IMG/VR virus record: IMGVR_UViG_3300025309_000006 | Span: 62,001-126,000 of that record | Length of the DNA stretch: 64,000 bases | Direction: 5' to 3' (one strand) | Part shown: positions 1 to 64,000 of the stretch, one piece after another | Layout: every line of letters starts with the position of its first letter | How positions within the stretch are numbered: position 1 is the stretch's first letter | The notes under the pieces: generated by a model | Database searches by the model: none | Told to the model about the DNA's origin: nothing | Seen by the model: only the letters and a program-made list of their open reading frames with translations | Program-made: the position numbers and the translations under genes

Positions 1-1
1 T

Positions 2-946
2 CCTTGTATTGTTGGTGAAAAAGTATCACAAAAAACAGAAGAAAACAAATATATCACAACAGTTTCGAATGAAATATATTTAACTATTTCTCATACAGAA
101 ATAACCGAACAAATAAAAGTAAATGATGTATATAAAATCGGTTTACATTCTTACCAAATAGAAAGTTTACCAGACGATGTTTATATCGGTGGGCTTTTAG
201 TTTTTAAACTTAAGTATAGCGAAGTATCACAACAATTTCCAACTTACTCTATTCAAATTCTAAATGGCAACAATATCCAAGCAGATAAAAACAACACATT
301 ACAATTACAAATTCAAGTAAATGCAACAGTGAATAACATAACAACAATAGTTTCGCCTACTCCATTGCTCATATTTAACTCTTCTAATGATGGAATCTGT
401 ACAGTAGATTCAAATGGTTTATGTACTTTCCATTTAGAAAGTTCTCCTTCTTGGGATTTGGAAACCATTATTGATGAGGAAATGGTTCTAGATTTAGATA
501 AAACATATGAATTGACAGATGATGGTAAATTTTTGTTGAATGATTTGTTTGGTAGTGATGCTATACCGGGAGTTGTGATTAGTGTGAAGTTGGCTTTAGA
601 TGAAAGTGTAGTTGGATATGTAAATATTGATGTTTATGATGTACCGATGGATAATTATACAGTCAAGGTTAATGGTGAGCAGTCTATTATAAAAAATTAC
701 ACAGAAAATTACAGTTGTGTATTTAAAAATAATAGTATTGCTTATTCTGATGTATCAGTATTTTATTTAACTGGTGACGATGGTGTTTCTGTAACATCGC
801 TTGCTCAAATTACAAGTCAAGATAGTGTTGCTAATACTTGTACAATTAAAGGATTGGGATTGGGATATGTGAAATTGTGGGTTAAGAATGTTGGGGAAAC
901 AGTTGTTAGTGATGGATTTAGGATTCAGATTGAAAGTTTATTTTAA
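2..946 (+). CDS. Phage neck/head-tail structural protein with Ig-like C-terminal region (5'-truncated by the window edge)
   Basis: The frame of ORF 329..946 is open back to base 2 (PCIVGEKVSQK...). Beta-rich Ig-like C-terminus; lies just upstream of the tail genes. Confidence 0.6.
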   Translation, partial: PCIVGEKVSQKTEENKYITTVSNEIYLTISHTEITEQIKVNDVYKIGLHSYQIESLPDDVYIGGLLVFKLKYSEVSQQFPTYSIQILNGNNIQADKNNTLQLQIQVNATVNNITTIVSPTPLLIFNSSNDGICTVDSNGLCTFHLESSPSWDLETIIDEEMVLDLDKTYELTDDGKFLLNDLFGSDAIPGVVISVKLALDESVVGYVNIDVYDVPMDNYTVKVNGEQSIIKNYTENYSCVFKNNSIAYSDVSVFYLTGDDGVSVTSLAQITSQDSVANTCTIKGLGLGYVKLWVKNVGETVVSDGFRIQIESLF

Positions 947-960
947 GGTGGTGATAAAGA

Positions 961-1482
961 ATGTCAATCAATAATGAATTAATTAAATTAGATGGTATTC
1001 AAAAATTATTATCTAATATTGGAAATAAAATAATTGAAAATAAAACTCTTATGAGATGTTTGCAGTATGATTCGGCAGATGCTTTATCATTACCCGAAGT
1101 AACAATGTCTCAGATTAAAAATCTAGTTGGTAAAGGGACTGACCCAAATAATGAACAAAAAATTTTCAAAATGCCGTTCTATGATAATGTTGTATCTGAT
1201 CCTCGTACAGAGATTAGATTTTTTATTCCTATATTTGAACCAAATAATATATATCTAACAAGTGTAGATATATGTTTTCAGATTGTAATTCATAATGCTA
1301 AATGGGATTTAGATGAAAATTATATTAAACCATTAGTTATGGTTAATGAAATACTAAAAGATTTTAATGGGCAAGACTTAGGTGGTATAGGTGTTTTACA
1401 ATTGACGTCATCAATTAAGGTTGCTAATTGGAATTCGAGTTTTTCTGGATATTTCTTTTATTTGAGTACGAGGTCTGTGTAA
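961..1482 (+). CDS. Putative tail terminator/completion protein
   Basis: RBS AAGGTGGTG; size and position before the chaperone-like and tail tube genes, as in SPbeta-like phages. Confidence 0.5.
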   Translation: MSINNELIKLDGIQKLLSNIGNKIIENKTLMRCLQYDSADALSLPEVTMSQIKNLVGKGTDPNNEQKIFKMPFYDNVVSDPRTEIRFFIPIFEPNNIYLTSVDICFQIVIHNAKWDLDENYIKPLVMVNEILKDFNGQDLGGIGVLQLTSSIKVANWNSSFSGYFFYLSTRSV

Positions 1483-1485
1483 AAT

Positions 1486-2424
1486 ATGGATATATCACAA
1501 TATGATCAATATTTTATATATGATGAGCCTGTACAATATATATCTCAAAAATCTTCAAAGCGAAGATTAGAGATTGAAGCAGAAATTAATAATATTGAAT
1601 TAGACGAAATAAGTGATGAAGCAAAGATAAAAATATCTAAACTTAAGGATGAATATGAAAATTTAACATTATTAATATATCCAATTAGAATGTCAAAATA
1701 TCTTAATTTTCATATGTTAGCAAATTGCTTATTAATAGAAAAGAATAAAATACCAGACCCAAAAGTAATTAGTATGAGTTACTTGGATTTTCTGTTTTAT
1801 TTAATTGAAAATGATCAAAATGGTAATATTTATGCTCAGATGCTAACTGGAATTTTTAGTCTATGTTTAGGTATCGAAAGTAATAATATTCGATATATAA
1901 AGGACGAACAAGGAAAAATAAATCTTAATCTAAATATTAAATATATATGTAGAAAAAATGAAGAAGAAGTAACCAGATATAGGGAAGAGATACTTGATAA
2001 AACAGATTTTGACAATATAAAAAATATAATTATTTATCAAAATATACCTGACTATGATGACACTTATATTGATCCTAAAATGGAAAAAGCATTAAAAGAA
2101 GCTCAAGAATTTATAAATAAAAACAAAAAGAAAATGGCTTCTTTGGAAGATCAACTTATTTGTGTTTTAATAAGCACTTCTTTAAGTATGGAAGATATTT
2201 ATAATTTAACAATTAGAAAATTTTCTAAGATACTTCAAAGAGTTGATTATAAATTACATTATGAAATTTATAAAACTGCTTCTATGAGTGGTTTTGTAAA
2301 ATTTGAACAAGAAGTTGATCATTGGATGAGTGATTTATCTGTTGATGATAAATACGCTGATGTAAAGGTTGATTTTGAAGAGTTCAAAAATAAAGTTAAT
2401 GGTAAAGGTAATGTCAAAAAGTAA
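1486..2424 (+). CDS. Tail assembly chaperone-like protein (SPbeta-like gene preceding the tube)
   Basis: C-terminal motif IYNLTIRKF...YKTASMSGFV...HW is typical of these chaperone-like proteins; synteny. Confidence 0.55.
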   Translation: MDISQYDQYFIYDEPVQYISQKSSKRRLEIEAEINNIELDEISDEAKIKISKLKDEYENLTLLIYPIRMSKYLNFHMLANCLLIEKNKIPDPKVISMSYLDFLFYLIENDQNGNIYAQMLTGIFSLCLGIESNNIRYIKDEQGKINLNLNIKYICRKNEEEVTRYREEILDKTDFDNIKNIIIYQNIPDYDDTYIDPKMEKALKEAQEFINKNKKKMASLEDQLICVLISTSLSMEDIYNLTIRKFSKILQRVDYKLHYEIYKTASMSGFVKFEQEVDHWMSDLSVDDKYADVKVDFEEFKNKVNGKGNVKK

Positions 2425-2451
2425 TTTGTATTATAAAGGAGGAGATATAAC

Positions 2452-3510
2452 ATGGCAAAGAAATTTCTCGTTGGAGTTGGTTCTGTAACGGCTTTCAATA
2501 TTTCAACAGGAGACATTTTATTCCGCAGTCGTACAATTTTGGACGACTCAATTGATATTACAACCGCAAGTGAAGAAATCTCGGCGGGGCAAGGTAATGC
2601 ACTTCAGTACATTTATTATCATAGCGGAAGGTTTAGTGCAAAACTTACAGAAACACAATTTTCTCTCAATATGATTGGGCAAAACGTTGGTTCTTCAATT
2701 CTTACTGGTAAAAATGTTTGGACAGAAGAAAACGTTACTTTAGGAGTAGGTGGGACAGGAACAGTAGTAGGAACACCTATTTTAACACCAGATGTTAGTG
2801 GGGCAGATGTTTTTGGTTATGTCACAAATGCAGCAGGAGTTACAACTAAAATTACATTTAGTACCAAAGATTTTACTTTAGTTGGTGGAGCAGAAAATGA
2901 TATCGTATGTGTTCAATATTTTACTTTAGATTCTGCTGCCAGATATGTTACGGTTAATTCAAACTTCTTACCTTCAGTTGTTAGATTAGTAATTGATACA
3001 CAATTAGCAAGTTCTGATGAATCTAGTGCTGCGGGATCTAGTATTATTGGTAAAGTCCAGGTCGAGGTTCCAAGATTCCAGATCGCAGGAAGTCAATCAA
3101 TTTCAATGACTGCATCCGGCGTGGCGCAAACACCATTAGAGGGAATGGCTTTAAGTTTTGCAGGAACTGGTGGTTGTAATGGTTCTGGATATTATGCAAC
3201 TATCGCGGAGGTAATTGATGCTAATAATTGGTATGATAATGTAGGATTTTTGGCTATAGCAGATGATACTGTTGCTTTAACTCATCCATCAACTTCAACT
3301 TTGACAGTATGGGCAGTTCCTACAAATGGAGATGCGGCATTTAAAGCTCCAGCAGCAGATTTAAGTTTTACTAGTGGAACAGTTGGAACTTGTACCGTAG
3401 GTTTGCATACAGGTATTATAACCACAGTCGCTGGTGGAACATCTGTCATTACTTGTGTAATTACAAGTAAGAATACTGTTGGTACAACTGCCACTGTAAC
3501 TGTAAGTTAA
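2452..3510 (+). CDS. Major tail tube protein with C-terminal Ig-like domain
   Basis: Strong RBS AAGGAGGAG; G/T/S/V-rich; EEISAGQGN motif; Ig-like end (GIITTVAGGTSVIT...ATVTVS). Confidence 0.8.
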   Translation: MAKKFLVGVGSVTAFNISTGDILFRSRTILDDSIDITTASEEISAGQGNALQYIYYHSGRFSAKLTETQFSLNMIGQNVGSSILTGKNVWTEENVTLGVGGTGTVVGTPILTPDVSGADVFGYVTNAAGVTTKITFSTKDFTLVGGAENDIVCVQYFTLDSAARYVTVNSNFLPSVVRLVIDTQLASSDESSAAGSSIIGKVQVEVPRFQIAGSQSISMTASGVAQTPLEGMALSFAGTGGCNGSGYYATIAEVIDANNWYDNVGFLAIADDTVALTHPSTSTLTVWAVPTNGDAAFKAPAADLSFTSGTVGTCTVGLHTGIITTVAGGTSVITCVITSKNTVGTTATVTVS

Positions 3511-3532
3511 TTTTTAACTAAGGATTTATTTT

Positions 3533-3721
3533 ATGAGTATGAAATTATGTCAAAAAGGAATTCTTTTTCAAAATAGTTTAGAAGCATCTTTTAAATGTTC
3601 TATGGATAATTTACCATGCTGTTTTGTAAGATTTTGCGTACAAGATAGATGCTTTAAAATGCTCAGTAGTTATATAAGATGTAAAAACAATCAAGAGGTG
3701 ATTTCATGCCAAAAAGAGTAA
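3533..3721 (+). CDS. Small Cys-rich hypothetical protein
   Basis: ORF with several Cys directly after the tube gene, overlapping the next ORF. Confidence 0.5.
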   Translation: MSMKLCQKGILFQNSLEASFKCSMDNLPCCFVRFCVQDRCFKMLSSYIRCKNNQEVISCQKE

Positions 3722-3999
3722 AAAATGAAGATAAAATTGAAGATACTGACAAAAATGATATAGAAATCATTAATATTGAGAAAGTAAAAGATGAAAAAGT
3801 TGTTCTTAAATTAAGAGAAGAAATTTGTAAAGTAGTATGGGTAAAATATAATTTTTTTGGGGTTGACTTTAAGGGATATGGAATTACTTTCAGTCTCGAT
3901 GATGGATATTTAGTAGATAATATTAAAGATAATATTAAAATCAAATATGAATCTGAAATTGGGAAAGAGGATTTTAAAGCATATCCTATGTTTAAATAA
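3706..3999 (+). CDS. Hypothetical protein
   Basis: RBS AAGAGGTG; followed by a terminator. Confidence 0.6.
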   Translation: MPKRVKNEDKIEDTDKNDIEIINIEKVKDEKVVLKLREEICKVVWVKYNFFGVDFKGYGITFSLDDGYLVDNIKDNIKIKYESEIGKEDFKAYPMFK

Positions 4000-4002
4000 A
4001 AA

Positions 4003-4056
4003 TAAGGAGAAGTAGCAGAAGAAATAAAACGCTTCTCTCTTCTCCTTATTTTTTTA
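4003..4056 (+). terminator. Intrinsic terminator
   Basis: ATAAGGAGAAG...CTTCTCCTTAT stem followed by a T-run. Confidence 0.7.
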
Positions 4057-4213
4057 CTATTTCCACCAAATTATATATCTCCAATAAATCACTGATTTTA
4101 TACTAAATATCAATATTTATGTCTTATAAAGTCATTGATATAAAAGGGTTTTATAAACCATAAAAACAATTATCAACTAAAACAAACAATAAAGAAAGGA
4201 AGTGCTCCATACA

Positions 4214-5098
4214 ATGGCAAATGAATCAGGCAACATGGAACAAATACTTGGAACCTCAAACCTCAACAATGAAACACGCTTCATAAAAACAGATGATAAT
4301 GGAATTCTCCAAACTTCTACAATGTCCAATGGAGACACTCCTATGATTCTAGTAGACACAACTAGAGCTCCATCAATAGGAACAATTCTCCTTGCAAATG
4401 CAACATATACATCACCTGTTGTTGATAGACCAGAACAAGATATACCTGATGGGTATATGCGGATTTGGATACTAACAGATCAAAGTGGAAATCTTTATTT
4501 AGAAGAATCTCACAATGAAACAAGCTGGACAACTACATCATCTGCGGTTGTTTCGGCAGGAGTCTCAAATATATTAGCATGGACAAAATTAAGTAGAAGA
4601 TATTATAGATGCAGATATGTAAATGGTGCTACACCACAAACAAGTTTTATTATGATTCATTATACAAAAGGTGTTAATATTGATCCAGTCATGATAGCAG
4701 ATGGTGATATTGCTACATTAGGGGTAAAAGCTGATACTGCTAATATTGATCCAACAGCAAGTTCTTCAGTTAATGCTAATCTAAAAGGAATAATGAAATA
4801 CATTGTAGGAAATCTAATCAATAATCAAACAAATAAAGCAGTAACAGCAAGCACTAATATATTAGCATCAAATTATGTCGCATTAAATTATCAACAATCT
4901 ACATTAATGGTTTCTACAAGTGCTACAGGAATTTTATCTCTAGCTGTAGACGGTGTTCTTAGTAGTTTAAATAGTGGAGTTGCGCTTGATATAAATAAAT
5001 GGTATGCATTTGATGTTCTTTTATTGACTGGTTCAACTTATAATCTTCAATTATCTGTTGATGCAACTATGCAAGTAAAATGGGTTGGAGGTGCATAA
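4214..5098 (+). CDS. Putative virion/tail-associated beta-rich protein
   Basis: RBS AAAGGAAG before ATG 4214; T/S/A-rich; coupled to the tail-collar gene. Confidence 0.5.
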   Translation: MANESGNMEQILGTSNLNNETRFIKTDDNGILQTSTMSNGDTPMILVDTTRAPSIGTILLANATYTSPVVDRPEQDIPDGYMRIWILTDQSGNLYLEESHNETSWTTTSSAVVSAGVSNILAWTKLSRRYYRCRYVNGATPQTSFIMIHYTKGVNIDPVMIADGDIATLGVKADTANIDPTASSSVNANLKGIMKYIVGNLINNQTNKAVTASTNILASNYVALNYQQSTLMVSTSATGILSLAVDGVLSSLNSGVALDINKWYAFDVLLLTGSTYNLQLSVDATMQVKWVGGA

Positions 5099-5100
5099 AA

Positions 5101-5589
5101 ATGAAAATTTGCCCACCACAAGGTTTATCTAATATTAGTGGAATTACTGGAACAATTCAAATGTATGCAGGAACAACAGCACCTTCAGGATATCTGATTT
5201 GTGATGGTTCAGCAGTATCTAGAACGACTTATTCAGCATTATTTAGTGTGATAGGAATAAGTTATGGAGCAGGTAATGGAAGTAGTACATTTAATGTTCC
5301 AAATTTCAAAGGTAGGGTGCCTGTCGGATTAGACTCATCTCAAACTGAATTTGATGCGTTAAATAAAATTGGCGGAAGCAAAAATCATGTTTTAACTATC
5401 GAGGAAATGCCAGCGCACAAACACACATTTAATGATAATTATGGGGTTCAAAATGTTGAAGTTACATTTTATAATGGAACAGCAACTGATGAAATTGAAA
5501 GATGGGAGGATACATCTACTGTTGGAGGAGGTCTCGCGCATAATAATTTACAACCCTACTGTACAATTTCTTTTGTGATTAAAATTTAA
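5101..5589 (+). CDS. Tail collar domain protein
   Basis: GTIQMYAG...PSGYLICDGSAVSRTTYSALF...FNVPNFKGRVPVG...HNNLQPY is the phage tail collar signature; RBS GGAGGT places the start at 5101. Confidence 0.9.
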   Translation: MKICPPQGLSNISGITGTIQMYAGTTAPSGYLICDGSAVSRTTYSALFSVIGISYGAGNGSSTFNVPNFKGRVPVGLDSSQTEFDALNKIGGSKNHVLTIEEMPAHKHTFNDNYGVQNVEVTFYNGTATDEIERWEDTSTVGGGLAHNNLQPYCTISFVIKI

Positions 5590-5598
5590 TATAAAAAT

Positions 5599-5707
5599 AA
5601 ATATTTGGTTGTTTAAATAATTTGCAAGTTATTTAAATGTAAAACGAAGAGGCGTACTGCTATACGACTCTTTATCCTATTTTCAAAGCTTTTTGGCAGA
5701 AAAGAGG
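5599..5707 (+). promoter_or_regulatory. Structured leader RNA, copy A
   Basis: Hairpin 5612-5637 with TTGCAA loop; GTAAAAC linker; hairpin 5646-5673 whose loop CTGCTA complements TGGCAG (5694-5699) next to the RBS. Confidence 0.55.
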
Positions 5708-5711
5708 TAAA

Positions 5712-7145
5712 ATGATGAAAAAATGTTTTTTAGATGAGTTGCCCAGATGGGGAAAAGCAGAAAAAGTAACAGATGGTAAACAAGGGACTATTAATTGGAA
5801 AGAATCAATAGGATATATTGTTAAATTCATTTATGATAATATTGAAGGGGAAATTGAAATTGTTGATTATAACAAAAGTTATCTAGATATAAAATACAAA
5901 GATGAGGATATATATAATATATATTCAGGCACTTTTACAAAATGTCAATTAGGTATTTTACTAAATAAAAAAACTAAAAAGTTTAGAGTAGAAATAGGTA
6001 CTATATTTAAAGACAACAAAAGAGATATAATTATTACAAATAAAGAATATAAAGATAATCCTTATAATAAAGGAAATAAATTGAAATGGTATAATTATAA
6101 GTGTAATAAGTGTGGATGGGATGAAGGATGGATAGAAGAAAGTGTCTTAATAAGAGGACAAGGTTGTTCATGTTGTACTGGTCAAATAGTAGTAGAAGGT
6201 ATAAATGACATTCCAACAGTTGCTCCTTGGATGGTAAAATACTTTCAAGGAGGGTACGATGAAGCAAAATTGTATACAAAAGGTTCTAATCACAAAATAT
6301 ATCCAATTTGTCCAGATTGTAATAAAGTAAAAAATAAATCTATGGAAGTATGTTCAATATATGCCAATCGCTCTATTGGGTGTAATTGCGGAGATGGAAT
6401 TAGTTATCCTAATAAAATTGTATTTCATCTATTGAGTCAATTAAATTCTGAATTTGTTTCTGAAGCTTCTTTTAATTGGACTACAAAAAGATATGATTTT
6501 TATTTATCCTTATTTAAAAGTATTGTAGAGGTACATGGTTTACAACATTATAAAGAAAAACAAAGATCAAAAACAAGTAGAAATCTCAAAGAAGAACAAA
6601 AAAATGATAAATGCAAAGAAGAATTAGCAAAAGAAAATGGAATTAATAATTACATAATAATTGATGCTAGATATTCTGAGTTAGAATTTATAAAAAGTAG
6701 TATATTAAATAGTAAACTAAATGAATTGTATGATTTGTCAAAAATTCAATGGATTAAATGTGAAGAATTCGCATTGTCGAATTTAACTAAAAAAGCATGT
6801 GAATTAAAATGTAATAATTTTAGCACAACTAAAATTGCTGAGATAATGAAATTAGGGGTAAGTACAGTTATAGCATATTTAAAAAGAGGAACGAAAATAG
6901 GATGGTGTAATTATAATCCCAAAGAAGAAATGATTAAGGCAGTTACTAATAATGGCAAAATGAATGGTAAACCAGTAGAAATATTTAAAAATAATATTTC
7001 TTTAGGAATATTTGAGAATTGTCATGAGTTAGACCGACAAAGCGAAAATGTTTTTGGAATTAAATTAAATTATAGTTCTATATCATCTGTCTGTCGTGGT
7101 GAAACAAATCATTATAAAGGATTCATTTTTAAGTATGTTATTTAA
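5712..7145 (+). CDS. Free-standing homing-type endonuclease (Zn ribbons, PD-(D/E)XK-like core, HTH, NUMOD1-like)
   Basis: CxxC pairs; YDFY...IVEVHGLQHY core; C-terminal SSISSVCRG...YKGFIFKY; paralogous to 55122..56834. Confidence 0.75.
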   Translation: MMKKCFLDELPRWGKAEKVTDGKQGTINWKESIGYIVKFIYDNIEGEIEIVDYNKSYLDIKYKDEDIYNIYSGTFTKCQLGILLNKKTKKFRVEIGTIFKDNKRDIIITNKEYKDNPYNKGNKLKWYNYKCNKCGWDEGWIEESVLIRGQGCSCCTGQIVVEGINDIPTVAPWMVKYFQGGYDEAKLYTKGSNHKIYPICPDCNKVKNKSMEVCSIYANRSIGCNCGDGISYPNKIVFHLLSQLNSEFVSEASFNWTTKRYDFYLSLFKSIVEVHGLQHYKEKQRSKTSRNLKEEQKNDKCKEELAKENGINNYIIIDARYSELEFIKSSILNSKLNELYDLSKIQWIKCEEFALSNLTKKACELKCNNFSTTKIAEIMKLGVSTVIAYLKRGTKIGWCNYNPKEEMIKAVTNNGKMNGKPVEIFKNNISLGIFENCHELDRQSENVFGIKLNYSSISSVCRGETNHYKGFIFKYVI

Positions 7146-7211
7146 CGATTTATTTCGTGTGTAACTATGTGATTAAATATTAATATAAAATAAATAAAAA
7201 GTAGGTGGTGT

Positions 7212-7406
7212 TTGGTGGCAAGTAAGAAAAACAAAAATAACCCAGATAATAAAGCAAATGGGAATGTAAAACAAAATAAATTAATATCGAGCGAATATTG
7301 TGAGAAGAACTGTTTAAATGTTGGTGAGTGTCAGAAATATAAAGATTATTTGGCTAGGATGGTAGTGCTACATAAAGTAGGAAAGGGATTGCTTTGCGAT
7401 AAGTAA
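7212..7406 (+). CDS. Hypothetical protein
   Basis: RBS AGGTGGTG, TTG/GTG start. Confidence 0.55.
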   Translation: MVASKKNKNNPDNKANGNVKQNKLISSEYCEKNCLNVGECQKYKDYLARMVVLHKVGKGLLCDK

Positions 7407-7497
7407 ATATTTGCAGTAGATAAAGAGCATTTAGAAATAAGTGCTCTTATTTGTGTTGCAAAGTTGTGATGCAAATATATTGAAAGGAGGAACTAAA

Positions 7498-7725
7498 ATG
7501 AATGAGTTTATAAATGAAGAAAAAGTAGAAACAAAAACAATTCCAACAAAAGAAAAAGTAACATATTTGTACAATATCCTGCAAATCAACTATTATCTCA
7601 GTCATGGAATTTGCCCAAAACAAATTGGAATTAATTCAACTACAAAACGAGTATGGGCAGAATTTTCTTGGGAAGGCACTACGGAAATATTCGGAAAATG
7701 GTGTCAAAGAAAAGTCATTAAATAA
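7498..7725 (+). CDS. Small DUF5659-like protein
   Basis: RBS AAAGGAGG; YNILQINYYLSHG...RVWAEF pattern resembles the DUF5659-type proteins elsewhere in the window. Confidence 0.5.
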   Translation: MNEFINEEKVETKTIPTKEKVTYLYNILQINYYLSHGICPKQIGINSTTKRVWAEFSWEGTTEIFGKWCQRKVIK

Positions 7726-7764
7726 TACATTAAACAAATAAATTGAAGAAAGAAGGAATTTATA

Positions 7765-8538
7765 ATGGAGAATAAAAATAATAATGAATTAACTGTAATT
7801 AATGAGCAAGAGGTATTGGGTAAAACTTTTAGAATTTATGGAGATTTTGAAAATCCATTGTTTTTAGCAAAAGATATAGCAAATTGGATTGAACATAGCG
7901 ATACTTCTATGATGGTAAAAAATATTGATGACGATGAAAAGGTCACAAGTATTGTTTGTACCCTTGGTGGAAACCAATCTGCATTATTTCTTACAGAAGA
8001 TGGCATGTATGAAGTTCTTATGCAAAGCAGAAAACCAATTGCAAAACAATTTAAAAAGCAAGTTAAGATAATTTTGAAATCTATTCGTAAACATGGTACA
8101 TATATGACAGAGGAAGTAATAGAGAAGACGCTTACTGATCCAGATTTTATTATACAATTGGCTACGCAATTAAAAGAAGAAAGATTAAAAAGAATTTTGG
8201 CAGAAAATAAAATAGAAGAACAGAAACCATTGGTAGGATTCGCTGAAACTTGCTTAAAATCTAAAGATAATATTCTTGTACGTCAAGTTTCTAAAATAGC
8301 ACAAGATGAAGGAATTGATATTGGAGAGAAGAAATTATATAAAAAACTAAGAGAATGGGGATTAATTCTAACATCTTCTACTGAACCATCCCAAAGAGGA
8401 ATGAATTCATTATATTTTGTAGTAGAAGAGAAAAGTGTTGATACTCCTTATGGTGTAAAATTAAGCAGAATTACAAAAGTAAGTCCAAAGGGCCAAGTGT
8501 TTATAATTGAGAAATTGAAGAAAGAACTTTTACAGTAA
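7765..8538 (+). CDS. Phage antirepressor (BRO-N + ANT/KilAC)
   Basis: PLFLAKDIANW...FLTEDGMYEVLMQSRKPIAKQFK...IRKHG (BRO-N); TKVSPKGQVFI (KilAC). Confidence 0.9.
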   Translation: MENKNNNELTVINEQEVLGKTFRIYGDFENPLFLAKDIANWIEHSDTSMMVKNIDDDEKVTSIVCTLGGNQSALFLTEDGMYEVLMQSRKPIAKQFKKQVKIILKSIRKHGTYMTEEVIEKTLTDPDFIIQLATQLKEERLKRILAENKIEEQKPLVGFAETCLKSKDNILVRQVSKIAQDEGIDIGEKKLYKKLREWGLILTSSTEPSQRGMNSLYFVVEEKSVDTPYGVKLSRITKVSPKGQVFIIEKLKKELLQ

Positions 8539-8639
8539 ATAAGATTAATAAATAAAATATATTAATTTAATAAATAACAAAGGCATTGCTTTAGTGTGAT
8601 GTCTTTGTTTGATATTGGAATATTAGGAGATGAATTAAA

Positions 8640-9080
8640 ATTAATAATCAAGTTTTAATAACTTTAGATAAAAATACATTGGATGAATATAATAAATACT
8701 ATTTCAATAAATATCCAAGGAGAAAAGTTGCACCTATCAAGAAACCAATTCCACCATCACTTAACGAATATATTTCCATGATTCGTATGGCACAGAATAC
8801 ACTTAAAGGTAAATATAAAGAATTTTCAATATGGTTAGCAGAACATTACAAAATAAATAATCTTAATTTAGATAACGCAATTATTACATATACATTCTAT
8901 TTTAAAACTCATATAAGACACGATTTTGATAATCTTATGCTTACCCCTAAATTATGTAACGATGGGTTAGTAGATGCAGGAGTTTTTAAAGATGATTGTG
9001 GAGAGTTTTTAAAGTTGTATTTTAATGAATTTAAATATGATAAAACCAACCCTAGAGTTGAAATGTTGTTAGAATGGTAA
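8640..9080 (+). CDS. RusA-like Holliday junction resolvase
   Basis: PPSLN...RHDFDN...DGLVDAGVFKDD...PRVE RusA motifs; likely ATT start at 8640 behind AGGAGA. Confidence 0.75.
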   Translation: MNNQVLITLDKNTLDEYNKYYFNKYPRRKVAPIKKPIPPSLNEYISMIRMAQNTLKGKYKEFSIWLAEHYKINNLNLDNAIITYTFYFKTHIRHDFDNLMLTPKLCNDGLVDAGVFKDDCGEFLKLYFNEFKYDKTNPRVEMLLEW

Positions 9081-9213
9081 TTTTAATTGGTAATTGATAT
9101 TCTAAACCCCTTATATAACAACACTTTTCAAATTCTCTAAATGGGAATTTTTATAATTTACAGAGGTATTCAATAAAAATATCTAAAATAATTAAAAAAA
9201 GGAATGATTATTA

Positions 9214-9381
9214 ATGATTATCAAATCCAAAAGAATTAAAAGATTTCTATACAATTTAGGGTTTGAATTCTCAGTCTTAAATACAAATGGGAAAGAAGAA
9301 TATTCATTTCCTGAATCATCTCAATTAAAAGAATCTATAGATTTTTACTACAAAATAAGGAAGACTTTTGAAAGTCAATAA
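9214..9381 (+). CDS. Small DUF5659-like protein (55 aa, not in ORF track)
   Basis: MIIKSKRIKRFLYNLGF...YSFPESSQLKESIDFY, translated by hand; RBS AAAGGA. Confidence 0.6.
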   Translation: MIIKSKRIKRFLYNLGFEFSVLNTNGKEEYSFPESSQLKESIDFYYKIRKTFESQ

Positions 9382-9410
9382 CCTTAAAAACAAGGAGGTC
9401 GAAAGACTAA

Positions 9411-10877
9411 ATGGAAAAACAATACATAAGTGATCTAATTACAAGTGAAAACATTGACAATTGGACTTCAGACAAAATTGTATTTATAGAAGGGCCAACT
9501 GGAAGAGGTAAGAGTCATTTCATAAAACATACTTTATCAGATCATAATCCATTTAAGAAAATATTAATACTAGTCAATAGAACAATAATTAAGAAACAAT
9601 CCAAGAAAGAATTATTAAGAGTAGATATTGATAATATTACAATAATTACTTACCAACACCTAGCAACTCTAATATTAGAGAAAAAGACAGCAGAATTTGA
9701 AGGTTATAATTACATAATCTGTGATGAAGCACATCATTTTTGTGAAGAAAGTGAATTCATTTTTAATACTGATGTTTCATTTAATTGGGTTATGAGACAA
9801 TCAGGTATTAAAATATTTATGACTGCTACTGCATATTTTATTAAAAATTATTTAACCAAAGAATTAAAATTAGAAATAGATCATTATCATATCAAAAATG
9901 AATATGAGTTTATAGAAAAACTATACTTCTTTGAGAATGATGATGTAATTAAGAAATTGTTGTTTGACTTACCATCTGATGAAAAAGCAATATATTTTAC
10001 TAATGCTAAGAAAGCACATGAAATGAGCGAATTGCTAGAATCATGTGCTTTCTACTGTTCTAAGAATAATTATGATTATTCGAGATATGTAAATTCTGAA
10101 GTAGTTGCTTATATTGAAGAAAATGAGAAATTTGAAGAACAAGTTCTTTGCACAACTAAAGTTATGGATACAGGGGTTAATATTAAGGATGATTTTATTA
10201 GGCATATAATAGTAGATATTGCGGATTTATCAAGCATAATTCAATGCATTGGAAGAAAAAGAATCAAAGGTAGTGAGAAAATAATAGTTTATATAAAAGA
10301 TAAGAAAGGCAATTCTATTTCAAGAAAATTAGAAAACATTAAAGATAAATTAAGTTATGCAAATATTTTACGGGAAAAAGGTGACATCGCATTAGTACAA
10401 GAAAATGCTCATAAAAATACTTATGGGAATTTAATTTATGATATTATTAATAAGGATGAGTTGAGAATAGATAAGAAATTAAATGAGTTGATGTATTATA
10501 CATATAATCAAAATAAAATAATGTATGAAGGAATATTATTAGATAAGGAAAATGGTTTTAAGAATAAATTGTTTGAGAGGATGGGTATAGAAGATATGGC
10601 TTATACTTATCTAGAGGCAGAATTAGACGCATTAAAATTAGAACATATTTTGGACAGATTAGTTGGCGTTAAAATGTTTAAAGATGAACAGAAAGAATTT
10701 AAACAAATGCTACTAAAGGAATTATTGAATACACCAAAAGCAAATCACGGATCTATAGGATTAAAAACAATTAATTCTCTATTTGATGAAAATAAATTAA
10801 ATTTTCTAATGAATAGTAAAACTGAAAGAGCAGGAGAATTAAGAGGTAAAGCATATTGGGTAATATCTAAACTATAA
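9411..10877 (+). CDS. SF2 (DEAD/DEAH-like) helicase, origin-binding/replication type
   Basis: Walker A GPTGRGKS, DEAH, MTAT, MDTGVNI, QCIGRKR. Confidence 0.85.
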   Translation: MEKQYISDLITSENIDNWTSDKIVFIEGPTGRGKSHFIKHTLSDHNPFKKILILVNRTIIKKQSKKELLRVDIDNITIITYQHLATLILEKKTAEFEGYNYIICDEAHHFCEESEFIFNTDVSFNWVMRQSGIKIFMTATAYFIKNYLTKELKLEIDHYHIKNEYEFIEKLYFFENDDVIKKLLFDLPSDEKAIYFTNAKKAHEMSELLESCAFYCSKNNYDYSRYVNSEVVAYIEENEKFEEQVLCTTKVMDTGVNIKDDFIRHIIVDIADLSSIIQCIGRKRIKGSEKIIVYIKDKKGNSISRKLENIKDKLSYANILREKGDIALVQENAHKNTYGNLIYDIINKDELRIDKKLNELMYYTYNQNKIMYEGILLDKENGFKNKLFERMGIEDMAYTYLEAELDALKLEHILDRLVGVKMFKDEQKEFKQMLLKELLNTPKANHGSIGLKTINSLFDENKLNFLMNSKTERAGELRGKAYWVISKL

Positions 10878-10883
10878 TATAAT

Positions 10884-10947
10884 TTATTGGTATGTTTTTT
10901 ACCAAATCATATATAATATATCTTTTGGTAATTTTCATACCAATAAT
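10884..10947 (+). repeat. Imperfect inverted repeat immediately after the helicase gene
   Basis: TTATTGGTATG-TTTTTACCAAA ... TTTGGTAATTTT-CATACCAATAA. Confidence 0.65.
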
Positions 10948-11096
10948 AACAAATAAAATAATAATTAATAAATCATATCCATGAAGTAATTTTGGGACAC
11001 CAAAATTGCGTAATGTTCCGTAGGACAAATATCAAATCAATAAAAACAACAAATAACCCAACGAAGCAAGGTCTTGTATTGCTATGTCGAAATACG

Positions 11097-11133
11097 CTTC
11101 TAGCCATTTCGCTAACGCTCAATGACTAGGATT
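11097..11133 (+). repeat. 37-bp hairpin repeat, copy 1 (sso-like)
   Basis: CTTCTAGCCATTTCGCTAACGCTCAATGACTAGGATT; one mismatch to 42457-42493. Confidence 0.85.
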
Positions 11134-11316
11134 TATTATTTGCTTAAATGATTTGTTAAATTTAATCCACTCATCACAAATTCTTAATAATAAATAAATA
11201 AAATTATTGTCGAAACAAATCACAATAAAAATCTAGCAATTTCCTCCTTTTTACTATATACTTAACACAACAAACAAATCCAAATAATCAAATTATAGTA
11301 AATGGAGGAAAGAAAT

Positions 11317-12933
11317 ATGAAAAGAAAACTATTCCCTAAAAAACTATTAACCACAATTTCCACAATCACATTATCCATTGCTCTATTATTCACATCCTCA
11401 TCTGTATTACCAACATTAGGTGCAACAAACACAAATCCAACAATTAATAGGCTCAGTGGTAATGACCGTTACGACACATCATCTCAAATTGCCAAGCAAG
11501 GGTGGTCTAATGGCTCAGATTCTTGTATTCTTGTCTATGGAGGTAATTATCCTGATGCACTCTCAGCAACACCTTTAGCAAAAAAACTTAATGCTCCAAT
11601 ATTGCTTACGGAAAACACATCGCTTACTCCAATAACAAAGCAGACAATAGTTGATCTGAATGTTAAAAACGTCACAATTATCGGTGGTACAGGTGTATTA
11701 TCATCTGCAATTGATACAGAATTGCAATCAATGAATATTAATGTAACTAGAATTTTTGGTCAAACTCAGTATGATACAGCTATAGAAATTGCTAAACAAT
11801 TCCCTTCTCCAAATGAACTAATAGTCTGCACTGGAGAAGAATTCTCTGACTCACTTTCAATTTCTCCTGTAGCATCAATTAAGCAAATACCGATTATATT
11901 GGTTCCTTCTGATAACATGCCAAGTTCAGTAAAAAATTATATTAATACAAATTCAGCAAATATTACGAAATCCTATATAATTGGAAATACAGACATAATT
12001 AATGATAATGTTGCCAATCAATTTCCAAATGTTGAAAAAATATCAGGTGCAACAAAATATGATAGAAATATAGCCATAAATCAAAAATTCAATAATCAAT
12101 TTAATTCAAATAATATTTGTCTTGCCACTGGTGAGCAATTTCCAGACGCTCTAAGTGGAAGTTCTTATGCATCCAAAATATCTTCTCCAATTATTTTAGT
12201 AAATAATGCTACTCCTAATGGTACGAAAAATTATTATCAGCAAAGATTAACAAATACTGATAATGTAATCGTTTTTGGTGGTACAGCAGTTGTTCCAGAT
12301 AGTGTAATACAAGGATTAGGCAATATAAGTAGTACAGATACGAATGTAAATGTACCTATTACTCCTATTGCACCAATTGCACCAATTGATATTGACAATA
12401 CTAATATTGTTAATAATTCAAATAATACTACTAATTCAAATAACAATAATACTACTACCATAATTAATAATGGATCTTCAAGTATAGATACTTCAACTGG
12501 TTGCATTAAAGGTTCTGTCACTTGGCAGTATAATAAATTTATTGGAACCAAAGCAGATGTCGGAGCAAAAATAGCTTTAATACCAAAAAATCTCAATAAA
12601 AATAGTGATAATCCAGTTTTTTCTTTAACATTATCACAAATACCTCAAGGTCAGAATGGAATTTATACTGCGAAAGCTAATGGATATGGAGAATATGAAA
12701 TTGCTGATGTTCCAGTTGGTAGTTATTATTTGTTAATTTCTTCTGTAAACACGAATAATAATATGACAATATCTTCAATTGATCAACAAATATTAAGCAA
12801 TTTATTGTCTTCAATGGATTGGAAATTTATTCAACCAACTTTAAAAATTCATAAGTATAATCTAATTAAAGTGCAGATAGAGGGTGGAAAAACCTTGACA
12901 GAAAGTTATGACTTTGGAAACACTTATATTTAG
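11317..12933 (+). CDS. Secreted cell-wall-binding repeat 2 (CWB2) surface protein
   Basis: Signal peptide; RLSGNDRYDTS; three CWB2 repeats (DALS/DSLS...PILL/PIIL); Asn-rich linker; C-terminal beta domain. Confidence 0.85.
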   Translation: MKRKLFPKKLLTTISTITLSIALLFTSSSVLPTLGATNTNPTINRLSGNDRYDTSSQIAKQGWSNGSDSCILVYGGNYPDALSATPLAKKLNAPILLTENTSLTPITKQTIVDLNVKNVTIIGGTGVLSSAIDTELQSMNINVTRIFGQTQYDTAIEIAKQFPSPNELIVCTGEEFSDSLSISPVASIKQIPIILVPSDNMPSSVKNYINTNSANITKSYIIGNTDIINDNVANQFPNVEKISGATKYDRNIAINQKFNNQFNSNNICLATGEQFPDALSGSSYASKISSPIILVNNATPNGTKNYYQQRLTNTDNVIVFGGTAVVPDSVIQGLGNISSTDTNVNVPITPIAPIAPIDIDNTNIVNNSNNTTNSNNNNTTTIINNGSSSIDTSTGCIKGSVTWQYNKFIGTKADVGAKIALIPKNLNKNSDNPVFSLTLSQIPQGQNGIYTAKANGYGEYEIADVPVGSYYLLISSVNTNNNMTISSIDQQILSNLLSSMDWKFIQPTLKIHKYNLIKVQIEGGKTLTESYDFGNTYI

Positions 12934-13233
12934 TTTAGAGTAAATTTTTTAAGTCAATTAATTCTTTATTGACCTCTGATTAGTCAGGGGTCTTTTTGAT
13001 ATTTGTTTTTGATTTTAATGTTTTTATTGTCGTTATAAAATCGAATTACAAGCGTGAGGATTGACTGTGTTGAGTCAGAAATTTGTTGATTGTATTATCG
13101 TATGGGTCTAAATGATTTGTTGTGTGTGTTTTGAGAGGATTTGCGGTGATCATGTGATAAAATTATTAAAAGAATAGAGACTCTAAGTTGGATTAGAGTC
13201 TCTATAAGAACAATTATAATTATAGTGTTTATA

Positions 13234-13977
13234 TTATTTATTCATTGATAATTCTATAATTAGCTCATTTTTATACCTAATTTTTTCATTATTGAGTCTA
13301 ATTATTTCCGTAGCATGATCAATTGCATTTGAAAGAACATTATTTAACTTTAACATATTTTCTTTAATATTTAGTCCATTTTTACACTCTGATAAAATCT
13401 TCTTAAATTCTTGTTTAATTTCTAAACTCTCATTTGGTATATATAATTCTGCACAATAATCTAAATCTAATACACTATTATTAGGTTTATTTAATTTACT
13501 AAGATCACAAGTTAAGAGATTTTTTAAAGTTTTAACATCTTGTGAATCTTCTTCAGTGTCTTCTGTTTTTACTTTTATATAATTTAAATAAGGTAAATTT
13601 TCTAAAATATCATTCAAACTTAAATCAAATAATTCTCCACTTTTTCTTCTCTTATTATCAAAGAATTCATGTAATATTTTTTCTGTTTCGTAGTAATTTA
13701 CATGTGGTTGTGATAATAACATTAATTTGCTGTTACTCTCACATTCATCTACAAGACTATAATTTTTAAATGTACTATTTATGTTTTGTATTCTAATTAT
13801 TGGATTTTTCGTACATCCAATTTTTAAGTAATCACCATATGGAACAATATATACATATCCAAAATAGGGAATGTCAGAATATATAGATTTAACATAATTA
13901 AATATACTGTTAATATGATTTCCGATATACCAAGGTTCTCCATTTATTTCGATGACTTTAACTTCTTCGTTTAACAT
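13234..13977 (-). CDS. T5orf172/MUG113-like GIY-YIG protein
   Basis: GYVYIV...KIGCTKNPIIR...EKILHEFF...GELF. Confidence 0.75.
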   Translation of the reverse strand: MLNEEVKVIEINGEPWYIGNHINSIFNYVKSIYSDIPYFGYVYIVPYGDYLKIGCTKNPIIRIQNINSTFKNYSLVDECESNSKLMLLSQPHVNYYETEKILHEFFDNKRRKSGELFDLSLNDILENLPYLNYIKVKTEDTEEDSQDVKTLKNLLTCDLSKLNKPNNSVLDLDYCAELYIPNESLEIKQEFKKILSECKNGLNIKENMLKLNNVLSNAIDHATEIIRLNNEKIRYKNELIIELSMNK

Positions 13978-14157
13978 TTGGTTACTACCTCTTTCTTTTT
14001 TAATTACTTTTATAATCTTTACACCCTTATGTATTGATTACCCAAGGCCCATCTCTGATAATAATATCACTTACTTTCTTTATTATATTTTCTATTTGAA
14101 CCTCCTTTATCATTATACATGGATAAGTTTGATTTGTAAAGTATAAAATAAAATTAA

Positions 14158-14187
14158 TTGACAATGTTTATATGAGTATGATATAAT
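14158..14187 (+). promoter_or_regulatory. SigA-type promoter
   Basis: TTGACA-N18-TATAAT with extended TGn. Confidence 0.6.
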
Positions 14188-14303
14188 TTATCCATAAAGT
14201 TGATTCAAGTCTCTTCTATCCATTAATACATATACATATGCTTTATATTTTGTTAAGGCATGTGAGTTTGTGAATATGGTATAATAAATGGGAGAAGGGA
14301 TTG

Positions 14304-14513
14304 ATGGTTGTGGATAAAGTAGTTAAAAATAGATTAGGAGAAATATTGGGAGAAAGAGGAATATCTCAAACTTGGGTATCTAAAAAGACAGAAGTTACAA
14401 GACAAACAATATCTAATTTAATTAATCATAGATTTTGTCCAAGTTTAGAATTAGCTTTTAAAATATGTGATGCTTTAGGTTTAGAATTAACTGACGTATT
14501 TTATTACGAATAA
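14304..14513 (+). CDS. XRE-family HTH regulator
   Basis: NRLGEIL.ERGISQ...VTRQTISNL...PSLELAFKI. Confidence 0.85.
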   Translation: MVVDKVVKNRLGEILGERGISQTWVSKKTEVTRQTISNLINHRFCPSLELAFKICDALGLELTDVFYYE

Positions 14514-14631
14514 TATTAGTTAAAATATTTTCATATATTGTATTGACATAGTATACATTCTCGTAGTATACTCTATTTGTAGGGAATAAAAACAAGTCCC
14601 TAACATTATTAGAGTAAAGGGGATAAGATTT

Positions 14632-15267
14632 ATGAAAAATACTAAACAAACTTCTAAATCCAAACTATCCTTCAATGACACAATGGAATTAAATATTCTC
14701 GAAACCTTAGAAGTTAGAACATCTCATTTATGTAATGAACTAAGACTCAATACAGACATCCACATTTCTTGGGCAGATTTATGTAAAATTATTTCTCCTT
14801 CTAATCCAATTAAAATTGCTGATAAAATTCATGCTTATTATAATGGTTTAGAAATTATGAATGATGAAGTTTATCATAAGATTTATGACTCCATTTATGA
14901 CATTGGTAAGAATGATGATAAATTCTATCATTGTGATGTTTTATGGATTAGTAGTATTTCTCAGATTATCTATGAGAATTTTAAGGATCAATGGGAAGTT
15001 GTAGTAAAAATTATGAAAGAAATACATAGTATGTATGGGAGTTTTGATTTAGACTTTATATTTAGCGAAGCAATTCTAACTATGAGAGAAAGATGTTTAA
15101 TTGGTGATGAATTGTTTACTTGTGTTTATGAGTATAAAAAGTGCAATGGATGTGTTGAGAAAGAGATTGATAAAAGTTATGAGGATTATTATGAATATGA
15201 AGAGGAAAATTATAGGTGTGATTATGGTGGTGATGATTTAGAATTGGGAAATAGGATTTTGCATTAG
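14632..15267 (+). CDS. Hypothetical protein
   Basis: RBS AAGGGG; upstream TTGACA-N18-TATACT. Confidence 0.6.
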   Translation: MKNTKQTSKSKLSFNDTMELNILETLEVRTSHLCNELRLNTDIHISWADLCKIISPSNPIKIADKIHAYYNGLEIMNDEVYHKIYDSIYDIGKNDDKFYHCDVLWISSISQIIYENFKDQWEVVVKIMKEIHSMYGSFDLDFIFSEAILTMRERCLIGDELFTCVYEYKKCNGCVEKEIDKSYEDYYEYEEENYRCDYGGDDLELGNRILH

Positions 15268-15298
15268 TAAGATTGTGATTATTGTGGTTTGATTGTTT

Positions 15299-15402
15299 TA
15301 CAGAGGATAAAAGTTGAGAGTAATTAACTCAATGGGCAAACTCCACCCTCCTCTGTATTTATATATTTTTATGGTTTAGGTGGAGTAAATAAAAATTGGA
15401 GG
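15299..15402 (+). promoter_or_regulatory. Structured leader RNA, copy B
   Basis: P1 TACAGAGGA/TCCTCTGTA; P2 TTGAG-AGTAATTAA-CTCAA; P3 loop ACTCCA complements GTGGAGT (15380-86) and TGGAG at the RBS. Confidence 0.65.
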
Positions 15403-15413
15403 ATGAAAGAGAT

Positions 15414-16562
15414 ATGAGTAAGAAATATACATATGAAGAAGTTAAGAAATTTGTTAATGATTTAGGATATGAATTAATTGGTGAATACAGAAATAGTCAT
15501 GAAAAAATAATCTTAAAAGATGTATTTGGTTATTATTATTCAATTAATTTAAATAATCTAAAAAACAATAAAATTCCTAGTAAATTCGGAATTGATAATC
15601 CGTATATAATTATAAATTTAAAATTGCTGTTAATTTTAAATTTTAATGAATTTTATTTAGTTGAAGATAATGATTATTCTGGAGTTAAAAGCAAAATAAT
15701 TTTAAAAGACAAATTTGGTTACTTTTATAGTGTTTCAGTGGATAGTTTACAACAAAATAAATATCCATTAAGATTCCACCCATCAAATCCTTTTAGTATT
15801 CAGAATATCAAATTATGGCTTAATTTAAATAATAAATCATTTAAATTAGTAAGTGCTCAGTATAAAGGAAATGATAAGCTTTTGATTTTTATAGATAAAA
15901 ATAGGTATTACTATAATTGTCGTTTTGCAGACATGCAAAGAGGCAAGGTTCCAGACAGATTTAATAAAAGCAATGTATTTACGATAGACAATATAAAACT
16001 TTGGTGTAAATTAACAAATAAAGATTTTGAATTATTAAGCAATAAATTTTTAGGGAGTGGCGATTATTTAAAATGGAAATGTTTAAAATGCAATGATGAA
16101 TTTGATAAAATTTGGGAAAATATTAAAGAAAATAGAGGTTGTCCAGCATGCAACAAATCTAAAGGGGAAAAGGAATGTAAAAGGGTTTTTCTTTCTAAGG
16201 GTTTTATTGAAATTACTCAAGAAGATTATAATAAACTATTAGATATTGATAAAAATCTTAATATATATATTATCTGTCAGAAAACTTTTGAAGGTTTATT
16301 AGGGATTAGAAATGGTTTATTATCATATGATTTCTTTATACCTAAATATAACTTGCTTATTGAATACCAAGGAGAATTTCATGATGGTAATGGAAATTAT
16401 TATATGAAGAAAAATCTTAAGAAGCAAAAAGAACATGACAGACGTAAGAGAGAATATAGTGAAAATAATAACATTAACTTATCAGAAATTTGGTATTGGG
16501 ATTATGATAATATAGAAAATATTTTAGATAAGATTTTAGACAAAGAAGAGTTTGCGGGTTAG
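15414..16562 (+). CDS. Free-standing endonuclease (repeated DNA-binding modules, Zn ribbon, DUF559/PD-(D/E)XK-like domain)
   Basis: Three ~75-aa repeats (L.D..GYYY...NP...NIKL); CLKC...CPAC; SKGE...YDF...IEYQGEFH...D..K...IWYWD. Confidence 0.75.
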   Translation: MSKKYTYEEVKKFVNDLGYELIGEYRNSHEKIILKDVFGYYYSINLNNLKNNKIPSKFGIDNPYIIINLKLLLILNFNEFYLVEDNDYSGVKSKIILKDKFGYFYSVSVDSLQQNKYPLRFHPSNPFSIQNIKLWLNLNNKSFKLVSAQYKGNDKLLIFIDKNRYYYNCRFADMQRGKVPDRFNKSNVFTIDNIKLWCKLTNKDFELLSNKFLGSGDYLKWKCLKCNDEFDKIWENIKENRGCPACNKSKGEKECKRVFLSKGFIEITQEDYNKLLDIDKNLNIYIICQKTFEGLLGIRNGLLSYDFFIPKYNLLIEYQGEFHDGNGNYYMKKNLKKQKEHDRRKREYSENNNINLSEIWYWDYDNIENILDKILDKEEFAG

Positions 16563-16793
16563 ATAAAAATCAATTCTATAAATCAAGAGATGATATTATC
16601 TTTATAGATTTATATCCTGATGACTTAAAGAATAATTGTGAAGGAGTGAAAGATAAATTAAGTAAAGTGTTGTCAGAATTAGAAGAGAAGCATAGTTTTT
16701 AATACAATTTCAAGTTTTTGTTGTATATGACCTCCTATTATCATATAATGAATATAACTTTAATAATTTAATAATAGGAGGTCAAAAAACAAT

Positions 16794-17285
16794 ATGAAAA
16801 AACAAATTACTATTTTATTAATCATTACAATGCTAACTATAGGACTAAGTGGTTGCTCAAATAACAAACAAGTTTCTTTTTCTTCTATAAATCTCAAACA
16901 AGAATTTATTAAAGAATTTACTTCATCGTTTACTGGTAGTGCAAACGATATCACAAAGTTTTCAGCAAACTTATATAATCAAGCAATGGCAGATAAGATT
17001 CCTGATAGAGAAACGTTTGAGTATAAGTACGACAATTTTTCTAAAATAAAAGCATCAAATGATAATGAAATAGATTTTAAACTTTATATCAATAGTTTTG
17101 CGAGAAATTATAAAGTATTGTCAGCAAATGAATTTACTTTAAAAAATGCAAAAACATTACTAGATGATGGCGTATTAAGTAAAGATGATTATAATCAAGA
17201 CATAGAAAAATCTAAAGTAGTTAAGGATAAATATCTACAGGAAATTAAGTCAGATATAGAAAGTATCTTAAAATATTACGAATAA
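16794..17285 (+). CDS. Lipoprotein (moron; possible superinfection exclusion)
   Basis: MKKQ + hydrophobic stretch + LSGC lipobox; RBS AGGAGG. Confidence 0.7.
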   Translation: MKKQITILLIITMLTIGLSGCSNNKQVSFSSINLKQEFIKEFTSSFTGSANDITKFSANLYNQAMADKIPDRETFEYKYDNFSKIKASNDNEIDFKLYINSFARNYKVLSANEFTLKNAKTLLDDGVLSKDDYNQDIEKSKVVKDKYLQEIKSDIESILKYYE

Positions 17286-17303
17286 TAAGAAGGATGTGTA
17301 ATT

Positions 17304-17858
17304 ATGCAAGAAGCAAGTGTATTAACAATCGAAACTATTAGAGAAAACAATTACGATATTGAGGTATTGGATTTAACTATTAAAAATTATCTATCTCTAA
17401 CAGAGAAAAAGATATTAATTGAAAAAATATTAGATATTTGTATTATTGAAGGAGATATTAAGAAAATTGATTTTACTTTAAAAGAATTTGCATATGAGTA
17501 TATGTTAGTAAATTTATATGTTGGAATTAATATTGGAACAGAAGATATTGTTGAGATTTATGATGAACTTAAAGAGAAAGGTATAATTAATAAAATTATA
17601 ATCAATATCCCAGAATCAGAAATTAGATTCATTGATAATGTTTTACAAAAAGAAATTGAGCAAATTCAATTAGTAGATAATAGTTTGGCTAGTGCGGTTA
17701 GTAAGCAATTGAGTAAACTTGTAGAAAAACTTCCTGATAGCAATGAAATAAATAAAATGATTCCTAAATTAAGTAAGCAGATAAATAAAATATCTCCTGA
17801 TTCATTTAAATTTCTAACTGATGCTATAGGTTGGAGTAAAGGGAATAAAGATGCCTGA
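17304..17858 (+). CDS. Putative tail assembly chaperone
   Basis: IKNYLSL.EK...IYDELKEKGII pattern; upstream of the tape measure gene. Confidence 0.5.
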   Translation: MQEASVLTIETIRENNYDIEVLDLTIKNYLSLTEKKILIEKILDICIIEGDIKKIDFTLKEFAYEYMLVNLYVGINIGTEDIVEIYDELKEKGIINKIIINIPESEIRFIDNVLQKEIEQIQLVDNSLASAVSKQLSKLVEKLPDSNEINKMIPKLSKQINKISPDSFKFLTDAIGWSKGNKDA

Positions 17859-18333
17859 CTTTAAAGATTTAAATTCTTTGTTTTCTCATATTAAAAAGAA
17901 TGTTGCAAATGCTATGCAAGATGATATGGCAAGAAGTGTAAGAGATACTGTTCAAAAGTATCTCTTATCTACTGTTTATGCGAATGAGCACACAATGTAC
18001 ATTAGATCATTTGAAGTTTTGCGAGCCTTGACTATAGGAAAGGTTTCTGTAATTGGTGATGAAATATCAGTTAAAATTTATATAGACGCTGATAAAATCA
18101 TACCTAGAGATGGCCCAGAAGGTATGTGGGGTATTCATCAATCGTTTGATGGAAGTCCATATAATGAACAACTACCATTTACATTAGAATATGGTAATCA
18201 AAAATTCAATCCTTATTATAATACTCCAGCTTTTGAGTATATGAAATTAACAGTAGAAGAAATGAAGCAAACAAAAGAGCATATGATTAGATTAAAGGGA
18301 TATTTAAGAACAAAAGGAATAAAAACACATTAA
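17851..18333 (+). CDS. Putative tail completion protein (HK97 gp10-like)
   Basis: MPDFKDL...VY...YIRS...LEYG...YMKLT pattern; adjacent to the tape measure gene. Confidence 0.5.
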   Translation: MPDFKDLNSLFSHIKKNVANAMQDDMARSVRDTVQKYLLSTVYANEHTMYIRSFEVLRALTIGKVSVIGDEISVKIYIDADKIIPRDGPEGMWGIHQSFDGSPYNEQLPFTLEYGNQKFNPYYNTPAFEYMKLTVEEMKQTKEHMIRLKGYLRTKGIKTH

Positions 18334-18411
18334 TTATATGAATCTAAACTCCCTACTCTTTGAAGGTAGGGTATTTTCATGCCCTAAATTATAAAAGAGA
18401 GGTGGATTAAT

Positions 18412-19496
18412 TTGGATGACTTAAATATATTAATCAAAGCGAAACTTTCATCAACAAAAAAAGAAATTGAAGATCAAATAGTTTCACTAAACGCAAAAAT
18501 TACAAAAGCTATTTCTGTAAAATTAAAAATTGATGCTTCTGGATTAAATAGCGTTACTACTGCAATTAATAAAGTAAAACAAACAGCACAACAAGCCAGT
18601 AATCAAAAAATTGATGTATTTAATAGAAAACAACTAGAAGCTGACGGAAGACAATTTTTTATGTCTTCTTCCAATATAGTTGAAAGAGTTAAAAAAGAGT
18701 TTAAATCTCTTGGAACAGTTGATGTGAATTTTTTAAAGAATTCTCAAAAAGATATAATTGGTTTTACAGCAAATGTAACAAAGGCAAATGGAGTTGTTGA
18801 GAAACTAAAATTCGATATAGCAAGAATACAATCTGGAAATAGCGTACAAAGAGGTTATGTTTTTAGTGGTGCAAATTTAATTGATAATAATGCCGGATCA
18901 AATATACAATCTGCATTGAACAAACTTCAAGTTTATGAAAACAAAATTGCAAAATTAAGAGTTGGATTTACCTCTCCCGCAACTGGTATAAAAGATGCAG
19001 AAAATCTGTCTGCATTAACTGCTCAATATAATAGGATTAAGTCAACCATTGACCAAGTAAGAGCAAGCAATACGAGTTTATCTAACGAACAAAGAAGAGG
19101 AATAATCCAAAATATTAGCAACTTAGAATTGCAAATATCAAGATATAGAGATTTACAACGTGTCATGGCAACAACAAATACTAGAACTTTAAGTGCTAAT
19201 GATATTTCATTATATCAAGGGAATATGGCAAATAGATTAGCTAGTTTACAAGTTGGTAAAGAAACTATTTTTGCACGACCAGAAATCCAAGCACAAGTAG
19301 CAAGATTAACAGCAGATGTGGCTAGATTTGGTACAGTTGGTGGAAGGTCGGTTAGAGAGTTAAATTTACAATTTGCTCAATTAACAACGTCTGTAAGAAG
19401 TGCTACAGCAGAAATTACAAGGATAAATGGTGCTGCCGATAGTTTTTTGACAACGCTTACAAAAAATTTCGGTAAGATGCTTGCGTGGGGTTTGGT
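18412..19496 (+). CDS. Tail tape measure protein, exon 1
   Basis: RBS AGAGGTGG with TTG start; helical TMP N-terminus ending KMLAWGL-V; joins exon 2 in frame after intron removal. Confidence 0.8.
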
Positions 19497-19815
19497 GGAA
19501 ATTAAACTGCCGTTTGTAGTGAAAGTGATAATGTAACTACAAATCATGAGAGGGGAAATTCGAAAGAGGGTCATTGACCTAGTATCGAGAGGGCTTGTAT
19601 CACAAGTCTTTGTAACGCATAGGGATTGAGCAATATGATAGCAAAAATATCCCCAAGAGTCTCCTCCTTCTTATCACCTTTGTTTTATAAAAACAATGCG
19701 AAGAAAATATATGCTAAACTGGTCTGAATCGACAGACGTATCGTTTTGAAAATATAAACGTATGAAGGCAACTTCCAGAACATAGGGATAAAAAGCCTTA
19801 TGGATAATAACATTG
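19497..19815 (+). ncRNA. Group I intron (IA-like, ORF-less, 319 nt) in the tape measure gene
   Basis: Exon ends in U19496 paired U.G in P1 (UGGU|GG...CUGCCG); terminal G19815; P2, P3, P4 (UUCGA/UCGAG), P5, P6, P7 (A-c-GCAUA/UAUGCU), P7.1, P8 and P9 helices readable; splicing restores WGLVATAMYAPLR. Confidence 0.85.
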
Positions 19816-22800
19816 AGCTACCGCAATGTACGCGCCACTCAGGTCTTTGCAGGCTGGTCTGACCACATTAAAAGAATTAGATGGATTAATGGTAAATATT
19901 GCCAAGGTAACTAATCTTAGTGCTGAAGCTATGGACAATTTAAAAAATAGTGCCTTTGAAGCGTCGAATGCTTTTGGACGTACTGCGCAAGACTATTTAA
20001 AATCAATCGGTGAATTTAGTCGTGCTGGATATGAAGGAAAATCAGCAGATTTAGCTAAAATTTCTTTATTATCACAAAACGTTGGTGAATTAACAGCAGA
20101 ACAAGCCAATAGTTTTTTACTTGCCACGGATGCTGCTTATAAATATAAGGGTAGTCAAGAAGAATTAATGAAAGTTCTTGATGGCGTAAATACTATTGAT
20201 AACAAGTTCGCAACTTCAATTCAAAAGGTTTCTGAAGGTATAACCGTGGCTGGATCTATATCTTCAAACGCATCAGTTGGAGTAAATGAACTAGCTTCAG
20301 CAGTTGGAGTTATGACTGCGGTGACACAACGTTCGGGAAATGAGGCTGGACGGGCATTTCGCAGTATTTTGATGAACATCAGACAAATTAAGGGAGAAAC
20401 TGAAGACGGAGAAATAATAGACGATGCTGCATTATCTAAATCAGCAGAAGCATTAGATAATGTTGGTATTAAAGTTCATGAATTGCGAAATGGTGTTGAA
20501 GAGATAAGAAATCCAATGGAAGTTCTTAAAGAATTATCTACCATTTGGGGTTCACTCAGTTCCATGAAAACTGCTCCAATTATAGATTCTTTGGGTGGAA
20601 AATTTAGAGGAAACCAGTTAGTGGCTCTAGTAGAAAATTTTGATATGTATGAAAAAATGCTTTCTGAATACTCTACTGCTTCCGGTTCGGCTATGACTGA
20701 GAATGAAGTGAGAATGGGCAGTTGGGAAACCAAGATTAATCAGCTCAGAAATGCAATAAATAATTTCTGGAATAATACTATTGACACAGGTTTTGTTAAA
20801 AGTATGATAGGTGGAATAACTCTATTAATAAACAACTTTGGTAATCTGAAAACTATTTTAGGATTAATATTTACCTTACTTGCAGTAAATAAAGGTACTG
20901 CTTTCTTAACATTCTTAAAGAACTTATCTTTATCTACTATGCTATTAAATTCTAGTCTAGTTCAAACACAAGCTAGATTAGCAGGAATGTCCTTCGCTCA
21001 AATCGGAGTAATGGGTACAACTACAGCATTAACTTTTGCAATTAAAGGTTTATGGGCTACTATGCTTGCTAATCCAATTGGTTTAGTTGTAGGTGCTGTT
21101 ACTGCTGTCATAGTGGCATTTGATTTTATGGGAGCCAGAGCAGAAAGTTCTGCAAAAAAACAAAAAGAAGCATTTGATGAACTTAATAGAAGCATTAGTT
21201 CTCTTAAGCAACAAACAGCAGAAAGTAAGAATTTAGCAAACCAATATGAATCTTTATCTGCTATTACATCTCGTAATAGCAATGAGGAGGCTAAATTAGC
21301 CGAAGTTAAAGATCGTTTAATTGCTCAATTTCCTGATCTAATTGAAGGATACGATGCTGAAGGTCGCTCAATAATAGGTTCATCAGAAGCAATTAAACAA
21401 GCAATCAAAGAAAATGAAGAATTATTGGCGATTAAACAAGAACAAATGTCTAATACATTTGTTACTGATGGTTCAAATAATTTCTCTCAATTACAAAAAG
21501 ATCAAGAAAGATTGGATTTATTAACTCAGCATAAAAAAGAATATTTAAAGACGATTGATGATATTAATAATGGAAACCAAGTTAAATTTGATGAATATGG
21601 AAATGATTCATTAGTAATTGCTAAAAATAATTTAAAAGGTATAAAAGACGAATTATCTACGCTTAGTACAAAAATCCTTGAAAGTAGAAAAGATTTATCA
21701 GTTTTAACAGATTCGTTTTTAAAAAGTGGCGATTCTGCACAATCTTTAGGTAAAGAAGTAGTTACAAAATTAATCTATGATTTGAGTAAACTTAAAGACG
21801 AAAGTAAAATTACAGGTGAAGAGTTTACTAAAATATTCGATGGTCTTAAAAGTTCTGATTTTTCTTCTGAATTAAGCAAAGCAAAAACAGAATTAGAAGA
21901 ATTAGCAAAAAGTGGGGCAAGCAAAGATGTAATTGGTAACACTTACGAAAAAGCAATTTCTGATTTGTCTCCATATTTAAAAGCATTAGGAATTAATGGA
22001 GAAGAAGCAGGGAAAATATTAAAAGATATGCTCAATCTCCCCAATGCCACAGAAACATCTAATAAAATAAATACTGTAACTACATCCCTCAAATCACTCC
22101 AAAAAACTCTCTCTGATTCTTCATCTGCAATTACCGAAATTCAATCTGCTCTCGATGAATACGCAGAGAATAAAGCTTTTTCGCTTGACACTCTAGTAGC
22201 ACTTGGCGATAAACATGAAAGCCTAATAGGAATCCTTGGCGACGAAAAAGCTGTTCATCAAGAATTAACAAACATTATAGAACAAGAGCAAGAAAAAGCC
22301 AGACAAGCATATATTACCATGCTTAATGATAGTGAAGATTTCTATAATAAAAATATTGAAGGTATACAAAAGTTTGTTGCTGGACTAGATGGTGCTCGTG
22401 AAGTCGATCTATCTGGAGCAAAATCATTAGCTGAAGCAAAATTAAAAGTTGAAAATGAGTTGATGAAAAATTTAGCCGGAATGTGGTCGCAATATTACGA
22501 TGCACAAGGTAATATGACCAATGCTAATATTATTGATGGCGGTAGAACTATTGTAGGCCAAGACGGTAAAGAAACCTATATTACTCCTGAAATGAGATCA
22601 CAACTTAAGGCGTATTATGATGCTTCTTCGGCAGTTAAGAAGAAATTTGATGACATTGCAATGAGTGGAACAAAAAGCATTGATTTTTCTAAACTTGGCA
22701 TGTCTAAAAGCGACAATAAGAAAGACAAAGAAAAACCCCAAATCGAATCCACAACAGAAGCCCTCATCAATCAAATCCAACAAGAATATCTCCTTCAAAA

Positions 22801-24655
22801 AGCCAAATCGGATTCAATCCAAAAAGACCTCTCTCAAGCACAATCCCAAAAAGACTACCAAAAAACTCTCTCCCTAACTAATTCCCTAATTTCCTCACAA
22901 GCTCAAGAATTATCCCTTCTTAACACAGCTCGTTCCAAAATAAACCAAGCAAAAGATTCTGCTATATCATCTGCATCCTCTCAATTTGGAGATGTTAGTG
23001 AAAGATGGTTTACTGGAAATGACAATCAAGAAAGCGTTGCATATATTGAAGAACATAATAAAGCATCAGAAAAAACTCGTGAGATAATGGATGAGACTTT
23101 TAAATCACTTCAATTACTTCGTAATGCTTGGATGTCTAATAAATCTGCTATGGATGAAAATGCAGAATCACAAAAAGTTCTTCAATCCACCCTCCCCGAC
23201 ATAAACTACTCCATCGTAACAGACCAAATATCCAAGTTTAATTCCTCCATAGACTCTCTAAATTCTCAACTTGACCTATCTAAAGCTAGAATGTCTCTTC
23301 TGGAAAATACTTCATCAGATTACAGTAAAGAATTATCTCTCCAAACATCTCTTTACAAACAATTATCTGATGAACAATTAAAATCAATTGCTTATATGAC
23401 TCAACAATTAGCAAGTGATAATTTATCTATTGAGGCAAAAAAAGAACTTTCAAAATCAATAGAAGAAGCAACTCTGTCTCAGCTAAATTATCAAAAAGCA
23501 ATTCAAGATTCAGCAAAACAACTCGCTACAGATGTAATCGAAGCTCAAAAAGCACTAGAACAAGCAGAGTTAGATGCAGAAGAAGAAATCCTGAAAGCAT
23601 ACATCAAACGTAGAGAAGAAAAAATAAAAGGTATTCAAGAAGAGATTGATGCTCTAGAAAAGAAAAATGAAAAAGAAGAAGAATCGGAAGAAAGAGCAAA
23701 GCGTCTCTTAGATATCGAAGAAAAAAAACAAAAACTTAATAATGTCTTAAATGAGGAAAATACTAGAATTCTTGTAGGTGATACTTGGACTTGGCAAGCA
23801 AACCCGAATGATGTAAAGTCTGCACAGGATGATCTAAAATCTGCTCAAGAAGACTATCTAGACTGGGAAGATGATGTCAACCTAAAACATCAAAGAGCGA
23901 CTCTTCAAGCAGAAATAGATTATCAACAATCACTAATCGACACAAAACAAGCATCATTCGATGCTCAAAAACTCCAATTTGATGAACAATGGGTAAATTT
24001 AGATGCAATGTCAACTCAATTATTAGAACAATATGAAAACAACGTTGATTCTGTAGTTGCAATTTTAAGTGAAAAATTAGTATCACTAAATGCTCAATTA
24101 GCAGAAATTGTAAATGCATCTACTTCTCTTCCAGATAGTTTATCAGGCGGTAGTAATAGTGGAAGTTCAGGTTCATCTGGTTCTTCATCTTCAAATGAAA
24201 ATGATTTTAATGTAACAAAAAGAGGTAGTTATAATCCTGATACTGGTAATTATTCTATAACAGATGAAGATGGAAATACTCACAATGGAAATGGTTCGTT
24301 AGAAGATTATGAGAATGATTTTGACAGGTATCATGATGGTGGCTGGGTTGGTGATAAACCTAAAAATTTAAAATTAAATGAAATTCCAGCTATTCTTCAA
24401 AAAGGTGAATTTGTTTTAAGTGAAAAAATGCTTAGTGGTTTACCTAATTTTATGGATATTACAAAAAATTATATGAATAATATTAAATTGCCTCAAATGC
24501 CTAATTTCATTAATAATGTGAGTAATGTTAATAAAAGTGGCAGTAATGGAGGGAATATTATTATTCAAAATCAAACAATAATTACGCCTAATGTCGATAA
24601 TTTTAAATCACAAATGTCTAGTTTAATGAGAATGACAAAAACTCAGGATTTTTAA
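19816..24655 (+). CDS. Tail tape measure protein, exon 2 (spliced product 1974 aa)
   Basis: TP901-type TMP core (FSRAGY...TQRSGNEAGRAFRSI), coiled coils, C-terminal YHDGGWVG...PAILQKGEFVL. Confidence 0.9.
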
Positions 24656-24824
24656 TATCTCTCCTTTTTTATGCAATTAAATAAGTTATTTTACAATCGT
24701 GTGCGGAACTCCCACTCTTTTAGGTGTGGGAGTTCCAGTTTGGGTTCAAGAAAAGAAAAAACAAAGTTTATTTAAAAATTTGAAACAAGAGAAAAGATTA
24801 ACAAAAGACAGGAGGTGGATGGGA

Positions 24825-26006
24825 TTGGGTTTATATTCCCCAAATTATTTATCCCCAAGTAACCAAACAGTCGATGCTTTAGATATTATAGATTTTTCTT
24901 GCAAAATACAAGGAAGTTACATAGATTTCTATCAACTTAAAATCTATTCAATGTCAAATGCTCTCATATTTGATTCTTCTAAAATATCGCTAGGAAGTAA
25001 TTTATTATACCAAGATGATGTTTTGACATATTCATTAGATGCTTCAACTCTGACAAATGGGAATCAATATTTCTTTACATTTACTGTATTCCAAAGTACA
25101 TTATCAGCAACTTCAAGACAAACACCATTTTATTGTTTTTCAACCCCAATTCTAACGATGACAATTCCTGCTGAAATTACATCAAAGAAATATTCGTTCG
25201 TAGCTACATACTTTCAAACAGAATATATTTCTACCAATTATTTTTATATGGTTTTCTTAAATTCTGATGATGAAGTTATATTAACAACTCCAAATAGTTA
25301 TTCGGGAGCACTCCAATATGAGTTTGATGGATTTATCAATAATACGATTTATAAAGTTTATACAGTCGTAGTAAATCAACAAAACGTTATGACTCAAAGT
25401 ATAACTTATACTTTCACTGTAAACTACGCACTACCATCCCTAACAACAATTCCTACAGCTACTCTCCTACCAGACTTATCAGCCACTAAGATTAATTGGA
25501 GTCCTGTTGTTCAAGTCACAGGCTCTATTACAGGTACAAGTGAATATATATCTGGGTTATTTACTCCAACAAACACAGGATTAAAATTAGATACTGGTTG
25601 GGATAGCGCAGATACAGTTGATGACACAATAACATTTGATGATACAGCAACTTATGATTTAAATTATGGTGGAGCAATTTTATTTAATGATTTATTTGGA
25701 AAAGTTTCAGAAAACTATGTAGAATTTGAAGTTGATATTCCATTAGAATCTACTTCTCAAGTTGTATATATTCCCAATTTAGATTTTGCAGGTGGTAAAA
25801 TGGTTCGTCAGGAAAATTCTATAACTGGTGATTTTTATGAAGTTGGATATAATCCAGAAATTGGATGCTATTATTATAATTCTAATAATTTTATTGTAAA
25901 TGGCGCTCCAAAAGAATTTATTTATAGTCCAATTTTAATAGCAATTAAAGGAATTGAGGTTTTAATAATATCAAATAATGTGATTTATGAGCAATTACAT
26001 CCATAA
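24825..26006 (+). CDS. Distal tail/baseplate protein (FN3/Ig-like)
   Basis: RBS AGGAGGT favours a start at 24819/24825; beta-rich; directly after the TMP. Confidence 0.6.
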   Translation: MGLYSPNYLSPSNQTVDALDIIDFSCKIQGSYIDFYQLKIYSMSNALIFDSSKISLGSNLLYQDDVLTYSLDASTLTNGNQYFFTFTVFQSTLSATSRQTPFYCFSTPILTMTIPAEITSKKYSFVATYFQTEYISTNYFYMVFLNSDDEVILTTPNSYSGALQYEFDGFINNTIYKVYTVVVNQQNVMTQSITYTFTVNYALPSLTTIPTATLLPDLSATKINWSPVVQVTGSITGTSEYISGLFTPTNTGLKLDTGWDSADTVDDTITFDDTATYDLNYGGAILFNDLFGKVSENYVEFEVDIPLESTSQVVYIPNLDFAGGKMVRQENSITGDFYEVGYNPEIGCYYYNSNNFIVNGAPKEFIYSPILIAIKGIEVLIISNNVIYEQLHP

Positions 26007-26025
26007 TTAGAAAGATGGTGAATAA

Positions 26026-26883
26026 ATGATTCTTTCAGGTTTATTCCTTGGTGTAAGTTATTTTCAAAAAGTAATAGGAATTCCATCTCCAGTGCCAAAA
26101 ATTTATGATTCGATAAAAATCTATGGTGCTTCAACGATCGACAAACTACAAATAAAAAATATAGAAGTTGATAATACAACTTTGCAAAATACTATTATTA
26201 CAGATAGTCTTTTTTGGGGGCCAAATCATATTTTGTTGGCAGAATTCGAGAATAATTTAATTGGTGGAAATGTTGCAAATCTTGATTCTCCTGTAACGCA
26301 TTGGCAAATTAGTAGGAGAGAATCTGGTAGTGATGTATTGAAGATTTTGGGTACAGTTGTAGTAGGAACAACGGAATTCATAGATTATTTGTGTCAGCAA
26401 GGAAAAACATATATTTATGAAGTAAATGCGATAAATGCCAACCAAATTAGCGAAGCCTTTGTTACAGAAGCAGTGGAAATGGATTTCTATGGTTATTATT
26501 TGGTTTCAGAAGATGAAGGTTTGGCATATAAATTTGACTTAAATGTTCAATCAGGTGCAAATGAATATGCAGAAGATGTAATTTTTTATGACGGATATGG
26601 TAAATATCCTGCAAAAGCTATAGGTCAAAGAAAATATTTAAAAACAAGTATTTCAGCTATTTGTGCAACAGTAGATATAAACGGACAATTATTGCAAAGC
26701 GTGGAATATATGGATACATTAAGAGATTTTATAACAAATGGTAAAAGTAAAATATACAAAACAAGGAAAGGTTCGATACATCGGGTCTTTACACATAATT
26801 ATAAAGAACCTATATGGAATGACGCAATTGGGCAACAAATTCAAGTTGTGACTTTTGATATAGTCGAAGACGCTAATGTTTAG
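26026..26883 (+). CDS. Distal tail (Dit-like) protein with FN3-like segment
   Basis: FIDY...TYIYEV; C-terminal K.KIYKTRKG...V.F.IVE. Confidence 0.6.
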   Translation: MILSGLFLGVSYFQKVIGIPSPVPKIYDSIKIYGASTIDKLQIKNIEVDNTTLQNTIITDSLFWGPNHILLAEFENNLIGGNVANLDSPVTHWQISRRESGSDVLKILGTVVVGTTEFIDYLCQQGKTYIYEVNAINANQISEAFVTEAVEMDFYGYYLVSEDEGLAYKFDLNVQSGANEYAEDVIFYDGYGKYPAKAIGQRKYLKTSISAICATVDINGQLLQSVEYMDTLRDFITNGKSKIYKTRKGSIHRVFTHNYKEPIWNDAIGQQIQVVTFDIVEDANV

Positions 26884-26928
26884 AGTTATATAAAAGTTTA
26901 ACCCGCTTGCGACTGGGAGGTGACTAAA

Positions 26929-28068
26929 ATGGCAACATTCCAAGATTATTTAAATGTCTTAAATTCTGGCACTTATAAGCAAAAAATAAGAGTTCAGTTT
27001 TTAAGATCGGAAGACGAATCTGTACGAGAAGATGTAACTTCTCTAGTTGAAAATGCTTCTGGTTCAATTAATATCCAACGAGCTAACGGAATTCGTCGCA
27101 CATGCGACATAACTTTATTTAATTTAGATGGCGAATATATACCCAATATTGATAATTTTTGGATTAGGCAGAAATTTCAGGTTTGGCTTGGTTTGGAAAT
27201 GCCAGATGGTAGTGATTATTTTATACCGCAAGGATTGTATATAGTTGATGATCCAAGTACAAGTTCAAAATTTAGCGAATCTAAGATAATAATTCATGGA
27301 GTTGATAAGTTTGGAATTTTATCTGAAATAGGAGGAGAATTAGAAACAACTTATATTATTCCATTGGGGACAAATTTAATTACTGCGATAAATACCACAC
27401 TGGCATTGATAAACGACCCTAAAACACCAATTATTGATTTATCTCTTGTTTCTAAAACAGTCCCATATACCATGATATATGAAGTTGGACAAAAAATTGG
27501 TGACATCCTTATTGATCTTGCTCAACTCTATTCTTGTAGTGCCTACTATGATTCTTTGGGGCAACTTAATATTGAAAAAGACATTGAAGATGATATTAAG
27601 CCATCTCAATGGGATTTTTCCGATACTAATCAATTTTTTTACAGAGGCGCGGTTAATAAATATAAATGGAGCGAAATGTATAATGCAGTAAAAGTAACAT
27701 CCTCAAATATCAATGGATTATCTTATACTCATACAGCCAGAGACATAAATTTATCTTCTCCAACTTCTATTCAGAATACGGGTTTCGAGAGAGTATTCCC
27801 ATATACCTCTGACAAATTGAGCACATTACAACAGGTTACTGATTTGGCTAATTATATTTTAAAAAGAAAAATTGCTTTACAAAATGAGGTGCAAATAACT
27901 TCAATTCCTATGTATCATTTAGATTGTGATTTGGTTACGACAGTTACAGATAATAATTTAAAATTAACAAAAGAACGATTACTTATCAATTCGCTTACCA
28001 TACCACTATCAACAGGTGGAGAAATGAGTTTAAATTGTGTAAAATCCAAAGAAATACCCTTTATATAA
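26929..28068 (+). CDS. Baseplate hub/Tal-like tail protein (DUF5047/5048-like)
   Basis: GSINI...IRRTCDIT...YFIPQGLYIV...YYDSLGQL...YNAVKV...IPMYHLD. Confidence 0.75.
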   Translation: MATFQDYLNVLNSGTYKQKIRVQFLRSEDESVREDVTSLVENASGSINIQRANGIRRTCDITLFNLDGEYIPNIDNFWIRQKFQVWLGLEMPDGSDYFIPQGLYIVDDPSTSSKFSESKIIIHGVDKFGILSEIGGELETTYIIPLGTNLITAINTTLALINDPKTPIIDLSLVSKTVPYTMIYEVGQKIGDILIDLAQLYSCSAYYDSLGQLNIEKDIEDDIKPSQWDFSDTNQFFYRGAVNKYKWSEMYNAVKVTSSNINGLSYTHTARDINLSSPTSIQNTGFERVFPYTSDKLSTLQQVTDLANYILKRKIALQNEVQITSIPMYHLDCDLVTTVTDNNLKLTKERLLINSLTIPLSTGGEMSLNCVKSKEIPFI

Positions 28069-28097
28069 TAATTTTAAAAAGTAGGTGAAAATTAAAA

Positions 28098-28388
28098 ATG
28101 GACTTAAACTCATCAGAATTTGCTCAATTTTTAGATAAACTTATTGAAAAAAAAGCAAGACAAATAATTCAAGCTGAATATGCAAAATTTGGAAATCTAA
28201 AAGGATGGGTTGCTACAATAGTAGGAGTTGCAGGTGATAATAGCACAGCAGATGTTCAACGCATTGGTGAATCTGTTACTATCCCATCACTTTTAAATAA
28301 AACTGGTGTAACCCTTTTGATAGGTGACGAAGTAGAATTACACAGCTTATCCTCGCTTTCCAATTCTTACATCGGAATAAAAAAATAA
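28098..28388 (+). CDS. Small tail spike/OB-fold-like protein
   Basis: ATIV...TADV...LNKTG..L.IGDEV motif after the hub gene. Confidence 0.55.
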   Translation: MDLNSSEFAQFLDKLIEKKARQIIQAEYAKFGNLKGWVATIVGVAGDNSTADVQRIGESVTIPSLLNKTGVTLLIGDEVELHSLSSLSNSYIGIKK

Positions 28389-28441
28389 TAATATTTCTCA
28401 AACTAATCCTACAATTTTTAAGAAAGGAGTGAAATTTTCTC

Positions 28442-30097
28442 ATGACAACAACTCCTCTATATCTCAATATAGACAATGGTATTTTTGAAGGGACAATAAA
28501 ATCAAATAATAAAATAATCACTTCGCCCCAAACTTTATTTTCTTCATATCCGTTAGATTCAAATTGGACGCAACATGGTAGTGGATGGACAACTGATAAC
28601 AATAAAGTTACATTTAATAATACAACATCTTCTAATACCTATTTAGATGAAATTTATACAATTGATCAAACAGTAATTAAAAAAATTATATTTAGAATTA
28701 CAGCTAGTGGATTAAATATTATTCCATTCACTGGTGATGATTTTTCAATTAAATTAACTTTAACTGATGCTGGTGGATTGAGTGGTAATATATTAGCAAC
28801 AGAAACGCTTGCTTTCCCTTCTGGTACTTGGTCAGAACAACAATTCACTATTAGTTTGACACCATCTGCTCCAGCAAAATATATTTATGTTTACATTTTT
28901 ACACGCAATTCAATTGGTCAATTAACATTTTGGGATGCAGAATGTTTTCAAGAAGGAGACGCGGCCAGAACAAATGGCAAATGGACTTCTAACATTCAAG
29001 ATTTAGCCAAAGTAACACAACTTCCTATTACAAGTGGGCATATTCCTTTGAAAAATGTTTATTTTTACTATGGATATTTAGAAGATGTGGATGGAATGAA
29101 TAATGTTGAATACAGTATTGATAGATTAAATAAGGCAGATATAATAATTACTCATGAACCAAGTTTACTTAACACTAGACAATTGGTTGTAGTTAATTCA
29201 CTTATTGCAGATAGTAAAGAAGTTTATGGATATGCAATAGTTGGGTCTACAGATGTATTAGAAGTGCCAGGATTTGTGATAGCGGCAAAGGCAATTATGG
29301 ATCGTTGTTTCACATCGGGTTATGATGGTGTATTCTTTGATTGCTTTGGTTATGACTGGAAGGTTACAAGAGCACAACAAAACGAACTAATTGATTATGC
29401 TCATGCCAAAACTCCTGCTCTTAAGGTATTCGCAAATGCTTGGATTCCTGCAGATTGCCTAGATGATGTTGTGAATGCTACTTATAATCCAACTGGTGTA
29501 GTAACAAAACTTACTACAAACGATTGGGTATTGTTAGAAAGTTTTTATTGTAATGCTTCGGGGTATAAAACTTTTCCAGATGCTTTTAATAAATATGCCA
29601 CTACTGTATCTCTAGCAACTCCATTGGGTGTTAAAGTTTGTGGGTTGTCTTATGCATTGCCAACAACTTTATTGACAGATTTTAGAGACTGGGTTAACAC
29701 TTATGTTTTAGCATCAGGATTTGGAATGCAAGGTTTTCAATATAGTACTGATATAGGAAGTGAGGATTTAAATTGGCCTTTGGAAATTTTTATTCCTCCA
29801 AATATTGGTACAACATTAATATCCTCATTTGCACAAGTTCAAGCAGACACATATGAAGCGAAAACAAATGAGGGCATTATTTTGTTCACGTCTACGGATT
29901 CCCCATTGAAAAGAGAATATAAGTCTTTTATTTTACCGTCTTCATTTAATGTTGTAACATACTTACCACAAATCAATGCTACAAGAGTTAGTATTATAAA
30001 TTATTCAAGTGCAGATAAAATTACATGGACTAAATTGGATAGTTTATCTGGAATAACGGACAGGTATTTTAAAACAGAAATAAGTGTCAGGAATTAA
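28442..30097 (+). CDS. Tail protein with CBM-like N-domain and TIM-barrel glycoside hydrolase-like domain (GH114/GH135-like)
   Basis: EVYGY...GYDGVFFDCFGYD...VFANAW...LLESF. Confidence 0.6.
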   Translation: MTTTPLYLNIDNGIFEGTIKSNNKIITSPQTLFSSYPLDSNWTQHGSGWTTDNNKVTFNNTTSSNTYLDEIYTIDQTVIKKIIFRITASGLNIIPFTGDDFSIKLTLTDAGGLSGNILATETLAFPSGTWSEQQFTISLTPSAPAKYIYVYIFTRNSIGQLTFWDAECFQEGDAARTNGKWTSNIQDLAKVTQLPITSGHIPLKNVYFYYGYLEDVDGMNNVEYSIDRLNKADIIITHEPSLLNTRQLVVVNSLIADSKEVYGYAIVGSTDVLEVPGFVIAAKAIMDRCFTSGYDGVFFDCFGYDWKVTRAQQNELIDYAHAKTPALKVFANAWIPADCLDDVVNATYNPTGVVTKLTTNDWVLLESFYCNASGYKTFPDAFNKYATTVSLATPLGVKVCGLSYALPTTLLTDFRDWVNTYVLASGFGMQGFQYSTDIGSEDLNWPLEIFIPPNIGTTLISSFAQVQADTYEAKTNEGIILFTSTDSPLKREYKSFILPSSFNVVTYLPQINATRVSIINYSSADKITWTKLDSLSGITDRYFKTEISVRN

Positions 30098-30117
30098 AAA
30101 GGAGGAAAAATACATAA

Positions 30118-30846
30118 ATGGCTAAATCAAATCTTCCAAATAATAGTCTAACAAATGATAATCTTACAGCAGAAGCAATTCATTTAACAACATTATACAA
30201 TACAAAACCTCGCTCAAGCTCAGGTCAAGCGAGTTTCATATCTTCAACTTCTGGAGTTACTTATACGACATTAGGTTCGGCATATGATAATCAAGGACAA
30301 GAGGGGTTATTACAAGTATTACAATTAGCACTTGATAGTTATCTTGTTACAGCAGATGATTATAATGGAATTACTGATAGTATTACACAAGTTACTGATG
30401 ATCTTATTACGCATTCTAATAATACTTCTAATCCGCACGCTGTAACTGCCACTCAAATAGAGGCAATTCCCCTAACTCAAAAAGGAGTCGCAAATGGGGT
30501 TGCTACCTTGAATTCAAGTGGTTATCCAGTCGAAAAGACATATGTAACTGGTTCATATACAGGTGATGGTTTAGCATCAAGAAATATAATCTTAGGCTTT
30601 CAACCTTCTGCCGTTTTTGTGATGTTAAGTTATGGTATAAGACATGTCAATGCTTACGATTACGATAGTGGATTAGCAATAGCTGGATATCCAGCTCAAG
30701 CAAATTCCGATGTTGGATTAAAGACGCTTATTGCAGTTATAAGTACAGGGTTTAATGTAGGACATTATACTTTTTTTTCTGGCACCACCTATATTATATC
30801 GAATAATCAAAACACCATAAAATATAATTATATAGCATTTAGATAA
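30118..30846 (+). CDS. Tail fibre-related protein
   Basis: HSNNTSNPHAVTATQI; KGVANGVATLNSSG; YVTGSYTGDG...LGFQPSAV...YNYIAF. Confidence 0.7.
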   Translation: MAKSNLPNNSLTNDNLTAEAIHLTTLYNTKPRSSSGQASFISSTSGVTYTTLGSAYDNQGQEGLLQVLQLALDSYLVTADDYNGITDSITQVTDDLITHSNNTSNPHAVTATQIEAIPLTQKGVANGVATLNSSGYPVEKTYVTGSYTGDGLASRNIILGFQPSAVFVMLSYGIRHVNAYDYDSGLAIAGYPAQANSDVGLKTLIAVISTGFNVGHYTFFSGTTYIISNNQNTIKYNYIAFR

Positions 30847-30863
30847 GATAAGGAGAGAAGAAA

Positions 30864-31556
30864 ATGATAATTCATAAATCTACTAAAAGCGTAGAAACAA
30901 GTTCGATAAGTACAAATAAAAACTTTGGCAATTATGAAAATGTATTTGTAGTTGATGATTCAAGTGAATTAGGACAAAAAATACTAATTAATCAACCATA
31001 TTTTGATTTCGTATTAGATAATGATGGAAATTTGATTGATATAATTCCAATAGAAAGACCACCACAACAACCTCAACCACTATCAGAAATAGAAACACTT
31101 CGCCTAGAACAAGTCCAAACAAAATCAGAATTAATTACTATTAAACAAACTTTTAATTTAATTCCCCCTATTGAAAATACAATAACATTGGAAGATTATC
31201 AGAAGAATAAAATTTATGAGTTAAGTTTGGAATGTGAACAGGAAATACTTGCAGGATTCTATTCTTCATGTCGAGGAACACAGGAGTGGTTTACTAACAC
31301 TAGAGACGATCAAAACCGAGTTATAAGTCAAGCAACATTAGCAACTCTCAATCCTTCCTTTATTCCAGAATGGAAAAGTGCGTCTGAAACAATTTGCACT
31401 CCGTTTACTATGGAACAAATCGTACAATTAGCAACAGAAGGTGCAACTTTTATGACAGAAAGGATTAAGGTGTTTGAAATCTTACGAAATCAAGTTGTGG
31501 CATGTAAGACTATTGAATGTGTGGGTGAGATAGTGTGGGAAAATTATGTATGGTAA
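30864..31556 (+). CDS. Tail fibre assembly chaperone (DUF4376-like)
   Basis: K..ELS..CEQEILAGF...DDQ...WK...FT.EQ...I.W. Confidence 0.65.
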   Translation: MIIHKSTKSVETSSISTNKNFGNYENVFVVDDSSELGQKILINQPYFDFVLDNDGNLIDIIPIERPPQQPQPLSEIETLRLEQVQTKSELITIKQTFNLIPPIENTITLEDYQKNKIYELSLECEQEILAGFYSSCRGTQEWFTNTRDDQNRVISQATLATLNPSFIPEWKSASETICTPFTMEQIVQLATEGATFMTERIKVFEILRNQVVACKTIECVGEIVWENYVW

Positions 31557-31998
31557 GCAGTTAATAAAATATCTATCTCTCTTCTTTATTATGGGTATGA
31601 TTTATTTCACCTTAGAGGGAGTGTGGCGTAGCAATGCAAATATAATTATGTTACTAATAGGTGGAATTTGTAGTGTATTAATTGGATTGCTTAATGAGTA
31701 TCCACAATATTATAAATTAAAAATATATCAACAAACTTTAATTGGAACTTTTATAGTTTTAATTGTCGAGTTTGTTTCTGGTATGTTTTTTAATGTGTTT
31801 TTAGAGATGAACCTATGGAATTACTCAGATACATGGGGGAATTTATATAGACAGATTTGTATCCCATATACAATATTGTGGATGCTAATAGTTCCATTCT
31901 GTATTTTTGTTGATGATTGGCTTAGATTCAAATTATATAATGAATGTGAAATGTATAGTTTAAAAGAAATATATTTAGACTTAATCAAACTAAAATAA
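31546..31998 (+). CDS. Four-TM membrane protein (DUF1113/CmpB-like)
   Basis: YFTLE..WR...GG...VEFVSG..N....LWNYS...NLY.QIC. Confidence 0.75.
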   Translation: MYGKQLIKYLSLFFIMGMIYFTLEGVWRSNANIIMLLIGGICSVLIGLLNEYPQYYKLKIYQQTLIGTFIVLIVEFVSGMFFNVFLEMNLWNYSDTWGNLYRQICIPYTILWMLIVPFCIFVDDWLRFKLYNECEMYSLKEIYLDLIKLK

Positions 31999-32043
31999 AA
32001 ATAACCAAATGGAATGACATTTTAAAGGAGGTGAAAATAAAAA

Positions 32044-32286
32044 ATGGCAACTTCTATCGTATCTTCGAATGATTTTTACACTACAATTATTAACAATGAA
32101 ATTATAACATTTGAATCTCCATTATCTGGTATAACTATTGAAGCAAAAGATCAAATTTCTATTAAAATTAATAATTCAGATACTATGGCTACTTCTTTTT
32201 TAATCATTACTGATGCATTAATTAATTCAATGCAAATTATGTCTCCTAGTGGAACACAAGTTAAGTGGTATGGTACAGCTTTTTAG
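32044..32286 (+). CDS. Small putative structural protein
   Basis: RBS AAGGAGGTG; beta-rich. Confidence 0.5.
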   Translation: MATSIVSSNDFYTTIINNEIITFESPLSGITIEAKDQISIKINNSDTMATSFLIITDALINSMQIMSPSGTQVKWYGTAF

Positions 32287-32339
32287 TTTCGTTTTAATAA
32301 ACAAAATAAATAAATACATAAAAGAAAGGTCGTGTTTTT

Positions 32340-33053
32340 GTGGCTTTAATAGAATTAGGAACTCTTAGGGATTATTGGAAGAAAGTATATGACAGTATCA
32401 TAGCACATGATGCTGTTGATTCAGGAGATCCCCTTAAAATTGGTGGGAAAGCGTCTACTGATGCACCGACTGCTGTATCAGTAGGCGACAGAGTTAATGC
32501 GTGGTTTGATTTAAATGGAAGATTAATGGTTAAAAATGATCAGTCTTTACCAACTGGAGCATCAACAGAAGCAAAACAGGATACTTTAATAGCAAAAGAT
32601 TTTGCTACTCAAACAACTTTGGCATCATTATTGGCAAAAGTAATATCTGCTCCTGCAACAGAAGCTAAACAGGATACAATTATTACATACGTAGATCAAT
32701 TAGAAACAATATTAACTGCAATTAAGGATACAGCGGGAATAAAAAAAATAACAGATCCTATTATTATTGCCGATAAAGAAGCAACTGCTTTTGAACAAGT
32801 AACTGTAGATAATACAGCAGGAGGAACTATTTTAACTTCTGCAACTTATGCAACAAATACAAAAGCTTACATAACAGTAGAAAATAATAATATTAGATTT
32901 AGAATTGATGGTGGAATACCAACTGCAACATTAGGCCACTTAGTAGCAATGGGAAGTTTAATTGAGTTAAATAGTAATAGTGATATTGTTAATTTTAAGG
33001 GTATTGCAATTTCTGAAACAAGTGCTGTACTAAATTGTACTTATTTAAGTTAA
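32340..33053 (+). CDS. Putative tail appendage protein
   Basis: ATEAKQDT repeats; NIRFRIDG..PTAT.GH motif. Confidence 0.55.
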   Translation: MALIELGTLRDYWKKVYDSIIAHDAVDSGDPLKIGGKASTDAPTAVSVGDRVNAWFDLNGRLMVKNDQSLPTGASTEAKQDTLIAKDFATQTTLASLLAKVISAPATEAKQDTIITYVDQLETILTAIKDTAGIKKITDPIIIADKEATAFEQVTVDNTAGGTILTSATYATNTKAYITVENNNIRFRIDGGIPTATLGHLVAMGSLIELNSNSDIVNFKGIAISETSAVLNCTYLS

Positions 33054-33117
33054 TAAGAAAGAATTTTTTAAATAACTAATAAGCAAATATAAAATAATAA
33101 TAAGGAGGAATTATAAA

Positions 33118-33471
33118 ATGGGATTTATTACAAATCCAAGTCCAGTTTTAGGAAACGACCCTAATAATTTACCCAAACAAATGTCTGTTACTGAGAGTGG
33201 TGTAGTGAACGTATCTGTAAATGGGAGTTTACCGAACCAAACTTTAGCAGAACAACTCACTGACGTTGATGCAGTAGTCAATGTTTTAACCTTTTCTGCA
33301 AACATAGAAGCAATTGAGATATATCACGAAGAAGCAACTTGGCAAACATTCATAGTTAACGGATTAACGATTATTGTCCCTGCTGGTGGTTATCGAACTC
33401 CTATTGCTGGTGTAGTTGGTTTAACTGTTACTATCCCTGCTATATCATGCATTGTAGGGAGGTTGGTATAA
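33118..33471 (+). CDS. Putative structural protein
   Basis: RBS AAGGAGG; coupled to the next gene. Confidence 0.55.
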   Translation: MGFITNPSPVLGNDPNNLPKQMSVTESGVVNVSVNGSLPNQTLAEQLTDVDAVVNVLTFSANIEAIEIYHEEATWQTFIVNGLTIIVPAGGYRTPIAGVVGLTVTIPAISCIVGRLV

Positions 33472-33473
33472 AA

Positions 33474-35537
33474 ATGTTTGGATATAATCCACCACCTATC
33501 GAAAGTTCTTACCCTCGTGTGTCTGGGGAAAAAATCATAAAGAAACATCGCATTCTCTTTGTTGGGCCACATCAAACGTTAGGCGCAAGCCATATGCCTT
33601 TGCCAATCGAAGCGTTCCAAGGTGGGTATTTGTGCGAAGTATGTTCGTGGGAATCACTTGTTTTTAATGCAAATGATTGGAAAAATGAAGTTGATGTTAT
33701 AGTAATAAATACTCAATCAGAATTATGTATTACTAATTTTGTAACGGGGGTTGAAATAAAAACAGCGATTAGTACAATGATGTCTGCTGGAGTAAAGTTG
33801 ATTCTTTTTTTAGGTGATGCAACTTATAATATTAGGGTTTTTGCTGCCGATGGAACATATACAAGTACTAGTTTGGCGAGTTTATTAGGTGGCCTATCGT
33901 CTGGCCCTTCAAAAAACTTTTCTGCACAAACTGGAACATTTCAACATAGTGACCCCTATCCATTTGGGACTACGGAAATATTACAATCAGGGATTATCCC
34001 TTCAACTTCTGGAAGCTTGGATCTTATCGCTAGTGATCCATTGGTTGTTTTCCCCGTTAAAGCTGTTCAGAGTGAAGTTGTTGCAAAAATGGTTGCCTAT
34101 AAACCTAATTCATTTTTCGTAGTAGCACATGGAGGTGGTTCGGGAGCAACGGCAAGTGTTCAAGCGTATTGGAAATACGTGAAAAGTAACGTACTGATAG
34201 ATATCTTGCTTGGTAAGGATAATAACGCAAGATTAGCACTAGATGCTCAAAATGGCAGGAAAATAGCAGCGTTAGGCGTTGATCTGGACGTTACTACAGA
34301 CCTTGCGGCAGCACAATCACTACATGAATCGTTTGGATCAAATATTCCCATGGAGTGGGGTCTAGTTGCTGATAATGTTACAGATGATGTAGCGGGATTT
34401 TATCGAGGACTGCCCGGTATAACGAGACTCGTATCACATACTAAATCCCACTATAACACTGTTATTACGGTTACGGATGAATTGCATACAATACCATCAA
34501 GTCAATTAGTAAGGCTTAACAGGCCTTTTAAAGCTATGTTGACATCCGTAAAAACTGTTGATGATGTAACCACGTTTACTAGAAAAACGGGGGATATAAT
34601 TAGAACGGGTTCAGACGTTGGTAAATATGTAATAAATGGAGCAACCGACATAGGATCAGTAGGGCAGTTGCTTGACGGGTATCTTAAATTTAATTCTGCA
34701 GATGTAGGCAAACAATTGAAAATCACTTATACATGCAGTGATGAAGCTGCAGAGGTTATAGGTAGTTTAAATACATTGAAGGCTAAAGGTGCATTGACCA
34801 AGTCTGTCGTGTACACGACGATGGGTGCCCATTCTGTTGAACCTTCATCACTTTTAATGGCAGAAGAAGAAGAGGTAATTATTGCTGACTATCTACCGTT
34901 TCCATCATATTCACGGGCTTGGCATACTTCTAGAACTCAGAAAAAGATGCCTTTCATGCTTGGAACTACATTGCAATCAGTGGCGACATGGAATTCTTCG
35001 AATGATTCAAGTTGGTATCAGACTACTAAAGCTGATGCGAAAGTAACATATATAACTGATGCTATTACTAGGTGTAATTCATTGGATATACCATATGTAT
35101 TCTACATGCACGATTTTCCGATATCTGAAACTGCTTTGGGTGGTGCATGGTTAGGTGCTGGATACGCTGACTGGAAGAAAGCGTCATATGAAGAAACTAA
35201 AGCATATTTGCAGGAAATGTACACTTGGGTAATTGCCCAATTAGTCGCACAAAATCCGTTCTGGATGACGAGGGGGGAATATGTTGAAAGATATTATTAC
35301 CTCAATAAATATCTTTCTTATGATATTGTAGAAGCCAATAATGGATATAAAATTTCCGTTAAAAATAATGGGAGAAAAGATATTAAGGGGATTACTCTTA
35401 GACTTCCATTCGACTCTGATCCAACCGTTGTTAGATTGCTAAATGGAGCCGATGTATTCAGTTCTTACACAAATGAAGTAAAAACTGTATGGTTTGATTT
35501 AGTGGCGGGGAGTTCTTCTGTGTTAATGGTTCACTAA
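33474..35537 (+). CDS. Polysaccharide deacetylase-like (NodB/CE4 fold) multidomain protein
   Basis: LGVDLD, LVSHTKSH, FYMHD, WMT..EY motifs; start after GGGAGG; visibly higher GC than its neighbours. Confidence 0.55.
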   Translation: MFGYNPPPIESSYPRVSGEKIIKKHRILFVGPHQTLGASHMPLPIEAFQGGYLCEVCSWESLVFNANDWKNEVDVIVINTQSELCITNFVTGVEIKTAISTMMSAGVKLILFLGDATYNIRVFAADGTYTSTSLASLLGGLSSGPSKNFSAQTGTFQHSDPYPFGTTEILQSGIIPSTSGSLDLIASDPLVVFPVKAVQSEVVAKMVAYKPNSFFVVAHGGGSGATASVQAYWKYVKSNVLIDILLGKDNNARLALDAQNGRKIAALGVDLDVTTDLAAAQSLHESFGSNIPMEWGLVADNVTDDVAGFYRGLPGITRLVSHTKSHYNTVITVTDELHTIPSSQLVRLNRPFKAMLTSVKTVDDVTTFTRKTGDIIRTGSDVGKYVINGATDIGSVGQLLDGYLKFNSADVGKQLKITYTCSDEAAEVIGSLNTLKAKGALTKSVVYTTMGAHSVEPSSLLMAEEEEVIIADYLPFPSYSRAWHTSRTQKKMPFMLGTTLQSVATWNSSNDSSWYQTTKADAKVTYITDAITRCNSLDIPYVFYMHDFPISETALGGAWLGAGYADWKKASYEETKAYLQEMYTWVIAQLVAQNPFWMTRGEYVERYYYLNKYLSYDIVEANNGYKISVKNNGRKDIKGITLRLPFDSDPTVVRLLNGADVFSSYTNEVKTVWFDLVAGSSSVLMVH

Positions 35538-35784
35538 TCTTCGCTAAAGACTGCTAAATCGAAGGTTGGTAAAAACAACTAATAATTCAAAGAGAGTGTA
35601 AACATACACTCTCTAATTTTATACTTATTTAATTATATTTATAATATAGTTAATTTTAACAACCGTTTAAAAACTTGATTCTCTAGGGTATTAAATTATT
35701 TTAAAAATTAAATAAAACATATAACAAAAAGAGGGTAAATCTACTACCCTCTCTATTTTCTATGTCTAAAAAGGAGGATTTAAT

Positions 35785-35952
35785 ATGAATGTTTATAATT
35801 GTTTTTCACAAAAATTAGCAGGGTTTCTCCTTATAAATGGATTTTCAATTACAGGTATCAAATCAGATTTAAAAAATACAGGTAGAACTATTTACTTATT
35901 TCAAAATAGTGAATATCTTCAATTGGCGATTAAAAAATATAAAACTGTTTAA
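35785..35952 (+). CDS. DUF5659-like small protein (55 aa, not in ORF track)
   Basis: MNVYNCFSQKLAGFLLINGF...TIYLFQNSEYLQLAIKKY; RBS AAGGAGG. Confidence 0.75.
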   Translation: MNVYNCFSQKLAGFLLINGFSITGIKSDLKNTGRTIYLFQNSEYLQLAIKKYKTV

Positions 35953-36485
35953 TAAAAGAAAGAAGGTCTGTTTAAAAAATGTCTAAAAGAATAAATTGGA
36001 AAGCAACAAAAACATATGATGAGTATATAGAAATGTTTAAATCTGCGTGTGAAGAACTAGGTAGGTCTATTACTCCTTCAGAATTAGAAAAGCATAAATT
36101 TGATTTACCATCTGCTATATGGTTAGTTAAAAATTATCCACACGATACTATAAAAACATATGATGATTTTCTTAAGTATTTAGGGTTTGAACCAATAAAG
36201 AAGCATAATAAACATAAAAAGTACAATTTTGAAATCGCTTTTGAAGAATTTGCAAAAAGAGGACTTTATTTACCGCCACAAGAGTATACAAGTTGTGCAA
36301 TAAAAATGAAATTTATTTGTCCTCATCATCCAGATATTATTCAAAAGAAATCACTAAATAGTATAATATTTGGGAGAAAAGCAAAACACCCAGAATATAA
36401 TTACAATATGTGTAATTTATGCTTTAAAGAAAGACAAAAAGGCGAGATAAGTAATGCTTGGAAAGGAGGTTAATAAAAGTAGACA

Positions 36486-36681
36486 AATAATTATTCTTTA
36501 TAAAGATAGACTTCTTAGATTTGGTTTTGAATTAATAGAAGATTTAATTCAAATTATTACTGTATTTAGTTGCAGACTTCAAGGGAAACGAGCAAACAGA
36601 ACTAGAAAAATGATTGATGATTTAATTAAGGAAGGAGATGAGGAAATTGATAAAGGGAATCAAAGTGATGCTTGTACCTAA
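36486..36681 (+). pseudogene. tnpA: Truncated IS607 serine recombinase TnpA
   Basis: ILYKDRLLRFGFELI|EDLIQIITVFSCRLQGKR; lacks the N-terminal HTH and catalytic Ser and has an internal deletion. Confidence 0.85.
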
Positions 36682-37828
36682 CAATAAGCAGAATACATTA
36701 ATGTTTCAAAATGCTGGAGTTAAAAGATGGGCTTTCAATTGGGCATTAGGTAGAGAAAAGGAAAATTATGCTAATGGTGGTAAGTTTATTTCTGATAATG
36801 ATCTTAGGAAAGAATTAACTCAATTAAAGCAAACTAAAGAGTTTAGTTGGTTAAACAATGTTTCTAATAATGTACCTAAACAGGCAGTTAAAGATGCTTG
36901 CATTGCATATCAGAGATTCTTTAAAGGTCAAGCAAAATTCCCTAAGTTCAAAACTCGAAAGAAATCTCCTCCTAAATTTTATCAAGACAATATTAAAATT
37001 CAATTCACATCTACTCATGTTAAATTTGAAGGATTTGCTAAAAGTAAAAAGGCAAATAAGCAAAAGTTGAACTGGGTGAGATTAGCTGAACACAATAGAA
37101 TTCCTTTTGGTAAAGATGTTAAGTATATTAATCCAAGAGTGTCGTTTGATGGTTTAAATTGGTTTATTAGCGTAGGGATTGAATATCCTGATAATGTTGA
37201 AACTCCATTAAATGAAGGAATTGGCATTGATTTAGGAATTAAAGATTTAGCGATATGTTCTGATGAAAAAACTTATGGGAATATCAATAAAAATAAGAAA
37301 ATGAAACGATTAGAAAAGCAAAAGAAGCGATTACAAAGACAAGTTTCTAAGAAATATGAAGATAACCGTGATGGTTTGAAATATATTAAAACCAAGAATA
37401 TTATTAAGTTGGAACTTAAGATAAAATCAGTTCAGCATAAACTTAATGGCACTAGAGATAATTATCTCCATCAAACAACTTCTGAGATAGTGGGACGAGA
37501 ACCAAGTCATATTACTATTGAAGATTTGAACATTCAAGGAATGATGAAGAACAGAAACCTATCCAAAGCAATTCAACAACAATCTTTGTATGAATTTGGT
37601 AGACAGTTGAAGTATAAAGGATTGTGGAATCATATTGAGATTAGAATTGCTGACAGATGGTATCCAAGCTCAAAGACATGTCATGATTGTGGTAAAGTTA
37701 ACAAGTTGTTAAATTTAAATGACAGAGAATGGGTTTGTACTGGTTGTGGAAGTATTTTAGACAGGGATTATAATGCTTCATTAAATTTAAGAGATACTAA
37801 CAATTACAAGATATTTAAAGTAGTATAG
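36638..37828 (+). CDS. tnpB: RNA-guided endonuclease TnpB
   Basis: RuvC D (GIDLG), E (IEDL), D (DRDYNAS); Zn finger CHDC...CTGC. Confidence 0.92.
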   Translation: MRKLIKGIKVMLVPNNKQNTLMFQNAGVKRWAFNWALGREKENYANGGKFISDNDLRKELTQLKQTKEFSWLNNVSNNVPKQAVKDACIAYQRFFKGQAKFPKFKTRKKSPPKFYQDNIKIQFTSTHVKFEGFAKSKKANKQKLNWVRLAEHNRIPFGKDVKYINPRVSFDGLNWFISVGIEYPDNVETPLNEGIGIDLGIKDLAICSDEKTYGNINKNKKMKRLEKQKKRLQRQVSKKYEDNRDGLKYIKTKNIIKLELKIKSVQHKLNGTRDNYLHQTTSEIVGREPSHITIEDLNIQGMMKNRNLSKAIQQQSLYEFGRQLKYKGLWNHIEIRIADRWYPSSKTCHDCGKVNKLLNLNDREWVCTGCGSILDRDYNASLNLRDTNNYKIFKVV

Positions 37829-37996
37829 GTAAAAACATATACTCGGACGTTGCCGAGGAATTTAAGCTCTTGGAGTGTTAAGCAACTTGAGTAGCATTAG
37901 AAATAATGTGAAAAAGAACACGATGAATGGAAAATGAAACATAGAGTTATAACTTATTTGTTTAATTTATAACTTCTTATAAGTTTTCAGTAACGG
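37829..37996 (+). ncRNA. Putative TnpB omega-RNA scaffold (guide = flank from 37997)
   Basis: Non-coding right end after tnpB with hairpins (CTCGG-ACGTTG-CCGAG); location expected from TnpB biology. Confidence 0.65.
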
Positions 37997-38421
37997 TTAT
38001 TCTTCATTAAATATCTTATTAAGAGAACATATTGATCAATGGAAAAAAGATTCTATGATAAATTGTAACTACAAATGCGTAATAACAGGTGAAAATTTCG
38101 ATATAATTCATCATTTATATTCATTTAATAAAATAATCAGGGAAGTGATGGAGAAAACAAAATTGCCAGTTTATACAATGGTAAATAAGTATACAGATGA
38201 AGAATTAGACTTGATAAAACAAACAAATATTAAAATACATAATAAATATCCTTTAGGGGTTTGTCTGAGAAAAGATATACATAATTTATACCACCATATT
38301 TATGGGGATGACAATACACATGAACAATTTGAGGAGTTTAAAATAAGATATAATTCCGAAGAGTTTAAGAATGTAATATAATTTAATGTAAATAAAAATT
38401 TTATAAGAAGGTGAAATAAAA

Positions 38422-39276
38422 GTGAAAATATTTATTAACGCTGGTCATGGCCCAAAAGGAGTTAATAGTTCAGATTCAAATGGAATAGATCCAGGAGCAA
38501 TTGGAGCAACAGGATATAAAGAATACATAGAAACAAAAGAAATAGCAGATTTAGTATCTACAAAACTGAAATTTAATGGACTTGAAACATTAGTAATTCA
38601 AGATGGTGATTTATGGGATGTAACAAATCAGTCAAATGCTTGGAAAAGTGATTATTTTATTAGTATACACTGTAATTCGTACTCAGATTCTTCGGCAAAT
38701 GGTGTAGAAATTTTTTCATTAGCAACTACAGGGAAAGGTAGAGCACTAGCACAATCAGTACATAAAGAACTCATTCCTGCTACTGGATTGTTTGACAGAG
38801 GTTTAAAAACAGCAAATTACTATGTACTTAGGGAAACTGATTGCCCTGCTATTTTAACAGAAATTGGATTTATTTCTAATCCTAAAGAAGAAGCATTAAT
38901 GAAAGATTCTACATGGGATGATAAGGTTTCGAGTGCTATAGCAAGAGGAATTTGTAATTTTATTGGATTGGCTTATAAAGAGCAAATTGTTCAAACTATT
39001 CAGTCAACAATAAATAATAGTCAAGGAGATGATAATGTATTAAATGCTGTGCTTGGTTTCTCTCTCAATGACTTAGGTGCTTGTATGTTAGTTTCTCAGA
39101 AATTAAATAATTGTGCAATTTACTTTAGAAACACAGATAAGACTTTTAATCAAGATTGCTTAAAAGCCGATACTTTATATGTTGTAGGAGGAAGTACAGT
39201 TGGACATAAAAAAGAGAAATTGCTATCTGGTAAAGAAGCAAAAGATACATTGCAAAAAGTTGTAGATATTTTGTAA
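38422..39276 (+). CDS. Endolysin, N-acetylmuramoyl-L-alanine amidase (Amidase_3)
   Basis: IFINAGHG...E...FISIHCNS...PAILTEIGFISN; C-terminal cell-wall-binding domain (LYVVGG). Confidence 0.92.
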   Translation: MKIFINAGHGPKGVNSSDSNGIDPGAIGATGYKEYIETKEIADLVSTKLKFNGLETLVIQDGDLWDVTNQSNAWKSDYFISIHCNSYSDSSANGVEIFSLATTGKGRALAQSVHKELIPATGLFDRGLKTANYYVLRETDCPAILTEIGFISNPKEEALMKDSTWDDKVSSAIARGICNFIGLAYKEQIVQTIQSTINNSQGDDNVLNAVLGFSLNDLGACMLVSQKLNNCAIYFRNTDKTFNQDCLKADTLYVVGGSTVGHKKEKLLSGKEAKDTLQKVVDIL

Positions 39277-39457
39277 TTTGTATTGTAATTTAATTATTTA
39301 TATATTCAGTTGTCATATATGTAGGTGGCAGATATTTACTGAATTGCCCTCAGTTTTTTATCTGCCGAATCCTGATTGTAATGTTAGTAGCACTACAACC
39401 ATTAATTCATTATACCATACAAAATAAATTTAGTAAAGAGGAGGGCAAGTATTATTT

Positions 39458-39871
39458 ATGGAAAATATAGCGAAAGAGGTGTTGGAAGTGGATGAGAAAG
39501 AGGTAAAAATAATTCTTGACGATCATGGAACCCGTATTCAAAAATTAGAACTTGATAATGTATTTATAAAAGAAAAATTGAATTCAATATCTTCACAAGT
39601 AATTGATACAAAAGATGAGGTTAGTGATCTTAAATCTGCTGTAGCAAGATTAGAATCAACTGTATTGACAACTAATAATTCCATTTTAACAACTCTAACA
39701 CAAGTCGTCACCAATACTTCGAACAATCAAACACAGATAGTAACAACTACAAGCTCAAATAAGAAGGATATAATTATAAATTCTATTAAAATTGGAGGAT
39801 CAATTGTAGTAATTATAATTTTAGGTTTATTTGCAGCAAAAGGAATTAGTGTAACAGTTCCAATATTTTAG
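39458..39871 (+). CDS. XhlA-like/holin-associated coiled-coil membrane protein
   Basis: LDDHGTRIQKLE coiled coil, single C-terminal TM, within the lysis cassette. Confidence 0.6.
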   Translation: MENIAKEVLEVDEKEVKIILDDHGTRIQKLELDNVFIKEKLNSISSQVIDTKDEVSDLKSAVARLESTVLTTNNSILTTLTQVVTNTSNNQTQIVTTTSSNKKDIIINSIKIGGSIVVIIILGLFAAKGISVTVPIF

Positions 39872-39930
39872 TATTTAATAGATAAAATTAAATAAAATAA
39901 AATAATTAAAAGAAAGAAGGTAAATATATT

Positions 39931-40116
39931 ATGCAAAATCAAAATAGATTCAAATCATGGGGATTATGGCTCTCAGTTGCTTCACTTGTAACGTTTGTTA
40001 GTAAGACTTATATTGGATATGAAATTCCTCAAGCTGATGAATTGGTTAATTTAATTCTTGTAACTTTAACTGGATTTGGGATTCTTAATAATCCTAGTGA
40101 TGGAGATAAATTTTAA
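39931..40116 (+). CDS. Holin
   Basis: QNRFKSWGLWLSVASLV...GILNNPS two-TM holin signature. Confidence 0.85.
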   Translation: MQNQNRFKSWGLWLSVASLVTFVSKTYIGYEIPQADELVNLILVTLTGFGILNNPSDGDKF

Positions 40117-40171
40117 TTAAATTATAATTTATTTAGATTGTAAACCAATAAACCCTAATTATTACAAATAT

Positions 40172-40250
40172 AAACACTCTCTAAGCGTTTAGAAATGTCT
40201 CTACCATACAAACTTACACAACATCAATTCAAACAGCTTAGAGAGTGTTT
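40172..40250. repeat. 15-bp perfect inverted repeat with 49-bp spacer
   Basis: AAACACTCTCTAAGC ... GCTTAGAGAGTGTTT. Confidence 0.75.
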
Positions 40251-40459
40251 TCTGTGGATATTAGATTATTGTGGGCCTGAAAAGTGTTGCTATGATTGGG
40301 TTTTAAAATGTGTCTGACTGACAAGAATTTTCAATTTTTAAGAGTTAATTCACTAAGGTCGCATTGGGTGTAATTAATTTAAAATGCTAATTTGATAGGG
40401 ATGGTTTGAGATTGTTTTGAGAGGGATTTATGAAAATAAATTTCCTCTCTTTATTTATG

Positions 40460-41071
40460 CTATCCATATTTTTCTTTTTGCTTTAACAGAGTTTTCTTTT
40501 TACGTTTACGATTTTGTTGCTCCTTTTTAATTTTACTATCCTTAACATTTTGTAATCGTTTCCATTTTGGTATTAAAATATATTCTTTATATTCTTCATA
40601 AGACATATTATCTTTTTCTATATTGCAATCGCCACAACAACAAACTAAATTATCTTCGTTGAATTCTCCACCTTTGCTCTTTGGAATTAAATGGTCAACA
40701 GTATCTCCTTTAACTCCACAATAATGACATTTATAATTGTCACGTTCATTAACATTGTATCTAACAATCCAACTCTCATCTTCATGATTTGGCATATAAA
40801 TTGTATCTGATTTATAAACCTGTGCTTTATCTTCATTTACTAAAGAAATGGCTTCATCAAGAGAGATTAACTTTTTGGAAATTAAATATTTACTTCTAAG
40901 AATTATGTTTTTCAAGGAGATATCTAAATTTTTTAATCCAATGTTTATACTTTTATATTCTATCATTTTATTCACAGCTTTTTCTATTTCACATTGAATA
41001 CATTGTTTTGTTTTAGAGCCTCTAAATTGAGAATCATCTTTTTCGATTTCGCATTTAGTGCATCTTCTCAT
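40460..41071 (-). CDS. HNH endonuclease
   Basis: RDNYKCHYCG...TVDHLIPKSKGG...NLVCCCGDCNIEK. Confidence 0.9.
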   Translation of the reverse strand: MRRCTKCEIEKDDSQFRGSKTKQCIQCEIEKAVNKMIEYKSINIGLKNLDISLKNIILRSKYLISKKLISLDEAISLVNEDKAQVYKSDTIYMPNHEDESWIVRYNVNERDNYKCHYCGVKGDTVDHLIPKSKGGEFNEDNLVCCCGDCNIEKDNMSYEEYKEYILIPKWKRLQNVKDSKIKKEQQNRKRKKKTLLKQKEKYG

Positions 41072-41406
41072 ATGGGGATACCTCCTTGGTAGGTGATTTT
41101 GGTTTTGTGGGTATATAAGTATTATATCGCATTTTTAATGGTTTTATAACTAGGGAGTTACAAGAGATGTGACTCTTTTTATTATGTAGAAAATTAATTT
41201 ACAAATCAAAGAACTACTTAGAGAGTAGTGAAAACTATTCTAACATTTCTTTCATTCTTATTTTATTAGTAAGAAACGGCGAAGAGAAGAGTTAGGATTT
41301 TCTTGACTTTTCTCTAAGTGATTTTTGTATATGGAAACAATTCTTCGCCGTTTTGTTTTTGTATTGAAATTACTAATAAAAATAAGAAAGAAGTGATAAA
41401 AATTAA

Positions 41407-42072
41407 ATGGAAAAGCAAATTTTAAATCACGTTAAACAATTAATACTTTTGCCAGATGGGATAAACACAACTGTTGAAATGGTTTCAGAATATTACGAAG
41501 TTAAAGACAATGCAATGCGTCATTTAATATTAAGACACAATGAAGAATTAAAAAATAGTGGATTATATGTCATAGAAGGAATTCAACTAAAATCATTTAA
41601 AATAATAAACAGTATAAAATCAAGAGCAAGATCATTAACTATTGTTCCAGTAAAAGCAATATTAAAATTTAGTACATTATTAGCCAGTTCTAATATCGCA
41701 CAAGAAGTCAGAGAAGAATTGGTAAAACAAAATCCTAAACTATATGAAGAGTTGACAAATGGGCATAGATTGCAATTTAAGAAATTTGAGCAAAAATATG
41801 AAGAATATTTAAATTTTTCTTTTGGAGTAGAAAATATTCAAAAGCAAGTAAATTGTGGTGGTTATCTGATAGATTTTGTGTTGTTTAATACTATAGCTAT
41901 AGAAATAGATGAGAATGGACATTCTTCATATTCTAATGAAAAAGAAATAATAAGAGAAAAACATATAAGAAGTGAAGGCTATAATATTGTTAGATTTAAC
42001 CCACATAAGCAAAAACCATATGAATTAATGGGGATGATATTAAAGATGACAGATGTCCTGCCAGGACTTTAG
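41407..42072 (+). CDS. Antirepressor-like DNA-binding domain fused to a DUF559-type endonuclease domain
   Basis: TVEMVSEYYEV...RHNEEL...S.IAQEVR; YLIDF...IAIEIDENGH...RE...IVRFNP. Confidence 0.7.
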   Translation: MEKQILNHVKQLILLPDGINTTVEMVSEYYEVKDNAMRHLILRHNEELKNSGLYVIEGIQLKSFKIINSIKSRARSLTIVPVKAILKFSTLLASSNIAQEVREELVKQNPKLYEELTNGHRLQFKKFEQKYEEYLNFSFGVENIQKQVNCGGYLIDFVLFNTIAIEIDENGHSSYSNEKEIIREKHIRSEGYNIVRFNPHKQKPYELMGMILKMTDVLPGL

Positions 42073-42256
42073 TCAAATGACAAAGTGACACTTGGTCACA
42101 CTGTCATTTGACACAGATGAACAATATGAGAAGATTAGAGATCATTGGAGAAAGTATCATATTGTTTTAGAATTAGATATTTAACAATACATAAATAATA
42201 TTTATTAAGATTTTGTGGAGTTGCTGAAAAGTAACTCCTTTAATATTGAAAATTTT

Positions 42257-42374
42257 TAGTCAATGGCTGATAGGAGTAATTAACCTGTCAAAAAGAAGGT
42301 TCCAACCTACCTTCGCCATTGACTATTTTATATACAAAAAGGTTGGAGTACAATACAAAATTTGAAAGGTTGGG
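42257..42374 (+). promoter_or_regulatory. Structured leader RNA, copy C (orphan)
   Basis: P1 TAGTCAATGGC/GCCATTGACTA; P2 TGATAGG-AGTAATTAA-CCTGTCA; P3 GAAGGT-TCCAACCT-ACCTTC; loop complements AGGTTGGA (42340-47). Confidence 0.7.
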
Positions 42375-42456
42375 ATACGAAATGAAAATTAAATTAATTA
42401 TTGACAAAGTATAAGAGAACCTAACGAAAGCAATGTATCGGTCAAAGCGTTGACCT

Positions 42457-42493
42457 CTTCTAGCCATTTCGCTATCGCTCAATGACTAGGATT
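42457..42493 (+). repeat. 37-bp hairpin repeat, copy 2 (sso-like)
   Basis: CTTCTAGCCATTTCGCTATCGCTCAATGACTAGGATT. Confidence 0.85.
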
Positions 42494-42538
42494 ATAATTT
42501 AATCTATTTTTAATAATATGAAGGTGGTGTTAATAACT

Positions 42539-42679
42539 ATGTCAAAATACATAAAAACAAATGATAACCAAATTATCAATAAAGAAACTGGAGAAATAAT
42601 AGAAGAACAAGAAAATCAATTTGAAAGAAAGTTAAAACATAGAGTATCACAAGTGAGATATAAAAAGGAGGACATTTAA
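42539..42679 (+). CDS. Small protein with an INKETGEI motif
   Basis: 46 aa, RBS AAGGTGG; motif resembles Rep/RepL N-termini. Confidence 0.45.
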   Translation: MSKYIKTNDNQIINKETGEIIEEQENQFERKLKHRVSQVRYKKEDI

Positions 42680-42681
42680 TT

Positions 42682-42957
42682 ATGGAAGTTTTATTTAGGT
42701 ATAGTGATTCTAATTTTTGCGCTTATTTAAATTATCTCGGATTTGAACATGTTGGGTTTGATATTGTAGAAAAAAGAGGGAATAAACCTAAAGTATTTTT
42801 ACATTTTGAAGGAAATAAAGAAGATTTTATTAATATTTATAAAAATTATAATTCTAATGATATTTCATTAAATCTTATAGAATTTGGTAAAAGTAAAAAT
42901 AGTATTCTCAAAATTGTTCGAGAACACTTGGGAAACTATTTAAGAAGTAAGAAGTAA
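42682..42957 (+). CDS. DUF5659-like protein
   Basis: SDSNFCAYLNYLGF...KVFLHFE; RBS AAGGAGG. Confidence 0.7.
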   Translation: MEVLFRYSDSNFCAYLNYLGFEHVGFDIVEKRGNKPKVFLHFEGNKEDFINIYKNYNSNDISLNLIEFGKSKNSILKIVREHLGNYLRSKK

Positions 42958-43110
42958 AATAGGAATCTAATTTTGAAATCCCTATTCTAGCAAGAGTTTA
43001 AAGGTTTTAAAAATAATATATTTTGCATATAAGTGTTTTCTTACTGCACCACATGCAGTTACTTTAGAAATACCCGTAAAAGCTTATAAAGGAAGGGGTT
43101 GCATTTGATT

Positions 43111-43758
43111 ATGCCAACTGATTTAGAAAAACAAATTGATATACAATGGCACAAACTTGATGATGATCGTTACGTTTATCTTCTTACAGGGGAATCGTTT
43201 AATAATTTAGAATATTTGGGAGCAGTTAAGAGAGAAATTGAAAATGCTCAGTTAAAAGATTTTCATGAACATTCAAAGTTGCTAAGAAAATATGGCATTG
43301 ATGTAAATAGAAAAATTAAAAACAAAGGTGATAAAACACCAATTGAAACAACATGTATTGCTTGGAAAGATACAAAGAAGGACTTATTCATTAAAGTATA
43401 TAGAGGTGAAGGAGTCGAATTAATTATGAATAAGACATTGGATATTTTTGAAAAGGGATTTATGTTTACTATTCAGTCATTTGTTGAATTCAGAACAAAT
43501 TGTGTAATTATAGACAGGGAATTCCCTACAGTAGAATATCTAGCAGAGTTAGCAGGTATGAGTCCTAGAAAGGCAAATGATATTATAAAGTCTTTAGAAA
43601 AGAAGAATATAATTAAGAGGTATAAAGATGGATTACATAAGAAAATATTTGTTAATCCTCATTATATGTGTGCAGGAGCGATTATTGAAGGTGAGATACC
43701 TTCTTATTTTGTGTCTGAAATAGAAGAAGAAACTATGGAATTATTTAATAGGCAATAA
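43111..43758 (+). CDS. RepL-like/wHTH replication-maintenance protein
   Basis: FIKVY...N......TVEYLAELAGMSPRKANDIIKSL.KK.II...IFVNP.Y...G. Confidence 0.65.
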   Translation: MPTDLEKQIDIQWHKLDDDRYVYLLTGESFNNLEYLGAVKREIENAQLKDFHEHSKLLRKYGIDVNRKIKNKGDKTPIETTCIAWKDTKKDLFIKVYRGEGVELIMNKTLDIFEKGFMFTIQSFVEFRTNCVIIDREFPTVEYLAELAGMSPRKANDIIKSLEKKNIIKRYKDGLHKKIFVNPHYMCAGAIIEGEIPSYFVSEIEEETMELFNRQ

Positions 43759-43783
43759 ATAAATTTGAGGAGGTCATTTAATT

Positions 43784-44548
43784 ATGAGCATGGGAATTTA
43801 TAAAATAGAAAATATGATTAATGGAAAAATATACGTAGGCAGTTCTAAAAATATAGAGAACAGATGGAGTCAACATAGAAGTTTATTAAAATCAGGAAAA
43901 CATCACTCACAGCATTTGCAATATGCATGGGATAAATATAATGAAAGCAATTTCAAATTTGATATTATTGAAGACATGATTACACAAGAGGATTTATTTG
44001 TAAGAGAACAATATTGGATGGATAAATTACAATGTTATAATCCTAAAATTGGATATAATATTTCAATATTAGCTAATGCTTGTTTAATGAATGATAATTA
44101 TGATTTTAAAGAAATTATACAAGAAGAAAATGAATTAGCAAATAAACATAAAATAATATACATGATTATAGATAAGAAAAATGAAGAATTGATTTATAGA
44201 GGTATGCAGGATAGATATCTCGTTGAACATATATTTAGTGACTTTATATATTATCTATACAGATATTTTGAAAGTATTGATTTTAAATCTTTTGATAATA
44301 TAATTCTATATACAGATAAAGGGAATCTAACCATGAAAGATTTTCAAGGAATAAATACAGAAATATGCAAAGACAATATTTATAAATTAAACTTTAAAAA
44401 GGTTATTATTGAAAATGGCCATGGAGGGCAAAGAGAAGTTCTTTATAAGAATAGTTTTGAGTTTTATGAAATAAAAGAAAGTAAAGACGGTTATATGACA
44501 ATTAGGGTTTATGATGGTTTTGATGTAATAAACTATATACTTGAATAA
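43784..44548 (+). CDS. GIY-YIG endonuclease
   Basis: GIYKIEN..NGKIYVGSS.NI..RW..H...REQYW...GYN. Confidence 0.9.
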   Translation: MSMGIYKIENMINGKIYVGSSKNIENRWSQHRSLLKSGKHHSQHLQYAWDKYNESNFKFDIIEDMITQEDLFVREQYWMDKLQCYNPKIGYNISILANACLMNDNYDFKEIIQEENELANKHKIIYMIIDKKNEELIYRGMQDRYLVEHIFSDFIYYLYRYFESIDFKSFDNIILYTDKGNLTMKDFQGINTEICKDNIYKLNFKKVIIENGHGGQREVLYKNSFEFYEIKESKDGYMTIRVYDGFDVINYILE

Positions 44549-44676
44549 AATAAAAAATACTATACAGATGTTCAATTGCAGAATATTACTAATTGGATGT
44601 TAGGAGTCCAGATGAAGATTAAATATAAAACACTTTGTAAGAAATGTCATGCAACATCTCATGACAAAGGAGGAAT

Positions 44677-45447
44677 ATGATGATGATTATCAATAATATC
44701 AATGAGCAAAATGATAATATACAGGATAACTTAGTTTATAAATTCTATAATATAAATAATGAATTGCTGTATGTTGGCATTACCAATAATATGAAAATTA
44801 GATTAAAGCAACACAAGCAGGACAAAGAATGGTTTGATGAAATTAAAAGAATATACATCACTGAAAAAATGACTAGAAATGAAGCTCATATTTATGAAAT
44901 ATTCTATATTGCAAATGAAAATCCTTTATATAATATAGACTATATCAATGGTGGCAAAGTTGGTTTTGTGATAAGCGAATTATTATTCAAAGATTACAAG
45001 AAAGAGAGAAGAAAGAGGATAAACGTTGATATTGTTTTGAGAATGTATAATGAAGGTAAATCAATAGAGGAAATAGCCACAGAATTAAAATACTCTACTG
45101 AATACATTGCTAAAAACTTGAGATCAAAATTAATAGAATTAAGGGAAGTTAAACCAAATCGTAGAAATGGGAAAAATGAAAGATTTGAAATGTTTGTTAA
45201 TTGTCTTACATACTTGTCTAATAAAAAATATTTTACAATAGAAGATATTGTATATAAGTTCATGAATGATTATGAATGTACAGAGGAAACTGCAAAAACA
45301 TATTATAAAGACGAGTTTGCAGTTTTACTTATTGAAGAGGTTAATAAAATAGGTTTGAAAAGAATTAGAGCGAATAAAGTTATTAAAGAGCAATTTGGAA
45401 TGGATGGTGAAGGATACCCCTTTATAATTTGCAAAGATGGTGAATAA
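44677..45447 (+). CDS. GIY-YIG nuclease with HTH
   Basis: VYKFY....LLYVGIT.N...RLKQH...E..YI....P.YN. Confidence 0.8.
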   Translation: MMMIINNINEQNDNIQDNLVYKFYNINNELLYVGITNNMKIRLKQHKQDKEWFDEIKRIYITEKMTRNEAHIYEIFYIANENPLYNIDYINGGKVGFVISELLFKDYKKERRKRINVDIVLRMYNEGKSIEEIATELKYSTEYIAKNLRSKLIELREVKPNRRNGKNERFEMFVNCLTYLSNKKYFTIEDIVYKFMNDYECTEETAKTYYKDEFAVLLIEEVNKIGLKRIRANKVIKEQFGMDGEGYPFIICKDGE

Positions 45448-45480
45448 AACTTAATATAAAACACTAAAATAAAATATTCC

Positions 45481-45509
45481 TTGACATTTGTTGCCTCATG
45501 ATGTATAAT
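45481..45509 (+). promoter_or_regulatory. Consensus SigA promoter
   Basis: TTGACA-N17-TATAAT. Confidence 0.8.
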
Positions 45510-45537
45510 TATTGCAAAGTGAGGTGATAATATTATT

Positions 45538-45702
45538 ATGAGTTTAACAGATGATGCTTTAGAAACTGCCAAATATGTTAATGATTTATTAAATGGTGAC
45601 TCCCAAAAACTAAAAAGGATTTATGAACATCTTTGTGTACATGATATTATAATGTATCATGCTTCAAAAGAACAAATGCTTGATATTTTTAAAGATATCT
45701 AA
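45538..45702 (+). CDS. Small hypothetical protein (54 aa)
   Basis: RBS GAGGTG after the consensus promoter. Confidence 0.55.
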   Translation: MSLTDDALETAKYVNDLLNGDSQKLKRIYEHLCVHDIIMYHASKEQMLDIFKDI

Positions 45703-45744
45703 TCTCCCATTGACATAAATCCTAAAATAATATATCATAACAAA

Positions 45745-45833
45745 CATAAGTGATTAATTTTCATTTTTCATTTATAAACTCTTTCTTTCATCCTCAAGAG
45801 GGAGTCTTTGTAATGAAGATTTCCTCATTTTTT
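45745..45833 (+). ncRNA. Candidate small RNA with a CU-rich anti-SD segment
   Basis: TTGACA-N17-TATCAT (45710-38), no ORF, terminator GAGGGAGTCTT/AAGATTTCCTC plus T-run. Confidence 0.45.
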
Positions 45834-45889
45834 ACCTTTTGACTTTCCTATACTCGTCCTCTATAATTAGTATAATGGAGAGTGATTAA

Positions 45890-46564
45890 ATGATTATTTT
45901 GGATGATAATAAAATACAATTCACTGTACAAAGACAAAAACACATTATTGGGAGTAAATTATTTCCTGTTTCATCAAAAAGTAAATTACAAGTATTTAAC
46001 TCTGAATATACAGAAGAATTAGATAAAAACGATCCTAAAATACTTCAATTTACTAAACTTGTTGATCAATGTAAATTTGAAATGGGCCATGCTTATACTA
46101 GTTCTGATATTATTCTTCAGATTGCAAATGCGATAAATTTAGAAGCAAAATTCTTTTCGGGTTGGTTAATTTATCCTTTTAGCAATACATTTCCTAGTCA
46201 TCACGCATGGACAGTAATTAATGGTAATAGCGTTGTAGATGTAATGCAATTCCCTGAAGAAATTGATATAATGATGAAAACTGATATGACTGATCCTGAT
46301 TTTAAGAGGAAACTTGCCATTAAATTAGTTGAGATAAGGAAGAAAGAAAAACCTCTTTCTGAATCATGTTTCTTCGGTAAAATTAATTATGATTGGGTTT
46401 ATTATGTCGGTAGTCCAGATACTTCTGAAAATGCAAAAAGGATATTTAGGGAATTAATTTCAAAATACCCTAATCATCCTGCTTATATTCGTAAAGGGGT
46501 AAGAGAGTCAAATGGCAGAACTGAATTGCAGAATTTAATTAACGAGGAAATGGAGAGTGATTAA
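45890..46564 (+). CDS. Transglutaminase/papain-fold-like protein lacking the catalytic Cys
   Basis: GHAY...GW...HHAW.V...VVD. Confidence 0.45.
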   Translation: MIILDDNKIQFTVQRQKHIIGSKLFPVSSKSKLQVFNSEYTEELDKNDPKILQFTKLVDQCKFEMGHAYTSSDIILQIANAINLEAKFFSGWLIYPFSNTFPSHHAWTVINGNSVVDVMQFPEEIDIMMKTDMTDPDFKRKLAIKLVEIRKKEKPLSESCFFGKINYDWVYYVGSPDTSENAKRIFRELISKYPNHPAYIRKGVRESNGRTELQNLINEEMESD

Positions 46565-46566
46565 AT

Positions 46567-46866
46567 ATGTTAAATGATATTATTTCCAAAGTATTAAACA
46601 AGTTTTTAGATGGAAATATCGAGAGTATAGATTGTTATTCTAGGGGAAATTGTAGGTTTGATTTAATTACACAAAACAAAATTTCATACAAAGATTTTGT
46701 TAAGAAAACGAAGAATATTATATCAGAAAATGATATTTCTAGTTATGATGAAGAAGATTCTGAGTATCTTGAAGTCACTATTGAATTAACTGAAGATTTT
46801 ATAAACAAAATTATTAATCATATAAAATGTGATTGCATGAATGAATTTGAGGAAATGAAAAAGTAA
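46567..46866 (+). CDS. Hypothetical protein
   Basis: RBS GGAGAG; operonic. Confidence 0.55.
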   Translation: MLNDIISKVLNKFLDGNIESIDCYSRGNCRFDLITQNKISYKDFVKKTKNIISENDISSYDEEDSEYLEVTIELTEDFINKIINHIKCDCMNEFEEMKK

Positions 46867-46889
46867 CTAGAGAAAAGAGGATAAAACAG

Positions 46890-47273
46890 ATGAAATCTAA
46901 TGTCATTAATATCAATCGTTCTAAAATTGGCAAATGCTATGAATTAAGTTTGCAATATATACTCGCTAACCCTAATTGGAAATTAATTCATGGATATATC
47001 TCAAACCAACAACCACCGAACCAAACTATTGATCATGCTTGGTGTATTAATGGTGATAAAATTCATGATGAAATATTTGAGAAGGATTTTCATACAGATT
47101 TGTATACTGCTTTATTTGCTCCAAAGATTGTCAAGAAGTATAAATTCAATGAAATGATAGAGAAAATGAATGAGTTTGAAACTTATGGGCCTTGGCATGA
47201 TGTAGATGAGTTTAATGGAGATTATTATGATGAGCATGGGGATTTAAGGGATGAATATAAAGGGAAGAAGTGA
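46890..47273 (+). CDS. Transglutaminase/papain-fold-like protein (Cys-His-Asp)
   Basis: GKCYE...LIHG...DHAWC...IHD. Confidence 0.5.
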   Translation: MKSNVININRSKIGKCYELSLQYILANPNWKLIHGYISNQQPPNQTIDHAWCINGDKIHDEIFEKDFHTDLYTALFAPKIVKKYKFNEMIEKMNEFETYGPWHDVDEFNGDYYDEHGDLRDEYKGKK

Positions 47274-47278
47274 TAATA

Positions 47279-47782
47279 ATGGCAAAAGCAAAGGTAAAAC
47301 TTATTATGACCGCAATATTAGAGGTTGAAATTGATCCGGCTAAAATATTTGATCTTGATGAATTCCCAGAAGATAATCAACCAATGATTGAAGATGCAAT
47401 AAAGAGTGTAATTGAAGGATATCTTGATACACCCCTTTATTTTATAAAGGATGAGAATACTGAAATTGGAATTAAACATGAGGTATTAGAATACAAATTA
47501 CCGATTCAAGAGTATAAAGGGAATAATAAGGTAAAAATAGATTATTCTAATGATAACTATATTATTAAGAACAAATCGGTTAAATTTATTAAAGGAATAT
47601 TTAAAGATGAAATTGGTGTATTTAAACGAATAATTAAAAATACGGGCGGTGGTATATATTTATGCGAAATTTATGTTGTAGAAGAATTAGAACAATACAA
47701 GTCAGATTATTTTGTATTTGTTGATAACAATGTTCAAAAACTGTGGGAAGATAAGTCAAATGATTTTGTAGCAGAAGAGTGA
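47279..47782 (+). CDS. Hypothetical protein
   Basis: ORF coupled to the previous gene. Confidence 0.55.
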   Translation: MAKAKVKLIMTAILEVEIDPAKIFDLDEFPEDNQPMIEDAIKSVIEGYLDTPLYFIKDENTEIGIKHEVLEYKLPIQEYKGNNKVKIDYSNDNYIIKNKSVKFIKGIFKDEIGVFKRIIKNTGGGIYLCEIYVVEELEQYKSDYFVFVDNNVQKLWEDKSNDFVAEE

Positions 47783-47835
47783 TTAAATATATACTCCTGT
47801 TGAGCCTAATATAATATCAGAAGGAGAAGTGAAGA

Positions 47836-47997
47836 ATGCAACAAACAGAAAAAGACAATAAATTTTTTGAGGAAATGATTTGTAAAGGATTCTTCGATAA
47901 ATTACACAATATGAAATTAATTACCGACTCTGAACACAAAAATTGTATCAGTGGGTATGATGAGTTTTATAAGGATAAGGATGCAGAACTTAAATAA
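47836..47997 (+). CDS. Small hypothetical protein (53 aa)
   Basis: RBS AAGGAG; followed by a terminator hairpin. Confidence 0.5.
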   Translation: MQQTEKDNKFFEEMICKGFFDKLHNMKLITDSEHKNCISGYDEFYKDKDAELK

Positions 47998-48210
47998 GGG
48001 AAGTAAAAATCCCTTTTCTCTTTCTATCTTATCATAAATATAAAAATAAAATTTATACTTGACAACATTATTTGCTAGTGGTATGATGAGAGAGTAGAAA
48101 GTGAGGTGAGGAAATATATGATTGTATTAACAAATATCAATACATAAATTATTAAGTTCACAATCTCCATAAAGTAAAAAATAAAATAATGAAAGTAGGT
48201 TAATTTATAA

Positions 48211-48735
48211 ATGTTTAATGTAAAAGAAATTAAAACTGGCAATGTCTTTGAGGTTTTTCAAGTGTTCGATTATACATATCTAAATAAAAATCAATTTGTA
48301 TTTTTAATGTATGATTATAGTATCAATGAATGGGCTATGTCAGATAGTAAGTATTTTGAGCCACTTACAGATATAAGCAAAGCTATTACAGAAGAAAAAT
48401 CTGGTTTTGTGAAAGGTCTATTTAGTGGATTTAAAGGATTATCTACTGAGAGTGTAATGGAAAGATTAAGTGAGTCATGGGAATCTATACCACAATGTAT
48501 TAAAGAAAATATTTGTTTGTCTCTTGGCAGCAAGGGGAACAGTGAAAAACTTATGGTTGTTTTGGATGAGTTTTCTAAACAAAACAAATTGTATATAGAA
48601 AAAGAAGAAGAACGTAAACGATTAGAAGACTTGTTAAAATCTAAACAAGATGAGCATAGTAAGAAAATTTCTATTTTACAGGAAGAGTTTAATAACGCTG
48701 AAAAATTAATTAATGAAAAGTTAAAAGGATTGTAA
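48211..48735 (+). CDS. Hypothetical protein with C-terminal coiled coil
   Basis: ORF downstream of TTGACA-N17-TATGAT. Confidence 0.55.
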   Translation: MFNVKEIKTGNVFEVFQVFDYTYLNKNQFVFLMYDYSINEWAMSDSKYFEPLTDISKAITEEKSGFVKGLFSGFKGLSTESVMERLSESWESIPQCIKENICLSLGSKGNSEKLMVVLDEFSKQNKLYIEKEEERKRLEDLLKSKQDEHSKKISILQEEFNNAEKLINEKLKGL

Positions 48736-48795
48736 GATTAAACCCATAGCAGAGGGGTTTATACTCTGCTTAATAATTACAAAGGTTGTGATTAT

Positions 48796-49302
48796 ATGCT
48801 ATATATAATTGGTTATTTTGATGGAAGCGTTAAAAATGAAAAAGCCATAGGTGTTTGGACTTATAGTTTATATGAAAAATTAAATAAACAATCTCCAAGG
48901 ACTAAAATAAAAACTGAGAGAGGTTGGGATTATTGTTTTTACGCAAATAGCATACAAGCCGAATTTATTGGGTTAATTGGTTTATTAGATAAATTAAAGC
49001 AATATTTCGAGATTGGTTTTATTAATTTTTTATTAATTAATGGAGATTGCGAGAGTATTATCAATCAAATTAAATACAAAAAATCAACTGACAACGAAAT
49101 ACTTAAAGACTATTTATTATTAGCAAAAGAATTGGTATCTATGTGTGAAGTTCCTATTGATCTTCAATGGATTCCTAGAAGCAAGAATAAATCTGCGGAT
49201 AAATTGTGCAAAATGGTATGGGAAGATTTGAAGAATAAAATGAGGAATACTAAAAATATATTTGGAAGTAATCAACCAGAAAATATTTTAGAATTTATTT
49301 AG
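48796..49302 (+). CDS. RNase HI-like protein
   Basis: YFDGS...QAEFIGL...GDCESII.Q...WIPRSKNKSADKL. Confidence 0.8.
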   Translation: MLYIIGYFDGSVKNEKAIGVWTYSLYEKLNKQSPRTKIKTERGWDYCFYANSIQAEFIGLIGLLDKLKQYFEIGFINFLLINGDCESIINQIKYKKSTDNEILKDYLLLAKELVSMCEVPIDLQWIPRSKNKSADKLCKMVWEDLKNKMRNTKNIFGSNQPENILEFI

Positions 49303-49405
49303 TTTTTTGTTAGTGAATTGTTAGAGCAATAAATAAATTAAACAGGTGAGAACTTGCAAGTTTTAATTGGTAGCTACCCTCCCTGATCAGGAGGAGAGAA
49401 AGAAA

Positions 49406-50533
49406 TTGGAAAACAATATATATTATGTTTATGAATATATACGACTAGACACAAATGAGCCATTTTATGTAGGAAAAGGCTGTAAGAATAGATGGTGTAA
49501 CACCAAACAGAGAAATAAATATTTTAAAAACATAATTAGTAAAATTCCAGTAGCAGTACATATTTTACATGAAAATTTATCCGAAATTGAAGCATTTGAA
49601 TATGAATGTTGGTATATCAATGAATACAAATATAATATGAGTTATGATTTAACCAATATTATCGATGGTGGAGAAGGAGGGGATACAAGATCAGGAAACT
49701 CAGAAGAAAACATCAAACTAAATAAAAAGCAAAGTATTTCCAGCAGAGGAATGAACGCTATATTGAATGAGGAAAAAGTCAAAAAAATAAAGATAGAAAT
49801 ATTAAATAATATAGATATGCACTATATAGCTAAAAAATACAGTGTAAACTATACCACTATTTGTAAAATTAAAACATGTAAAAATTGGGAATGGGTATGT
49901 AGTGAGTTAAATAATAAATTATTAACTATGAATAAAGATCAAGATGATAAAATAATTGATTATTATTACAGCAACCCACATTTATCAATGGTTCAGATTG
50001 GTTTAGATTTAAATACAGCATATGGAAGAGTTCGGAAATTAATAAGTGATAAAATAAAATTAGAATCAAGGAATATTATAGGCGTAAACCTAAAGAACCA
50101 ACTTTATAAGAGTAGAATTACAATAAAAGGAAAGGAGATTCATCTTGGTCATTACAGAGAATTAAAATATGCAGAAAAGGTTAGATTAATTGCCGAAATA
50201 GTATATTTAAAAGATAAATCTCCGCAGAAACACAAGTTAAAAAAATACGACTTAGACTTTAAAGATATTGATATAAATACTTTAAATGAATTTATCAATA
50301 AATATTCAACTAAATCAACCGTTAAAATTATTTGTTTGACTACAGGAGTTATTTTTAATAGTTTCAAAGAAGCCGAAAATTTCTATAGAATCAATAATTT
50401 TAGCAAGAATGGTTATTTGTGTTTAACAGGGAAGAGAAAAACTTTTGGCAAGCATCCAATTACAGGTGAACCTCTAAAATGGCAATACTACGATGAATAC
50501 ATAAAATCAAACCAACTCCCAACCGCAATATAA
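49406..50533 (+). CDS. GIY-YIG-type homing endonuclease with AP2-like and NUMOD-like domains
   Basis: YYVYEY.RLDTNEPFYVGKG...LTNI.DGGEG; EIHLGHY; KIICLTTG..F; TTG start after AGGAGGAG. Confidence 0.8.
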   Translation: MENNIYYVYEYIRLDTNEPFYVGKGCKNRWCNTKQRNKYFKNIISKIPVAVHILHENLSEIEAFEYECWYINEYKYNMSYDLTNIIDGGEGGDTRSGNSEENIKLNKKQSISSRGMNAILNEEKVKKIKIEILNNIDMHYIAKKYSVNYTTICKIKTCKNWEWVCSELNNKLLTMNKDQDDKIIDYYYSNPHLSMVQIGLDLNTAYGRVRKLISDKIKLESRNIIGVNLKNQLYKSRITIKGKEIHLGHYRELKYAEKVRLIAEIVYLKDKSPQKHKLKKYDLDFKDIDINTLNEFINKYSTKSTVKIICLTTGVIFNSFKEAENFYRINNFSKNGYLCLTGKRKTFGKHPITGEPLKWQYYDEYIKSNQLPTAI

Positions 50534-50611
50534 CTATATAACTATATTTATATATAGTTATATAGTTATAAATATAAATAAATAATTTAATATACTTAAA
50601 GGAGTGATAAA

Positions 50612-50824
50612 ATGAATAAAAATTGGACAGAAGAAGATATTATTAAAGCAAGAGAAATGTTAGACAAAGCTATAAAAGAGAAAGATTATTTATATTATCC
50701 GGAAAATTCAGATAGATGTATTTTAGATAAATTTAAGATAAGGAGTCAACAGTGGTACAACCAATTTCACTCCAAACTGCAATATAACCAAATAAATAAA
50801 TATAAAGGAGAATTAACATGGTAG
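50612..50824 (+). CDS. Hypothetical protein
   Basis: RBS AAGGAGTG. Confidence 0.5.
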   Translation: MNKNWTEEDIIKAREMLDKAIKEKDYLYYPENSDRCILDKFKIRSQQWYNQFHSKLQYNQINKYKGELTW

Positions 50825-51141
50825 CAATAAGAAGGGTATACATAGACATTGATTGGACAAAAATGCAAACTTTACATAAGAAAATAACCTCTTCTCATAT
50901 TGATTGTATGAAAACAAAATGGAGTCCTTTTAGAGATGAATGGAAGCAAGGTTTTGATAGTGATTGTTGTTGTGGTCATTGTACTAATACTGAGCATTGT
51001 TTTGAAGCATTTAGGGATAAAAGATGTCATCTAGAAAATCATTTTAAACCTATAATCGTTGAGTTTGAGAAGAAATCATGTTGGGACGATGAAGAGGTAA
51101 ATATATTTAATATAATATCGTTGAAAGGAGGTGAACACTAA
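50818..51141 (+). CDS. Cys-rich hypothetical protein
   Basis: RBS AAGGAG; CCCGHC motif. Confidence 0.55.
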   Translation: MVAIRRVYIDIDWTKMQTLHKKITSSHIDCMKTKWSPFRDEWKQGFDSDCCCGHCTNTEHCFEAFRDKRCHLENHFKPIIVEFEKKSCWDDEEVNIFNIISLKGGEH

Positions 51142-51302
51142 TGACAGAATTAGAACATAAAGAACTAGTAGAAAGTCTAAATCAAATGATGGTAGAGATT
51201 ATAAAAGTCAAAGAATTACAAAAAGTCCTTGTAGGTATATCTGGGATAGATATTAATCAAGAAGATTGGAAGAATTATTAATATTTTAGGAGGTGATATA
51301 AA

Positions 51303-51500
51303 ATGGAAATAACAACTATGACTCTAGAAGAAGCAGAAAAGATTGGTTACGTTGCAAAAATCAAAGAACTCTACTGTGAATTAAAATCAGTTTGGCCTAC
51401 ATTTTCAGAAAAAACTAGAGACAATTTGACAATGTTGCTTGGTGGTTTGAAGGATAAAAGTGAAGTTATGGCTTTGATGGGTAAGGAAGATGATAGGTAA
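51303..51500 (+). CDS. Hypothetical protein
   Basis: RBS AGGAGGTG. Confidence 0.55.
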   Translation: MEITTMTLEEAEKIGYVAKIKELYCELKSVWPTFSEKTRDNLTMLLGGLKDKSEVMALMGKEDDR

Positions 51501-51592
51501 AAGAGTAATGGTAACACTCTCTGGGAAATAATTTATGTAGTTAGAGTAAATAAAAAATAAATGGGTGATGGCCGACATTAAGGAGAAAAAAT

Positions 51593-52228
51593 ATGATTTA
51601 TTTATTAGATGGTTTAGAATTTAATGTTAGTAATATAGTGGAGTTTCTAGACTCTTATCAAAACAAAATTACCTCTTATAATGGATTTAATATGCAACAA
51701 ATAATTCTTGATAAGTTACTCGAAGGAATAAAAACAAATCAATTAATACATACACAATGGTTAAGAGGGATTGGCAAAACTCATACATTAATTGCGTTAG
51801 CAAAAGAAGCAGATTGTATTGTATTAGAACCAAATGTAGCTGTGGCATCTGCTATAGCAAAAAGGGAAAATTATTCAAAAGTATACCCTGCATCCATTGA
51901 TTTTCTGAGAGGTAATACTTTAAGTAATTATGGCTATAGGTACAGCAAAGATAATCCTTTGGAAGTTGTTGTGGACGAAGGAGTAACAAATATTAAAGCT
52001 ATTGAAGATATTGGATTTAAAGTAGTTACTGGATTTTATACTCCTAAGAAAGAAGATGAAATTTCATTTAATGATAAAGTAACGAGAACTCTTATGAATG
52101 AAATTGAAGCTCTTACTCCTAAGTTAGAATTAACAAGGGAAAGTAAAGATTATGGAACATATAAGAATTTAATTAATGCTTATAGAGAGGTGTTAAATCT
52201 TATGAGATATTTTCCAGATAATCATTAA
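51593..52228 (+). CDS. Minimal P-loop NTPase-like protein
   Basis: RGIGKT (Walker A-like) and VVVDE (Walker B-like). Confidence 0.5.
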   Translation: MIYLLDGLEFNVSNIVEFLDSYQNKITSYNGFNMQQIILDKLLEGIKTNQLIHTQWLRGIGKTHTLIALAKEADCIVLEPNVAVASAIAKRENYSKVYPASIDFLRGNTLSNYGYRYSKDNPLEVVVDEGVTNIKAIEDIGFKVVTGFYTPKKEDEISFNDKVTRTLMNEIEALTPKLELTRESKDYGTYKNLINAYREVLNLMRYFPDNH

Positions 52229-52288
52229 ATAATAGCAAACAAATACTCCCAACCGCTTTTGGTGGTTAGGAGTATTTTAATATAATAG

Positions 52289-52537
52289 TTATTTAAGTTT
52301 ATCTAATTCGTCTAAATCAATAATAACTTCCTTAAAAAACATAAGATATCCACATTCAGTACAAATGTAAGTAATAGTTGGGAATGGGCCAGAAATACCA
52401 ATTGCATCAAATTCCATTCTTGCATTCATACCAAAAGTTTTTACTTTTTTAGATTGGCATATTGGACAGGTTTTAGATTGATTAGATATGGTTTGTTTGT
52501 TGATAGTGCGTAGATTTTCTTGTGTAGAATCTTCCAT
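52289..52537 (-). CDS. Zn-ribbon protein
   Basis: CPIC...CTECGY. Confidence 0.6.
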   Translation of the reverse strand: MEDSTQENLRTINKQTISNQSKTCPICQSKKVKTFGMNARMEFDAIGISGPFPTITYICTECGYLMFFKEVIIDLDELDKLK

Positions 52538-52614
52538 ATTATGATTACCTCCCTATGTTTGATGATTATATTTGGTTAATTTAGCATGTCCATTTTGTTG
52601 GATTAATAATTACT

Positions 52615-53424
52615 CTATTTAAATCTAATCTCTTTAACATCAATTAAACAATCTGGATCTATAATAATTTCACTCTCTCCTCTTTTATCAATATAAGCAA
52701 GAATATCTTCAATTTTAATCATTGCTTCATATAACTCTCCCCTATATTTATTGAACCTTGTAGCAAAGAATTTAGCTTTTTCTTTATCAATTGTCCAAGA
52801 AAAAGCTTTTTGATAAGGTGTAGATTTAGTATTTTGTCCTCGATATATTTTGACCAATCCATTAACATCTGGTTTAATATTTTCATTTAAATTTTCTTTA
52901 GGTTTGTATTTGAAAATATTAAGAAAGAAGTCTTTGTTAAGGTTTGAGAAACCATACTCAGAACGGCTGTAGATGTCCTCAAAGCAATCGTATTTCTGTT
53001 CATCAGGTATATCATCAAATGATTGAATATAGAAGTCTAGAGCAATTTTCTTTTCAATAAGGAAAAATAATTTGTTGTATTGCTTTTTAGAGATATAATT
53101 ATTCATACTTTCTTCAATTTTTTCAATTCTCTGTTTAGTATGCCAACTAGTCAATGATTCTATATTGAATACACCTATATCTACCATGACAGGGCCAGAG
53201 ATGTAGGTAAAAGGTGTTAGAAAATTATCAGTAAAGTAGAAGTTAGATATTGGTTTATCAAGGTATTGTACGGCTTCTAGTATGGTTTGATAAGGTGGTA
53301 TTTCATATTCAGTTTCTTCCATTATTTTGATTCTAAATTGATTATCTGAGAAGAGTGATGCAGGGATTAATGAATTTTTGTTTAGGTTTCCATGAGATAG
53401 TTTGAATATGTCGCTTATGTTCAT
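52615..53424 (-). CDS. ADP-ribosyltransferase-fold-like protein
   Basis: IYRG...FSWT....A..FA...ESEII, an R-S-E-like pattern. Confidence 0.5.
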   Translation of the reverse strand: MNISDIFKLSHGNLNKNSLIPASLFSDNQFRIKIMEETEYEIPPYQTILEAVQYLDKPISNFYFTDNFLTPFTYISGPVMVDIGVFNIESLTSWHTKQRIEKIEESMNNYISKKQYNKLFFLIEKKIALDFYIQSFDDIPDEQKYDCFEDIYSRSEYGFSNLNKDFFLNIFKYKPKENLNENIKPDVNGLVKIYRGQNTKSTPYQKAFSWTIDKEKAKFFATRFNKYRGELYEAMIKIEDILAYIDKRGESEIIIDPDCLIDVKEIRFK

Positions 53425-53457
53425 ATTGTTAACTCCTTTGTGTTTATAATGTTTATT

Positions 53458-54507
53458 CTATTTTAATAAGTCGAAATCCATTATTGTTTTCTTGAACCGT
53501 AGATAAAGTTTTCCACACATCTCATCTGCTTCGATTCCAAATATAGATGAATCAACGCCTAACACCTTAATAATTTCTTTAAATTGTGGCAGATTAATTT
53601 TCTTTTTACCTTTTTCAATATTGTATAATTCATCTAATTTTAGATTGGAATTTTTAGTAAAGTTAGATGTAGATATTTTCTTTAACTTTCTTACTCTTTT
53701 AATATTAAATCCCATATAATTGCCATTTTTTATAGCTTGATCAATTTCTAATTGGATATAAAAGTTTTTTGTGCTGATTTGTTTTTCTTTTTCGGTTAAT
53801 GTATCTGGTCGTTTATTATGGTGTTGTTTTAGTTGTTTTGGTTTTTGCGTATTTTTATCTATAGTTAATATATCTGTCCGGCTTTTATTTACAGGAGATT
53901 TGATTGCGAAGTCCATTATACTTGATTTGAATCGTACATACAATTTTCCATAAAGTTCATTTTCTTCAAGATTAAATATAGAATAATCAATATTAAGTGA
54001 ATCATATATTTTTACAAATTCTGATAAACAAATTCTAGTTTTACCAGATTCAATTTTAGTTAGTTCATACGATTTTATACCAATGTTTTCAGATAATTTA
54101 GCAACACTTATTTTCTGTATTTTTCGTATTCTTTTTATGTTAGTTCCCATGTAGTTACCTTTTTCTATTGCTTTTTTAGTTTCTATTTGAAGATAAAAAT
54201 CTTTTGTATTTTTATTAATGATATTTAATTTTTTAGCATTTTTATCATTAAGTCTTTTTACTTTAATTTTACAACGATAACATAAAGAAGATAAGTTTTT
54301 GTATTTAAAAATTTTACCACATTTTTCGCATTTATCATATATTGTAACTTCTTCTTTAATATTTTGAGCACGCAATAAACTTTTATCACAGTCGATACAT
54401 TTTAATGTTGTAGAATTTTCTGGTAATGGTTTAGCACATTTGATACATAAATTGTATGCGATTCTAATTTTTTGAATATCATTATAATTTATAAGATTTA
54501 TGTCCAT
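53458..54507 (-). CDS. Zn-ribbon + tandem XRE HTH regulator
   Basis: CxxC motifs; two internally duplicated HTH modules (GNYMG.NIKR.RK...IE.GK). Confidence 0.75.
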   Translation of the reverse strand: MDINLINYNDIQKIRIAYNLCIKCAKPLPENSTTLKCIDCDKSLLRAQNIKEEVTIYDKCEKCGKIFKYKNLSSLCYRCKIKVKRLNDKNAKKLNIINKNTKDFYLQIETKKAIEKGNYMGTNIKRIRKIQKISVAKLSENIGIKSYELTKIESGKTRICLSEFVKIYDSLNIDYSIFNLEENELYGKLYVRFKSSIMDFAIKSPVNKSRTDILTIDKNTQKPKQLKQHHNKRPDTLTEKEKQISTKNFYIQLEIDQAIKNGNYMGFNIKRVRKLKKISTSNFTKNSNLKLDELYNIEKGKKKINLPQFKEIIKVLGVDSSIFGIEADEMCGKLYLRFKKTIMDFDLLK

Positions 54508-54604
54508 GTGACAACCTCCATTTCGACAATGATGGTTATATTATAGCATATTTAGTTGTTTTGTTCAAATTTGAGGTAATATGAAATTAATAAAATAATA
54601 AAAA

Positions 54605-54725
54605 CAAACAAAAAAGAAACGAAGATTGGCTGTACACACCAAATTCTTCATTTTAGCAGAGACCTTGAGATAATAAAAGCCATTGAGTTAGTTTGAGCTA
54701 GAAGAATGCTGAAAATAACTCAATG
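54605..54725 (-). ncRNA. Candidate structured small RNA
   Basis: Minus-strand TTTACA-N18-TACAAT (TGn) promoter, long hairpin CATTGAGTTA/TAACTCAATG, terminator-like hairpin with U-tract, no ORF. Confidence 0.4.
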
Positions 54726-55003
54726 TGCTTATTGTAGCATGGATTGGGTTGAGTTGTAAAGGTTAGGGTTTTTGGGATGGATATATTATCCCATAAAAGT
54801 ATGTTTTTATTTTGTTTGAAATAATGGTTTTGAAAGTGGCTTATAGCAAGGGTTGTAGAGGTGGTAATTGTTGGGATTTGGGTTATTTGGAGGGATTTTT
54901 GAGGTAAATTAGTTAGAATTTAATATTTTTTATTTTTAAAGAGCTGTTGAGGTTCTTTTTGTTTTGTTTTGTTTGGGTAGAAATTGAAATTGAATTTAAT
55001 ATT

Positions 55004-55110
55004 GGTTGGATAGGAGTCAGGCCAGACTTTTATCTGTAAAACGAGGCACTTGAGTTTTCCTTAGAACTTGAGTGTCTTATTCCAATTGTGGCTCTTATTA
55101 AGGAAAGGGG
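55004..55110 (+). promoter_or_regulatory. Structured leader RNA, copy E
   Basis: P2 GATAGGAGTC-AGGCCA-GACTTTTATC; GTAAAAC linker; long P3 whose loop TTCCTTA complements TAAGGAA at the RBS. Confidence 0.7.
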
Positions 55111-55121
55111 ATAGATTTATT

Positions 55122-56834
55122 ATGGGATTGATAACAAAAGAGGTTTGGGTAGAAGTAGGTAAAAATTTAAAACATTATGAAAAATTAAATTATTTTATAC
55201 CAAAATCAATAAATAAGTACGGAAAATTAACTGTTTCAAGAGGAACTAGAATATTAGTTAAAGTAGAAGATTTGCCTAATCGTTCTGCTGTATTTGTTGA
55301 TTGTGAATGTAACGGTTGCGGAAAAGAAATAAATAGAATACCGTGGTATAATTATAAAAGATCAGTAGTAGACGATAATAAATATTATTGTCATCAATGT
55401 GCAAAGGCTGGTCATAAAGAATGGATAAGTTTCTTTAGATGGTGTTACTTAAATTTATATAAAGAATTAGCAGATTATATTTTATCCAGATGGGATTATG
55501 AATTGAATATTGATAAAAATGGTAAATTAATAACACCAAAAGATATTAGTCATTCATCACAAGGTATTAACGGAAAAGGATATTGGTTTAAGTGTTTAGA
55601 ACATCCAGAGCATCTATCAGAACAGAAAAGTATTAGCGGTTTTGTCGGAGGGACTCGTAGTATTACTTGCAATCAATGTAATAAGGTCTCCATTACATAC
55701 CCTGCTCTCATTAAATATTTAGTAAATGAAGCTGATATGTATAAATACTCTCTTGGTTCAAATGAACAAATCCCTATGAGATGTCCATATTGTGGATATG
55801 AGAAGGATATTACAATTCCTGTTTTTATAAGAGTTGGATTTGGATGTTCAAGATGTTCAGACGGTGTGTCGTTCAGTCAAAAATTTATAGCATGTTTTTT
55901 AGAGCAGATATTAGATAAAGATTTTACAATAGAACTAAGTAAAAAAACTTTAAAATGGTGTGATAACTATAGATATGATTTTTATACAGAAAAATTAAAC
56001 GGAATTATTATAGAGGCAATGGGTATACAGCACTACGAAGAATCTTTTAGAAAAATAAGTAAAAAAGCTAGAAGTTTAGAAGAAGAACAAAAGAATGACA
56101 GAGATAAAGAACAATTAGCAAAAGAAAATAATATTGAAAATTATATAGTTTTGGATTGTAGAAAAAGTGAAATGAATTGGATTAAAAATAGTATCATGAA
56201 TAGTAATTTACCAAAATTATTAAATTTTATGGAAAAAGATATAGATTGGTTGAAATGTGGCGAAGCAGGTTATTCAAGTTTGATTAAGATTGCTTGTGAT
56301 TATTGGAATAGTGGAATAAAGAGTGTCAGAGAGATAGCAGAGAAAATGAAATTACATAGTGCTACAATTTCAAGATATCTTAAACAAGGTACTGAGTTAA
56401 ATTGGTGTGATTATGGTGGGAAAGCAGAGATGTTTCGTAAGGTAATATGTTTAACCACAGGGGAAGTTTTTAATAGTGTTACGGAAGCTGAAAATAAATA
56501 TAATACTTCTCATATTTCAGATTGTTGCAAGGGAAATAAAAAGACATCTGGAAAACTTTTAGATGGAACTAAACTTGTGTGGGTTTATTATGAAGAATAT
56601 ATATTAAGAACAGAGGAAGAAATTACAAGTATTTTAAATAATTCAAAAAATATTCGGAATGTAAAAATAATATGTACAACAACTGGTGAAAAATTTGAAA
56701 AAATATCTGATGCGGAAATCAAATATAATATTTCTGCACAAAGTATATCTAAATGTTGTAAAGGTAAATTAAATTCAGCAGGTAAACATCCCAATACAGG
56801 AGAGAAAATGGTTTGGAAAATATTTGATAAATAA
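55122..56834 (+). CDS. Free-standing homing-type endonuclease (Zn ribbons, nuclease core, HTH, two NUMOD-like repeats)
   Basis: CxxC; YDFY...IIEAMGIQHY; KVICLTTGE.F twice; paralog of 5712..7145. Confidence 0.75.
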   Translation: MGLITKEVWVEVGKNLKHYEKLNYFIPKSINKYGKLTVSRGTRILVKVEDLPNRSAVFVDCECNGCGKEINRIPWYNYKRSVVDDNKYYCHQCAKAGHKEWISFFRWCYLNLYKELADYILSRWDYELNIDKNGKLITPKDISHSSQGINGKGYWFKCLEHPEHLSEQKSISGFVGGTRSITCNQCNKVSITYPALIKYLVNEADMYKYSLGSNEQIPMRCPYCGYEKDITIPVFIRVGFGCSRCSDGVSFSQKFIACFLEQILDKDFTIELSKKTLKWCDNYRYDFYTEKLNGIIIEAMGIQHYEESFRKISKKARSLEEEQKNDRDKEQLAKENNIENYIVLDCRKSEMNWIKNSIMNSNLPKLLNFMEKDIDWLKCGEAGYSSLIKIACDYWNSGIKSVREIAEKMKLHSATISRYLKQGTELNWCDYGGKAEMFRKVICLTTGEVFNSVTEAENKYNTSHISDCCKGNKKTSGKLLDGTKLVWVYYEEYILRTEEEITSILNNSKNIRNVKIICTTTGEKFEKISDAEIKYNISAQSISKCCKGKLNSAGKHPNTGEKMVWKIFDK

Positions 56835-56839
56835 TATTA

Positions 56840-56876
56840 TAGAGAGTAATCACAAAATTAATGTGATTACTCTCTA
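56840..56876. terminator. Bidirectional terminator between convergent units
   Basis: TAGAGAGTAATCACA/TGTGATTACTCTCTA. Confidence 0.75.
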
Positions 56877-56888
56877 TTTTTTACGCTT

Positions 56889-58346
56889 TTAATTTTCCAT
56901 TACATGATTGATAATTAAAGTGGCGATATCCTTCTGAACCTTTGAAGAATTCACAAGTTTCGATCCCTCCCTAAGACAGAAATTCCATATAGGATTACTC
57001 CTACTTAGAAATTTTTTGTCTGACAACTTTGTAAGTCTATTCTCCCAATCATTTTCCTTGCGTAATCTATTAGCAAGAGCAAAGAAACCTGATATAAACA
57101 TATTTTCTAAAATAAAATTCTGCTTTCTTTGTTCCGATTTTGCTTCAATATCAATATTGCCCATTGCTTCAGGGAATATATTACTAATTAATTCATCCCA
57201 AAATTTAACAAGATATAAACCAATCTCTTCTGCTTCTTTTGGATTTAATGCTTTAAATTGTGCTACATTATCAAGTAGAGTTTTATAAGTGATAATTTTA
57301 TTGCTTGATTTTGAAATTGTTCCAGAAACTAACTCTATCTTACCTTTGAGCAAACTTTGATTCGCAATTATGTCAACAATTTTGCGATTTTCATTGAAAA
57401 CATCATGAAAAGCCAACCTAGTACGACTTACAGCCTTACCTTTTGAATTTGCTTCTACAAAAAGATTTTCTGACTCTGAGTGAGACAAATTAAAAATCAC
57501 CACTGGTATATAAAATTCTCTAGGATCTTTTATGCTAAGAGCATCCTTTTTGAATCGTTTAACCCAAATCTTCATACTTTCTAACCTATGGGCTGCATCG
57601 CAGATGGTTAAAGCATGTTGTCCAGATAAAGTATTGTCATCTTCGTTAAAGTGAAGTGGTTCAGGATATTCTTTTGCATAATTTAATAATACTTGACCAG
57701 CATCCATAGAACCGTCTAACATTTTTGATAAGATAGTTTTAACATTGGCAGTATAAATTAATGGTTTTTCCTCTCCTTTTGCGGTGGTACGCGAACCTCT
57801 CTGAACTGAGGGATCGTATATCACTGAAGGAGTTTTTCCAGAGTACATTTCATTTAGTTGATAACAATTTAATGTTGTGATCCATTTGTAAATAGAACCA
57901 TTACGATAAACGGGTTGGCAATTTGGTATTGACCAAAAATATCCATCTTCTTTATTATTGCTTTCTTTCCCAGTCTTAACCTTATTACTTAAACTACCAA
58001 ACACAGGCATATTGGCATTCCCCATATTTCTTTCTCTCATTTTTTTCTTTAGTTCTTCATCAGATTCTACAACTTTATCAATTTTATCAACTTCAATAAT
58101 CTTATCACTCCTATCTTCTTCCCATTTTTCATCCTCATCAATAATTTCATCCAAACTTTCAAATCCTGCTGAAGTTTCACTCATAGTTTTGCTAAATTCT
58201 TGTGTCATCGTATTGATTGCCTCTTCCTTAACTTGATTAACTACATTAGTGTTTGTCTGAGCAAGTCTGTCTCTACTTTTTCTTCCCATGTCTTCTTCTC
58301 CTTCCATAGTTTCCTTGACTAATTTATTAACCATATCAATAATCAT
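56889..58346 (-). CDS. DGQHR/DndB-like (ParB superfamily) protein
   Basis: VQRG...LTICDAAHRL...E..LF..ANSKGKAVS. Confidence 0.65.
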   Translation of the reverse strand: MIIDMVNKLVKETMEGEEDMGRKSRDRLAQTNTNVVNQVKEEAINTMTQEFSKTMSETSAGFESLDEIIDEDEKWEEDRSDKIIEVDKIDKVVESDEELKKKMRERNMGNANMPVFGSLSNKVKTGKESNNKEDGYFWSIPNCQPVYRNGSIYKWITTLNCYQLNEMYSGKTPSVIYDPSVQRGSRTTAKGEEKPLIYTANVKTILSKMLDGSMDAGQVLLNYAKEYPEPLHFNEDDNTLSGQHALTICDAAHRLESMKIWVKRFKKDALSIKDPREFYIPVVIFNLSHSESENLFVEANSKGKAVSRTRLAFHDVFNENRKIVDIIANQSLLKGKIELVSGTISKSSNKIITYKTLLDNVAQFKALNPKEAEEIGLYLVKFWDELISNIFPEAMGNIDIEAKSEQRKQNFILENMFISGFFALANRLRKENDWENRLTKLSDKKFLSRSNPIWNFCLREGSKLVNSSKVQKDIATLIINHVMEN

Positions 58347-58452
58347 AATAAAACCGCCTTTCTATGACTATATCATATTTATACACAAAAACATAGAGAA
58401 TAATACCTAAATTTTCTTAAAAATAAAGAAAAAGAATGATTTCTCATTCTTT

Positions 58453-58620
58453 CTAATCAATAATTATCCCTTTTTCTCTTAGAAAATCCTCTTCTGCAAG
58501 TAATATTTCCTCAATAAGATTCTCGTTAACTCCTGTCCTTTGAGCAATTTGTTGAATCATAAGATCAACATCAATCGTCGGTTTGCTAAAACTATTGATG
58601 ATGTTCCCTAAAATTCCCAT
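58453..58620 (-). CDS. Small hypothetical protein (55 aa)
   Basis: MGILGNIINSFSKP...EEDFLREKGII; RBS AAGGAG. Confidence 0.55.
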   Translation of the reverse strand: MGILGNIINSFSKPTIDVDLMIQQIAQRTGVNENLIEEILLAEEDFLREKGIIID

Positions 58621-58633
58621 TATAGCCATCTCC

Positions 58634-59407
58634 TTATTTCATTTTCCATACCGTGATATCTGGAATTATTCTTATCTTTTTCATATTTGGATATTGAGTA
58701 AAAATATAAAAATTTTCTCTTAATTCTTCTATTTGAGCGATGTTAACTTGTTTGCCTAAGTTAGTTAATCTTCTAAACCCTGCTGAATTAGTTAACCAAA
58801 ACAATTGAGGAAACCCCTTTACCTTCTGAGATACTTTTTCGTAAATATCAATCTTTTCTTTCAGTTGTTTTTTAGATTCTGTCCCTGCGTCAATTTCAAA
58901 TAACAAGGTGGTGTCTTGTTCATCCTTAGTTAACACAATCAATATATCTGATCTAAAAATATATTGCTTACCATTTTCTCTATCCTTGTATTTATAAATG
59001 AATTCAGGTTTATATTGCTTAATAAAAATCTTATTTAAATTTTGCTCCCGAATCAGCAAAGCATAAATTTCATTAACTAATAGTTGATGAGTATAATCTG
59101 AAGGTAGTTTAGATAAATTCACTCCACCAATTTGGCAAAGTAATTTACCTGCCGTAACTAAGGATTCGCCATTTAATGCCACTGGAGTTCTTTTAATAAA
59201 TTCTAATCTTTCTATTTTAGCTAGTCTTCGATTACAAACAGTTAAACTTTGTTTAGATTGAAAGAACATTATTTGAATCTGAGTTCTGGAAAAAATTTTA
59301 AAATCTCTAATACTTCTTATTATCTCTAAATCTCTCCCCGTTAAATGGGCGTACTTTTGTCCCAAAATCAATTTTTCCAACATCAAATCTTTGCTGATCA
59401 TTGTCAA
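58634..59407 (-). CDS. Replication-relaxation (Replic_Relax) family relaxase
   Basis: LT.RD..I...SRTQI...RRL...HQL..NE...RSD...FEIDAGTE....LKEK...Y. Confidence 0.8.
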   Translation of the reverse strand: MTMISKDLMLEKLILGQKYAHLTGRDLEIIRSIRDFKIFSRTQIQIMFFQSKQSLTVCNRRLAKIERLEFIKRTPVALNGESLVTAGKLLCQIGGVNLSKLPSDYTHQLLVNEIYALLIREQNLNKIFIKQYKPEFIYKYKDRENGKQYIFRSDILIVLTKDEQDTTLLFEIDAGTESKKQLKEKIDIYEKVSQKVKGFPQLFWLTNSAGFRRLTNLGKQVNIAQIEELRENFYIFTQYPNMKKIRIIPDITVWKMK

Positions 59408-61019
59408 TCACCTCTATATTAAAATCTGGTTCGGGGATATAATCCGATTCCAAAATTTCTTCCATAATTTCATCAACAGAACGTAAATATTTTTGACTAT
59501 TTTGATTAATAGCATCTGGTATTTGCTTGCGTAAAGGTTTGGTTGGAGGATCACATTTAATAATAGATATACTTTTTTCACTTTTGTATAAAAATCTACA
59601 GAGTGCATGATATTTAGGAAGATTAAGAATAGCATATCTGTTAGACATATCTTTTTCTTCATCTCCTGTTTCAAATTCTTTAAACAGTGTTTGTGCTCCT
59701 CCTCTACCTATAGCAAAAGATATAATCTGAGGTTGTACTTCTAACATCATTCTAATAAGTGATTGAATTTGAGTTTGTTCTGGAGACTGGAAGAAAAAAT
59801 GTAAGCATAGTCGGTATTTTCTTGCTTCTGTTAAAATTTCTTCAATTCCAGCCTCATTTGACAAATACATTTGGGGTTCGTCAAGAAAAAGCATGAAAAT
59901 CCTCCTTTTATTTTTATCTGTAATATCAAATCTTGATAAAGCTGCAATCCAAAACTTAGAAATAATTAGAGGGATCAGTATCTCAATATTAACTTTTCCG
60001 ACAGCAACTTTTGGGGCTTTAATTAAAAGTATTTTTCCTTCATCCATTATCGTCCTGAAGTCAATAGTAGATTTGTTTTGACATATAATTGATTTCAAAT
60101 AATCATTATTAGTAAGATTTCCTACTTTGTTTAACAATGGTTTAATCATATCTCTTTTAACTGATGGAGGTTGGGCTTCAAATCTGTCCCAATATCTAAC
60201 AACAGAAGCGTTCCTTTTGTTTTTTCTTAAAGACTTTACTATTTGTTCACGATATTCTACTTCAGTTAACATTTTGATAATTCCTAAAAGAGTTTTAGGA
60301 TAATCAGTTTGTTTAAGAATCGCGTTCAATGAATTTGATAAAAGATCCTCACTTGCAAAACCTATTTGTTCTCCGAATCTTTTTTTGAAAAATGAAATTA
60401 TCTCTGCATGAATAAAGTGGGGAAACTGTTTCTCAACTTTTTCATCAAATTCTAAGAGATTAATTCCTGGAAGAAAATCTTTATTGGAAAAGTCTAATAA
60501 AACAACATCCTCTAATCTATTTTCTGGGATAGACATTAAAATATTGTCAATTAATGCTCCATCTGCTACGTCTATAACACAAAATCCTGCGGTATTGAAA
60601 TTTTGTAAATTGTTAATTTTAGATATTTGGATTGCAATATTTTCAGCCAAATTTGTCTTGCCACTCCCAGGTGAACCCACGTATATAGAATTTTTGCTAA
60701 GGTCGTCAAAATGATCTATAGGATAACTAATTACATTTTTTGTATTTAAATCTTTGCCCATTACTATACCATTACCTTTGAGTAAAAATTTACTAGGTTT
60801 TAACACTACCCTATCTCCTAACGAATTTTTATCATCGCCAAACTTCAAATTAGGTAATTTATAATCTGGAATACCTTGACCTAAAATACCATTTGAAATC
60901 ATTTGAACTGTATAACCAAGACATCCTAACACAAATTTACTGCTATATAGAGCAGAATATTTTCCTGATTTAATGGTTAAGTCTTTAATCTTATTAATTT
61001 TATCTCCCACTATACTCAA
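59307..61019 (-). CDS. VirD4/TraG-like coupling ATPase
   Basis: GSPGSGKT; VID..G; IDF..IMD.GKILL; LFLDE.Q; EARKYRL. Confidence 0.8.
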   Translation of the reverse strand: MSIVGDKINKIKDLTIKSGKYSALYSSKFVLGCLGYTVQMISNGILGQGIPDYKLPNLKFGDDKNSLGDRVVLKPSKFLLKGNGIVMGKDLNTKNVISYPIDHFDDLSKNSIYVGSPGSGKTNLAENIAIQISKINNLQNFNTAGFCVIDVADGALIDNILMSIPENRLEDVVLLDFSNKDFLPGINLLEFDEKVEKQFPHFIHAEIISFFKKRFGEQIGFASEDLLSNSLNAILKQTDYPKTLLGIIKMLTEVEYREQIVKSLRKNKRNASVVRYWDRFEAQPPSVKRDMIKPLLNKVGNLTNNDYLKSIICQNKSTIDFRTIMDEGKILLIKAPKVAVGKVNIEILIPLIISKFWIAALSRFDITDKNKRRIFMLFLDEPQMYLSNEAGIEEILTEARKYRLCLHFFFQSPEQTQIQSLIRMMLEVQPQIISFAIGRGGAQTLFKEFETGDEEKDMSNRYAILNLPKYHALCRFLYKSEKSISIIKCDPPTKPLRKQIPDAINQNSQKYLRSVDEIMEEILESDYIPEPDFNIEVIDNDQQRFDVGKIDFGTKVRPFNGERFRDNKKY

Positions 61020-62511
61020 CCCCTTTCATTTCTTCGTAATTAGTGTTGAATAGAAGATATTCTTTATCATCAAATATTGGTCTAAAAGCATATTGCTTAG
61101 TTCCTATAGTCATCCAACCTTGTCCTTTCTCAATTCTAGATAAGTAGTCAATAATGTGAGGTGGTATATTCATATAATTACTAATATGTTGCAACTCTAA
61201 AGAAGTTAAATGAAGAATTAAAGTATTGGCACAATTTTTAATAATTAATTCAATATCATCCTTAGAGCAATCAGTGAGGTTCTGGGTGCAAACAAAAATG
61301 CCCACCCCTCTCTTACGATAACCTTTAGCAATTGCTACAACTCTCTTAATTACTGCATCCGTTTTTAAAATATTCCATGCTTCATCAATTACAATAAGAC
61401 AATCTTTAAATTCAGTTTTGAGTAAGAACTTTTCAAAATCCTTAGATATAATAACAATATTCCTTGAAGTTAATTTAGCATATTCACCAGTGATATCAAG
61501 AATATAAATTTTCTTATGTGCAGATATTTTCTTTATAATTGACTTTACTGCAAAACTCTTGCCACTTCCTGAAATTCCAAAAATGAAAAATGAATTATTA
61601 AATGTCTCTGCAAAGTTAATTTTAATTAATTGATGGTTTTGATAATCATATCCAATAGTAATACCTTTGCCGGAAACATATCTTACAAATGGATAGAAAT
61701 TACTAATTGCACTTGTTAAAAATACTTTTAACTCCTTTACATGATCAATTTCTTTGTATGCTCTGAAATTCTTGAAACAATTAAAATGTTCACAATTAGC
61801 AAACTTAAATCTTATCTGCATACCATCTAAAAGCATAGATATTTGCTTTGTTTTTGTTTCTAATTGTTCAAGTGTTTGTCCTTTAATTAAGATATATAAT
61901 CCAACCATGCAAAGTTTTTCTTCATTTCCCATAAGATCAACCATTGTTTTTTGTAACTTCTCTACAATTTCATCTTCTACAAAAAACTCTTGATTTGGGT
62001 TCTTTGAGGCTTTCCAATTTACATTTGCTTCAGTAGTATCAATTCTTTTTTTTACGGCCTTTACAGCCTCTTCTTGTGGCAATGGAAAGATAGTAATAGC
62101 AATCTCAGTGTCAGGAATCATTAGATTGTTTATGAATCCCACAGAAAGCATTTGAGGATATTGGATAACTTTAATTAATTTAGCAAAATATTTTTCATTG
62201 TTTTCAGTGACAGAAATATACTTCCTAAATTCTTTAATTTGGATATTGCTTGAAGTTGAACATTCAGATTGAGCATAGTCCATTCCCGAATTACGCAGGT
62301 TTTCACAAATATCAGAATTGGTAATTAGATAATAACTTGATTCGTTTATTTGTGTATCTTTGTTTAAATAATTTAAATCAGTTTTACAAATTATCCTTGA
62401 TGAATCATTTAGAGAATTTAGCAAATATTTAAACTTGGATCTGAGTAATATTTGATCTTCTTTTGTTGCTAAAAGATAGTTTGCTTTTGGGTAAAGTTGA
62501 TATTGAAACAT
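61000..62511 (-). CDS. Compact VirB4-like ATPase
   Basis: N..IFGISGSGKSF; ILD..GEY; IDEAW; RKRG....CTQ. Confidence 0.8.
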   Translation of the reverse strand: MFQYQLYPKANYLLATKEDQILLRSKFKYLLNSLNDSSRIICKTDLNYLNKDTQINESSYYLITNSDICENLRNSGMDYAQSECSTSSNIQIKEFRKYISVTENNEKYFAKLIKVIQYPQMLSVGFINNLMIPDTEIAITIFPLPQEEAVKAVKKRIDTTEANVNWKASKNPNQEFFVEDEIVEKLQKTMVDLMGNEEKLCMVGLYILIKGQTLEQLETKTKQISMLLDGMQIRFKFANCEHFNCFKNFRAYKEIDHVKELKVFLTSAISNFYPFVRYVSGKGITIGYDYQNHQLIKINFAETFNNSFFIFGISGSGKSFAVKSIIKKISAHKKIYILDITGEYAKLTSRNIVIISKDFEKFLLKTEFKDCLIVIDEAWNILKTDAVIKRVVAIAKGYRKRGVGIFVCTQNLTDCSKDDIELIIKNCANTLILHLTSLELQHISNYMNIPPHIIDYLSRIEKGQGWMTIGTKQYAFRPIFDDKEYLLFNTNYEEMKGVEYSGR

Positions 62512-62776
62512 TTTGTTTTGTCATTCCTTTCCACTTAAATTTAAAGAAAGATACTACTCCTTGGTCTATATCTGTTTTCGTAAGAATTGCTGTAGGAATA
62601 CCAATATTTGGTAATATAAATAATTTTAAATAAATAGGTAAAGTTGTATTAAAAACCGATAATCCAAGTATAACCCCACCTATTAAATAAATAGTTTGTT
62701 TCCCTGTAAGTCCATAAAATATTTCATCCTTCATTTCAATAATTTGATTTGTGTCGAACATTTCAGTATTTAACAT
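62429..62776 (-). CDS. PrgI/VirB3-like membrane protein
   Basis: IFYGLTGKQ followed by two TM segments, directly upstream of the VirB4-like gene. Confidence 0.7.
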   Translation of the reverse strand: MLNTEMFDTNQIIEMKDEIFYGLTGKQTIYLIGGVILGLSVFNTTLPIYLKLFILPNIGIPTAILTKTDIDQGVVSFFKFKWKGMTKQNVSISTLPKSKLSFSNKRRSNITQIQV

Positions 62777-62780
62777 TAAA

Positions 62781-63776
62781 TTACCTCCTTCTACTCGCTC
62801 CTCTTCTTGAAGACATCATACCTCCCATTCTACCAAATCCACTATATCTAATAAGTTTTCTAGGGCTTAATCCATATTTTATCTCTCTAAACATAGCAAC
62901 TGGATTCGGAGCTTGGTGTCCATAACTAATCCATTGTTGAACATATGAAGGTGCTTTTAGCATAAATGATCCTGCCGATATACAAAGCATAATATGATAA
63001 AGTCCTCCGTGATTTGATTTTGATATTGAAGACTCAAATCCTAACCAAATCACCATAATAATCGCATGGATAATTGGAGCAATTAAGTTATCTAATAATT
63101 CATCAATCCATACCTGTCTCATATTTTGATGTTTGGGAAATAAACATAGATAGAAAAATATAGGTGCTGTAGCAACTAGAAACATAATAGAAATCATTCT
63201 CATGAAATAAAACCATATTAAATTGACTAATATCATTGCAAAAATTAAAGTGAATATAATTAGACCTAAACCATACTGTGGAGTTAAAGCTCTGACCATT
63301 TGTGCTTCTGAACCGCCTAGAGATAGAATAACAATGGTAAATTTGTTTGTTGCATCTATTATCATTGGAAGTGCAATTATTGCAATATTTACAATGACCA
63401 TTGATTGAGCTATCTTCACAATATATTCTGTACTCTGATATTTACTACTTTTATTCATAATTTGCATAATTCCAAAATATACAATTCCTGCTATTGAGAA
63501 TGTCATTATGATCTTTAAGAAGAAATAGTATAAAGATAATATTGTAGGATTTTCTGCCAATACATTAGGCGTGTGAAGAAATAATTGTGTAAAATTTTGA
63601 ACTAGAGAATCAGTAATAAAATGTTCTAATCTTCCATTTACTGTAGAAATATCTTGAGGTGTAGGTGCATTAAATAAAGCATCATTAACATTTTGAACTG
63701 TTTCTAGGGATGGAGGTGTGATAAAAAATTTAATTATAGCATCTCCTGCTTCTCCAACAGTGAGCAATGGAATCAT
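62781..63776 (-). CDS. VirB6/TrbL-like polytopic membrane protein
   Basis: Several TMs; R...I.FL...API......P......W; position in the module. Confidence 0.7.
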   Translation of the reverse strand: MIPLLTVGEAGDAIIKFFITPPSLETVQNVNDALFNAPTPQDISTVNGRLEHFITDSLVQNFTQLFLHTPNVLAENPTILSLYYFFLKIIMTFSIAGIVYFGIMQIMNKSSKYQSTEYIVKIAQSMVIVNIAIIALPMIIDATNKFTIVILSLGGSEAQMVRALTPQYGLGLIIFTLIFAMILVNLIWFYFMRMISIMFLVATAPIFFYLCLFPKHQNMRQVWIDELLDNLIAPIIHAIIMVIWLGFESSISKSNHGGLYHIMLCISAGSFMLKAPSYVQQWISYGHQAPNPVAMFREIKYGLSPRKLIRYSGFGRMGGMMSSRRGASRRR

Positions 63777-63806
63777 CCCCTTTATGAAGTTATAATAATT
63801 TTAATC

Positions 63807-64000
63807 TTAAAATTTTGGCATTGTTGGAAATACTCCTTTAAGTATTGTCCAGACAATCTTCACTACCCAAGGCCCAACAATTATAGTTATACATCCACGG
63901 ATTACCGATTCCTTAAGCTCTTTGGATTGAGCTTTCCAATTTCCATTTCCAATGACATCCATGACACCAGCCCAGACTATCATGATCATAGCTAAACCAA
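63807..64000 (-). CDS. VirB2/TrbC-like pilin (5'-truncated by the window edge)
   Basis: Two hydrophobic helices separated by AQSKE.K...G; upstream of the VirB6-like gene. Confidence 0.5.
   Translation of the reverse strand, partial: GLAMIMIVWAGVMDVIGNGNWKAQSKELKESVIRGCITIIVGPWVVKIVWTILKGVFPTMPKF

What the first reader, a model, noticed from the sequence alone, without database searches (positions are those of the whole stretch)
5599..55110. Repeated leader RNA (three-way junction, palindromic loop, anti-RBS pseudoknot) in front of unrelated free-standing endonuclease genes
Seen: a shared architecture at 5599-5707, 15299-15402, 42257-42374, 55004-55110 and partially at 49343-49395. A closing stem P1 (clearest in copies B and C) encloses P2 and P3. 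P2 loops are self-complementary (TTGCAA at 5.6k and 49.4k, AGTAATTAA at 15.3k and 42.3k, AGGCCA at 55.0k). Copies A and E share the linker GTAAAAC. The P3 loop differs in every copy yet always complements a segment at or just before the RBS (CTGCTA/TGGCAG; ACTCCA/TGGAGT; TCCAACCT/AGGTTGGA; TTCCTTA/TAAGGAA), which amounts to covariation. Four of five copies precede homing-type endonucleases of different families. Established: phage homing endonuclease genes are often repressed by simple RBS-sequestering hairpins, and palindromic loops can mediate kissing-loop dimerisation. Inference: a portable cis-regulatory RNA module travelling with selfish nucleases, perhaps a dimerisation- or concentration-sensing translational switch. 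I do not recognise it as a named family.
Basis: partly seen in the sequence, partly recalled or inferred. Interest (0 to 1): 0.85.

Follow-up and report, generated by a model that had tools for sequence, protein, structure and literature searches.

The report
Structured leader RNA before phage nucleases
Four spots in this Clostridia-type phage carry copies of a previously uncatalogued folded RNA leader (three helices plus a loop that pairs with the ribosome-binding region) that sits in front of selfish DNA-cutting genes in dozens of related phages and probably throttles their translation.

Summary
Copies B (15300-15356) and C (42258-42324) belong to an RNA family of more than 40 distinct leaders in related phage and metagenome contigs. 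The family has a three-way junction (P1-P2-P3) followed by a U-rich tract. Covariation is strong: 94.7% of cells pair versus 68.6% in shuffles, 21 of 22 pairs show double changes, and G-U outnumbers A-C 33 to 3. Copies A and E belong to a second subtype with the same architecture. In both subtypes the P3 loop covaries with a downstream site at or next to the Shine-Dalgarno sequence (SD). In the B/C subtype it matches two sites, an upstream SD-like decoy and the real SD (permutation p<1e-4 each). P2 loops are enriched in 6-nt palindromes (10 of 22 versus 2 expected). No Rfam family matches. The fifth copy (49343-49395) is only an ordinary anti-SD hairpin. The endonucleases after A, B and E are related to each other, not unrelated. 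Elsewhere, though, a near-identical leader precedes a GIY-YIG endonuclease, so the module is portable. The most likely function is cis control of endonuclease translation by a pseudoknot at the ribosome-binding site. Dimerisation and attenuation are plausible extra layers. None of these functions has been tested experimentally.

The parts
5605..5711 (+). Copy A, whole leader (A/E subtype), from the weak P1 to the base before the start codon
   Evidence: Fold; 19.1 bits with R2; relatives L216, L309, L314, L319 and L320 share the architecture.
5612..5637 (+). A: P2 hairpin (UUUAAAUAA / UUAUUUAAA) with loop UUUGCAAG at 5621-5628, which contains the palindrome UUGCAA
5638..5645 (+). A: J2/3 linker UGUAAAAC, shared with copy E
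   Evidence: relatives have UAUAAAAC / UGUAAUU / GUAAAAA.
5646..5673 (+). A: P3 hairpin with loop CUGCUA at 5657-5662
5694..5699 (+). A: pseudoknot target UGGCAG, 2 nt 5' of the SD AAGAGG (5702-5707)
   Evidence: Duplex -8.0 kcal/mol; subtype permutation test 2 of 5040.
5712..7145 (+). Homing endonuclease gene after A (477 aa; phrog_4538 / 9084 / 559)
15300..15356 (+). Copy B three-way junction. P1 15300-15307 / 15349-15356. J1/2 UAAAA. P2 15313-15318 / 15328-15333 with loop AGUAAUUAA at 15319-15327. P3 15334-15336 / 15346-15348 with loop CAAACUCCA at 15337-15345.
   Evidence: R1 24.2 bits, R2 39.1 bits; variants L038, L093 and L242.
15357..15379 (+). B: U-rich tract and spacer after P1'
15380..15386 (+). 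B: site 1 (decoy) GUGGAGU, complementary to the P3 loop plus the first C of P3'
   Evidence: Duplex -14.2 kcal/mol. Compensatory change in L093: ACUCCAU / AUGGAGU versus ACUCCAC / GUGGAGU.
15397..15403 (+). B: site 2, UGGAGGA, the SD for ATG 15414
   Evidence: Duplex -9.3 kcal/mol; family test.
15414..16562 (+). Homing endonuclease gene after B (382 aa; DUF4379 zinc ribbon; phrog_559 / 9084)
42258..42324 (+). Copy C three-way junction. P1 42258-42267 / 42315-42324. P2 42268-42274 / 42284-42290 with loop AGUAAUUAA at 42275-42283. J2/3 AAAA. P3 42295-42300 / 42309-42314 with loop UCCAACCU at 42301-42308.
   Evidence: z -3.24; R1 23.5 bits, R2 54.8 bits.
42340..42348 (+). C: site 1, AGGUUGGAG
   Evidence: Duplex -13.4 kcal/mol.
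42367..42375 (+). C: site 2, AGGUUGGGA, 6 nt before ATG 42382
   Evidence: Duplex -13.2 kcal/mol.
42382..42414 (+). C: only a 10-codon ORF follows, making this an orphan leader with no endonuclease remnant
55004..55087 (+). Copy E three-way junction (A/E subtype). P1 55004-55010 / 55081-55087. P2 55011-55018 / 55025-55032 with loop AGGCCA at 55019-55024. J2/3 UCUGUAAAAC at 55033-55042. P3 55043-55056 / 55064-55078 with loop UUCCUUA at 55057-55063.
   Evidence: variant L191; orthologous leaders L309, L314, L319.
55099..55111 (+). E: pseudoknot target UAAGGAA (55099-55105), abutting the SD AGGGGA (55106-55111)
   Evidence: Duplex -7.8 kcal/mol. L314 has the compensated pair UCUUUA / UAAAGA.
55122..56834 (+). 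Homing endonuclease gene after E (570 aa; paralogue of the A gene, 40% identity)
49343..49405 (+). It is not a family member. It has small hairpins and a simple CCUCC...GGAGG anti-SD hairpin before a GIY-YIG-like gene (TTG 49406).
   Evidence: z -0.58; no model hit.

Best explanation
These are copies of an uncatalogued family of cis-acting 5' leader RNAs that belong to free-standing homing-endonuclease cassettes of Clostridia-type phages.

Shown by comparative analysis:
- The leader folds on the sense strand into a three-way junction (closing stem P1, hairpins P2 and P3) followed by a U-rich tract.
- The P3 loop is kept complementary to a downstream segment at the ribosome-binding site.
- In the A/E subtype this segment lies directly 5' of the SD.
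- In the B/C subtype the loop is an anti-SD-like sequence that matches two alternative sites: an SD-like decoy 6-40 nt after the junction, and the true SD.

Inferred:
- Pairing of the loop with the SD region places a pseudoknot inside the 30S landing site and limits translation of a potentially toxic nuclease from abundant read-through (late operon) transcripts.
- The decoy competes for the same loop. The balance, or the co-transcriptional order (decoy first), then sets how much SD is free, making it a tunable two-state switch.
- The U-rich tract after P1 probably adds partial transcription termination.
- The self-complementary P2 loop probably lets leaders pair with each other (kissing), which could make the switch depend on RNA concentration.
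For: Structure:
- An alignment of 23 members shows 94.7% paired cells versus 68.6% in shuffles (0 of 500 shuffles as high). 21 of 22 pairs have changes on both sides. Slid-register controls give 40-55%.
- G-U pairs outnumber A-C 33 to 3, so the structure acts as RNA on the coding strand.
- RNAalifold on a plain MAFFT alignment recovers P2 with compensatory pairs. Single-sequence MFE folds recover the junction.

Specificity: about 33 hits in endonuclease loci, all co-oriented and upstream of ORFs. Only 1 weak hit in 889 kb of unrelated viral DNA.

Pseudoknot:
- A leader's own loop binds its own decoy region at -7.8 kcal/mol versus -4.6 for other members' loops, and its own SD region at -9.0 versus -6.1. 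Permutation p<1e-4 for each, n=28.
- In the A/E subtype only 2 of 5040 permutations do as well.
- Single compensatory changes occur between close relatives: B versus L093, E versus L314.

Association with endonucleases:
- All 29 ORFs after model-defined leaders fall in one endonuclease cluster.
- In the RNA-only pattern scan plus copies in the flanks of its loci, 10 of 11 distinct leaders precede endonucleases, including a GIY-YIG enzyme.

Other features: U-rich tract in 28 of 31 members versus 9.8% background, p=2e-25. Palindromic P2 loops in 10 of 22 versus 2.05 expected; P3 loops 0 of 27.

Precedent: RBS-sequestering structures regulate I-TevI, I-TevII, I-TevIII, segB and mobE (PMC2988022, section 12).
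Against: - No experiment exists. The sign of regulation cannot be read from sequence.
- In the A/E subtype the loop pairs next to the SD, not with it. In plasmid repZ/repA systems that arrangement activates translation.
- One member (L230) keeps decoy pairing but has lost complementarity to the SD. This suggests the loop-decoy pseudoknot may be the primary conserved contact.
- With one loop and two sites, full sequestration of the SD is impossible in a monomer.
- No promoter that would give leaderless late transcripts was found. The T4 timing logic therefore cannot simply be transferred.
- The covariance alignment was fitted to the model, which inflates pair counts somewhat.
- Members are phylogenetically related, so the permutation p-values are optimistic.
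Confidence: 0.55

Rival explanations
1. Attenuator plus trans-acting leader fragment. The junction closed by P1 and followed by the U-tract terminates most transcripts, releasing a roughly 75-nt RNA. This RNA docks on full-length mRNAs through the self-complementary P2 loops. Its P3 loop then occupies the second site, so decoy and SD are both covered (two loops, two sites). The result would be concentration-dependent shut-off.
For: - U-rich tract after P1' in 28 of 31 members.
- In many members P1 is an A-tract/U-tract pair flanking a G+C-containing P3, like a Firmicute terminator. The model cross-hits genuine terminators.
- Palindromic P2 loops are enriched.
- Two sites match one loop.
- Precedent recalled from memory: terminated riboswitches acting in trans in Listeria (SreA).
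Against: - The simple terminator scan calls nothing on the + strand at copies A, B, C or E.
- Branched terminators are unusual.
- The commonest palindrome (UAAUUA) is all A-U, which is weak for a kissing complex.
- The A/E subtype has only one site.
- There is no transcript-end data.
Confidence: 0.15
2. The pseudoknot is a translational activator or standby element. Loop pairing next to the SD, or to the decoy, keeps the true SD single-stranded or recruits 30S subunits. This would resemble the repZ/repA pseudoknot of IncI-alpha/IncB plasmids or ribosome standby sites.
For: - In A, E and their relatives the target lies just 5' of the SD, not on it.
- The decoy is transcribed first and is at least as well matched as the SD in B and C.
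- L230 retains only decoy pairing.
Against: - In most B/C-type members the loop is equally or better matched to the SD core itself (mean -9.0 versus -7.8 kcal/mol). That is hard to explain if SD pairing were unwanted.
- There is no conserved leader peptide or antisense partner as in the plasmid systems. Start codons after site 1 are not conserved in frame.
Confidence: 0.12
3. The junction is an aptamer for a protein (phage regulator, ribosomal protein or the endonuclease itself) or for a small molecule. Binding would stabilise or disrupt the pseudoknot.
For: Conserved junction nucleotides in the main subtype (GAUAG before P2, UGAKAAG before P3) and a conserved P2 loop AGUAAUUAA in many members.
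Against: - Junction sequences differ between subtypes (B: UAAAA and no J2/3; C: AAAA; A/E: UGUAAAAC). P2 loops change freely as long as they stay palindromic.
- Near-identical leaders serve unrelated proteins: a zinc-ribbon endonuclease, a GIY-YIG endonuclease and a membrane protein. This argues against autoregulation by the product.
- No riboswitch family matches.
Confidence: 0.08
4. The element mainly stabilises the mRNA. It would act as a compact 5' structure plus an SD-like ribosome-binding decoy (like STAB-SD of cryIIIA or the SP82 5' stabiliser) protecting against 5'-to-3' decay.
For: Site 1 is a good SD mimic without a usable start codon. The structure lies at the 5' edge of the cassette, often just after an upstream terminator.
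Against: A stabiliser decoy needs complementarity to 16S rRNA, not to a neighbouring hairpin loop. Yet decoy and loop covary beyond the GGAG core. Transcript 5' ends are unknown.
Confidence: 0.07

Closest known systems
RBS-sequestering hairpins of T-even phage homing endonuclease genes (I-TevI, I-TevII, I-TevIII, segB, mobE)
   Same: A cis RNA structure immediately upstream of a phage homing endonuclease ORF that involves the SD region. The genes lie in long polycistronic late transcripts, and mobE has layered control that includes terminators (PMC2988022, section 12).
   Different: Those are single hairpins whose 5' arm is left out of transcripts from an internal late promoter. Here the structure is a conserved three-way junction whose hairpin loop pairs at a distance (pseudoknot). 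It often has two alternative targets and a palindromic second loop, and no internal promoter was detectable.
SD-sequestering pseudoknot riboswitches (e.g. preQ1-II, SAM-II/V classes)
   Same: The SD or its flank is drawn into a pseudoknot with an upstream loop.
   Different: There is no Rfam match. Junction nucleotides are not conserved across subtypes, and no ligand is implied.
HIV-1 DIS-type kissing loops
   Same: An apical loop of about 9 nt with a 6-nt palindrome flanked by purines (AG-UAAUUA-A, CG-UCAUGA-A). PMC7357161 section 2.1 describes GUGCAC flanked by conserved purines. Here the palindrome identity changes while self-complementarity is kept.
   Different: The context is a bacterial-phage mRNA leader, many palindromes are A/U-rich or only 4 nt long, and dimerisation is untested.
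repZ/repA activator pseudoknot of IncI-alpha/IncB plasmids (from memory)
   Same: The loop of an upstream hairpin pairs with a sequence adjacent to the RBS of the downstream gene.
   Different: The plasmid systems need leader-peptide translation and an antisense RNA. Neither is evident here.
STAB-SD / 5' stabilisers of Bacillus mRNAs (from memory)
   Same: An SD-like sequence in a 5' UTR that is not used for initiation (site 1).
   Different: Here the decoy covaries with a hairpin loop, which those elements do not require.
RAGATH-18 / TnpB reRNA (present elsewhere in the window)
   Same: A structured RNA next to a mobile nuclease gene in the same phage.
   Different: It has a different position (3' of TnpB), a different fold and function (guide RNA, PMC11061315), and no sequence or model similarity to the leaders.

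Membership tests
Any Rfam 15 family (riboswitches, ribozymes including hammerhead/twister/pistol/hatchet, RAGATH motifs, leaders) | Covariance-model match at or near the gathering score | tested here: not met
   Window scanned at gathering threshold and at E<=10: nothing overlaps any copy. Sixteen representative loci scanned at E<=1: no hit on any leader.
T4-type RBS-sequestering regulators of homing endonuclease genes | Structure lies directly upstream of a homing endonuclease ORF | tested here: met
   A, B and E, and about 40 relatives. C is an orphan.
T4-type RBS-sequestering regulators of homing endonuclease genes | SD is base-paired within the structure | tested here: inconclusive
   B/C subtype: the loop is complementary to the SD but also to a decoy. 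A/E subtype: pairing abuts the SD. These are in-silico results only.
T4-type RBS-sequestering regulators of homing endonuclease genes | Internal late promoter gives transcripts lacking the inhibitory arm | tested here: inconclusive
   No sigma-70-like site above shuffle expectation, and no conserved motif in the spacer. The promoter type of this phage is unknown.
Palindromic kissing-loop dimerisation element | Apical loop containing a self-complementary hexamer, maintained through sequence change | tested here: met
   10 of 22 distinct P2 loops have a palindrome of at least 6 nt (expected 2.05, p<5e-5). 17 of 22 have at least 4 nt (expected 9.0). Five different hexamers occur in the tested set, and a sixth (UUCGAA) is seen in L309 and L314. 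P3 loops: 0 of 27.
Palindromic kissing-loop dimerisation element | RNA forms homodimers dependent on the loop | not testable with these tools
   Needs native gels or SEC with loop and compensatory mutants.
Intrinsic terminator / attenuator | Stable stem immediately followed by a U-tract | tested here: inconclusive
   The U-tract is present in 28 of 31 members. However, the stem is the closing helix of a branched structure, and the consensus scan calls no + strand terminator at A, B, C or E.
IncI-alpha/IncB-type activator pseudoknot | Coupled leader peptide and antisense RNA control | tested here: not met
   No conserved uORF. Start codons after site 1 are absent or not in a conserved frame. 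No antisense partner was looked for beyond strand-specific G-U counts.
The new leader family itself (B/C-type model R2) | Score well above background with the covariance model | tested here: met
   C 54.8 bits and B 39.1 bits; both are in R2's seed alignment, so those scores are partly by construction. With R1, built without any window sequence, they score 23.5 and 24.2 bits. A is marginal (19.1 bits, E 0.21), E is not found and D is not found. A and E qualify only through the separate subtype.

The most novel reading that the evidence does not exclude
The leaders work as natural RNA homodimers. Self-complementary P2 loops would bring together two leaders, or a terminated leader fragment and a full-length mRNA. 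The two P3 loops would then cover both the decoy and the true SD. This would give a concentration- or copy-number-sensing translational off-switch that selfish nuclease cassettes carry with them and exchange between nuclease families.
Probability: 0.15. Interest if true: 0.85.

Novelty: new variant of a known kind. Interest (0 to 1): 0.62.

Why it matters
Homing endonucleases must be expressed enough to spread but not enough to harm their phage. Outside T-even phages almost nothing is known about how that balance is achieved. This family offers several things:
- a compact, covariation-supported RNA device (about 75 nt plus targets) that recurs several times per genome;
- two clear subtypes, each with built-in compensatory 'experiments';
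- evidence that the device is retained while the nuclease ORF behind it is swapped.

If the two-site competition or the palindromic-loop dimerisation is functional, it would be one of very few natural bacterial or phage RNAs regulated by homodimerisation. It would also be a ready-made tunable translation module for Firmicutes. At minimum it is a candidate new Rfam family and an annotation marker for free-standing endonuclease cassettes in Clostridia phages.

Tried and rejected
- **Near-identity DNA search against cultured phages:** no match.
- **Exact-pattern scans of IMG/VR with strings shared by B/C and by A/E:** nearly all of the 67 and 115 matches were chance hits in coding DNA. Only L038, L093 and L191 were real variants.
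- **Home-made helix descriptor:** about 190 hits per strand, so useless in AT-rich DNA.
- **Hammerhead or other ribozyme reading of CUGAUAAG:** rejected. There is no GAAA strand and no Rfam hit.
- **MAFFT alignments of whole leaders:** structurally incoherent. This was solved by seeding a model from six length-matched members.
- **Relation of the endonuclease family to the DUF559 protein upstream of C:** none found by hhalign.
- **Endonuclease remnant after C:** none.
- **Promoter and terminator scans:** nothing above shuffle expectation on the + strand.
- **Leader upstream of homologues of the A-type endonuclease (L007-L017):** absent.
- **Leader in Clostridioides phage ES-S-0173-01:** absent.
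- **Search for an endonuclease-free allele at B's site:** found only a contig with a TnpB-like insertion there instead. Whether the leader moves with the cassette at that site therefore stays unresolved.

Full report
**What the window is.** The window is part of a roughly 230-kb phage contig (IMGVR_UViG_3300025309_000006). It has no close cultured relative. It encodes a CWB2 cell-wall-binding protein, and relatives of its genes sit in Clostridium/Clostridia MAGs, so the host is probably a clostridial Firmicute. The window is crowded with mobile nuclease genes:
- three zinc-ribbon (DUF4379) endonucleases of one family, which are the genes after copies A, B and E;
- two Pfam-confirmed GIY-YIG genes, plus a third (49406-50533) recognised only by its sequence motif;
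- an HNH gene, a DUF559 gene and a T5orf172 gene;
- an IS605/IS607-type TnpB.

**Checking the observation.**
- MFE folding gives a three-way junction for B, C and E, and two hairpins for A. The 'partial' copy at 49.3 kb folds no better than shuffles.
- The window alone cannot prove significance. A permissive descriptor of 'two hairpins in a closing stem with a downstream complement' matches about 190 times per strand.
- I therefore looked for relatives. Upstream regions of homologues of the B-type endonuclease in IMG/VR, JGI metagenomes and GTDB genomes showed the same arrangement with quite different helix sequences in more than half of the cases.

**Structure and covariation.**
- A covariance model seeded from six length-matched members found B and C in the window and many others.
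- A curated 23-member alignment has 94.7% of cells paired against 68.6% in column shuffles. 21 of 22 pairs change on both sides, and slid registers give 40-55%.
- G-U pairs outnumber A-C 33 to 3, so the structure is selected as RNA on the coding strand and not as a DNA palindrome.
- The second model scores C at 54.8 bits and B at 39.1 bits. B and C are in its seed alignment, so these scores are partly by construction.
- The second model recovers about 33 members in endonuclease loci, all co-oriented with the ORF. It gives one weak hit in 889 kb of unrelated viral contigs.
- Its low-scoring cross-hits are ordinary terminators.
- Conserved features of the main subtype are GAUAG before P2, UGAKAAG before P3, no J3/1 linker, and purine-rich 5' strands.

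**A and E are a second subtype.** The B/C-type model barely sees A (19 bits) and misses E. Homologues of the E endonuclease carry leaders with the A/E layout: P1 AUGG/CCAU-like, a long P2, J2/3 UGUAAWW, and a long P3 with a 6-7-nt loop. MFE folds recover this layout independently.

**The pseudoknot.**
- In the A/E subtype the P3 loop always complements a 6-7-nt segment directly 5' of the SD. The pairs are:
  - CUGCUA/UGGCAG (A)
  - UUCCUUA/UAAGGAA (E)
  - CUGUCA/UGACAG
  - UUUGCCG/UGGCAAA
  - UCUUUA/UAAAGA
  - CCACUAU/AUAGUGG
  - CCAGUA/UGCUGG
- Only 2 of 5040 permutations of loops among these leaders do as well.
- In the B/C subtype the loop is anti-SD-like and matches two sites: an SD-like decoy shortly after the junction, and the real SD. 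Both covary with the loop beyond the GGAG core, for example:
  - ACUCCUAAC with GUUAGGAGU and GUUAGGAGA
  - UCCGAG with UUCGGAAG and UUCGGAGG
  - in C, UUCCAACCU with AGGUUGGAG and AGGUUGGGA
- A leader's own loop beats other members' loops for both regions (p<1e-4 each).
- Close relatives show single compensated changes (B versus L093).
- Energies in the window are:

| Copy | Decoy / target (kcal/mol) | SD (kcal/mol) |
|---|---|---|
| B | -14.2 | -9.3 |
| C | -13.4 | -13.2 |
| A | -8.0 | n/a |
| E | -7.8 | n/a |

  For A and E the single target lies next to the SD.
- One member (L230) has an inverted loop with a re-matched decoy but an unmatched SD.

**Other conserved features.**
- P2 loops are enriched in self-complementary cores. 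The hexamers UAAUUA, UCAUGA, UAGCUA, UUGCAA and UUAUAA occur in the 22 loops tested, UUCGAA is seen additionally in L309 and L314, and the tetramers include GGCC, GAUC, GUAC and GCGC.
- 10 of 22 distinct loops have a hexamer palindrome against 2.05 expected. P3 loops have none.
- The usual format, two bases plus a hexamer plus A, resembles the HIV-1 DIS loop (PMC7357161, section 2.1).
- A caveat is that template-switch 'perfecting' of quasi-palindromes could maintain such centres without selection.
- A U-rich tract follows P1' in 28 of 31 members, against a 9.8% background.

**Gene association and portability.**
- All 29 ORFs after model-defined leaders form one endonuclease cluster. This sample was drawn by endonuclease homology and is therefore biased.
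- That cluster's distant cultured relatives are annotated as group I intron or homing endonucleases.
- A second sample was drawn by an RNA-only pattern, with further copies found in the flanks of the resulting loci. It gives 11 distinct leaders. Nine precede this endonuclease family, one precedes a Pfam-confirmed GIY-YIG endonuclease, and one precedes a 185-aa membrane protein.
- The GIY-YIG leader is almost identical to that of a zinc-ribbon endonuclease, down to the first three codons. The ORF was therefore exchanged behind a retained leader.
- The leader is patchy. It is absent from homologues of the A endonuclease. It is present in only part of the B/E homologues.

**Mechanism.**
- The best-supported reading is cis control of translation initiation by a pseudoknot at the ribosome-binding site. 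This is a more elaborate version of the RBS-sequestering hairpins known for T-even endonuclease genes (PMC2988022).
- In that reading the decoy acts as a competing partner that sets the free-SD fraction, and the U-tract may attenuate transcription.
- What is shown: the structure, the strand, the covariation of the loop with its targets, and the association with endonucleases.
- What is inferred: repression, the decoy logic, termination and dimerisation.
- Autoregulation by the encoded protein is unlikely, because unrelated products share the same leader.
- A small-molecule pocket is unlikely, because junction sequences differ between subtypes.
- The rivals (attenuated leader acting in trans through kissing loops, activator pseudoknot, stabiliser) are not excluded.

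**Novelty.** No Rfam 15 family matches any copy or any of 16 representative relatives. Literature searches found only the T4 hairpin paradigm. I rate it a new variant of a known kind: a new, well-supported RNA family whose general job is familiar but whose architecture is not described for phage endonuclease genes. That architecture combines a junction, a loop-to-SD pseudoknot, a dual target and a palindromic loop.

Noticed in passing
window 36638-37934 (+): A TnpB gene (OrfB_IS605, Cas12f1-like TNB, HTH_OrfB; 36638-37828) is followed by a RAGATH-18 RNA at 37867-37934 (48.4 bits, above the gathering score). This is the reRNA/guide arrangement described for IS607 TnpB (PMC11061315), here inside a phage genome.
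   Followed up: partly
window about 11058-11141 and 42413-42496 (+): A conserved non-coding element occurs twice. It includes a 44-nt stretch with a single mismatch, CUUCUAGCCAUUUCGCUA(A/U)CGCUCAAUGACUAGGAUU. One copy lies between a helicase-like gene and the CWB2 gene; the other lies just after orphan leader C. There is no Rfam match and the function is unknown.
   Followed up: partly
L341 700-1679 (also L339): A GIY-YIG endonuclease ORF sits behind a leader nearly identical to that of zinc-ribbon endonucleases (L024, L226, L342). It even shares the first codons ATGGGTAAA. The recombination junction therefore lies within the first few codons.
   Followed up: yes
L335 1414-2060 (also L334): A bona fide two-site leader (loop UCCGACU; AGUCGGG twice) lies in front of a 185-aa multi-pass membrane protein with no Pfam match. 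This is the only non-nuclease cargo seen.
   Followed up: partly
L230 819-960: The P3 loop is the reverse complement of the loop in its close relatives L024 and L226. The decoy site has changed to match it (UUGUGU), but the SD has not.
   Followed up: partly
window 49376-49396 (+): A simple CCUCC...GGAGG anti-SD hairpin lies before a GIY-YIG-like gene that starts at TTG 49406. It is ordinary and is not part of the family.
   Followed up: yes
L345 3594-5046: In a related phage, the site that holds leader B plus its endonuclease is instead occupied by a hairpin and a TnpB-like ORF (apparently split). The spot is a hotspot for different mobile nucleases.
   Followed up: partly
window 13234-13977 (-), 40460-41071 (-), 41407-42072, 43784-44548, 44677-45447: Further mobile-nuclease-type genes (T5orf172, HNH, DUF559, two GIY-YIG), none preceded by the leader. 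The density of such genes in 64 kb is unusually high.
   Followed up: partly
window 56889-58346 (-) and 11302-12933 (+): A DndB-like (DNA sulfur-modification-associated) protein and a protein with three CWB2 cell-wall-binding repeats. The latter points to a clostridial host.
   Followed up: no
5' edge of leaders in many loci (e.g. L025 2868, L234 1372, window 42254): UUUA or UUA(G/A) is conserved immediately 5' of P1 in most members. It could mark a transcription start or a processing site.
   Followed up: no

What the first reader, a model, noticed from the sequence alone, without database searches (positions are those of the whole stretch)
19497..19815. ORF-less group I intron with a non-canonical P7 in the tape measure gene
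Seen: the TMP is broken into two ORFs; excising 19497-19815 (after U, ending in G) restores KMLAWGLVATAMYAPLR. P7 reads A-c-GCAUA/UAUGCU instead of the usual GACUA/UAGUC: the G-C pair of the guanosine-binding site is kept while neighbouring pairs change compensatorily. Inference: tail assembly depends on splicing, unspliced RNA yields a separate 374-aa product, and one of the free-standing nucleases may mobilise the intron in trans.
Basis: partly seen in the sequence, partly recalled or inferred. Interest (0 to 1): 0.7.

Follow-up and report, generated by a model that had tools for sequence, protein, structure and literature searches.

The report
Self-splicing intron in phage tail-length gene
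The gene for the tail tape measure protein of this large groundwater phage is interrupted by a 319-base self-splicing group I intron without a gene of its own; this is a known kind of element, here from a lineage with an unusual catalytic-core helix that the standard RNA database model misses.

Summary
Window 19497-19815 (319 nt) follows U19496 and ends in G19815. Removing it fuses the 374-aa and 1609-aa ORFs into one 1974-aa tape measure protein (TMP). That product aligns without a gap across the junction to uninterrupted TMPs.

The insert is a group I intron of the phage IA type:
- About 44 relatives from viral and metagenome contigs share P2-P9.2, including the P3/P7 pseudoknot, with heavy compensatory change (96.6% of cells paired; 40-52% when partners are slid).
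- A covariance model built from the family hits the proven T4 nrdD (sunY) intron core, helix for helix.
- Four metatranscriptomes hold intron-only RNA of ~94%-identical relatives, with the 3' G joined back to the 5' end. These look like excised circles.

P7 is A-c-GCAUA/UAUGCU instead of A-c-GACUA/UAGUCU, a double compensated swap beside the retained G-C pair. It is fixed in a whole clade. Rfam RF00028 finds nothing on the window's element, nor in two other family members' genomes.

Group I introns in TMP genes, some without a complete endonuclease gene, were described in 2008, so this is a new member of a known kind.

The parts
18412..19496 (+). TMP exon 1 (361 codons plus 2 nt). TTG start preceded by the Shine-Dalgarno sequence GAGGTGG.
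   Evidence: alignments to continuous TMPs begin inside it and run across the junction
19497..19815 (+). ORF-less group I intron, 319 nt
19816..24655 (+). TMP exon 2. It matches phrog_4211 (TMP) from profile position 597 onward, and PF10145. There is no Shine-Dalgarno sequence before its first ATG (19826).
19493..19512 (+). P1: exon UGGU (19493-96) plus intron GG (19497-98) pair with the internal guide sequence CUGCCG (19507-12). U19496·G19509 is the splice-site wobble pair.
   Evidence: MFE fold; the exon tetramer and the guide covary in relatives: UGGU/GCCG, CGGU/GCCG(C), GGGU/GCCC, GGGU/GCUC
19534..19536 (+). In-frame UAA 13 codons into the intron; it ends the 374-aa reading of unspliced RNA
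19513..19543 (+). P2 hairpin: UUUGUAGU (19513-20) / ACUACAAA (19536-43)
   Evidence: a different but self-complementary stem in relatives
19550..19666 (+). P3: GAGGGG (19550-55) / CUCCUC (19661-66)
   Evidence: all 6 pairs show compensatory changes; 99.3% of cells paired
19560..19588 (+). P4 UCGA (19560-63) / UCGA (19585-88), enclosing P5 GGGUC (19568-72) / GACCU (19576-80)
19589..19611 (+). P6/P6a hairpin: GAGGGCUUGU / ACAAGUCUUU
19615..19715 (+). P7: A19615, bulged c19616 and GCAUA (19617-21) pair with UAUGCU (19710-15). G19617-C19714 is the presumed guanosine-binding pair.
19622..19653 (+). P7.1 (the IA-type extra helix between P7 and P3'): GGGAU (19622-26) / AUCCC (19649-53)
   Evidence: 3 of 5 pairs covary; 99.2% of cells paired
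19667..19703 (+). P8 CUUC (19667-70) / GAAG (19700-03), with distal stem P8a 19680-86 / 19690-96
19719..19778 (+). P9 three-way region: CUGG/CCAG closing the hairpins GUCUG/CAGAC, CGUUU/AAACG and GAAG-GCAA-CUUC
19781..19802 (+). P9.2 hairpin CAUAGGG / CCUUAUG with the conserved loop AUAAAAAG
   Evidence: 6 of 7 pairs covary
19815..19815 (+). Terminal guanosine (omega-G) at the 3' splice site
   Evidence: invariant last column in 24 of 24 aligned members; it is the joined 3' end in the RNA circles of relatives
15396..16562 (+). Context only: free-standing HNH homing-endonuclease-like ORF 3 kb upstream of the intron
   Evidence: phrog_559 E 1e-41; 28.7% identity over 150 aa to the ORF inside the terL intron of Clostridium phage vB_CpeS-1181

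Best explanation
Window 19497-19815 is a functional, ORF-less group I intron of the phage IA type that interrupts a single tape measure gene (18412-24655).

Inferred mechanism, from the established group I pathway. The internal guide CUGCCG pairs with the end of exon 1, placing the U19496·G wobble pair at the 5' splice site. A free guanosine docks on the G19617-C19714 pair of P7 and cleaves after U19496. The terminal G19815 then occupies the same site, and the exon 1 3'-OH attacks after it. This yields a continuous mRNA for a 1974-aa TMP reading ...AWGLV-ATAMY....

The released intron, or a 3'-hydrolysed precursor, can close on itself through G19815 into a circle. Unspliced transcripts terminate translation 13 codons into the intron.

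The intron belongs to a large clade in which the two P7 pairs next to the guanosine-binding pair are swapped: GACUA/UAGUC has become GCAUA/UAUGC.

Shown here: the boundaries, the fold and its conservation, homology to a proven ribozyme, collinearity of the spliced protein, and circular intron RNA in close relatives. Inferred: catalysis by this exact copy, and its efficiency in vivo.
For: 1. Frame and protein. Excision restores one ORF. BLASTP of the spliced product against uninterrupted TMPs aligns straight across residue 361/362 without a gap: MT835723 at query 314-700 (E 2e-66), Sundance at 204-935, vB_BcoS-136 at 353-928. Exon 2 starts at position 597 of the 2625-position TMP profile phrog_4211. 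Homologues carry 650-720 aa in the same ORF before that point. There is a Shine-Dalgarno sequence before 18412 but none before the ATG at 19826.
2. Structure. RNAalifold on a plain MAFFT alignment of 24 ORF-less relatives recovers P3, P6, P7.1, P8 and P9.2 unaided; 20 of 26 pairs show compensatory change. The full core including the P3/P7 pseudoknot gives 96.6% of cells paired, against 76.7% when shuffled and 40-52% when slid. 20 of 32 pairs change on both sides, and 0 of 500 shuffles reach any measure. The single-sequence MFE fold finds the same helices.
3. Homology to a proven ribozyme. Model R1, built from this family, hits the T4 nrdD intron core over its full length (32.9 bits, E 1e-6 to 2e-6). 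Its P3, P4, P5 and P8 fall on the helices Rfam marks there.
4. RNA. Runs X13, X18, X19 (wetland) and X20 (sediment) come from four studies. They hold contigs covering only the intron, with zero depth on both exons. Joints 19810 -> 19503 carry AAATTGAAA or AACGAAA, and one 318-nt contig is a permuted whole intron. The DNA runs show no such joint.
5. Guide-sequence logic in relatives. The exon tetramer and the guide covary. P10 is 4 bp in L036 and 8 bp in Staphylococcus phage 6ec.
6. Six diverged TMP-site relatives keep the intron with compensatory changes in P6 and P9.2.
Against: - Rfam RF00028 gives no hit on the element even at E<=10.
- No transcript of this exact phage was available. The RNA evidence comes from ~94%-identical relatives, and as assembled contigs rather than raw reads.
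- No ligated-exon read was seen.
- P10 with exon 2 is only about 2 bp at this site.
- The single-sequence fold z-score is modest (-1.79).
- No intron-less allele of this TMP was found.
Confidence: 0.92

Rival explanations
1. The intron is real by descent but is now splicing-defective, or needs a protein cofactor. The phage would then make little or no full-length TMP from this copy, or depend on a host or phage maturase-like factor.
For: No direct splicing evidence for this copy. P10 is weak. The altered P7 layer lies next to the guanosine site. RF00028 is blind to the element.
Against: Every core helix is intact. The variant P7 is fixed across a large clade with strictly complementary states. 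Identical copies occur in several independent assemblies, and diverged TMP-site relatives show compensatory changes. Near-identical relatives accumulate as excised circles in RNA. The TMP is indispensable for a tailed phage (established knowledge).
Confidence: 0.06
2. There are two genuinely separate genes, a 374-aa protein and a 1609-aa TMP, separated by a structured non-coding spacer that is not removed.
For: Both ORFs are open. Exon 1 alone has no database homologue.
Against: Alignments to continuous TMPs cross the junction without a gap. Exon 2 lacks the first ~600 profile positions and has no ribosome-binding site. The spacer is a group I core homologous to T4 nrdD. Relatives' RNA ends exactly at the predicted intron termini.
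Confidence: 0.015
3. The RNA 'circles' are artefacts or tandem DNA copies, so they say nothing about excision.
For: They are Logan contigs, not raw reads. The runs come from other sites. DNA can contaminate RNA libraries (tool caveat).
Against: The same kind of joint appears in two sequence variants and four studies. There is zero coverage of flanking exons, depth reaches 58, and DNA runs that hold the locus show no such joint. Even if the circles were discounted, the intron diagnosis stands on structure, homology and protein collinearity.
Confidence: 0.1

Closest known systems
T4 nrdD (sunY) group IA intron
   Same: The family model aligns to its core over the full length. It shares P3-P8 order, J3/4 AAA(A), J8/7 GAAGAUAU, the bulged C in P7, P7 followed by GAACU, and an extra helix between P7 and P3'.
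   Different: T4 has P7 GACUA/UAGUC, two extra helices (P7.1 and P7.2), and a GIY-YIG endonuclease ORF (I-TevII) downstream of the core. Here P7 is GCAUA/UAUGC, there is a single P7.1 with an inner hairpin, and there is no ORF.
Group I introns in TMP genes of Bacillus cereus-group prophages (TMP-IVS1, 2, 3; Tourasse & Kolstø 2008, PMC2504315)
   Same: Group I introns of classes IA1/IA2 inserted in tape measure genes; some lack a complete homing endonuclease gene.
   Different: Different hosts and insertion sites. Whether any of them carries the swapped P7 could not be checked, because figures are not held and no Bacillus genome handle was available.
HNH-carrying intron in the TMP gene of Staphylococcus phage 6ec (annotated as three separate genes)
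   Same: Same RNA family (R1 85 bits), same host gene type, the same P7 variant, and clear P1 and P10 pairings.
   Different: A different TMP position (…VVQLG|NNMATQ…), and it carries an HNH ORF in the P5 region.
Twort orf142 introns (structurally solved IA2 ribozyme family)
   Same: Compact phage IA introns; RF00028 scores 64-101 bits.
   Different: Canonical AACGACUA…UAGUCUGAAC. R1 does not recognise them (best E about 1).
ORF-less intron in a tail gene of mycobacteriophage BAKA (Pope et al. 2013, PMC3706429)
   Same: A small ORF-less intron in a virion tail gene, following U and ending in G; splicing was shown by RT-PCR.
   Different: Unrelated host lineage; relatedness of the RNA was not tested.

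Membership tests
Group I intron | Conserved core helices P3-P8 in canonical order, with the P3/P7 pseudoknot | tested here: met
   32 core pairs, 96.6% of cells paired, 20 pairs with compensatory change; the slid and shuffled controls are far lower. RNAalifold finds most helices independently.
Group I intron | 5' splice site after a U that forms a U·G wobble pair in P1 with an internal guide sequence | tested here: met
   U19496·G19509 within UGGUGG/CUGCCG. Exon and guide covary in relatives inserted elsewhere.
Group I intron | Terminal guanosine (omega-G) at the 3' splice site | tested here: met
   G19815. The last column is invariant G in 24 of 24 members. It is the ligated end in the RNA circles of relatives.
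Group I intron | Guanosine-binding G-C pair in P7 next to a bulged nucleotide | tested here: met
   A-c-G19617…C19714-U is identical in position to T4 nrdD and the Twort introns. Invariance within the family is partly by construction of the search pattern.
Group I intron | Sequence and structure homology to an experimentally proven self-splicing intron | tested here: met
   R1 against T4 nrdD: 32.9 bits, E ~1e-6, model positions 1-175; its helices coincide with the RF00028 annotation.
Group I intron | Reaches the Rfam RF00028 gathering score (50 bits) | tested here: not met
   No hit at E<=10 on the element, and none in two other family members' genomes. This is a database criterion, not a biochemical one. 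RF00028 also scores the known T4 td and nrdB introns below cut-off.
Group I intron | Excision restores a reading frame collinear with intron-less homologues | tested here: met
Group I intron | Excised intron RNA exists (linear or circular) | tested here: inconclusive
   Seen for ~94%-identical relatives in four metatranscriptomes. No RNA data exist for this phage itself.
Group I intron | Guanosine-dependent self-splicing in vitro | not testable with these tools
   Needs bench work.
Subgroup IA (IA1/IA2) | Extra pairing(s) P7.1/P7.2 between P7 and the 3' strand of P3 | tested here: met
   P7.1 19622-26/19649-53 covaries. There is only one outer helix, with an inner hairpin, against P7.1 plus P7.2 in T4 nrdD. 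The assignment to IA1 versus IA2 is therefore left open.
Mobile (endonuclease-encoding) group I intron | Homing endonuclease ORF inside the intron | tested here: not met
   No sense-strand ORF lies within 19497-19815. Many relatives carry HNH or other ORFs in the P5 region.

The most novel reading that the evidence does not exclude
The GCAUA/UAUGC (and GCGUA/UACGC) P7 clade may be a distinct subclass of phage IA introns that Rfam cannot see. The layer of the guanosine pocket directly under the G-C pair is rebuilt in it. Its ORF-less members may persist as abundant, stable RNA circles in natural communities. If so, the circles might have a role of their own, such as spread by reverse splicing or a post-splicing function, rather than being waste.
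Probability: 0.15. Interest if true: 0.55.

Novelty: new member of a known kind. Interest (0 to 1): 0.35.

Why it matters
For annotation: the two ORFs should be joined as one TMP of 1974 aa. The same intron family splits TMP, terminase and other genes in many deposited phage genomes, where it is left unannotated or called as separate genes.

For RNA biology: the clade shows a clean, natural double compensatory exchange in P7 next to the guanosine-binding pair. It also shows that RF00028 misses a sizeable group of phage introns.

The intron-only circular contigs in metatranscriptomes are a rare environmental sighting of excised phage group I intron RNA.

None of this changes the understanding of how group I introns work.

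Tried and rejected
- Rfam cmscan gave only chance matches at the locus, on the window at gathering score and on the locus at E<=10. cmscan also failed to report the 42-bit RF00028 match that the genome search finds elsewhere in this genome. A negative from cmscan is therefore weak evidence.
- blastn of the intron against phage records found only its 3' 40-50 nt. That hit was nevertheless the lead to the terL intron of vB_CpeS-1181.
- A short 3'-end pattern returned mostly chance hits.
- tblastn with exon 1 alone found nothing.
- A covariance model of the full intron (268 positions) could not be calibrated, so a 175-position core model was used instead.
- A scan for an intron-less allele of this TMP junction in viral contigs found none.
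- Eleven pattern hits were discarded as chance matches: three tRNA genes and eight others, mostly GC-rich bacterial DNA.
- Translational bypassing, an intein and a group II intron were considered and dropped. The insert is 319 nt, out of frame, and has a group I core.

Full report
**Observation.**
The window is part of a 227-kb phage contig from a groundwater metagenome. ORF 18412-19536 (374 aa, TTG start behind the Shine-Dalgarno sequence GAGGTGG) and ORF 19826-24655 (1609 aa) lie in different frames. Base 19496 is U and 19815 is G. Deleting 19497-19815 (319 nt) gives one frame of 1974 codons reading ...KMLAWGLV|ATAMYAPLR.

**One gene, not two.**
- Exon 2 matches the TMP family phrog_4211 at E 3e-109, but only from profile position 597 of 2625. 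It also carries PF10145.
- tblastn hits to Bacillus and Brevibacillus phage TMPs start at residue 2-4 of exon 2. In those phages 650-720 residues precede that point in the same ORF.
- BLASTP of the conceptually spliced product against three uninterrupted TMPs runs through the junction (residue 361/362) without a gap. The alignment starts 9, 48 and 158 residues upstream of the junction, inside exon 1.
- No ribosome-binding site precedes the ATG at 19826.

**The insert is a structured RNA family.**
Its last ~50 nt match the 3' end of an ORF-containing interruption of the large terminase gene in Clostridium phage vB_CpeS-1181. They end one base before that gene's second exon. A pattern built on J6/7-P7...J8/7-P7' retrieved 24 viral, 46 metagenome and 9 genome loci. 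After removing chance hits and duplicates, about 44 distinct members remain.

Six are diverged copies at the same TMP site (L145, L162, L170, L173, L196, L191). Others sit in other genes. Many carry an endonuclease ORF in the P5 region.

On a plain MAFFT alignment of 24 ORF-less members, RNAalifold by itself predicts P3, P6, P7.1, P8 and P9.2; 20 of 26 pairs are compensated. For my full core structure, including the P3/P7 pseudoknot:

| Measure | Value |
|---|---|
| Cells paired, structure as given | 96.6% |
| Cells paired, 3' letters shuffled | 76.7% |
| Cells paired, partners slid by 1-3 columns | 40-52% |
| Pairs changed on both sides | 20 of 32 |
| P3 pairs that covary | all 6 |
| Shuffles reaching any observed measure | 0 of 500 |

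The single-sequence MFE fold of the window copy gives the same helices.

**It is a group I intron.**
- The 175-position model R1 built from the family core finds only the TMP copy in this genome (138.9 bits).
- In phage T4, R1 matches 45666-45826(-) over its full length (32.9 bits, E about 1e-6). This is the core of the nrdD (sunY) group IA intron, just upstream of I-TevII.
- RF00028 scores the same T4 segment at 105 bits and marks the same P3, P4, P5 and P8.
- The group I splice-site rules hold. U19496 pairs with G in the guide CUGCCG, and the terminal G is invariant in all 24 aligned members.
- In relatives inserted elsewhere the guide covaries with the exon: UGGU/GCCG, CGGU/GCCGC, GGGU/GCCC, GGGU/GCUC.
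- The guide also pairs with the start of exon 2 (P10): 4 bp in L036 and 8 bp in Staphylococcus phage 6ec.

**P7.**
The Rfam consensus, T4 nrdD and all three Twort orf142 introns read AACGACUA ... UAGUCUGAAC. This family reads UAACGCAUA ... UAUGCUGAAC. The bulged C and the G-C pair are kept, and the next two pairs are exchanged (A-U, C-G to C-G, A-U).

I repeated the database scan with those four bases left free. Distinct sequences by combination:

| Free bases (5' strand / 3' strand) | Distinct sequences |
|---|---|
| AC/GU (canonical) | 39 |
| CA/UG | 38 |
| CG/CG | 9 (some are chance hits) |
| any other combination | 1 or 2 each |

The CA/UG and CG/CG tallies also draw on loci from the earlier metagenome and genome scans, so the three counts are not a like-for-like frequency comparison.

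RF00028 finds nothing on the element at E<=10. It also finds nothing in the genomes of two other members.

**RNA evidence.**
No transcriptome of this phage exists. However, four metatranscriptomes from four studies (three wetland, one sediment) hold contigs about 94% identical to the intron.
- They cover only 19503-19810, with zero depth on either exon and depth up to 58.
- They join 19810 back to 19503 through AAATTGAAA (runs X13, X18, X19) or AACGAAA (run X20).
- One 318-nt contig is a complete permuted intron.
- DNA runs holding the locus show no such joint.

Read against the TMP-site relatives, which all begin GGA..., the junction is omega-G ligated to the third intron nucleotide. It would be a full-length circle if that relative's intron starts with A. 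Both truncated and full-length circles are known group I products (PMC3679873). The RNA termini thus coincide, within two nucleotides, with the predicted splice sites.

Caveats: these are assembled contigs, they come from relatives, and no ligated-exon read was seen.

**Context and mobility.**
The intron has no ORF. The window holds two free-standing HNH endonuclease-like ORFs (5712-7145 and 15396-16562) and a T5orf172 nuclease-like ORF (13234-13977, minus strand). The HNH ORF at 15396 is distantly similar (28.7% over 150 aa, E 1e-6) to the ORF inside the vB_CpeS-1181 terL intron, which is a member of the same RNA family. That is compatible with mobilisation in trans but does not show it. No intron-less allele was found.

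**Comparison with what is known.**
Group I introns in TMP genes were described in Bacillus cereus-group prophages: three sites, classes IA1/IA2, some without a complete endonuclease gene (PMC2504315). An ORF-less spliced intron in a mycobacteriophage tail gene is also on record (PMC3706429).

The present family is widespread in deposited Staphylococcus, Clostridium, Clostridioides and Bacillus phages and in crAss-like phages, mostly unannotated. It also splits the TMP of Staphylococcus phage 6ec at another site.

The element is therefore a new member of a known kind. The swapped P7 and the failure of RF00028 are the only unusual points.

**Verdict.**
This is a genuine group I intron (confidence about 0.92), very probably splicing-competent. 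Interest is modest.

Noticed in passing
window 36638-37934: A transposase ORF of the IS200/IS605-TnpB kind (36638-37828, phrog_506 E 9e-103) is followed 39 nt downstream by a RAGATH-18 RNA motif (37867-37934, 48.4 bits, above the gathering score). This looks like a TnpB-type element with its guide-RNA region inside a phage genome.
   Followed up: partly
G000:C1:30988-31308 (L006 1501-1821), about 5 kb upstream of the window: A second, unrelated group I intron candidate in the same phage: RF00028 42 bits over the full model, below the cut-off of 50, and not recognised by R1. An ORF ends about 35 nt into it. The next sense ORF of 60 aa or more starts about 290 nt after it.
   Followed up: partly
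window 5712-7145, 15396-16562, 13234-13977(-): Two free-standing HNH homing-endonuclease-like ORFs, both matching phrog_559, phrog_9084 and phrog_4538, and one T5orf172/MUG113 nuclease-like ORF lie among the structural genes. The 15396 ORF resembles the endonuclease encoded inside another member of this intron family.
   Followed up: partly
L224 (Staphylococcus phage 6ec, NC_024355 20536-28605): The TMP is annotated as three genes: 'minor tail protein', an HNH endonuclease and TMP. In fact it is one TMP split by an HNH-carrying intron of this family, with an 8-bp P10 (AACAAUAU/AUAUUGUU).
   Followed up: yes
L131 1203-2519: Three R1 matches (60-83 bits) lie within 1.3 kb on one strand. These are several introns of the family packed into one gene region, like Twort orf142.
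   Followed up: no
L001 (Clostridium phage vB_CpeS-1181, MW478292 839-3793): The large terminase is annotated as two CDSs plus a 'hypothetical protein'. The gap is an endonuclease-carrying intron of this family (R1 75.5 bits).
   Followed up: partly
L209 (Clostridioides phage ES-S-0173-01, CP067352 92451-92647): The best-scoring family member outside the training set (R1 145 bits), in an unannotated 113-kb phage record. The interrupted gene was not identified.
   Followed up: no
tool behaviour, L006: cmscan in 'evalue' mode did not list the 42-bit RF00028 match that the genome search reports for the same DNA. Negative cmscan results for group I introns should therefore be read with care.
   Followed up: partly

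What the first reader, a model, noticed from the sequence alone, without database searches (positions are those of the whole stretch)
35979..38381. RNA-guided TnpB element nested inside, and predicted to target, a homing endonuclease gene
Seen: an IS607 element inserted at the GG of the NAWKGG codons. TnpA is destroyed (N-terminus and promoter region lost, plus an internal deletion at FELI|EDL), whereas the TnpB catalytic residues and right end are intact. Established: TnpB uses the right flank as guide and the left flank as TAM. Inference: the guide TTATTCTTCATTAAATAT with TAM ~GGAGG would cut uninterrupted alleles in related phages, so RNA-guided homing has replaced HNH homing, and tnpB now depends on the upstream phage transcript.
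Basis: partly seen in the sequence, partly recalled or inferred. Interest (0 to 1): 0.65.

Follow-up and report, generated by a model that had tools for sequence, protein, structure and literature searches.

The report
Decayed TnpB transposon splitting a phage nuclease gene
A 227-kb groundwater phage carries a broken-down IS607 transposon that has lost its transposase but keeps an intact RNA-guided nuclease (TnpB) whose guide exactly matches the uninterrupted version of the gene found in neighbouring phages, so it may spread as an RNA-guided homing element, though no activity has been measured.

Summary
A 1,527-bp IS607-family remnant (window 36470-37996, + strand) sits precisely at a GG inside a YomD-like nuclease gene. 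Removing it gives a seamless 291-aa ORF.

**What is intact and what is lost**
- TnpB (396 aa) is intact.
- The RAGATH-18-type guide-RNA scaffold and the family-wide right end ...CAGTAACGG are intact.
- The left end and TnpA residues 1-118 are gone, and a further ~22-25 aa are deleted. No other TnpA exists in the phage.
- There is no group I intron, so this is not an IStron.

**Evidence on targeting**
- Related phages from the same groundwater metagenomes carry uninterrupted alleles with the same AGGAGG left flank. One matches the guide region 25/25, and four match 18/18.
- More distant alleles do not match.
- Two occupied contigs switch to other phage backgrounds 170-350 bp from the element. 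This fits co-conversion but could also be ordinary recombination or chimeric assembly.

**What remains unproven**
- Expression, TAM permissiveness and cleavage were not tested.
- The "homing endonuclease" label is unproven: Pfam is silent, and the predicted fold best matches the phage T5 SciA HNH endonuclease.
- "RNA-guided homing replaced HNH homing" and dependence on the phage transcript are plausible guesses only.

This is a new member of a known kind in an interesting natural setting.

The parts
35979..36473 (+). N-terminal fragment (164 aa plus stop) of the split YomD-like nuclease gene. It ends ...NAWKGG, then TAA supplied by the element.
36464..36469 (+). Left flank AGGAGG, the TAM-like motif. 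The GG crossover core is 36468-36469.
   Evidence: flanks of intact relatives end in GGAGG, GAGAGG or GGAGGG; published TAMs are AGGAG/GAGGG (PMC11061315)
36470..37996 (+). Decayed IS607-family element (1,527 bp). The left end is missing, TnpA is a relic, and tnpB, the guide-RNA scaffold and the right end with GG at 37995-37996 are present.
36454..36681 (+). Chimeric 75-aa ORF. Its first codons come from the host gene and the rest is the TnpA relic (homology from 36472). The 22-25-aa internal deletion lies at 36537|36538. The catalytic Ser and the HTH domain are absent.
36638..37828 (+). tnpB, 396 aa. An alternative TTG start at 36647 matches the N-termini of relatives. The RuvC D/E/D residues and the zinc finger are intact.
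   Evidence: dN/dS 0.12 against the closest relative
37829..37996 (+). Guide-RNA (omega/reRNA) scaffold. The RAGATH-18 core is 37867-37934, followed by the conserved 3' flanking motif ending ...CAGTAACGG.
37997..38016 (+). Predicted 20-nt guide, TTATTCTTCATTAAATATCT, which is also the first bases of the right half of the split gene.
37997..38381 (+). C-terminal fragment of the split gene, holding the whole HNH-type nuclease domain. An internal ATG ORF runs 38055-38381 (108 aa).
35785..35952 (+). DUF5659 gene, the conserved upstream neighbour in occupied and empty loci.
38422..39276 (+). Amidase_3 endolysin, the conserved downstream neighbour (SPbeta yomD-yomC-like synteny).

Best explanation
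An IS607-family transposon of the RAGATH-18/TnpB clade once inserted, by serine-recombinase transposition at a GG, into the YomD-like HNH-fold nuclease gene. This gene lies just upstream of the endolysin in a 227-kb groundwater phage.

The element then decayed. One deletion removed the left end and the first ~118 codons of tnpA. A second deletion, between short ELxE-coding repeats, removed ~22-25 more codons. The element can no longer transpose.

What remains is a compact cassette: an intact tnpB, an intact guide-RNA scaffold and the right end. The 3' extension of the guide RNA is the adjoining host sequence.

Inferred mechanism: the cassette is transcribed with the phage's co-oriented late/lysis genes. 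TnpB loads the guide RNA. When a related phage with the uninterrupted allele (AGGAGG followed by a matching target) co-infects the same cell, TnpB cuts that allele. Recombinational repair from the occupied genome then copies the cassette and some flanking sequence into it. This is TnpA-independent, 'non-restorative' RNA-guided homing. The occupied allele is immune because the TAM and the target are separated by the element.

Shown: the anatomy, the integrity of the parts, and the existence of matching natural targets. Inferred: expression, TAM acceptance, cleavage and homing.
For: Anatomy and precise junctions.

TnpB:
- Intact and closest to the biochemically active ISFba1 TnpB (8IAZ, E 5e-82).
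- Under purifying selection against its closest relative (85% aa identity, itself without TnpA): dN/dS 0.12.

Guide RNA:
- RAGATH-18 hit above the gathering score.
- All family-invariant scaffold columns are kept, and 15 of 32 predicted pairs show compensatory changes across relatives.
- The scaffold ends ...CAGTAACGG, as in published active systems.
- The right-end boundary is confirmed by 15 relatives whose similarity stops there.

No transposase:
- The only TnpA-like sequence in the whole phage is the relic.

Natural empty alleles, with the same DUF5659 - nuclease - amidase synteny and from the same groundwater studies:
- L080 matches the guide region 25/25.
- L070, L077, L078 and L079 match 18/18, with the first mismatch at position 19.
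- All have an identical 17-nt left flank that includes AGGAGG.
- Published data say only mismatches at positions 1-13 are critical (PMC11061315).
- Identity between occupied and empty alleles is 90-100% for ~250 bp to the left and ~400 bp to the right of the site. That is enough homology for repair.

Recombinants:
- L071 is L074-type at 195/195 informative sites, then window-type at 54/54, with the switch 170-230 bp left of the element.
- L081 is window-type at 14/14 sites, then empty-allele-type at 9/9, with the switch 295-346 bp right of the element.

The concept of TnpA-independent homing into co-infecting phages or plasmids has been proposed (PMC13565253), and TnpB-driven homing has been shown for an IS607 element (10.1101/2023.11.20.567912).
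Against: - There is no RNA data and no biochemical data.
- The TAM register is uncertain. The natural flank reads GGAGG at positions -5 to -1, whereas the published TAMs are AGGAG or GAGGG. Several TAM-contacting residues of ISFba1 do not align cleanly with this TnpB.
- Empty alleles with a perfect target persist in the same ecosystem. No empty form of this phage's own allele appears in the contigs laid.
- The background that L071 recombined with (L073/L074) has a non-matching site (AGGTGG plus seed mismatches). That recombinant is therefore better explained by ordinary recombination in a conserved stretch.
- Both recombinants come from metagenome assemblies, and L081 is only 643 bp, so they could be chimeric.
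- Nearly all occupied contigs are identical. That fits clonal descent as well as spread.
- Promoter-like hits are at chance level.
- How the left end was lost without touching a single host base is unexplained.
Confidence: 0.5

Rival explanations
1. Inert relic. The cassette is a dead transposon remnant that no longer does anything. It persists because it is recent and linked to a successful phage, and it reaches other backgrounds only through ordinary phage mosaic recombination.
For: - The left end and TnpA are lost.
- TnpA decay is common in this family (30% pseudo-TnpA in PMC11061315).
- Occupied contigs are nearly clonal.
- Perfect-target empty alleles coexist with it.
- The L071 partner background is not a guide target.
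- A second TnpB copy in the same phage is frameshifted.
Against: - TnpB has no stops or frameshifts, all catalytic residues are present, and dN/dS is 0.12.
- The guide-RNA scaffold keeps every invariant column.
- Selective survival of exactly the nuclease, scaffold and right-end module, while everything needed for transposition is deleted, is what a homing function predicts.
Confidence: 0.33
2. Phage weapon or domesticated function. TnpB with its guide RNA mainly serves the phage by cutting, and so excluding, competing related phages that carry the intact allele, or it has another host-beneficial role. Copying of the cassette would be a by-product.
For: - Matching targets exist only in competitor phages of the same habitat.
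- An intron endonuclease giving interference competition between co-infecting phages is documented (PMC11620839, listed).
- The 2026 review notes that homing and competitor killing can coincide.
Against: - There are no fitness data.
- The cost, a disrupted nuclease gene, has not been evaluated.
- This reading cannot be separated from homing with sequence data alone.
Confidence: 0.12
3. IStron-like arrangement. The insert splices out of the mRNA as a group I intron, so the nuclease gene still functions.
For: - The insertion is in the sense orientation and in frame with the host gene.
- IS607 IStrons exist in Clostridia.
Against: - No Rfam group I intron match even at E <= 1 across 35700-38500.
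- The only weak intron-like hit in the genome lies elsewhere, at G000:C1:30988-31308.
- The long left-end region where IStron introns reside is absent here.
Confidence: 0.02

Closest known systems
IS607-family TnpB with RAGATH-18-derived guide RNA (ISFba1 and relatives; Ren et al. 2024, PMC11061315; PDB 8IAZ)
   Same: - The TnpB fold and sequence match (E 5e-82), with the RuvC and zinc-finger residues present.
- The RAGATH-18 core and the 3' flanking motif end in ...CAGTAACGG.
- The guide RNA lies wholly downstream of the ORF.
- The left flank is G-rich.
   Different: - It sits in a phage genome.
- The left end and a functional TnpA are missing.
- The TAM was not measured: the natural flank is AGGAGG, against the published AGGAG/GAGGG.
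CboIStron / IS607 TnpB homing (Zedaveinyte et al., 10.1101/2023.11.20.567912)
   Same: - GG core dinucleotide at both junctions.
- The scaffold ends in CGG.
- The left-flank TAM abuts the target in the empty site, and the occupied site is protected from self-cleavage.
- TnpB cleavage of the empty site followed by recombinational re-installation has been demonstrated for that element.
   Different: - There is no group I intron and no TnpA here.
- Homing here would be 'non-restorative', into other genomes, rather than repair of an excised donor site.
Free-standing and intron-encoded phage homing endonucleases (T4 Seg/Mob, I-TevI; co-conversion and marker exclusion)
   Same: - A predicted life cycle in co-infections.
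- Occupied and empty allele polymorphism among related phages.
- Flanking tracts that travel with the element.
   Different: - Target recognition would be by RNA guide plus TAM rather than by protein.
- The element is a decayed transposon.
Phage T5 SciA HNH endonuclease (PDB 9QGV/9QGX) and SPbeta YomD
   Same: - The C-terminal domain of the split gene has the same predicted fold as SciA (Z 10.4, rmsd 3.1 A, 113 of 119 residues).
- YomD is a sequence homologue at the same position upstream of the endolysin.
   Different: - Sequence identity to SciA is only ~13%.
- The N-terminal modules differ.
- The function of the YomD family has not been tested, and nothing shows that it homes.

Membership tests
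IS607 family insertion sequence | Serine-recombinase TnpA (MerR-like HTH plus catalytic Ser domain) | tested here: not met
   Only residues 119-145 and 168-214 of a 218-aa relative survive, and the nucleophile region is absent. The relic's sequence does identify the family (phrog_6620).
IS607 family insertion sequence | Insertion at a GG core present at both junctions, with no target-site duplication and no terminal inverted repeats | tested here: met
   GG lies at 36468-36469 and at 37995-37996. Removing 36470-37996 restores a seamless ORF.
IS607 family insertion sequence | Family-specific left and right ends | tested here: inconclusive
   The right end is identical to that of 15 relatives. 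The left end of relatives (..TTAACAG..) is absent. At most ~4 nt (TTAA) could be a remnant.
TnpB / OMEGA RNA-guided nuclease | RuvC D-E-D triad and CxxC...CxxC zinc finger | tested here: met
   Alignment to 8IAZ shows GIDLG, IEDLN, DRDYNA, CHDCG and CTGCG. The Pfam domains are present.
TnpB / OMEGA RNA-guided nuclease | Cognate guide-RNA scaffold at the 3' end that runs into the flank | tested here: met
   RAGATH-18 scores 48.4 bits against a gathering score of 44.9. The flanking motifs are conserved and covary.
TnpB / OMEGA RNA-guided nuclease | The left flank carries the TAM the nuclease requires | tested here: inconclusive
   The flank is AGGAGG. Natural flanks of relatives are GGAGG, GAGAGG or GGAGGG, and published TAMs are AGGAG/GAGGG. 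There is a one-base register ambiguity.
TnpB / OMEGA RNA-guided nuclease | Guide-dependent DNA cleavage | not testable with these tools
   No RNA runs are available, and biochemistry is needed.
HNH (beta-beta-alpha-metal) endonuclease | HNH domain recognisable by profile | tested here: not met
   No Pfam hit for the fragments, for the L010 full-length homologue, or for 26 of 27 family members. A family profile finds nothing in the PDB. Only distant homologues hit: Goe17_01800 hits PF01844, and E3 gp11 hits HNH_2 at E 0.01.
HNH (beta-beta-alpha-metal) endonuclease | HNH-type fold with conserved His/Cys residues | tested here: met
   The model has pLDDT 90. The best matches are T5 SciA at Z 10.4, then Cas5-HNH, IscB and Cas9 HNH domains at Z 3-5.7. 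C32, H43, H44, H86, C94, H100 and H104 are invariant.
Homing endonuclease gene | Presence/absence polymorphism of the gene between otherwise collinear genomes, with cleavage of the gene-less allele | tested here: inconclusive
   The gene is present between DUF5659 and the amidase in every related locus retrieved and in SPbeta. No gene-less allele was seen, and cleavage is not testable here.
IStron | Group I intron spanning the element ends | tested here: not met
   No match at E <= 1. The whole-genome search finds only a distant sub-threshold hit elsewhere.

The most novel reading that the evidence does not exclude
The cassette, reduced to tnpB, the guide-RNA scaffold and the right end, is a self-sufficient RNA-guided homing element. 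It spreads among co-infecting large phages with no transposase at all. This locus and its empty alleles from the same aquifer would then be the first natural population snapshot of 'non-restorative transposon homing'. The same cut could also act as an exclusion weapon against rival phages.
Probability: 0.35. Interest if true: 0.75.

Novelty: new member of a known kind. Interest (0 to 1): 0.5.

Why it matters
TnpB is known to preserve transposons by cutting the emptied donor site. Whether TnpB cassettes can live on as RNA-guided homing elements after losing their transposase, and whether they do so in viruses, has so far been mostly theoretical.

This locus offers a concrete natural test system. 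The nuclease and guide are intact, the transposase is dead, and both matching and non-matching empty alleles occur in phages from the same habitat.

It also shows one selfish nuclease element disabling another nuclease gene in the lysis-module neighbourhood that is conserved with SPbeta-like phages.

Tried and rejected
- **Group I intron / IStron.** Rfam found nothing in 35700-38500 at E <= 1. The whole-genome search gave only a sub-threshold hit elsewhere. Rejected.
- **Public phage records.** A nucleotide search found only a 156-nt stretch of tnpB similarity in a Staphylococcus phage.
- **Exact empty-site 29-mer in IMG/VR.** No hits. Empty alleles were found only through the protein route.
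- **Left-junction 29-mer.** Found only in the twin assembly of the same phage, so there is no sign that the truncated form is a mobile unit at other sites.
- **Closest TnpB relative** (L012, Clostridium MAG, 85% aa). It shares the element only from just upstream of tnpB, so it does not explain the left junction.
- **Left-end loss by recombination at an internal GG of tnpA.** L013 has a GGT codon nearby, but the registers differ by 4 nt. Unsupported.
- **Reads.** Only DNA runs kept as contigs are available. There is no RNA and no empty-form joint. Contigs drop rare variants, so absence is not evidence.
- **L091 (P0128).** It looked like a window-type empty allele, but the contig runs into unrelated GC-rich sequence after position 747 and is uninformative.
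- **HNH by sequence.** Pfam and a family profile against the PDB found nothing for the nuclease domain. Only the fold comparison was informative.
- **SciA literature.** The paper search returned only false matches.
Full report
**Setting**

The window is G000:C1:36185-100184 of a 227,247-bp IMG/VR virus record rated 100% complete. GC content is about 29%. The region of interest lies in a co-oriented block:
- a 696-aa ORF
- a DUF5659 gene (35785-35952)
- the split gene
- an Amidase_3 endolysin (38422-39276)
- small membrane-protein ORFs

The same order, yomE/yomF-like then yomD 'endonuclease' then endolysin then holin, is seen in Bacillus phage SPbeta. Related metagenomic contigs show it too.

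- ORF 35979-36473 ends ...NAWKGG followed by TAA.
- A frame open from 37983 continues ...GYSSLNILLREHIDQWKK... to 38381.
- The left junction reads AAAGGAGG|TTAATAAAAG and the right junction reads GTAACGG|TTATTCTTC. GG is therefore present at both junctions, and by chance or microhomology the shared string extends to GGTTA.
- Joining 35979-36469 to 37997-38381 gives a 291-aa ORF with no stop.
- That ORF aligns across the junction without any gap with several homologues. They are SPbeta YomD and Geobacillus E3 gp11 (WKGGISSLN...), a 429-aa homologue in L010 (64% identity), and P0023 (283 aa, 82.6% identity, identical WKGGYSSLNILLREHIDQ).

The insertion is therefore precise to the base, as expected for IS607 transposition, which makes no target duplication.

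**The element (36470-37996)**

*TnpB*
- TnpB (36638-37828, 396 aa) carries HTH_OrfB_IS605, OrfB_IS605 and Cas12f1-like TNB domains.
- Its best solved relative is ISFba1 IS607 TnpB, PDB 8IAZ (E 5e-82).
- The RuvC motifs GIDLG, IEDLN and DRDYNA and both CxxC pairs are in place.

*Guide RNA*
- Rfam finds RAGATH-18 at 37867-37934 (48.4 bits, gathering score 44.9).
- RAGATH-18-derived RNAs are the guide RNAs of this TnpB clade (PMC11061315).
- In an alignment of the 3' UTR with 13 relatives, the window keeps every invariant column.
- 15 of 32 predicted pairs show compensatory changes across the set.

*Right end*
- The terminal ...TTATAAGTTTTCAGTAACGG is identical or nearly so in 15 relatives, and similarity stops there.
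- The published active scaffolds end the same way.
- The scaffold therefore ends at 37996, and the guide is TTATTCTTCATTAAATAT(CT).

*TnpA*
- Intact relatives encode 218-229-aa serine recombinases (L014, L036, L018, L032).
- Here only ...NKSRQIIILYKDRLLRFGFELIE and DLIQIITVFSCRLQGKRAN... survive, which correspond to residues 119-145 and 168-214 of 218.
- The HTH domain and the catalytic serine region are gone.
- About 22-25 codons are deleted between two ELxE-coding repeats.
- TnpA homology begins 2-3 nt after the GG, so the family's left end (..TTAACAG..) is missing.
- No other TnpA-like sequence exists in the phage.
- TnpA decay is common in this family (PMC11061315).

How the left end was lost without disturbing one host base is unexplained. 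I found no support for a recombinase-mediated deletion at an internal GG.

**Not an IStron, and not an artefact**

- No group I intron is detectable at the locus.
- The identical locus is in a second IMG/VR assembly.
- It is also on about 20 contigs from many groundwater samples.
- Contigs bridge both junctions at ~58x and ~340x in two runs.

**Are there targets?**

A word-based protein search with the uninterrupted L010 homologue returned 246 relatives. The closest to the rejoined protein lie in contigs with the same DUF5659 - nuclease - amidase order, from the same groundwater studies. Their DNA at the site:
- L080 has the same left flank ...GCTTGGAAAGGAGG and matches the guide region 25/25.
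- L070, L077, L078 and L079 have the same flank and match 18/18, with the first mismatch at position 19.
- More distant alleles (L010, L073/L074) read AGGTGG and have several seed mismatches, so they are not targets.

For ISFba1, only mismatches in positions 1-13 abolish activity (PMC11061315).

Occupied and empty alleles are 90-100% identical for ~250 bp to the left and ~400 bp to the right of the site, and much less alike beyond that. This would suffice for recombinational repair.

Within the occupied phage, the sequence preceding the guide is TAACGG, not AGGAGG. No other close match to the guide exists in the genome. Self-cleavage is therefore not expected.

**TAM**

- The flank AGGAGG resembles the flanks of intact relatives: CAGGAGG, AGAGAGG and TGGAGG(G).
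- The published TAMs for this clade are 5'-AGGAG (18/22) or 5'-GAGGG (4/22).
- The window's flank contains AGGAG one base out of register, the kind of ambiguity that the GG core creates and that was discussed for CboTnpB.
- I rate TAM compatibility as likely but untested.

**Signs of spread**

- L071 (4.2 kb) is L074-type at 195/195 informative sites. It is then window-type at 54/54 sites up to the insertion, and identical to the window for the next 3.1 kb. The switch lies 170-230 bp left of the element.
- L081 (643 bp) is window-type at 14/14 sites to the right of the element. It is then of the empty-allele type (L077/L070) at 9/9 sites, with the switch 295-346 bp from the element.

These look like co-conversion tracts, but there are caveats:
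- The L074 background is not a guide target.
- Phage modules recombine anyway.
- Metagenome assemblers can join co-occurring strains across identical stretches.

All other occupied contigs are essentially identical, so clonal descent is an equally good reading of the bulk of the data.

TnpB has evolved under purifying selection relative to its closest relative, which is 85% identical and also lacks TnpA (dN/dS 0.12).

**The host gene**

- Neither fragment, nor the full-length homologue in L010, nor 26 of 27 family members hits any HNH profile. A family profile finds nothing in the PDB.
- A confident model of the C-terminal fragment (pLDDT 90) matches the phage T5 SciA endonuclease over nearly its whole length: Z 10.4, rmsd 3.1 A, 113 of 119 residues.
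- It then matches HNH domains of Cas5-HNH, IscB and Cas9 at Z 3-5.7.
- Invariant Cys and His residues fit a beta-beta-alpha-metal site.

The gene therefore encodes an HNH-type nuclease. Nothing shows that it is a homing endonuclease. It occupies the same slot in every related locus retrieved. From my own knowledge, SciA is the site-specific nicking enzyme of T5.

The phage thrives with the gene split (~340x depth in one run), so the gene is dispensable there. The C-terminal fragment still contains a complete nuclease domain behind an internal ATG (38055). Whether it is made is unknown.

**Expression**

- The native promoter region is deleted along with the left end.
- All neighbouring genes point the same way.
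- The only + strand terminator-like sites lie upstream of 35760.
- Sigma-70-like hits, for example at 36340-36367, are no more frequent than in shuffled sequence.
- No RNA run holds the locus.

Read-through transcription from the phage operon is plausible but unshown.

**Comparison with what is known**

The parts belong to the described IS607/RAGATH-18 TnpB systems. TnpB-driven homing has been shown for an IS607 IStron. TnpA-independent 'non-restorative' homing into plasmids or co-infecting phages has been proposed in a 2026 review.

What this locus adds is a natural case in a large phage: a dead transposase, an intact nuclease and guide module, and both matching and non-matching empty alleles in the same ecosystem.

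**Verdict**

The anatomy is confirmed with high confidence. RNA-guided homing is the best-supported mechanism, at roughly even odds. The main rival is that the cassette is an inert hitch-hiker. I class it as a new member of a known kind, of moderate interest, and directly testable.

Noticed in passing
outside the window: G000:C1 about 118,330-119,620, minus strand (L002 1495-2786): A second IS607-type TnpB lies in the same phage. It is ~65% identical at the DNA level and is split by a frameshift into 105-aa and 301-aa ORFs. It has a strong RAGATH-18 RNA (70.5 bits) and no TnpA, and it lies between a dCMP-deaminase-like ORF and a NUDIX-like ORF.
   Followed up: partly
outside the window: G000:C1:30988-31308 (L090): A sub-threshold group I intron match (42.2 bits against a cut-off of 50, full model length) lies elsewhere in the phage genome. 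It is unrelated to the TnpB locus.
   Followed up: no
window 40460-41071, minus strand: Another cysteine-rich HNH endonuclease gene (203 aa; PF01844/HNH_5 in the precomputed annotations of related contigs) lies on the opposite strand. Differences between otherwise identical contigs (L083, L084) cluster in and next to it, at 40604-41141, which suggests a recombination hotspot.
   Followed up: no
window 33447-35537: The 696-aa ORF upstream has no Pfam or PHROG match. It sits in the most GC-rich stretch of the window (0.41 against ~0.29). Related contigs carry YomF_N-domain proteins at this position.
   Followed up: no
L073-L076 (related phage contigs): In phages with the non-target allele, different nuclease genes occupy the slot next to a phage-integrase gene, upstream of the YomD-like gene. 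The slot holds DUF7487+HNH in some contigs and GIY-YIG+NUMOD in another, which looks like a swap of homing endonuclease genes.
   Followed up: no
L091 (ERZ28563735 scaffold_70091): This contig is 96% identical to window 35614-36360 and then continues into unrelated GC-rich sequence. It is probably a chimeric assembly.
   Followed up: partly
window 36809-36964: The only nucleotide match among 50,697 public phage records is 156 nt of tnpB, 81% identical to a 'transposase' in Staphylococcus phage St14.GH. Related TnpB genes therefore occur in other Firmicutes phages.
   Followed up: no
run X5 (soil metagenome, second study): Short contigs 100% identical to parts of the locus (36052-36219, 36325-36478, 37382-37541) occur at low depth in a soil metagenome from a different study. 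The phage, or at least the cassette, is therefore not confined to one aquifer data set.
   Followed up: no

What the first reader, a model, noticed from the sequence alone, without database searches (positions are those of the whole stretch)
56889..64000. Minimal conjugation-like module contiguous with a full siphophage tail and lysis region
Seen: one minus-strand operon of pilin-like, VirB6-like, PrgI-like, short VirB4-like (503 aa), VirD4-like and Replic_Relax genes, followed by a DGQHR protein. No integrase, att-like repeat or obvious compositional break separates it from the phage accessory genes in this window. Established: such modules belong to Firmicutes plasmids and ICEs, not normally to tailed phages. 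Inference: a phage-plasmid with both virion and cell-to-cell transfer routes.
Basis: partly seen in the sequence, partly recalled or inferred. Interest (0 to 1): 0.75.

Follow-up and report, generated by a model that had tools for sequence, protein, structure and literature searches.

The report
Conjugation-type secretion module inside jumbo phage
A large tailed phage from groundwater carries, in the middle of its own genome, an intact seven-gene copy of the machinery that plasmids use to pump DNA into neighbouring cells. Smaller versions of the same module occur in well-known lytic Bacillus phages, where nobody knows what they do.

Summary
Window 56889-64000 holds a co-directional minus-strand block: pilin-like, VirB6/TrbL-like, PrgI/VirB3-like, short VirB4, a T4CP (VirD4/TrwB-like) ATPase, a Replic_Relax (CONJscan MOBC) relaxase, a 58-aa ORF and a DndB/DGQHR protein. 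An anchored M23 peptidoglycan hydrolase lies just beyond the window.

The block sits inside one 227-kb IMG/VR virus record. Terminase, portal, a 1609-aa tape measure and an endolysin lie on one side. DNA polymerase, helicase, RNR and ligase lie on the other. I found no adjacent integrase, no att-like repeat and no compositional break. A single 7.3-kb unitig spans the junction and depth is uniform across it. All module genes are under purifying selection (dN/dS 0.08-0.19).

The premise that such modules do not belong to tailed phages is wrong. Bacillus phage G has the same set in the same order. Lytic SPO1-like phage JL has the actin-like protein, T4CP and Replic_Relax, and lytic SPP1 has the T4CP (gp32, non-essential). 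Every module protein tested except the VirB3-like and pilin-like ones falls in a PHROG.

My reading is that this is a phage-lineage T4SS-type DNA translocon in its most complete form, probably moving phage DNA across a membrane without virions. Phage-plasmid status is plausible but unproven.

The parts
63807..64000 (-). Pilin-like (VirB2/TrbC-like) two-TM protein of 83 aa and first gene of the block. It is cut by the window end and continues to window-equivalent 64058 (G000 99991-100242).
   Evidence: Two TM segments. Atlas TrbC/VirB2 and T4SS_pilin clusters at 0.89-0.92. 41% identity to the equivalent gene of the L028 cassette. dN/dS about 0.15.
62781..63776 (-). VirB6/TrbL-like polytopic membrane protein, 331 aa.
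   Evidence: Five TM segments by hydropathy. Atlas TrbL_3/4/5 clusters at 0.92. 22% identity, E 2e-7, to phage G gp153, which hits Pfam TrbL_4 at 1.8e-11. phrog_3750. dN/dS 0.08-0.11.
62429..62776 (-). PrgI/VirB3-like small membrane protein, 115 aa. It overlaps the start of the VirB4 gene.
   Evidence: Pfam PrgI at 24.8 bits, below the cut-off of 27. Atlas PrgI/DUF5592 clusters at 0.93. TrbL-PrgI-VirB4 order matches a bona fide Firmicutes-type T4SS cluster.
61000..62511 (-). Short VirB4-family ATPase, 503 aa.
   Evidence: Pfam DUF87, P-loop_TraG and AAA_10. NCBIfam CD1110 VirB4-like 1e-31 and CedB 2.6e-13. The AF2 model matches full-length TrwK/VirB4. Walker A G315-S319 and Walker B D376-E377 are invariant. 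phrog_2666.
59307..61019 (-). Type IV coupling-protein-like ATPase (TrwB/VirD4 fold with an all-alpha insert), 567-570 aa, with no strong TM segment.
   Evidence: AF2 pLDDT 83 with TrwB, Cag-beta, HerA and DndH-C as top folds. 7879 library representatives at E<=1e-3. The aligned set carries TrwB_AAD_bind, TraG-D_C and T4SS-DNA_transf. phrog_5156 at 1.6e-70. Homologous to phage G gp156, JL gp150 and SPP1 gp32.
58634..59407 (-). Replic_Relax protein (winged-helix plus PD-(D/E)XK nuclease; CONJscan MOBC relaxase family), 257 aa.
   Evidence: Pfam PF13814 at 46.3 bits against a cut-off of 25.3. phrog_9381, 9996 and 2190. Homologous to JL gp149 and phage G gp146. The PF13814 = MOBC equivalence comes from PMC5357655 and the PD-(D/E)XK fold from PMC3424549. 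dN/dS about 0.1.
58453..58629 (-). 58-aa acidic ORF downstream of the relaxase, conserved in relatives. Possibly a relaxase accessory protein; function unknown.
   Evidence: ORF. 52-59% identity in L016-L018. No family hit.
56889..58346 (-). DndB/DGQHR-domain protein of 485 aa, last gene of the block. It evolves much faster than the T4SS genes.
   Evidence: Pfam DndB 3.8e-17. TIGR03187 DGQHR. phrog_5732 at 1e-31. Only 31-39% identity in relatives whose T4SS genes are 73-88% identical. No TGT/DpdA in the genome.
56839..56877 (.). Perfect 16-bp-stem hairpin at the point where the plus-strand (late) arm and the minus-strand arm converge. It acts as a bidirectional terminator.
   Evidence: GC skew changes sign here.
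55068..56834 (+). Homing endonuclease of 588 aa and last gene of the plus arm. A paralogue (G000 104231-105736, minus strand) lies on the other side of the module.
   Evidence: phrog_4538 and 9084. Member of a family with at least six copies in this genome. The 237-nt, 72% inverted repeat is gene paralogy, not att.
19826..24655 (+). Tail tape measure protein of 1609 aa, evidence for the phage context.
   Evidence: phrog_4211 at 1e-108. SPbeta-like relatives.
38422..39276 (+). Amidase_3 endolysin, evidence for the phage context.
   Evidence: Pfam 2.3e-41.

Best explanation
The block is an intact, phage-resident type IV secretion (conjugation-type) DNA translocon. It is not a passenger ICE or plasmid.

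Proposed mechanism:
- The Replic_Relax/MOBC nuclease binds and cuts a cis site on the phage DNA. A candidate is the near-invariant 110-bp non-coding stretch with an inverted repeat just upstream of the pilin-like gene.
- The soluble TrwB-like coupling ATPase takes the DNA to a membrane channel built from the VirB6-like, VirB3-like and VirB2-like proteins and energised by the short VirB4.
- The membrane-anchored M23 peptidase, encoded in the operon immediately upstream, opens the peptidoglycan.
- The ParM-like actin with parC-like iterons, 3 kb further upstream, may position the DNA.

The outcome would be contact-dependent, virion-independent movement of phage DNA out of the infected or lysogenic cell. 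That would be a second transmission or persistence route beside the siphovirus particle.

Shown: gene identities, intactness, purifying selection, residence in a phage genome, and conservation of the cassette across phage lineages.

Inferred: DNA as the substrate, the direction of transport, the cis site, and the biological role.
For: - Gene identities.
- Catalytic motifs are invariant. The M23 HxxxD and HxH motifs are present in the translation.
- dN/dS is 0.08-0.19 for all seven genes at dS of about 0.2-1.9.
- The whole record is phage: terminase, portal, tape measure, endolysin, DNA polymerase, DnaB-like helicase, RNR and ligase.
- There is no integrase nearby and no att, and no compositional break.
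- The junction is spanned by one 7.3-kb unitig with no differences, and depth is uniform at 57x and about 360x in two samples.
- The same block has the same flanks in four identical and three divergent IMG/VR contigs. One of these also carries a tape measure gene, convergent with the block.
- The same six-gene cassette, at 30-47% identity, sits next to phage-type replication genes in an unrelated 72-kb contig.
- Phage G has Replic_Relax, pilin, VirB6, VirB3, VirB4 and T4CP homologues, the last five in the same order.
- The VirB4 sequences of this phage, L028 and phage G group together against sampled T4SS VirB4s.
- The nearest non-phage VirB4s lie in ordinary T4SS clusters. One has TrbL-PrgI-VirB4 order and another has an M23-containing hydrolase.
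Against: - No VirB8/TcpC-like component exists anywhere in the genome.
- No oriT has been identified, and no function has been demonstrated.
- The T4CP-like protein has no clear membrane anchor.
- Reduced versions occur in strictly lytic phages, and SPP1 gene 32 is dispensable for plaque growth (PMC6316719). The role therefore need not be inter-cell transfer.
- Phage G gp155/156 were not detected in virions and their function is called 'entirely unknown' (PMC12484599).
- PHROG annotations of the relaxase family read 'replication initiation by nicking'.
- The host is unknown.
Confidence: 0.45

Rival explanations
1. One reading: the element is a true phage-plasmid. It would be a low-copy plasmid prophage that spreads both as virions and by self-conjugation between cells during lysogeny.
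For: - A ParM/ALP partition protein (phrog_691, 1e-27) with four 11-bp iterons forming a perfect 47-bp palindrome upstream.
- A DnaA_N-domain protein next to it.
- An XRE-type repressor-like protein and an Ant anti-repressor.
- No full-size integrase, only a 186-aa tyrosine recombinase that could resolve dimers.
- A complete relaxase, T4CP and VirB4 set.
Against: - Homologous ALP, T4CP and Replic_Relax sit together in the strictly lytic Herelleviridae phage JL, so these genes do not indicate a plasmid lifestyle.
- The record is linear without end repeats. A near-identical 230-kb contig adds 25.8 kb that does not join the other end.
- No relative was found in 185,579 species genomes or in PLSDB at the DNA level.
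- About 360x depth in a groundwater sample suits active lytic growth.
- Among E. coli phage-plasmids, conjugation genes were seen in only 6 of 222 and were ascribed to co-integrates or artefacts (PMC10123127).
Confidence: 0.25
2. A sporulation-linked translocon. The module, with the actin-like protein, would move the phage genome across the sporulation septum or into the forespore (or between cells of a chain), so that the phage is carried in spores. This would be a specialisation of phages of endospore-forming Bacillota.
For: - tblastn of the T4CP-like protein hit 118 phage records: Bacillus 110, Geobacillus 2, Lysinibacillus 2, deep-sea Geobacillus phage 2, Clostridium 1, Microcystis 1.
- SPP1 gp32 as query gave 107 records, again all from spore-forming genera except one Microcystis.
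- No Staphylococcus, Listeria, Lactococcus, Streptococcus or Enterococcus phage appeared. The same database returns such phages for the tape measure.
- The phage encodes a sigma factor whose best solved relative is sporulation sigma F.
- The M23 protein has the SpoIIQ-like layout of an N-terminal anchor plus a LytM domain, and scores 4e-20 on the SpoIIQ model.
- Phage G manipulates sporulation (PMC12484599).
Against: - The host-range pattern could be simple gene sharing among Bacillus phages.
- The M23 domain matches generic M23 models equally well.
- No SASP gene is present.
- The host of this phage is unknown.
- No paper links these proteins to spores.
Confidence: 0.15
3. A non-transfer phage function. 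One option is membrane anchoring and nick-initiated replication of the phage genome (Replic_Relax as a nicking initiator, ATPases as motors). Another is a Ced-like DNA import or superinfection-control device.
For: - PHROG labels for the relaxase family read 'replication initiation by nicking' and 'replication initiation protein'.
- The module lies beside replication genes in L028.
- NCBIfam gives hits to the archaeal DNA-import proteins CedB (2.6e-13) and CedD (8e-5), and there is a CedA1-like Atlas lead for the pilin-like protein.
- Both ATPases also resemble HerA and mad8 defence ATPases.
- SPP1 gp32 is non-essential (PMC6316719).
Against: - Co-occurrence of VirB2-, VirB3-, VirB6- and VirB4-like proteins in canonical order with a peptidoglycan hydrolase points to an envelope-spanning channel rather than a replisome.
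- The genome has its own DnaB-like helicase and polymerase.
- The Ced similarity is weak and far below the model cut-offs.
Confidence: 0.12
4. The module is foreign to the phage: an ICE or plasmid inserted in or co-integrated with a prophage, or an assembly chimera.
For: - Codon usage of the module is 1.9 SD from the genome mean.
- Two paralogous genes flank the region in inverted orientation.
- In a relative, the module is far better conserved (73-88%) than the tape measure (26-30%).
Against: - Phage genes lie on both sides for 93 and 127 kb.
- The flanking paralogues are homing endonucleases of a family with at least six copies.
- There is no integrase within 100 kb and no att.
- A single unitig crosses the junction and depth is uniform.
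- Seven independent contigs have the same arrangement.
- 6% of same-size gene runs are as deviant in codon usage, and the tetranucleotide profile is normal.
- The nearest plasmid homologues share only about 25% identity.
Confidence: 0.03

Closest known systems
Bacillus phage G cluster gp146 and gp150-gp156 (JN638751)
   Same: - Same parts: Replic_Relax-like (gp146), T4SS_pilin/TrbC (gp150), TrbL_4/VirB6 (gp153), a small TM protein (gp154), VirB4-like (gp155) and T4CP-like (gp156).
- The pilin-VirB6-VirB3-VirB4-T4CP order is the same.
- The VirB4 proteins group together in a tree.
- Published function: 'entirely unknown' (PMC12484599).
   Different: - 22-28% identity only.
- Phage G is a 497-kb myovirus of a Bacillus host.
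- Its relaxase-like gene is on the opposite strand upstream rather than at the end of the operon.
- Its T4CP-like protein has a roughly 370-aa N-terminal extension.
- A metallopeptidase (gp149) stands in place of the M23 enzyme.
phrog_5156 T4CP-like ATPases of Bacillus phages: SPP1 gp31.1/31.2/gp32 'putative translocon', and JL gp149-gp155
   Same: - The T4CP-like ATPase is homologous: E 1.6e-70 to the PHROG profile, and 23-27% identity to SPP1 gp32 and JL gp150.
- JL also has the ParM/StbA-like actin and a Replic_Relax homologue in one operon.
- SPP1 authors proposed a membrane translocon (PMC6316719).
   Different: - No VirB4 homologue was found in SPP1, JL or other cultured phages apart from phage G, and no VirB6-, VirB3- or pilin-like match in the JL or SPP1 regions examined. 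They are reduced forms in strictly lytic phages.
- SPP1 gene 32 is dispensable.
Firmicutes-type conjugative T4SS (MPF FA/FATA: C. difficile CD1110/CD1115 families, pCF10 Prg, ICEBs1 Con, pCW3 Tcp)
   Same: - VirB4 is closest to the CD1110 family model.
- TrbL-PrgI-VirB4 gene order is shared.
- A T4SS_pilin-like small protein and an M23-containing hydrolase occur in a nearest-neighbour cluster.
- A T4CP and a relaxase are present.
   Different: - All scores are far below the family cut-offs (110 against 325 bits for VirB4).
- VirB4 is 503 aa against 600-840.
- There is no VirB8/TcpC/PrgL-like protein.
- The T4CP has no clear TM anchor.
- The module sits in a virus, not a plasmid or ICE.
MOBC relaxases (pAD1 TraX, CloDF13 MobC) and streptococcal class-8 IMEs (MobC relaxase plus VirD4 coupling protein)
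   Same: - Pfam Replic_Relax equals the CONJscan MOBC profile.
- The relaxase gene lies next to a VirD4-type coupling-protein gene (PMC5357655).
   Different: - There is no serine integrase beside it.
- Sequence relatedness to characterised MOBC relaxases was not tested directly here.
- No oriT is known.
Phage-plasmids (P1, N15, VP882 types)
   Same: Tailed-phage genes together with a type II (ParM-like) partition locus with iterons.
   Different: - Known phage-plasmids very rarely carry conjugation genes, and when they do these are ascribed to co-integrates (PMC10123127).
- Plasmid state is not shown here.
Archaeal Ced DNA-import system
   Same: Weak model hits to CedB and CedD for the two ATPases, and a CedA1-like lead for the small TM protein. 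It is a VirB4/HerA-driven membrane DNA translocon without a relaxase-dependent pilus.
   Different: - Scores are far below the cut-offs.
- Ced has no relaxase.
- It belongs to a different domain of life.

Membership tests
Self-transmissible conjugative system (CONJscan logic: relaxase + T4CP + VirB4 + type-specific MPF genes, co-localised) | VirB4-family ATPase | tested here: met
   N- and C-domains match TrwK, and Walker A and B are invariant. The protein is short (503 aa) and below the NCBIfam family cut-offs.
Self-transmissible conjugative system (CONJscan logic) | Type IV coupling protein | tested here: met
   TrwB-like fold with an all-alpha domain. The aligned set carries TrwB_AAD_bind, TraG-D_C and T4SS-DNA_transf. 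The protein itself gives no Pfam hit and lacks a clear TM anchor.
Self-transmissible conjugative system (CONJscan logic) | Relaxase of a recognised MOB family | tested here: met
   PF13814 Replic_Relax at 46.3 bits, above the cut-off of 25.3. It is equated with MOBC in PMC5357655. The CONJscan MOBC profile itself was not run.
Self-transmissible conjugative system (CONJscan logic) | MPF accessory set: VirB6-like, VirB3/PrgI-like, small pilin-like protein and peptidoglycan hydrolase | tested here: met
   PrgI is just below the Pfam cut-off. The hydrolase lies in the adjacent upstream operon.
Self-transmissible conjugative system (CONJscan logic) | VirB8-like (TcpC/PrgL/ConB) channel component | tested here: not met
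   No PF12642 or PF04335 match in the 227-kb record. The TpcC control rang in B. subtilis. No candidate of suitable size exists among the neighbouring ORFs.
Self-transmissible conjugative system (CONJscan logic) | oriT recognised by the relaxase | tested here: inconclusive
   A conserved 110-bp non-coding stretch with an inverted repeat lies upstream of the pilin-like gene. It could equally be a set of promoters or operators. No reference MOBC oriT was available.
Self-transmissible conjugative system (CONJscan logic) | Demonstrated DNA transfer | not testable with these tools
   This needs mating assays.
Integrative conjugative element | Integrase adjacent to the module, and att repeats bounding it | tested here: not met
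   Phage genes lie on both sides.
Phage-plasmid | Complete tailed-phage gene set | tested here: met
   Terminase, portal, tape measure, tail proteins and endolysin. CheckV estimates 100% completeness.
Phage-plasmid | Plasmid partition or replication genes | tested here: inconclusive
   A ParM-like ALP with 11-bp iterons and a DnaA_N protein are present. The homologous ALP is also found in lytic phage JL.
Phage-plasmid | Extrachromosomal circular prophage state | tested here: inconclusive
   There is no terminal overlap. G000 and G001 ends do not join. No isolate genome carries it.
Phage T4CP-like translocon family (phrog_5156; SPP1 gp32 type) | Homology of the ATPase, and residence among early or middle phage genes with small TM proteins | tested here: met
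   phrog_5156 at 1.6e-70. 118 phage records. Neighbouring TM proteins.

The most novel reading that the evidence does not exclude
Phages of endospore-forming Bacillota carry a graded family of T4SS-derived DNA translocons. The forms run from T4CP only, through T4CP with a MOBC nuclease and a ParM-like actin, to the full VirB2/3/4/6 set seen here and in phage G. In this reading they move the phage genome without virions, into the forespore or into neighbouring cells. That would give these phages a dormancy or contact route of transmission distinct from both infection and classical lysogeny.
Probability: 0.17. Interest if true: 0.85.

Novelty: new variant of a known kind. Interest (0 to 1): 0.62.

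Why it matters
Phages and conjugative elements are treated as using mutually exclusive transfer machines. Surveys dismiss conjugation genes in phage-plasmids as co-integrates or artefacts (PMC10123127).

Here a complete, selected relaxase, coupling-protein and VirB4 channel set is an integral part of a jumbo phage lineage. It is homologous to unexplained genes in model phages (SPP1 gp32, SPO1-like JL, phage G) whose role authors call unknown (PMC6316719, PMC12484599). That turns a scattered annotation curiosity into a testable question in tractable B. subtilis systems: do tailed phages move their DNA by a conjugation-like route?

If they do, estimates of phage host range, persistence in spores and gene flow would all need revising. 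If they do not, the module would show a T4SS re-purposed for a new intracellular task.

Tried and rejected
- Near-identity DNA searches of the block in PLSDB and INPHARED found nothing.
- The Replic_Relax protein gave no tblastn hit in phages. Homologues in JL and phage G appeared only in pairwise or local searches.
- Scans of 185,579 species genomes with the VirB4-like protein and with the phage ligase, tried for host assignment, found nothing.
- 'Relatives' are not available for a virus record.
- I tried to close the genome with the near-identical 230-kb contig and failed. The two contigs are identical over 184.8 kb and then diverge, and the extra 25.8 kb does not meet the other end.
- The context of the chromosomal VirB4-like P0015 was uninformative.
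- Rfam on the upstream region gave only a sub-threshold STnc100 match. RNAalifold on the conserved leader gave no convincing structure or covariation.
- The DndB-like protein as part of a 7-deazaguanine (Dpd) system: no TGT/DpdA gene. As a Dnd defence gene: only a weak PADLOC DndB hit, with no partner genes seen.
- An SASP gene as a spore-host marker is absent.
- The flanking inverted paralogues as transposon or att ends: rejected, because they are homing endonucleases.
I re-ran it without that row.
- MacSyFinder/CONJscan could not be run in the sandbox.

Full report
**Where the window lies.** The window is positions 36185-100184 of a single 227,247-bp record. It is an IMG/VR virus record classed as linear, with CheckV completeness of 100%. 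GC content is about 28% throughout.

A crude ORF call gives 343 genes in two convergent arms. The plus-strand arm runs from 1 to 93 kb and the minus-strand arm from 93 to 227 kb. The arms meet at a perfect 16-bp-stem bidirectional terminator hairpin at window 56839-56877, where GC skew changes sign.

The plus arm holds a terminase-like protein, a portal, a 1609-aa tape measure and tail proteins, and an Amidase_3 endolysin. The tape measure is distantly SPbeta-like. The minus arm holds a 1030-aa DNA polymerase, a DnaB-like helicase, exonucleases, ribonucleotide reductase, an NAD-dependent ligase and more than 200 small ORFs. Homing endonucleases of one family are scattered through both arms. 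This is the architecture of a jumbo siphophage.

- **VirB4-like, 503 aa.** It has DUF87, P-loop_TraG and AAA_10 signatures. It scores 1e-31 on the NCBIfam model for the CD1110 family of VirB4-like conjugal ATPases. Its AlphaFold model (pLDDT 78) finds full-length TrwK/VirB4 of the R388 T4SS as best matches (E 6e-17, TMq 0.63), ahead of isolated VirB4 C-domains, HerA, FtsK and TcpA. Walker A and B are invariant in the family alignment.
- **T4CP-like, 570 aa.** It has no Pfam hit itself. An exhaustive HMMER search finds 7,879 cluster representatives. Of 52 aligned sequences (the query and 51 homologues), 42 carry TrwB_AAD_bind, 37 TraG-D_C and 29 T4SS-DNA_transf. Its model (pLDDT 83, pTM 0.81) shows a RecA-like core with an all-alpha insert and matches TrwB, Cag-beta, DotL-complex, HerA and DndH-C chains at E of 1e-10 to 1e-8.
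- **Relaxase, 257 aa.** It passes the Pfam threshold for Replic_Relax. That PD-(D/E)XK family (PMC3424549) is the one CONJscan recognises as MOBC relaxases (PMC5357655).
- **Small membrane proteins.** The 115-aa, 331-aa and 83-aa proteins are PrgI/VirB3-like, TrbL/VirB6-like and TrbC/VirB2-like. The evidence is hydropathy, Pfam near-threshold or transitive hits and language-model neighbours.
- **Last gene.** This is a DndB/DGQHR protein.

Beyond the window end, in the next operon upstream, lie a membrane-anchored M23 peptidase with intact HxxxD and HxH motifs and a 65-aa two-TM protein. A terminator and about 360 bp of intergenic DNA separate that operon from the block. Three kilobases further up lies a ParM/Alp-type actin (phrog_691). 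It is preceded by a 47-bp perfect palindrome made of four 11-bp iterons.

**Is it foreign to the phage?** No.

- The record has one 186-aa tyrosine recombinase about 110 kb away and no serine recombinase.
- Repeats around the block are chance-level. The exception is a 237-nt, 72% inverted repeat that is simply two paralogous homing-endonuclease genes.
- The tetranucleotide profile is ordinary. Codon usage is 1.9 SD from the mean, a value matched by 6% of same-size gene runs.
- Logan contigs from groundwater metagenomes include one 7.3-kb unitig crossing the plus-arm/module junction without a difference. Word depth is flat on both sides, at 57x in one sample and about 360x in another.
- Four IMG/VR contigs from different samples carry the block at 100% identity; flanks, checked in one of them (L012), are identical. 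Three divergent contigs keep M23 through the 58-aa ORF at 52-93% amino-acid identity (the T4SS and relaxase genes at 73-88%) while the DndB-like gene has drifted to 31-39%.
- One of those relatives also carries a tape-measure gene, convergent with the block as here, but only 26-30% identical.
- dN/dS for the seven core genes is 0.08-0.19 at dS of about 0.2-1.9. They are maintained by selection.

- **Phage G (497 kb).** It has, in the same order, a T4SS_pilin/TrbC protein (gp150), a TrbL_4 protein (gp153), a small TM protein (gp154), a VirB4-like ATPase (gp155; 26% identity, E 1e-25) and a T4CP-like ATPase (gp156; 27%, E 1e-33). A Replic_Relax homologue (gp146) lies just upstream. A 2025 study calls gp155/156 TraC- and TraD-like, absent from virions, with function 'entirely unknown' (PMC12484599).
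- **The T4CP-like protein in other phages.** It belongs to phrog_5156 (E 1.6e-70) and has homologues in 118 phage records. These include strictly lytic SPP1, whose gp32 is non-essential and was proposed, with the TM proteins gp31.1/31.2, to form a translocon (PMC6316719). They also include SPO1-like phages.
- **Phage JL.** A StbA/ParM-like actin, small proteins, the ATPase and a Replic_Relax homologue form one operon.
- **B. pumilus siphoviruses.** TrbC/VirB2, Replic_Relax and FtsK-like genes have been reported together (PMC9658697).
- **An unrelated 72-kb metagenomic contig.** It carries the same six-gene cassette at 30-47% identity next to DnaB, primase, a sigma factor and PolA genes.
- **Tree.** The VirB4s of this phage, that contig and phage G group together against the sampled T4SS VirB4s (92/91 support, long branches).
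- **Nearest non-phage VirB4s.** They sit in ordinary Firmicutes-type T4SS clusters. One has TrbL-PrgI-VirB4 order and another has an SLT+M23 hydrolase.
- **Plasmid homologues.** They reach only about 25% identity.

So the cassette is a compact derivative of a Gram-positive T4SS with a long history inside phages. The present lineage and phage G carry the fullest forms.

**How it most likely works.** The parts list matches the minimal Gram-positive conjugation apparatus:

- a relaxase (MOBC);
- a coupling ATPase;
- VirB4 with its VirB3 partner;
- a VirB6 channel;
- a VirB2-like small protein;
- a wall hydrolase.

The economical inference is a DNA translocon. In this model the nuclease cuts a phage cis site and the T4CP feeds DNA to a VirB4-energised membrane channel.

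A candidate cis site is the roughly 110-bp non-coding stretch upstream of the pilin-like gene. It is nearly invariant in four lineages whose synonymous sites are near saturation, and it contains a conserved imperfect inverted repeat. It also lies between divergent genes, so it may simply hold promoters and operators.

Three things are missing: a VirB8-like protein, a TM anchor on the T4CP, and any experimental evidence.

I give 0.45 to conjugation-like, virion-independent export of phage DNA. The specific claim of a plasmid prophage with two routes gets 0.25. The partition locus, a repressor-like gene and an Ant anti-repressor favour it. Against it, the same actin, T4CP and relaxase trio occurs in lytic JL, and the genome could not be closed.

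**A more novel reading.** Two independent tblastn queries, this T4CP and SPP1 gp32, hit only phages of endospore-forming genera: Bacillus, Geobacillus, Lysinibacillus, Brevibacillus, Alicyclobacillus, Clostridium and Terrisporobacter. The single exception in each search was a Microcystis record. No Staphylococcus, Listeria, Lactococcus, Streptococcus or Enterococcus phage was hit, although the database returns such phages for the tape measure.

This phage also encodes a sigma factor whose best solved relative is sporulation sigma F. Its M23 protein has the SpoIIQ-like layout of an anchor plus a LytM domain.

A translocon that places phage DNA in the forespore or in sister cells would fit these facts. 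The evidence is only correlative. The host is unknown and no SASP gene is present.

**Verdict.** The module is real, intact and phage-resident, but it is not an anomaly borrowed from plasmids, and phage-plasmid status is unproven.

It is a new and unusually complete variant of a phage-borne T4SS-like module that the literature has noticed but never explained. The homologues in SPP1, SPO1-like phages and phage G make the question directly testable.

Noticed in passing
window 36638-37828 (+): A TnpB/IS605 OrfB gene (HTH_OrfB_IS605, OrfB_IS605 and Cas12f1-like TNB domains) sits between the tail genes and the endolysin.
   Followed up: no
window 5712-7145, 15396-16562, 49367-50533, 55068-56834; L003:4231-5736(-); L007:1002-2738(-): At least six paralogous homing-endonuclease genes (phrog_4538, 559, 9084) are spread over both arms. 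Two of them bracket the T4SS-like region in inverted orientation.
   Followed up: partly
L003:243-620 (G000 100243-100620), just beyond the window end: Upstream of the pilin-like gene are three features. There is a terminator hairpin. There is a 28-aa hydrophobic ORF on the opposite strand, resembling a type I toxin or a holin. And there is about 110 bp of non-coding DNA, almost invariant in four diverged lineages, with a conserved imperfect inverted repeat. No Rfam family matches.
   Followed up: partly
L003:4163-4209 (G000 104163-104209): A 47-bp perfect palindrome made of four 11-bp TTGTAATACAA iterons lies directly upstream of the probable start of the ParM/Alp-like gene. It looks like a parC-type centromere.
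   Followed up: partly
L033:1054-1776(-) (G000 199993-200715): A phage-encoded sigma factor of 240 aa. Its best match among solved structures is sporulation sigma F in 1l0o (E 1e-15).
   Followed up: partly
G001 (L021-L023) versus G000: A 230.3-kb IMG/VR contig is identical to this record over G000 1-184833. After that it becomes mosaic (77-88% identity in patches). It also carries 25.8 kb of extra sequence upstream that matches nothing in G000. The true genome is probably at least 253 kb, or it has variable ends.
   Followed up: partly
G002 (contig of L017), 98.8-103.4 kb: A relative keeps the T4SS-like genes at 73-88% amino-acid identity, but its tape measure (a 2001-aa ORF) is only 26-30% identical. 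This indicates strong mosaicism between the early arm and the tail module.
   Followed up: no
window 54575-54784: A minor population variant in three metagenomes replaces 208 nt of the intergenic region upstream of the repressor-like gene with TTTTAT. Its depth is about 8 against 61, and 125 against 390.
   Followed up: no
window 56889-58346 (-): The DndB/DGQHR protein has a roughly 240-aa charged N-terminal extension. It diverges far faster than its neighbours (31-39% against 73-88% identity; dN/dS 0.33-0.49), as expected of a defence or counter-defence gene. No Dnd or Dpd partner genes were found.
   Followed up: partly
window 7765-8538 (+) and 53458-54507 (-): An Ant-type anti-repressor (phrog_130, 4e-71) and a 349-aa zinc-ribbon plus XRE-HTH regulator. 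These hint at a temperate lifestyle but do not prove it.
   Followed up: no
plasmid records H83-H103: Both ATPases have homologues at about 25% identity on the large (148-274 kb) Clostridium botulinum and C. sporogenes plasmids. The T4CP-like one also has them on many Bacillus, Streptomyces and haloarchaeal plasmids. MOB-suite types most of these plasmids as 'non-mobilizable'.
   Followed up: no
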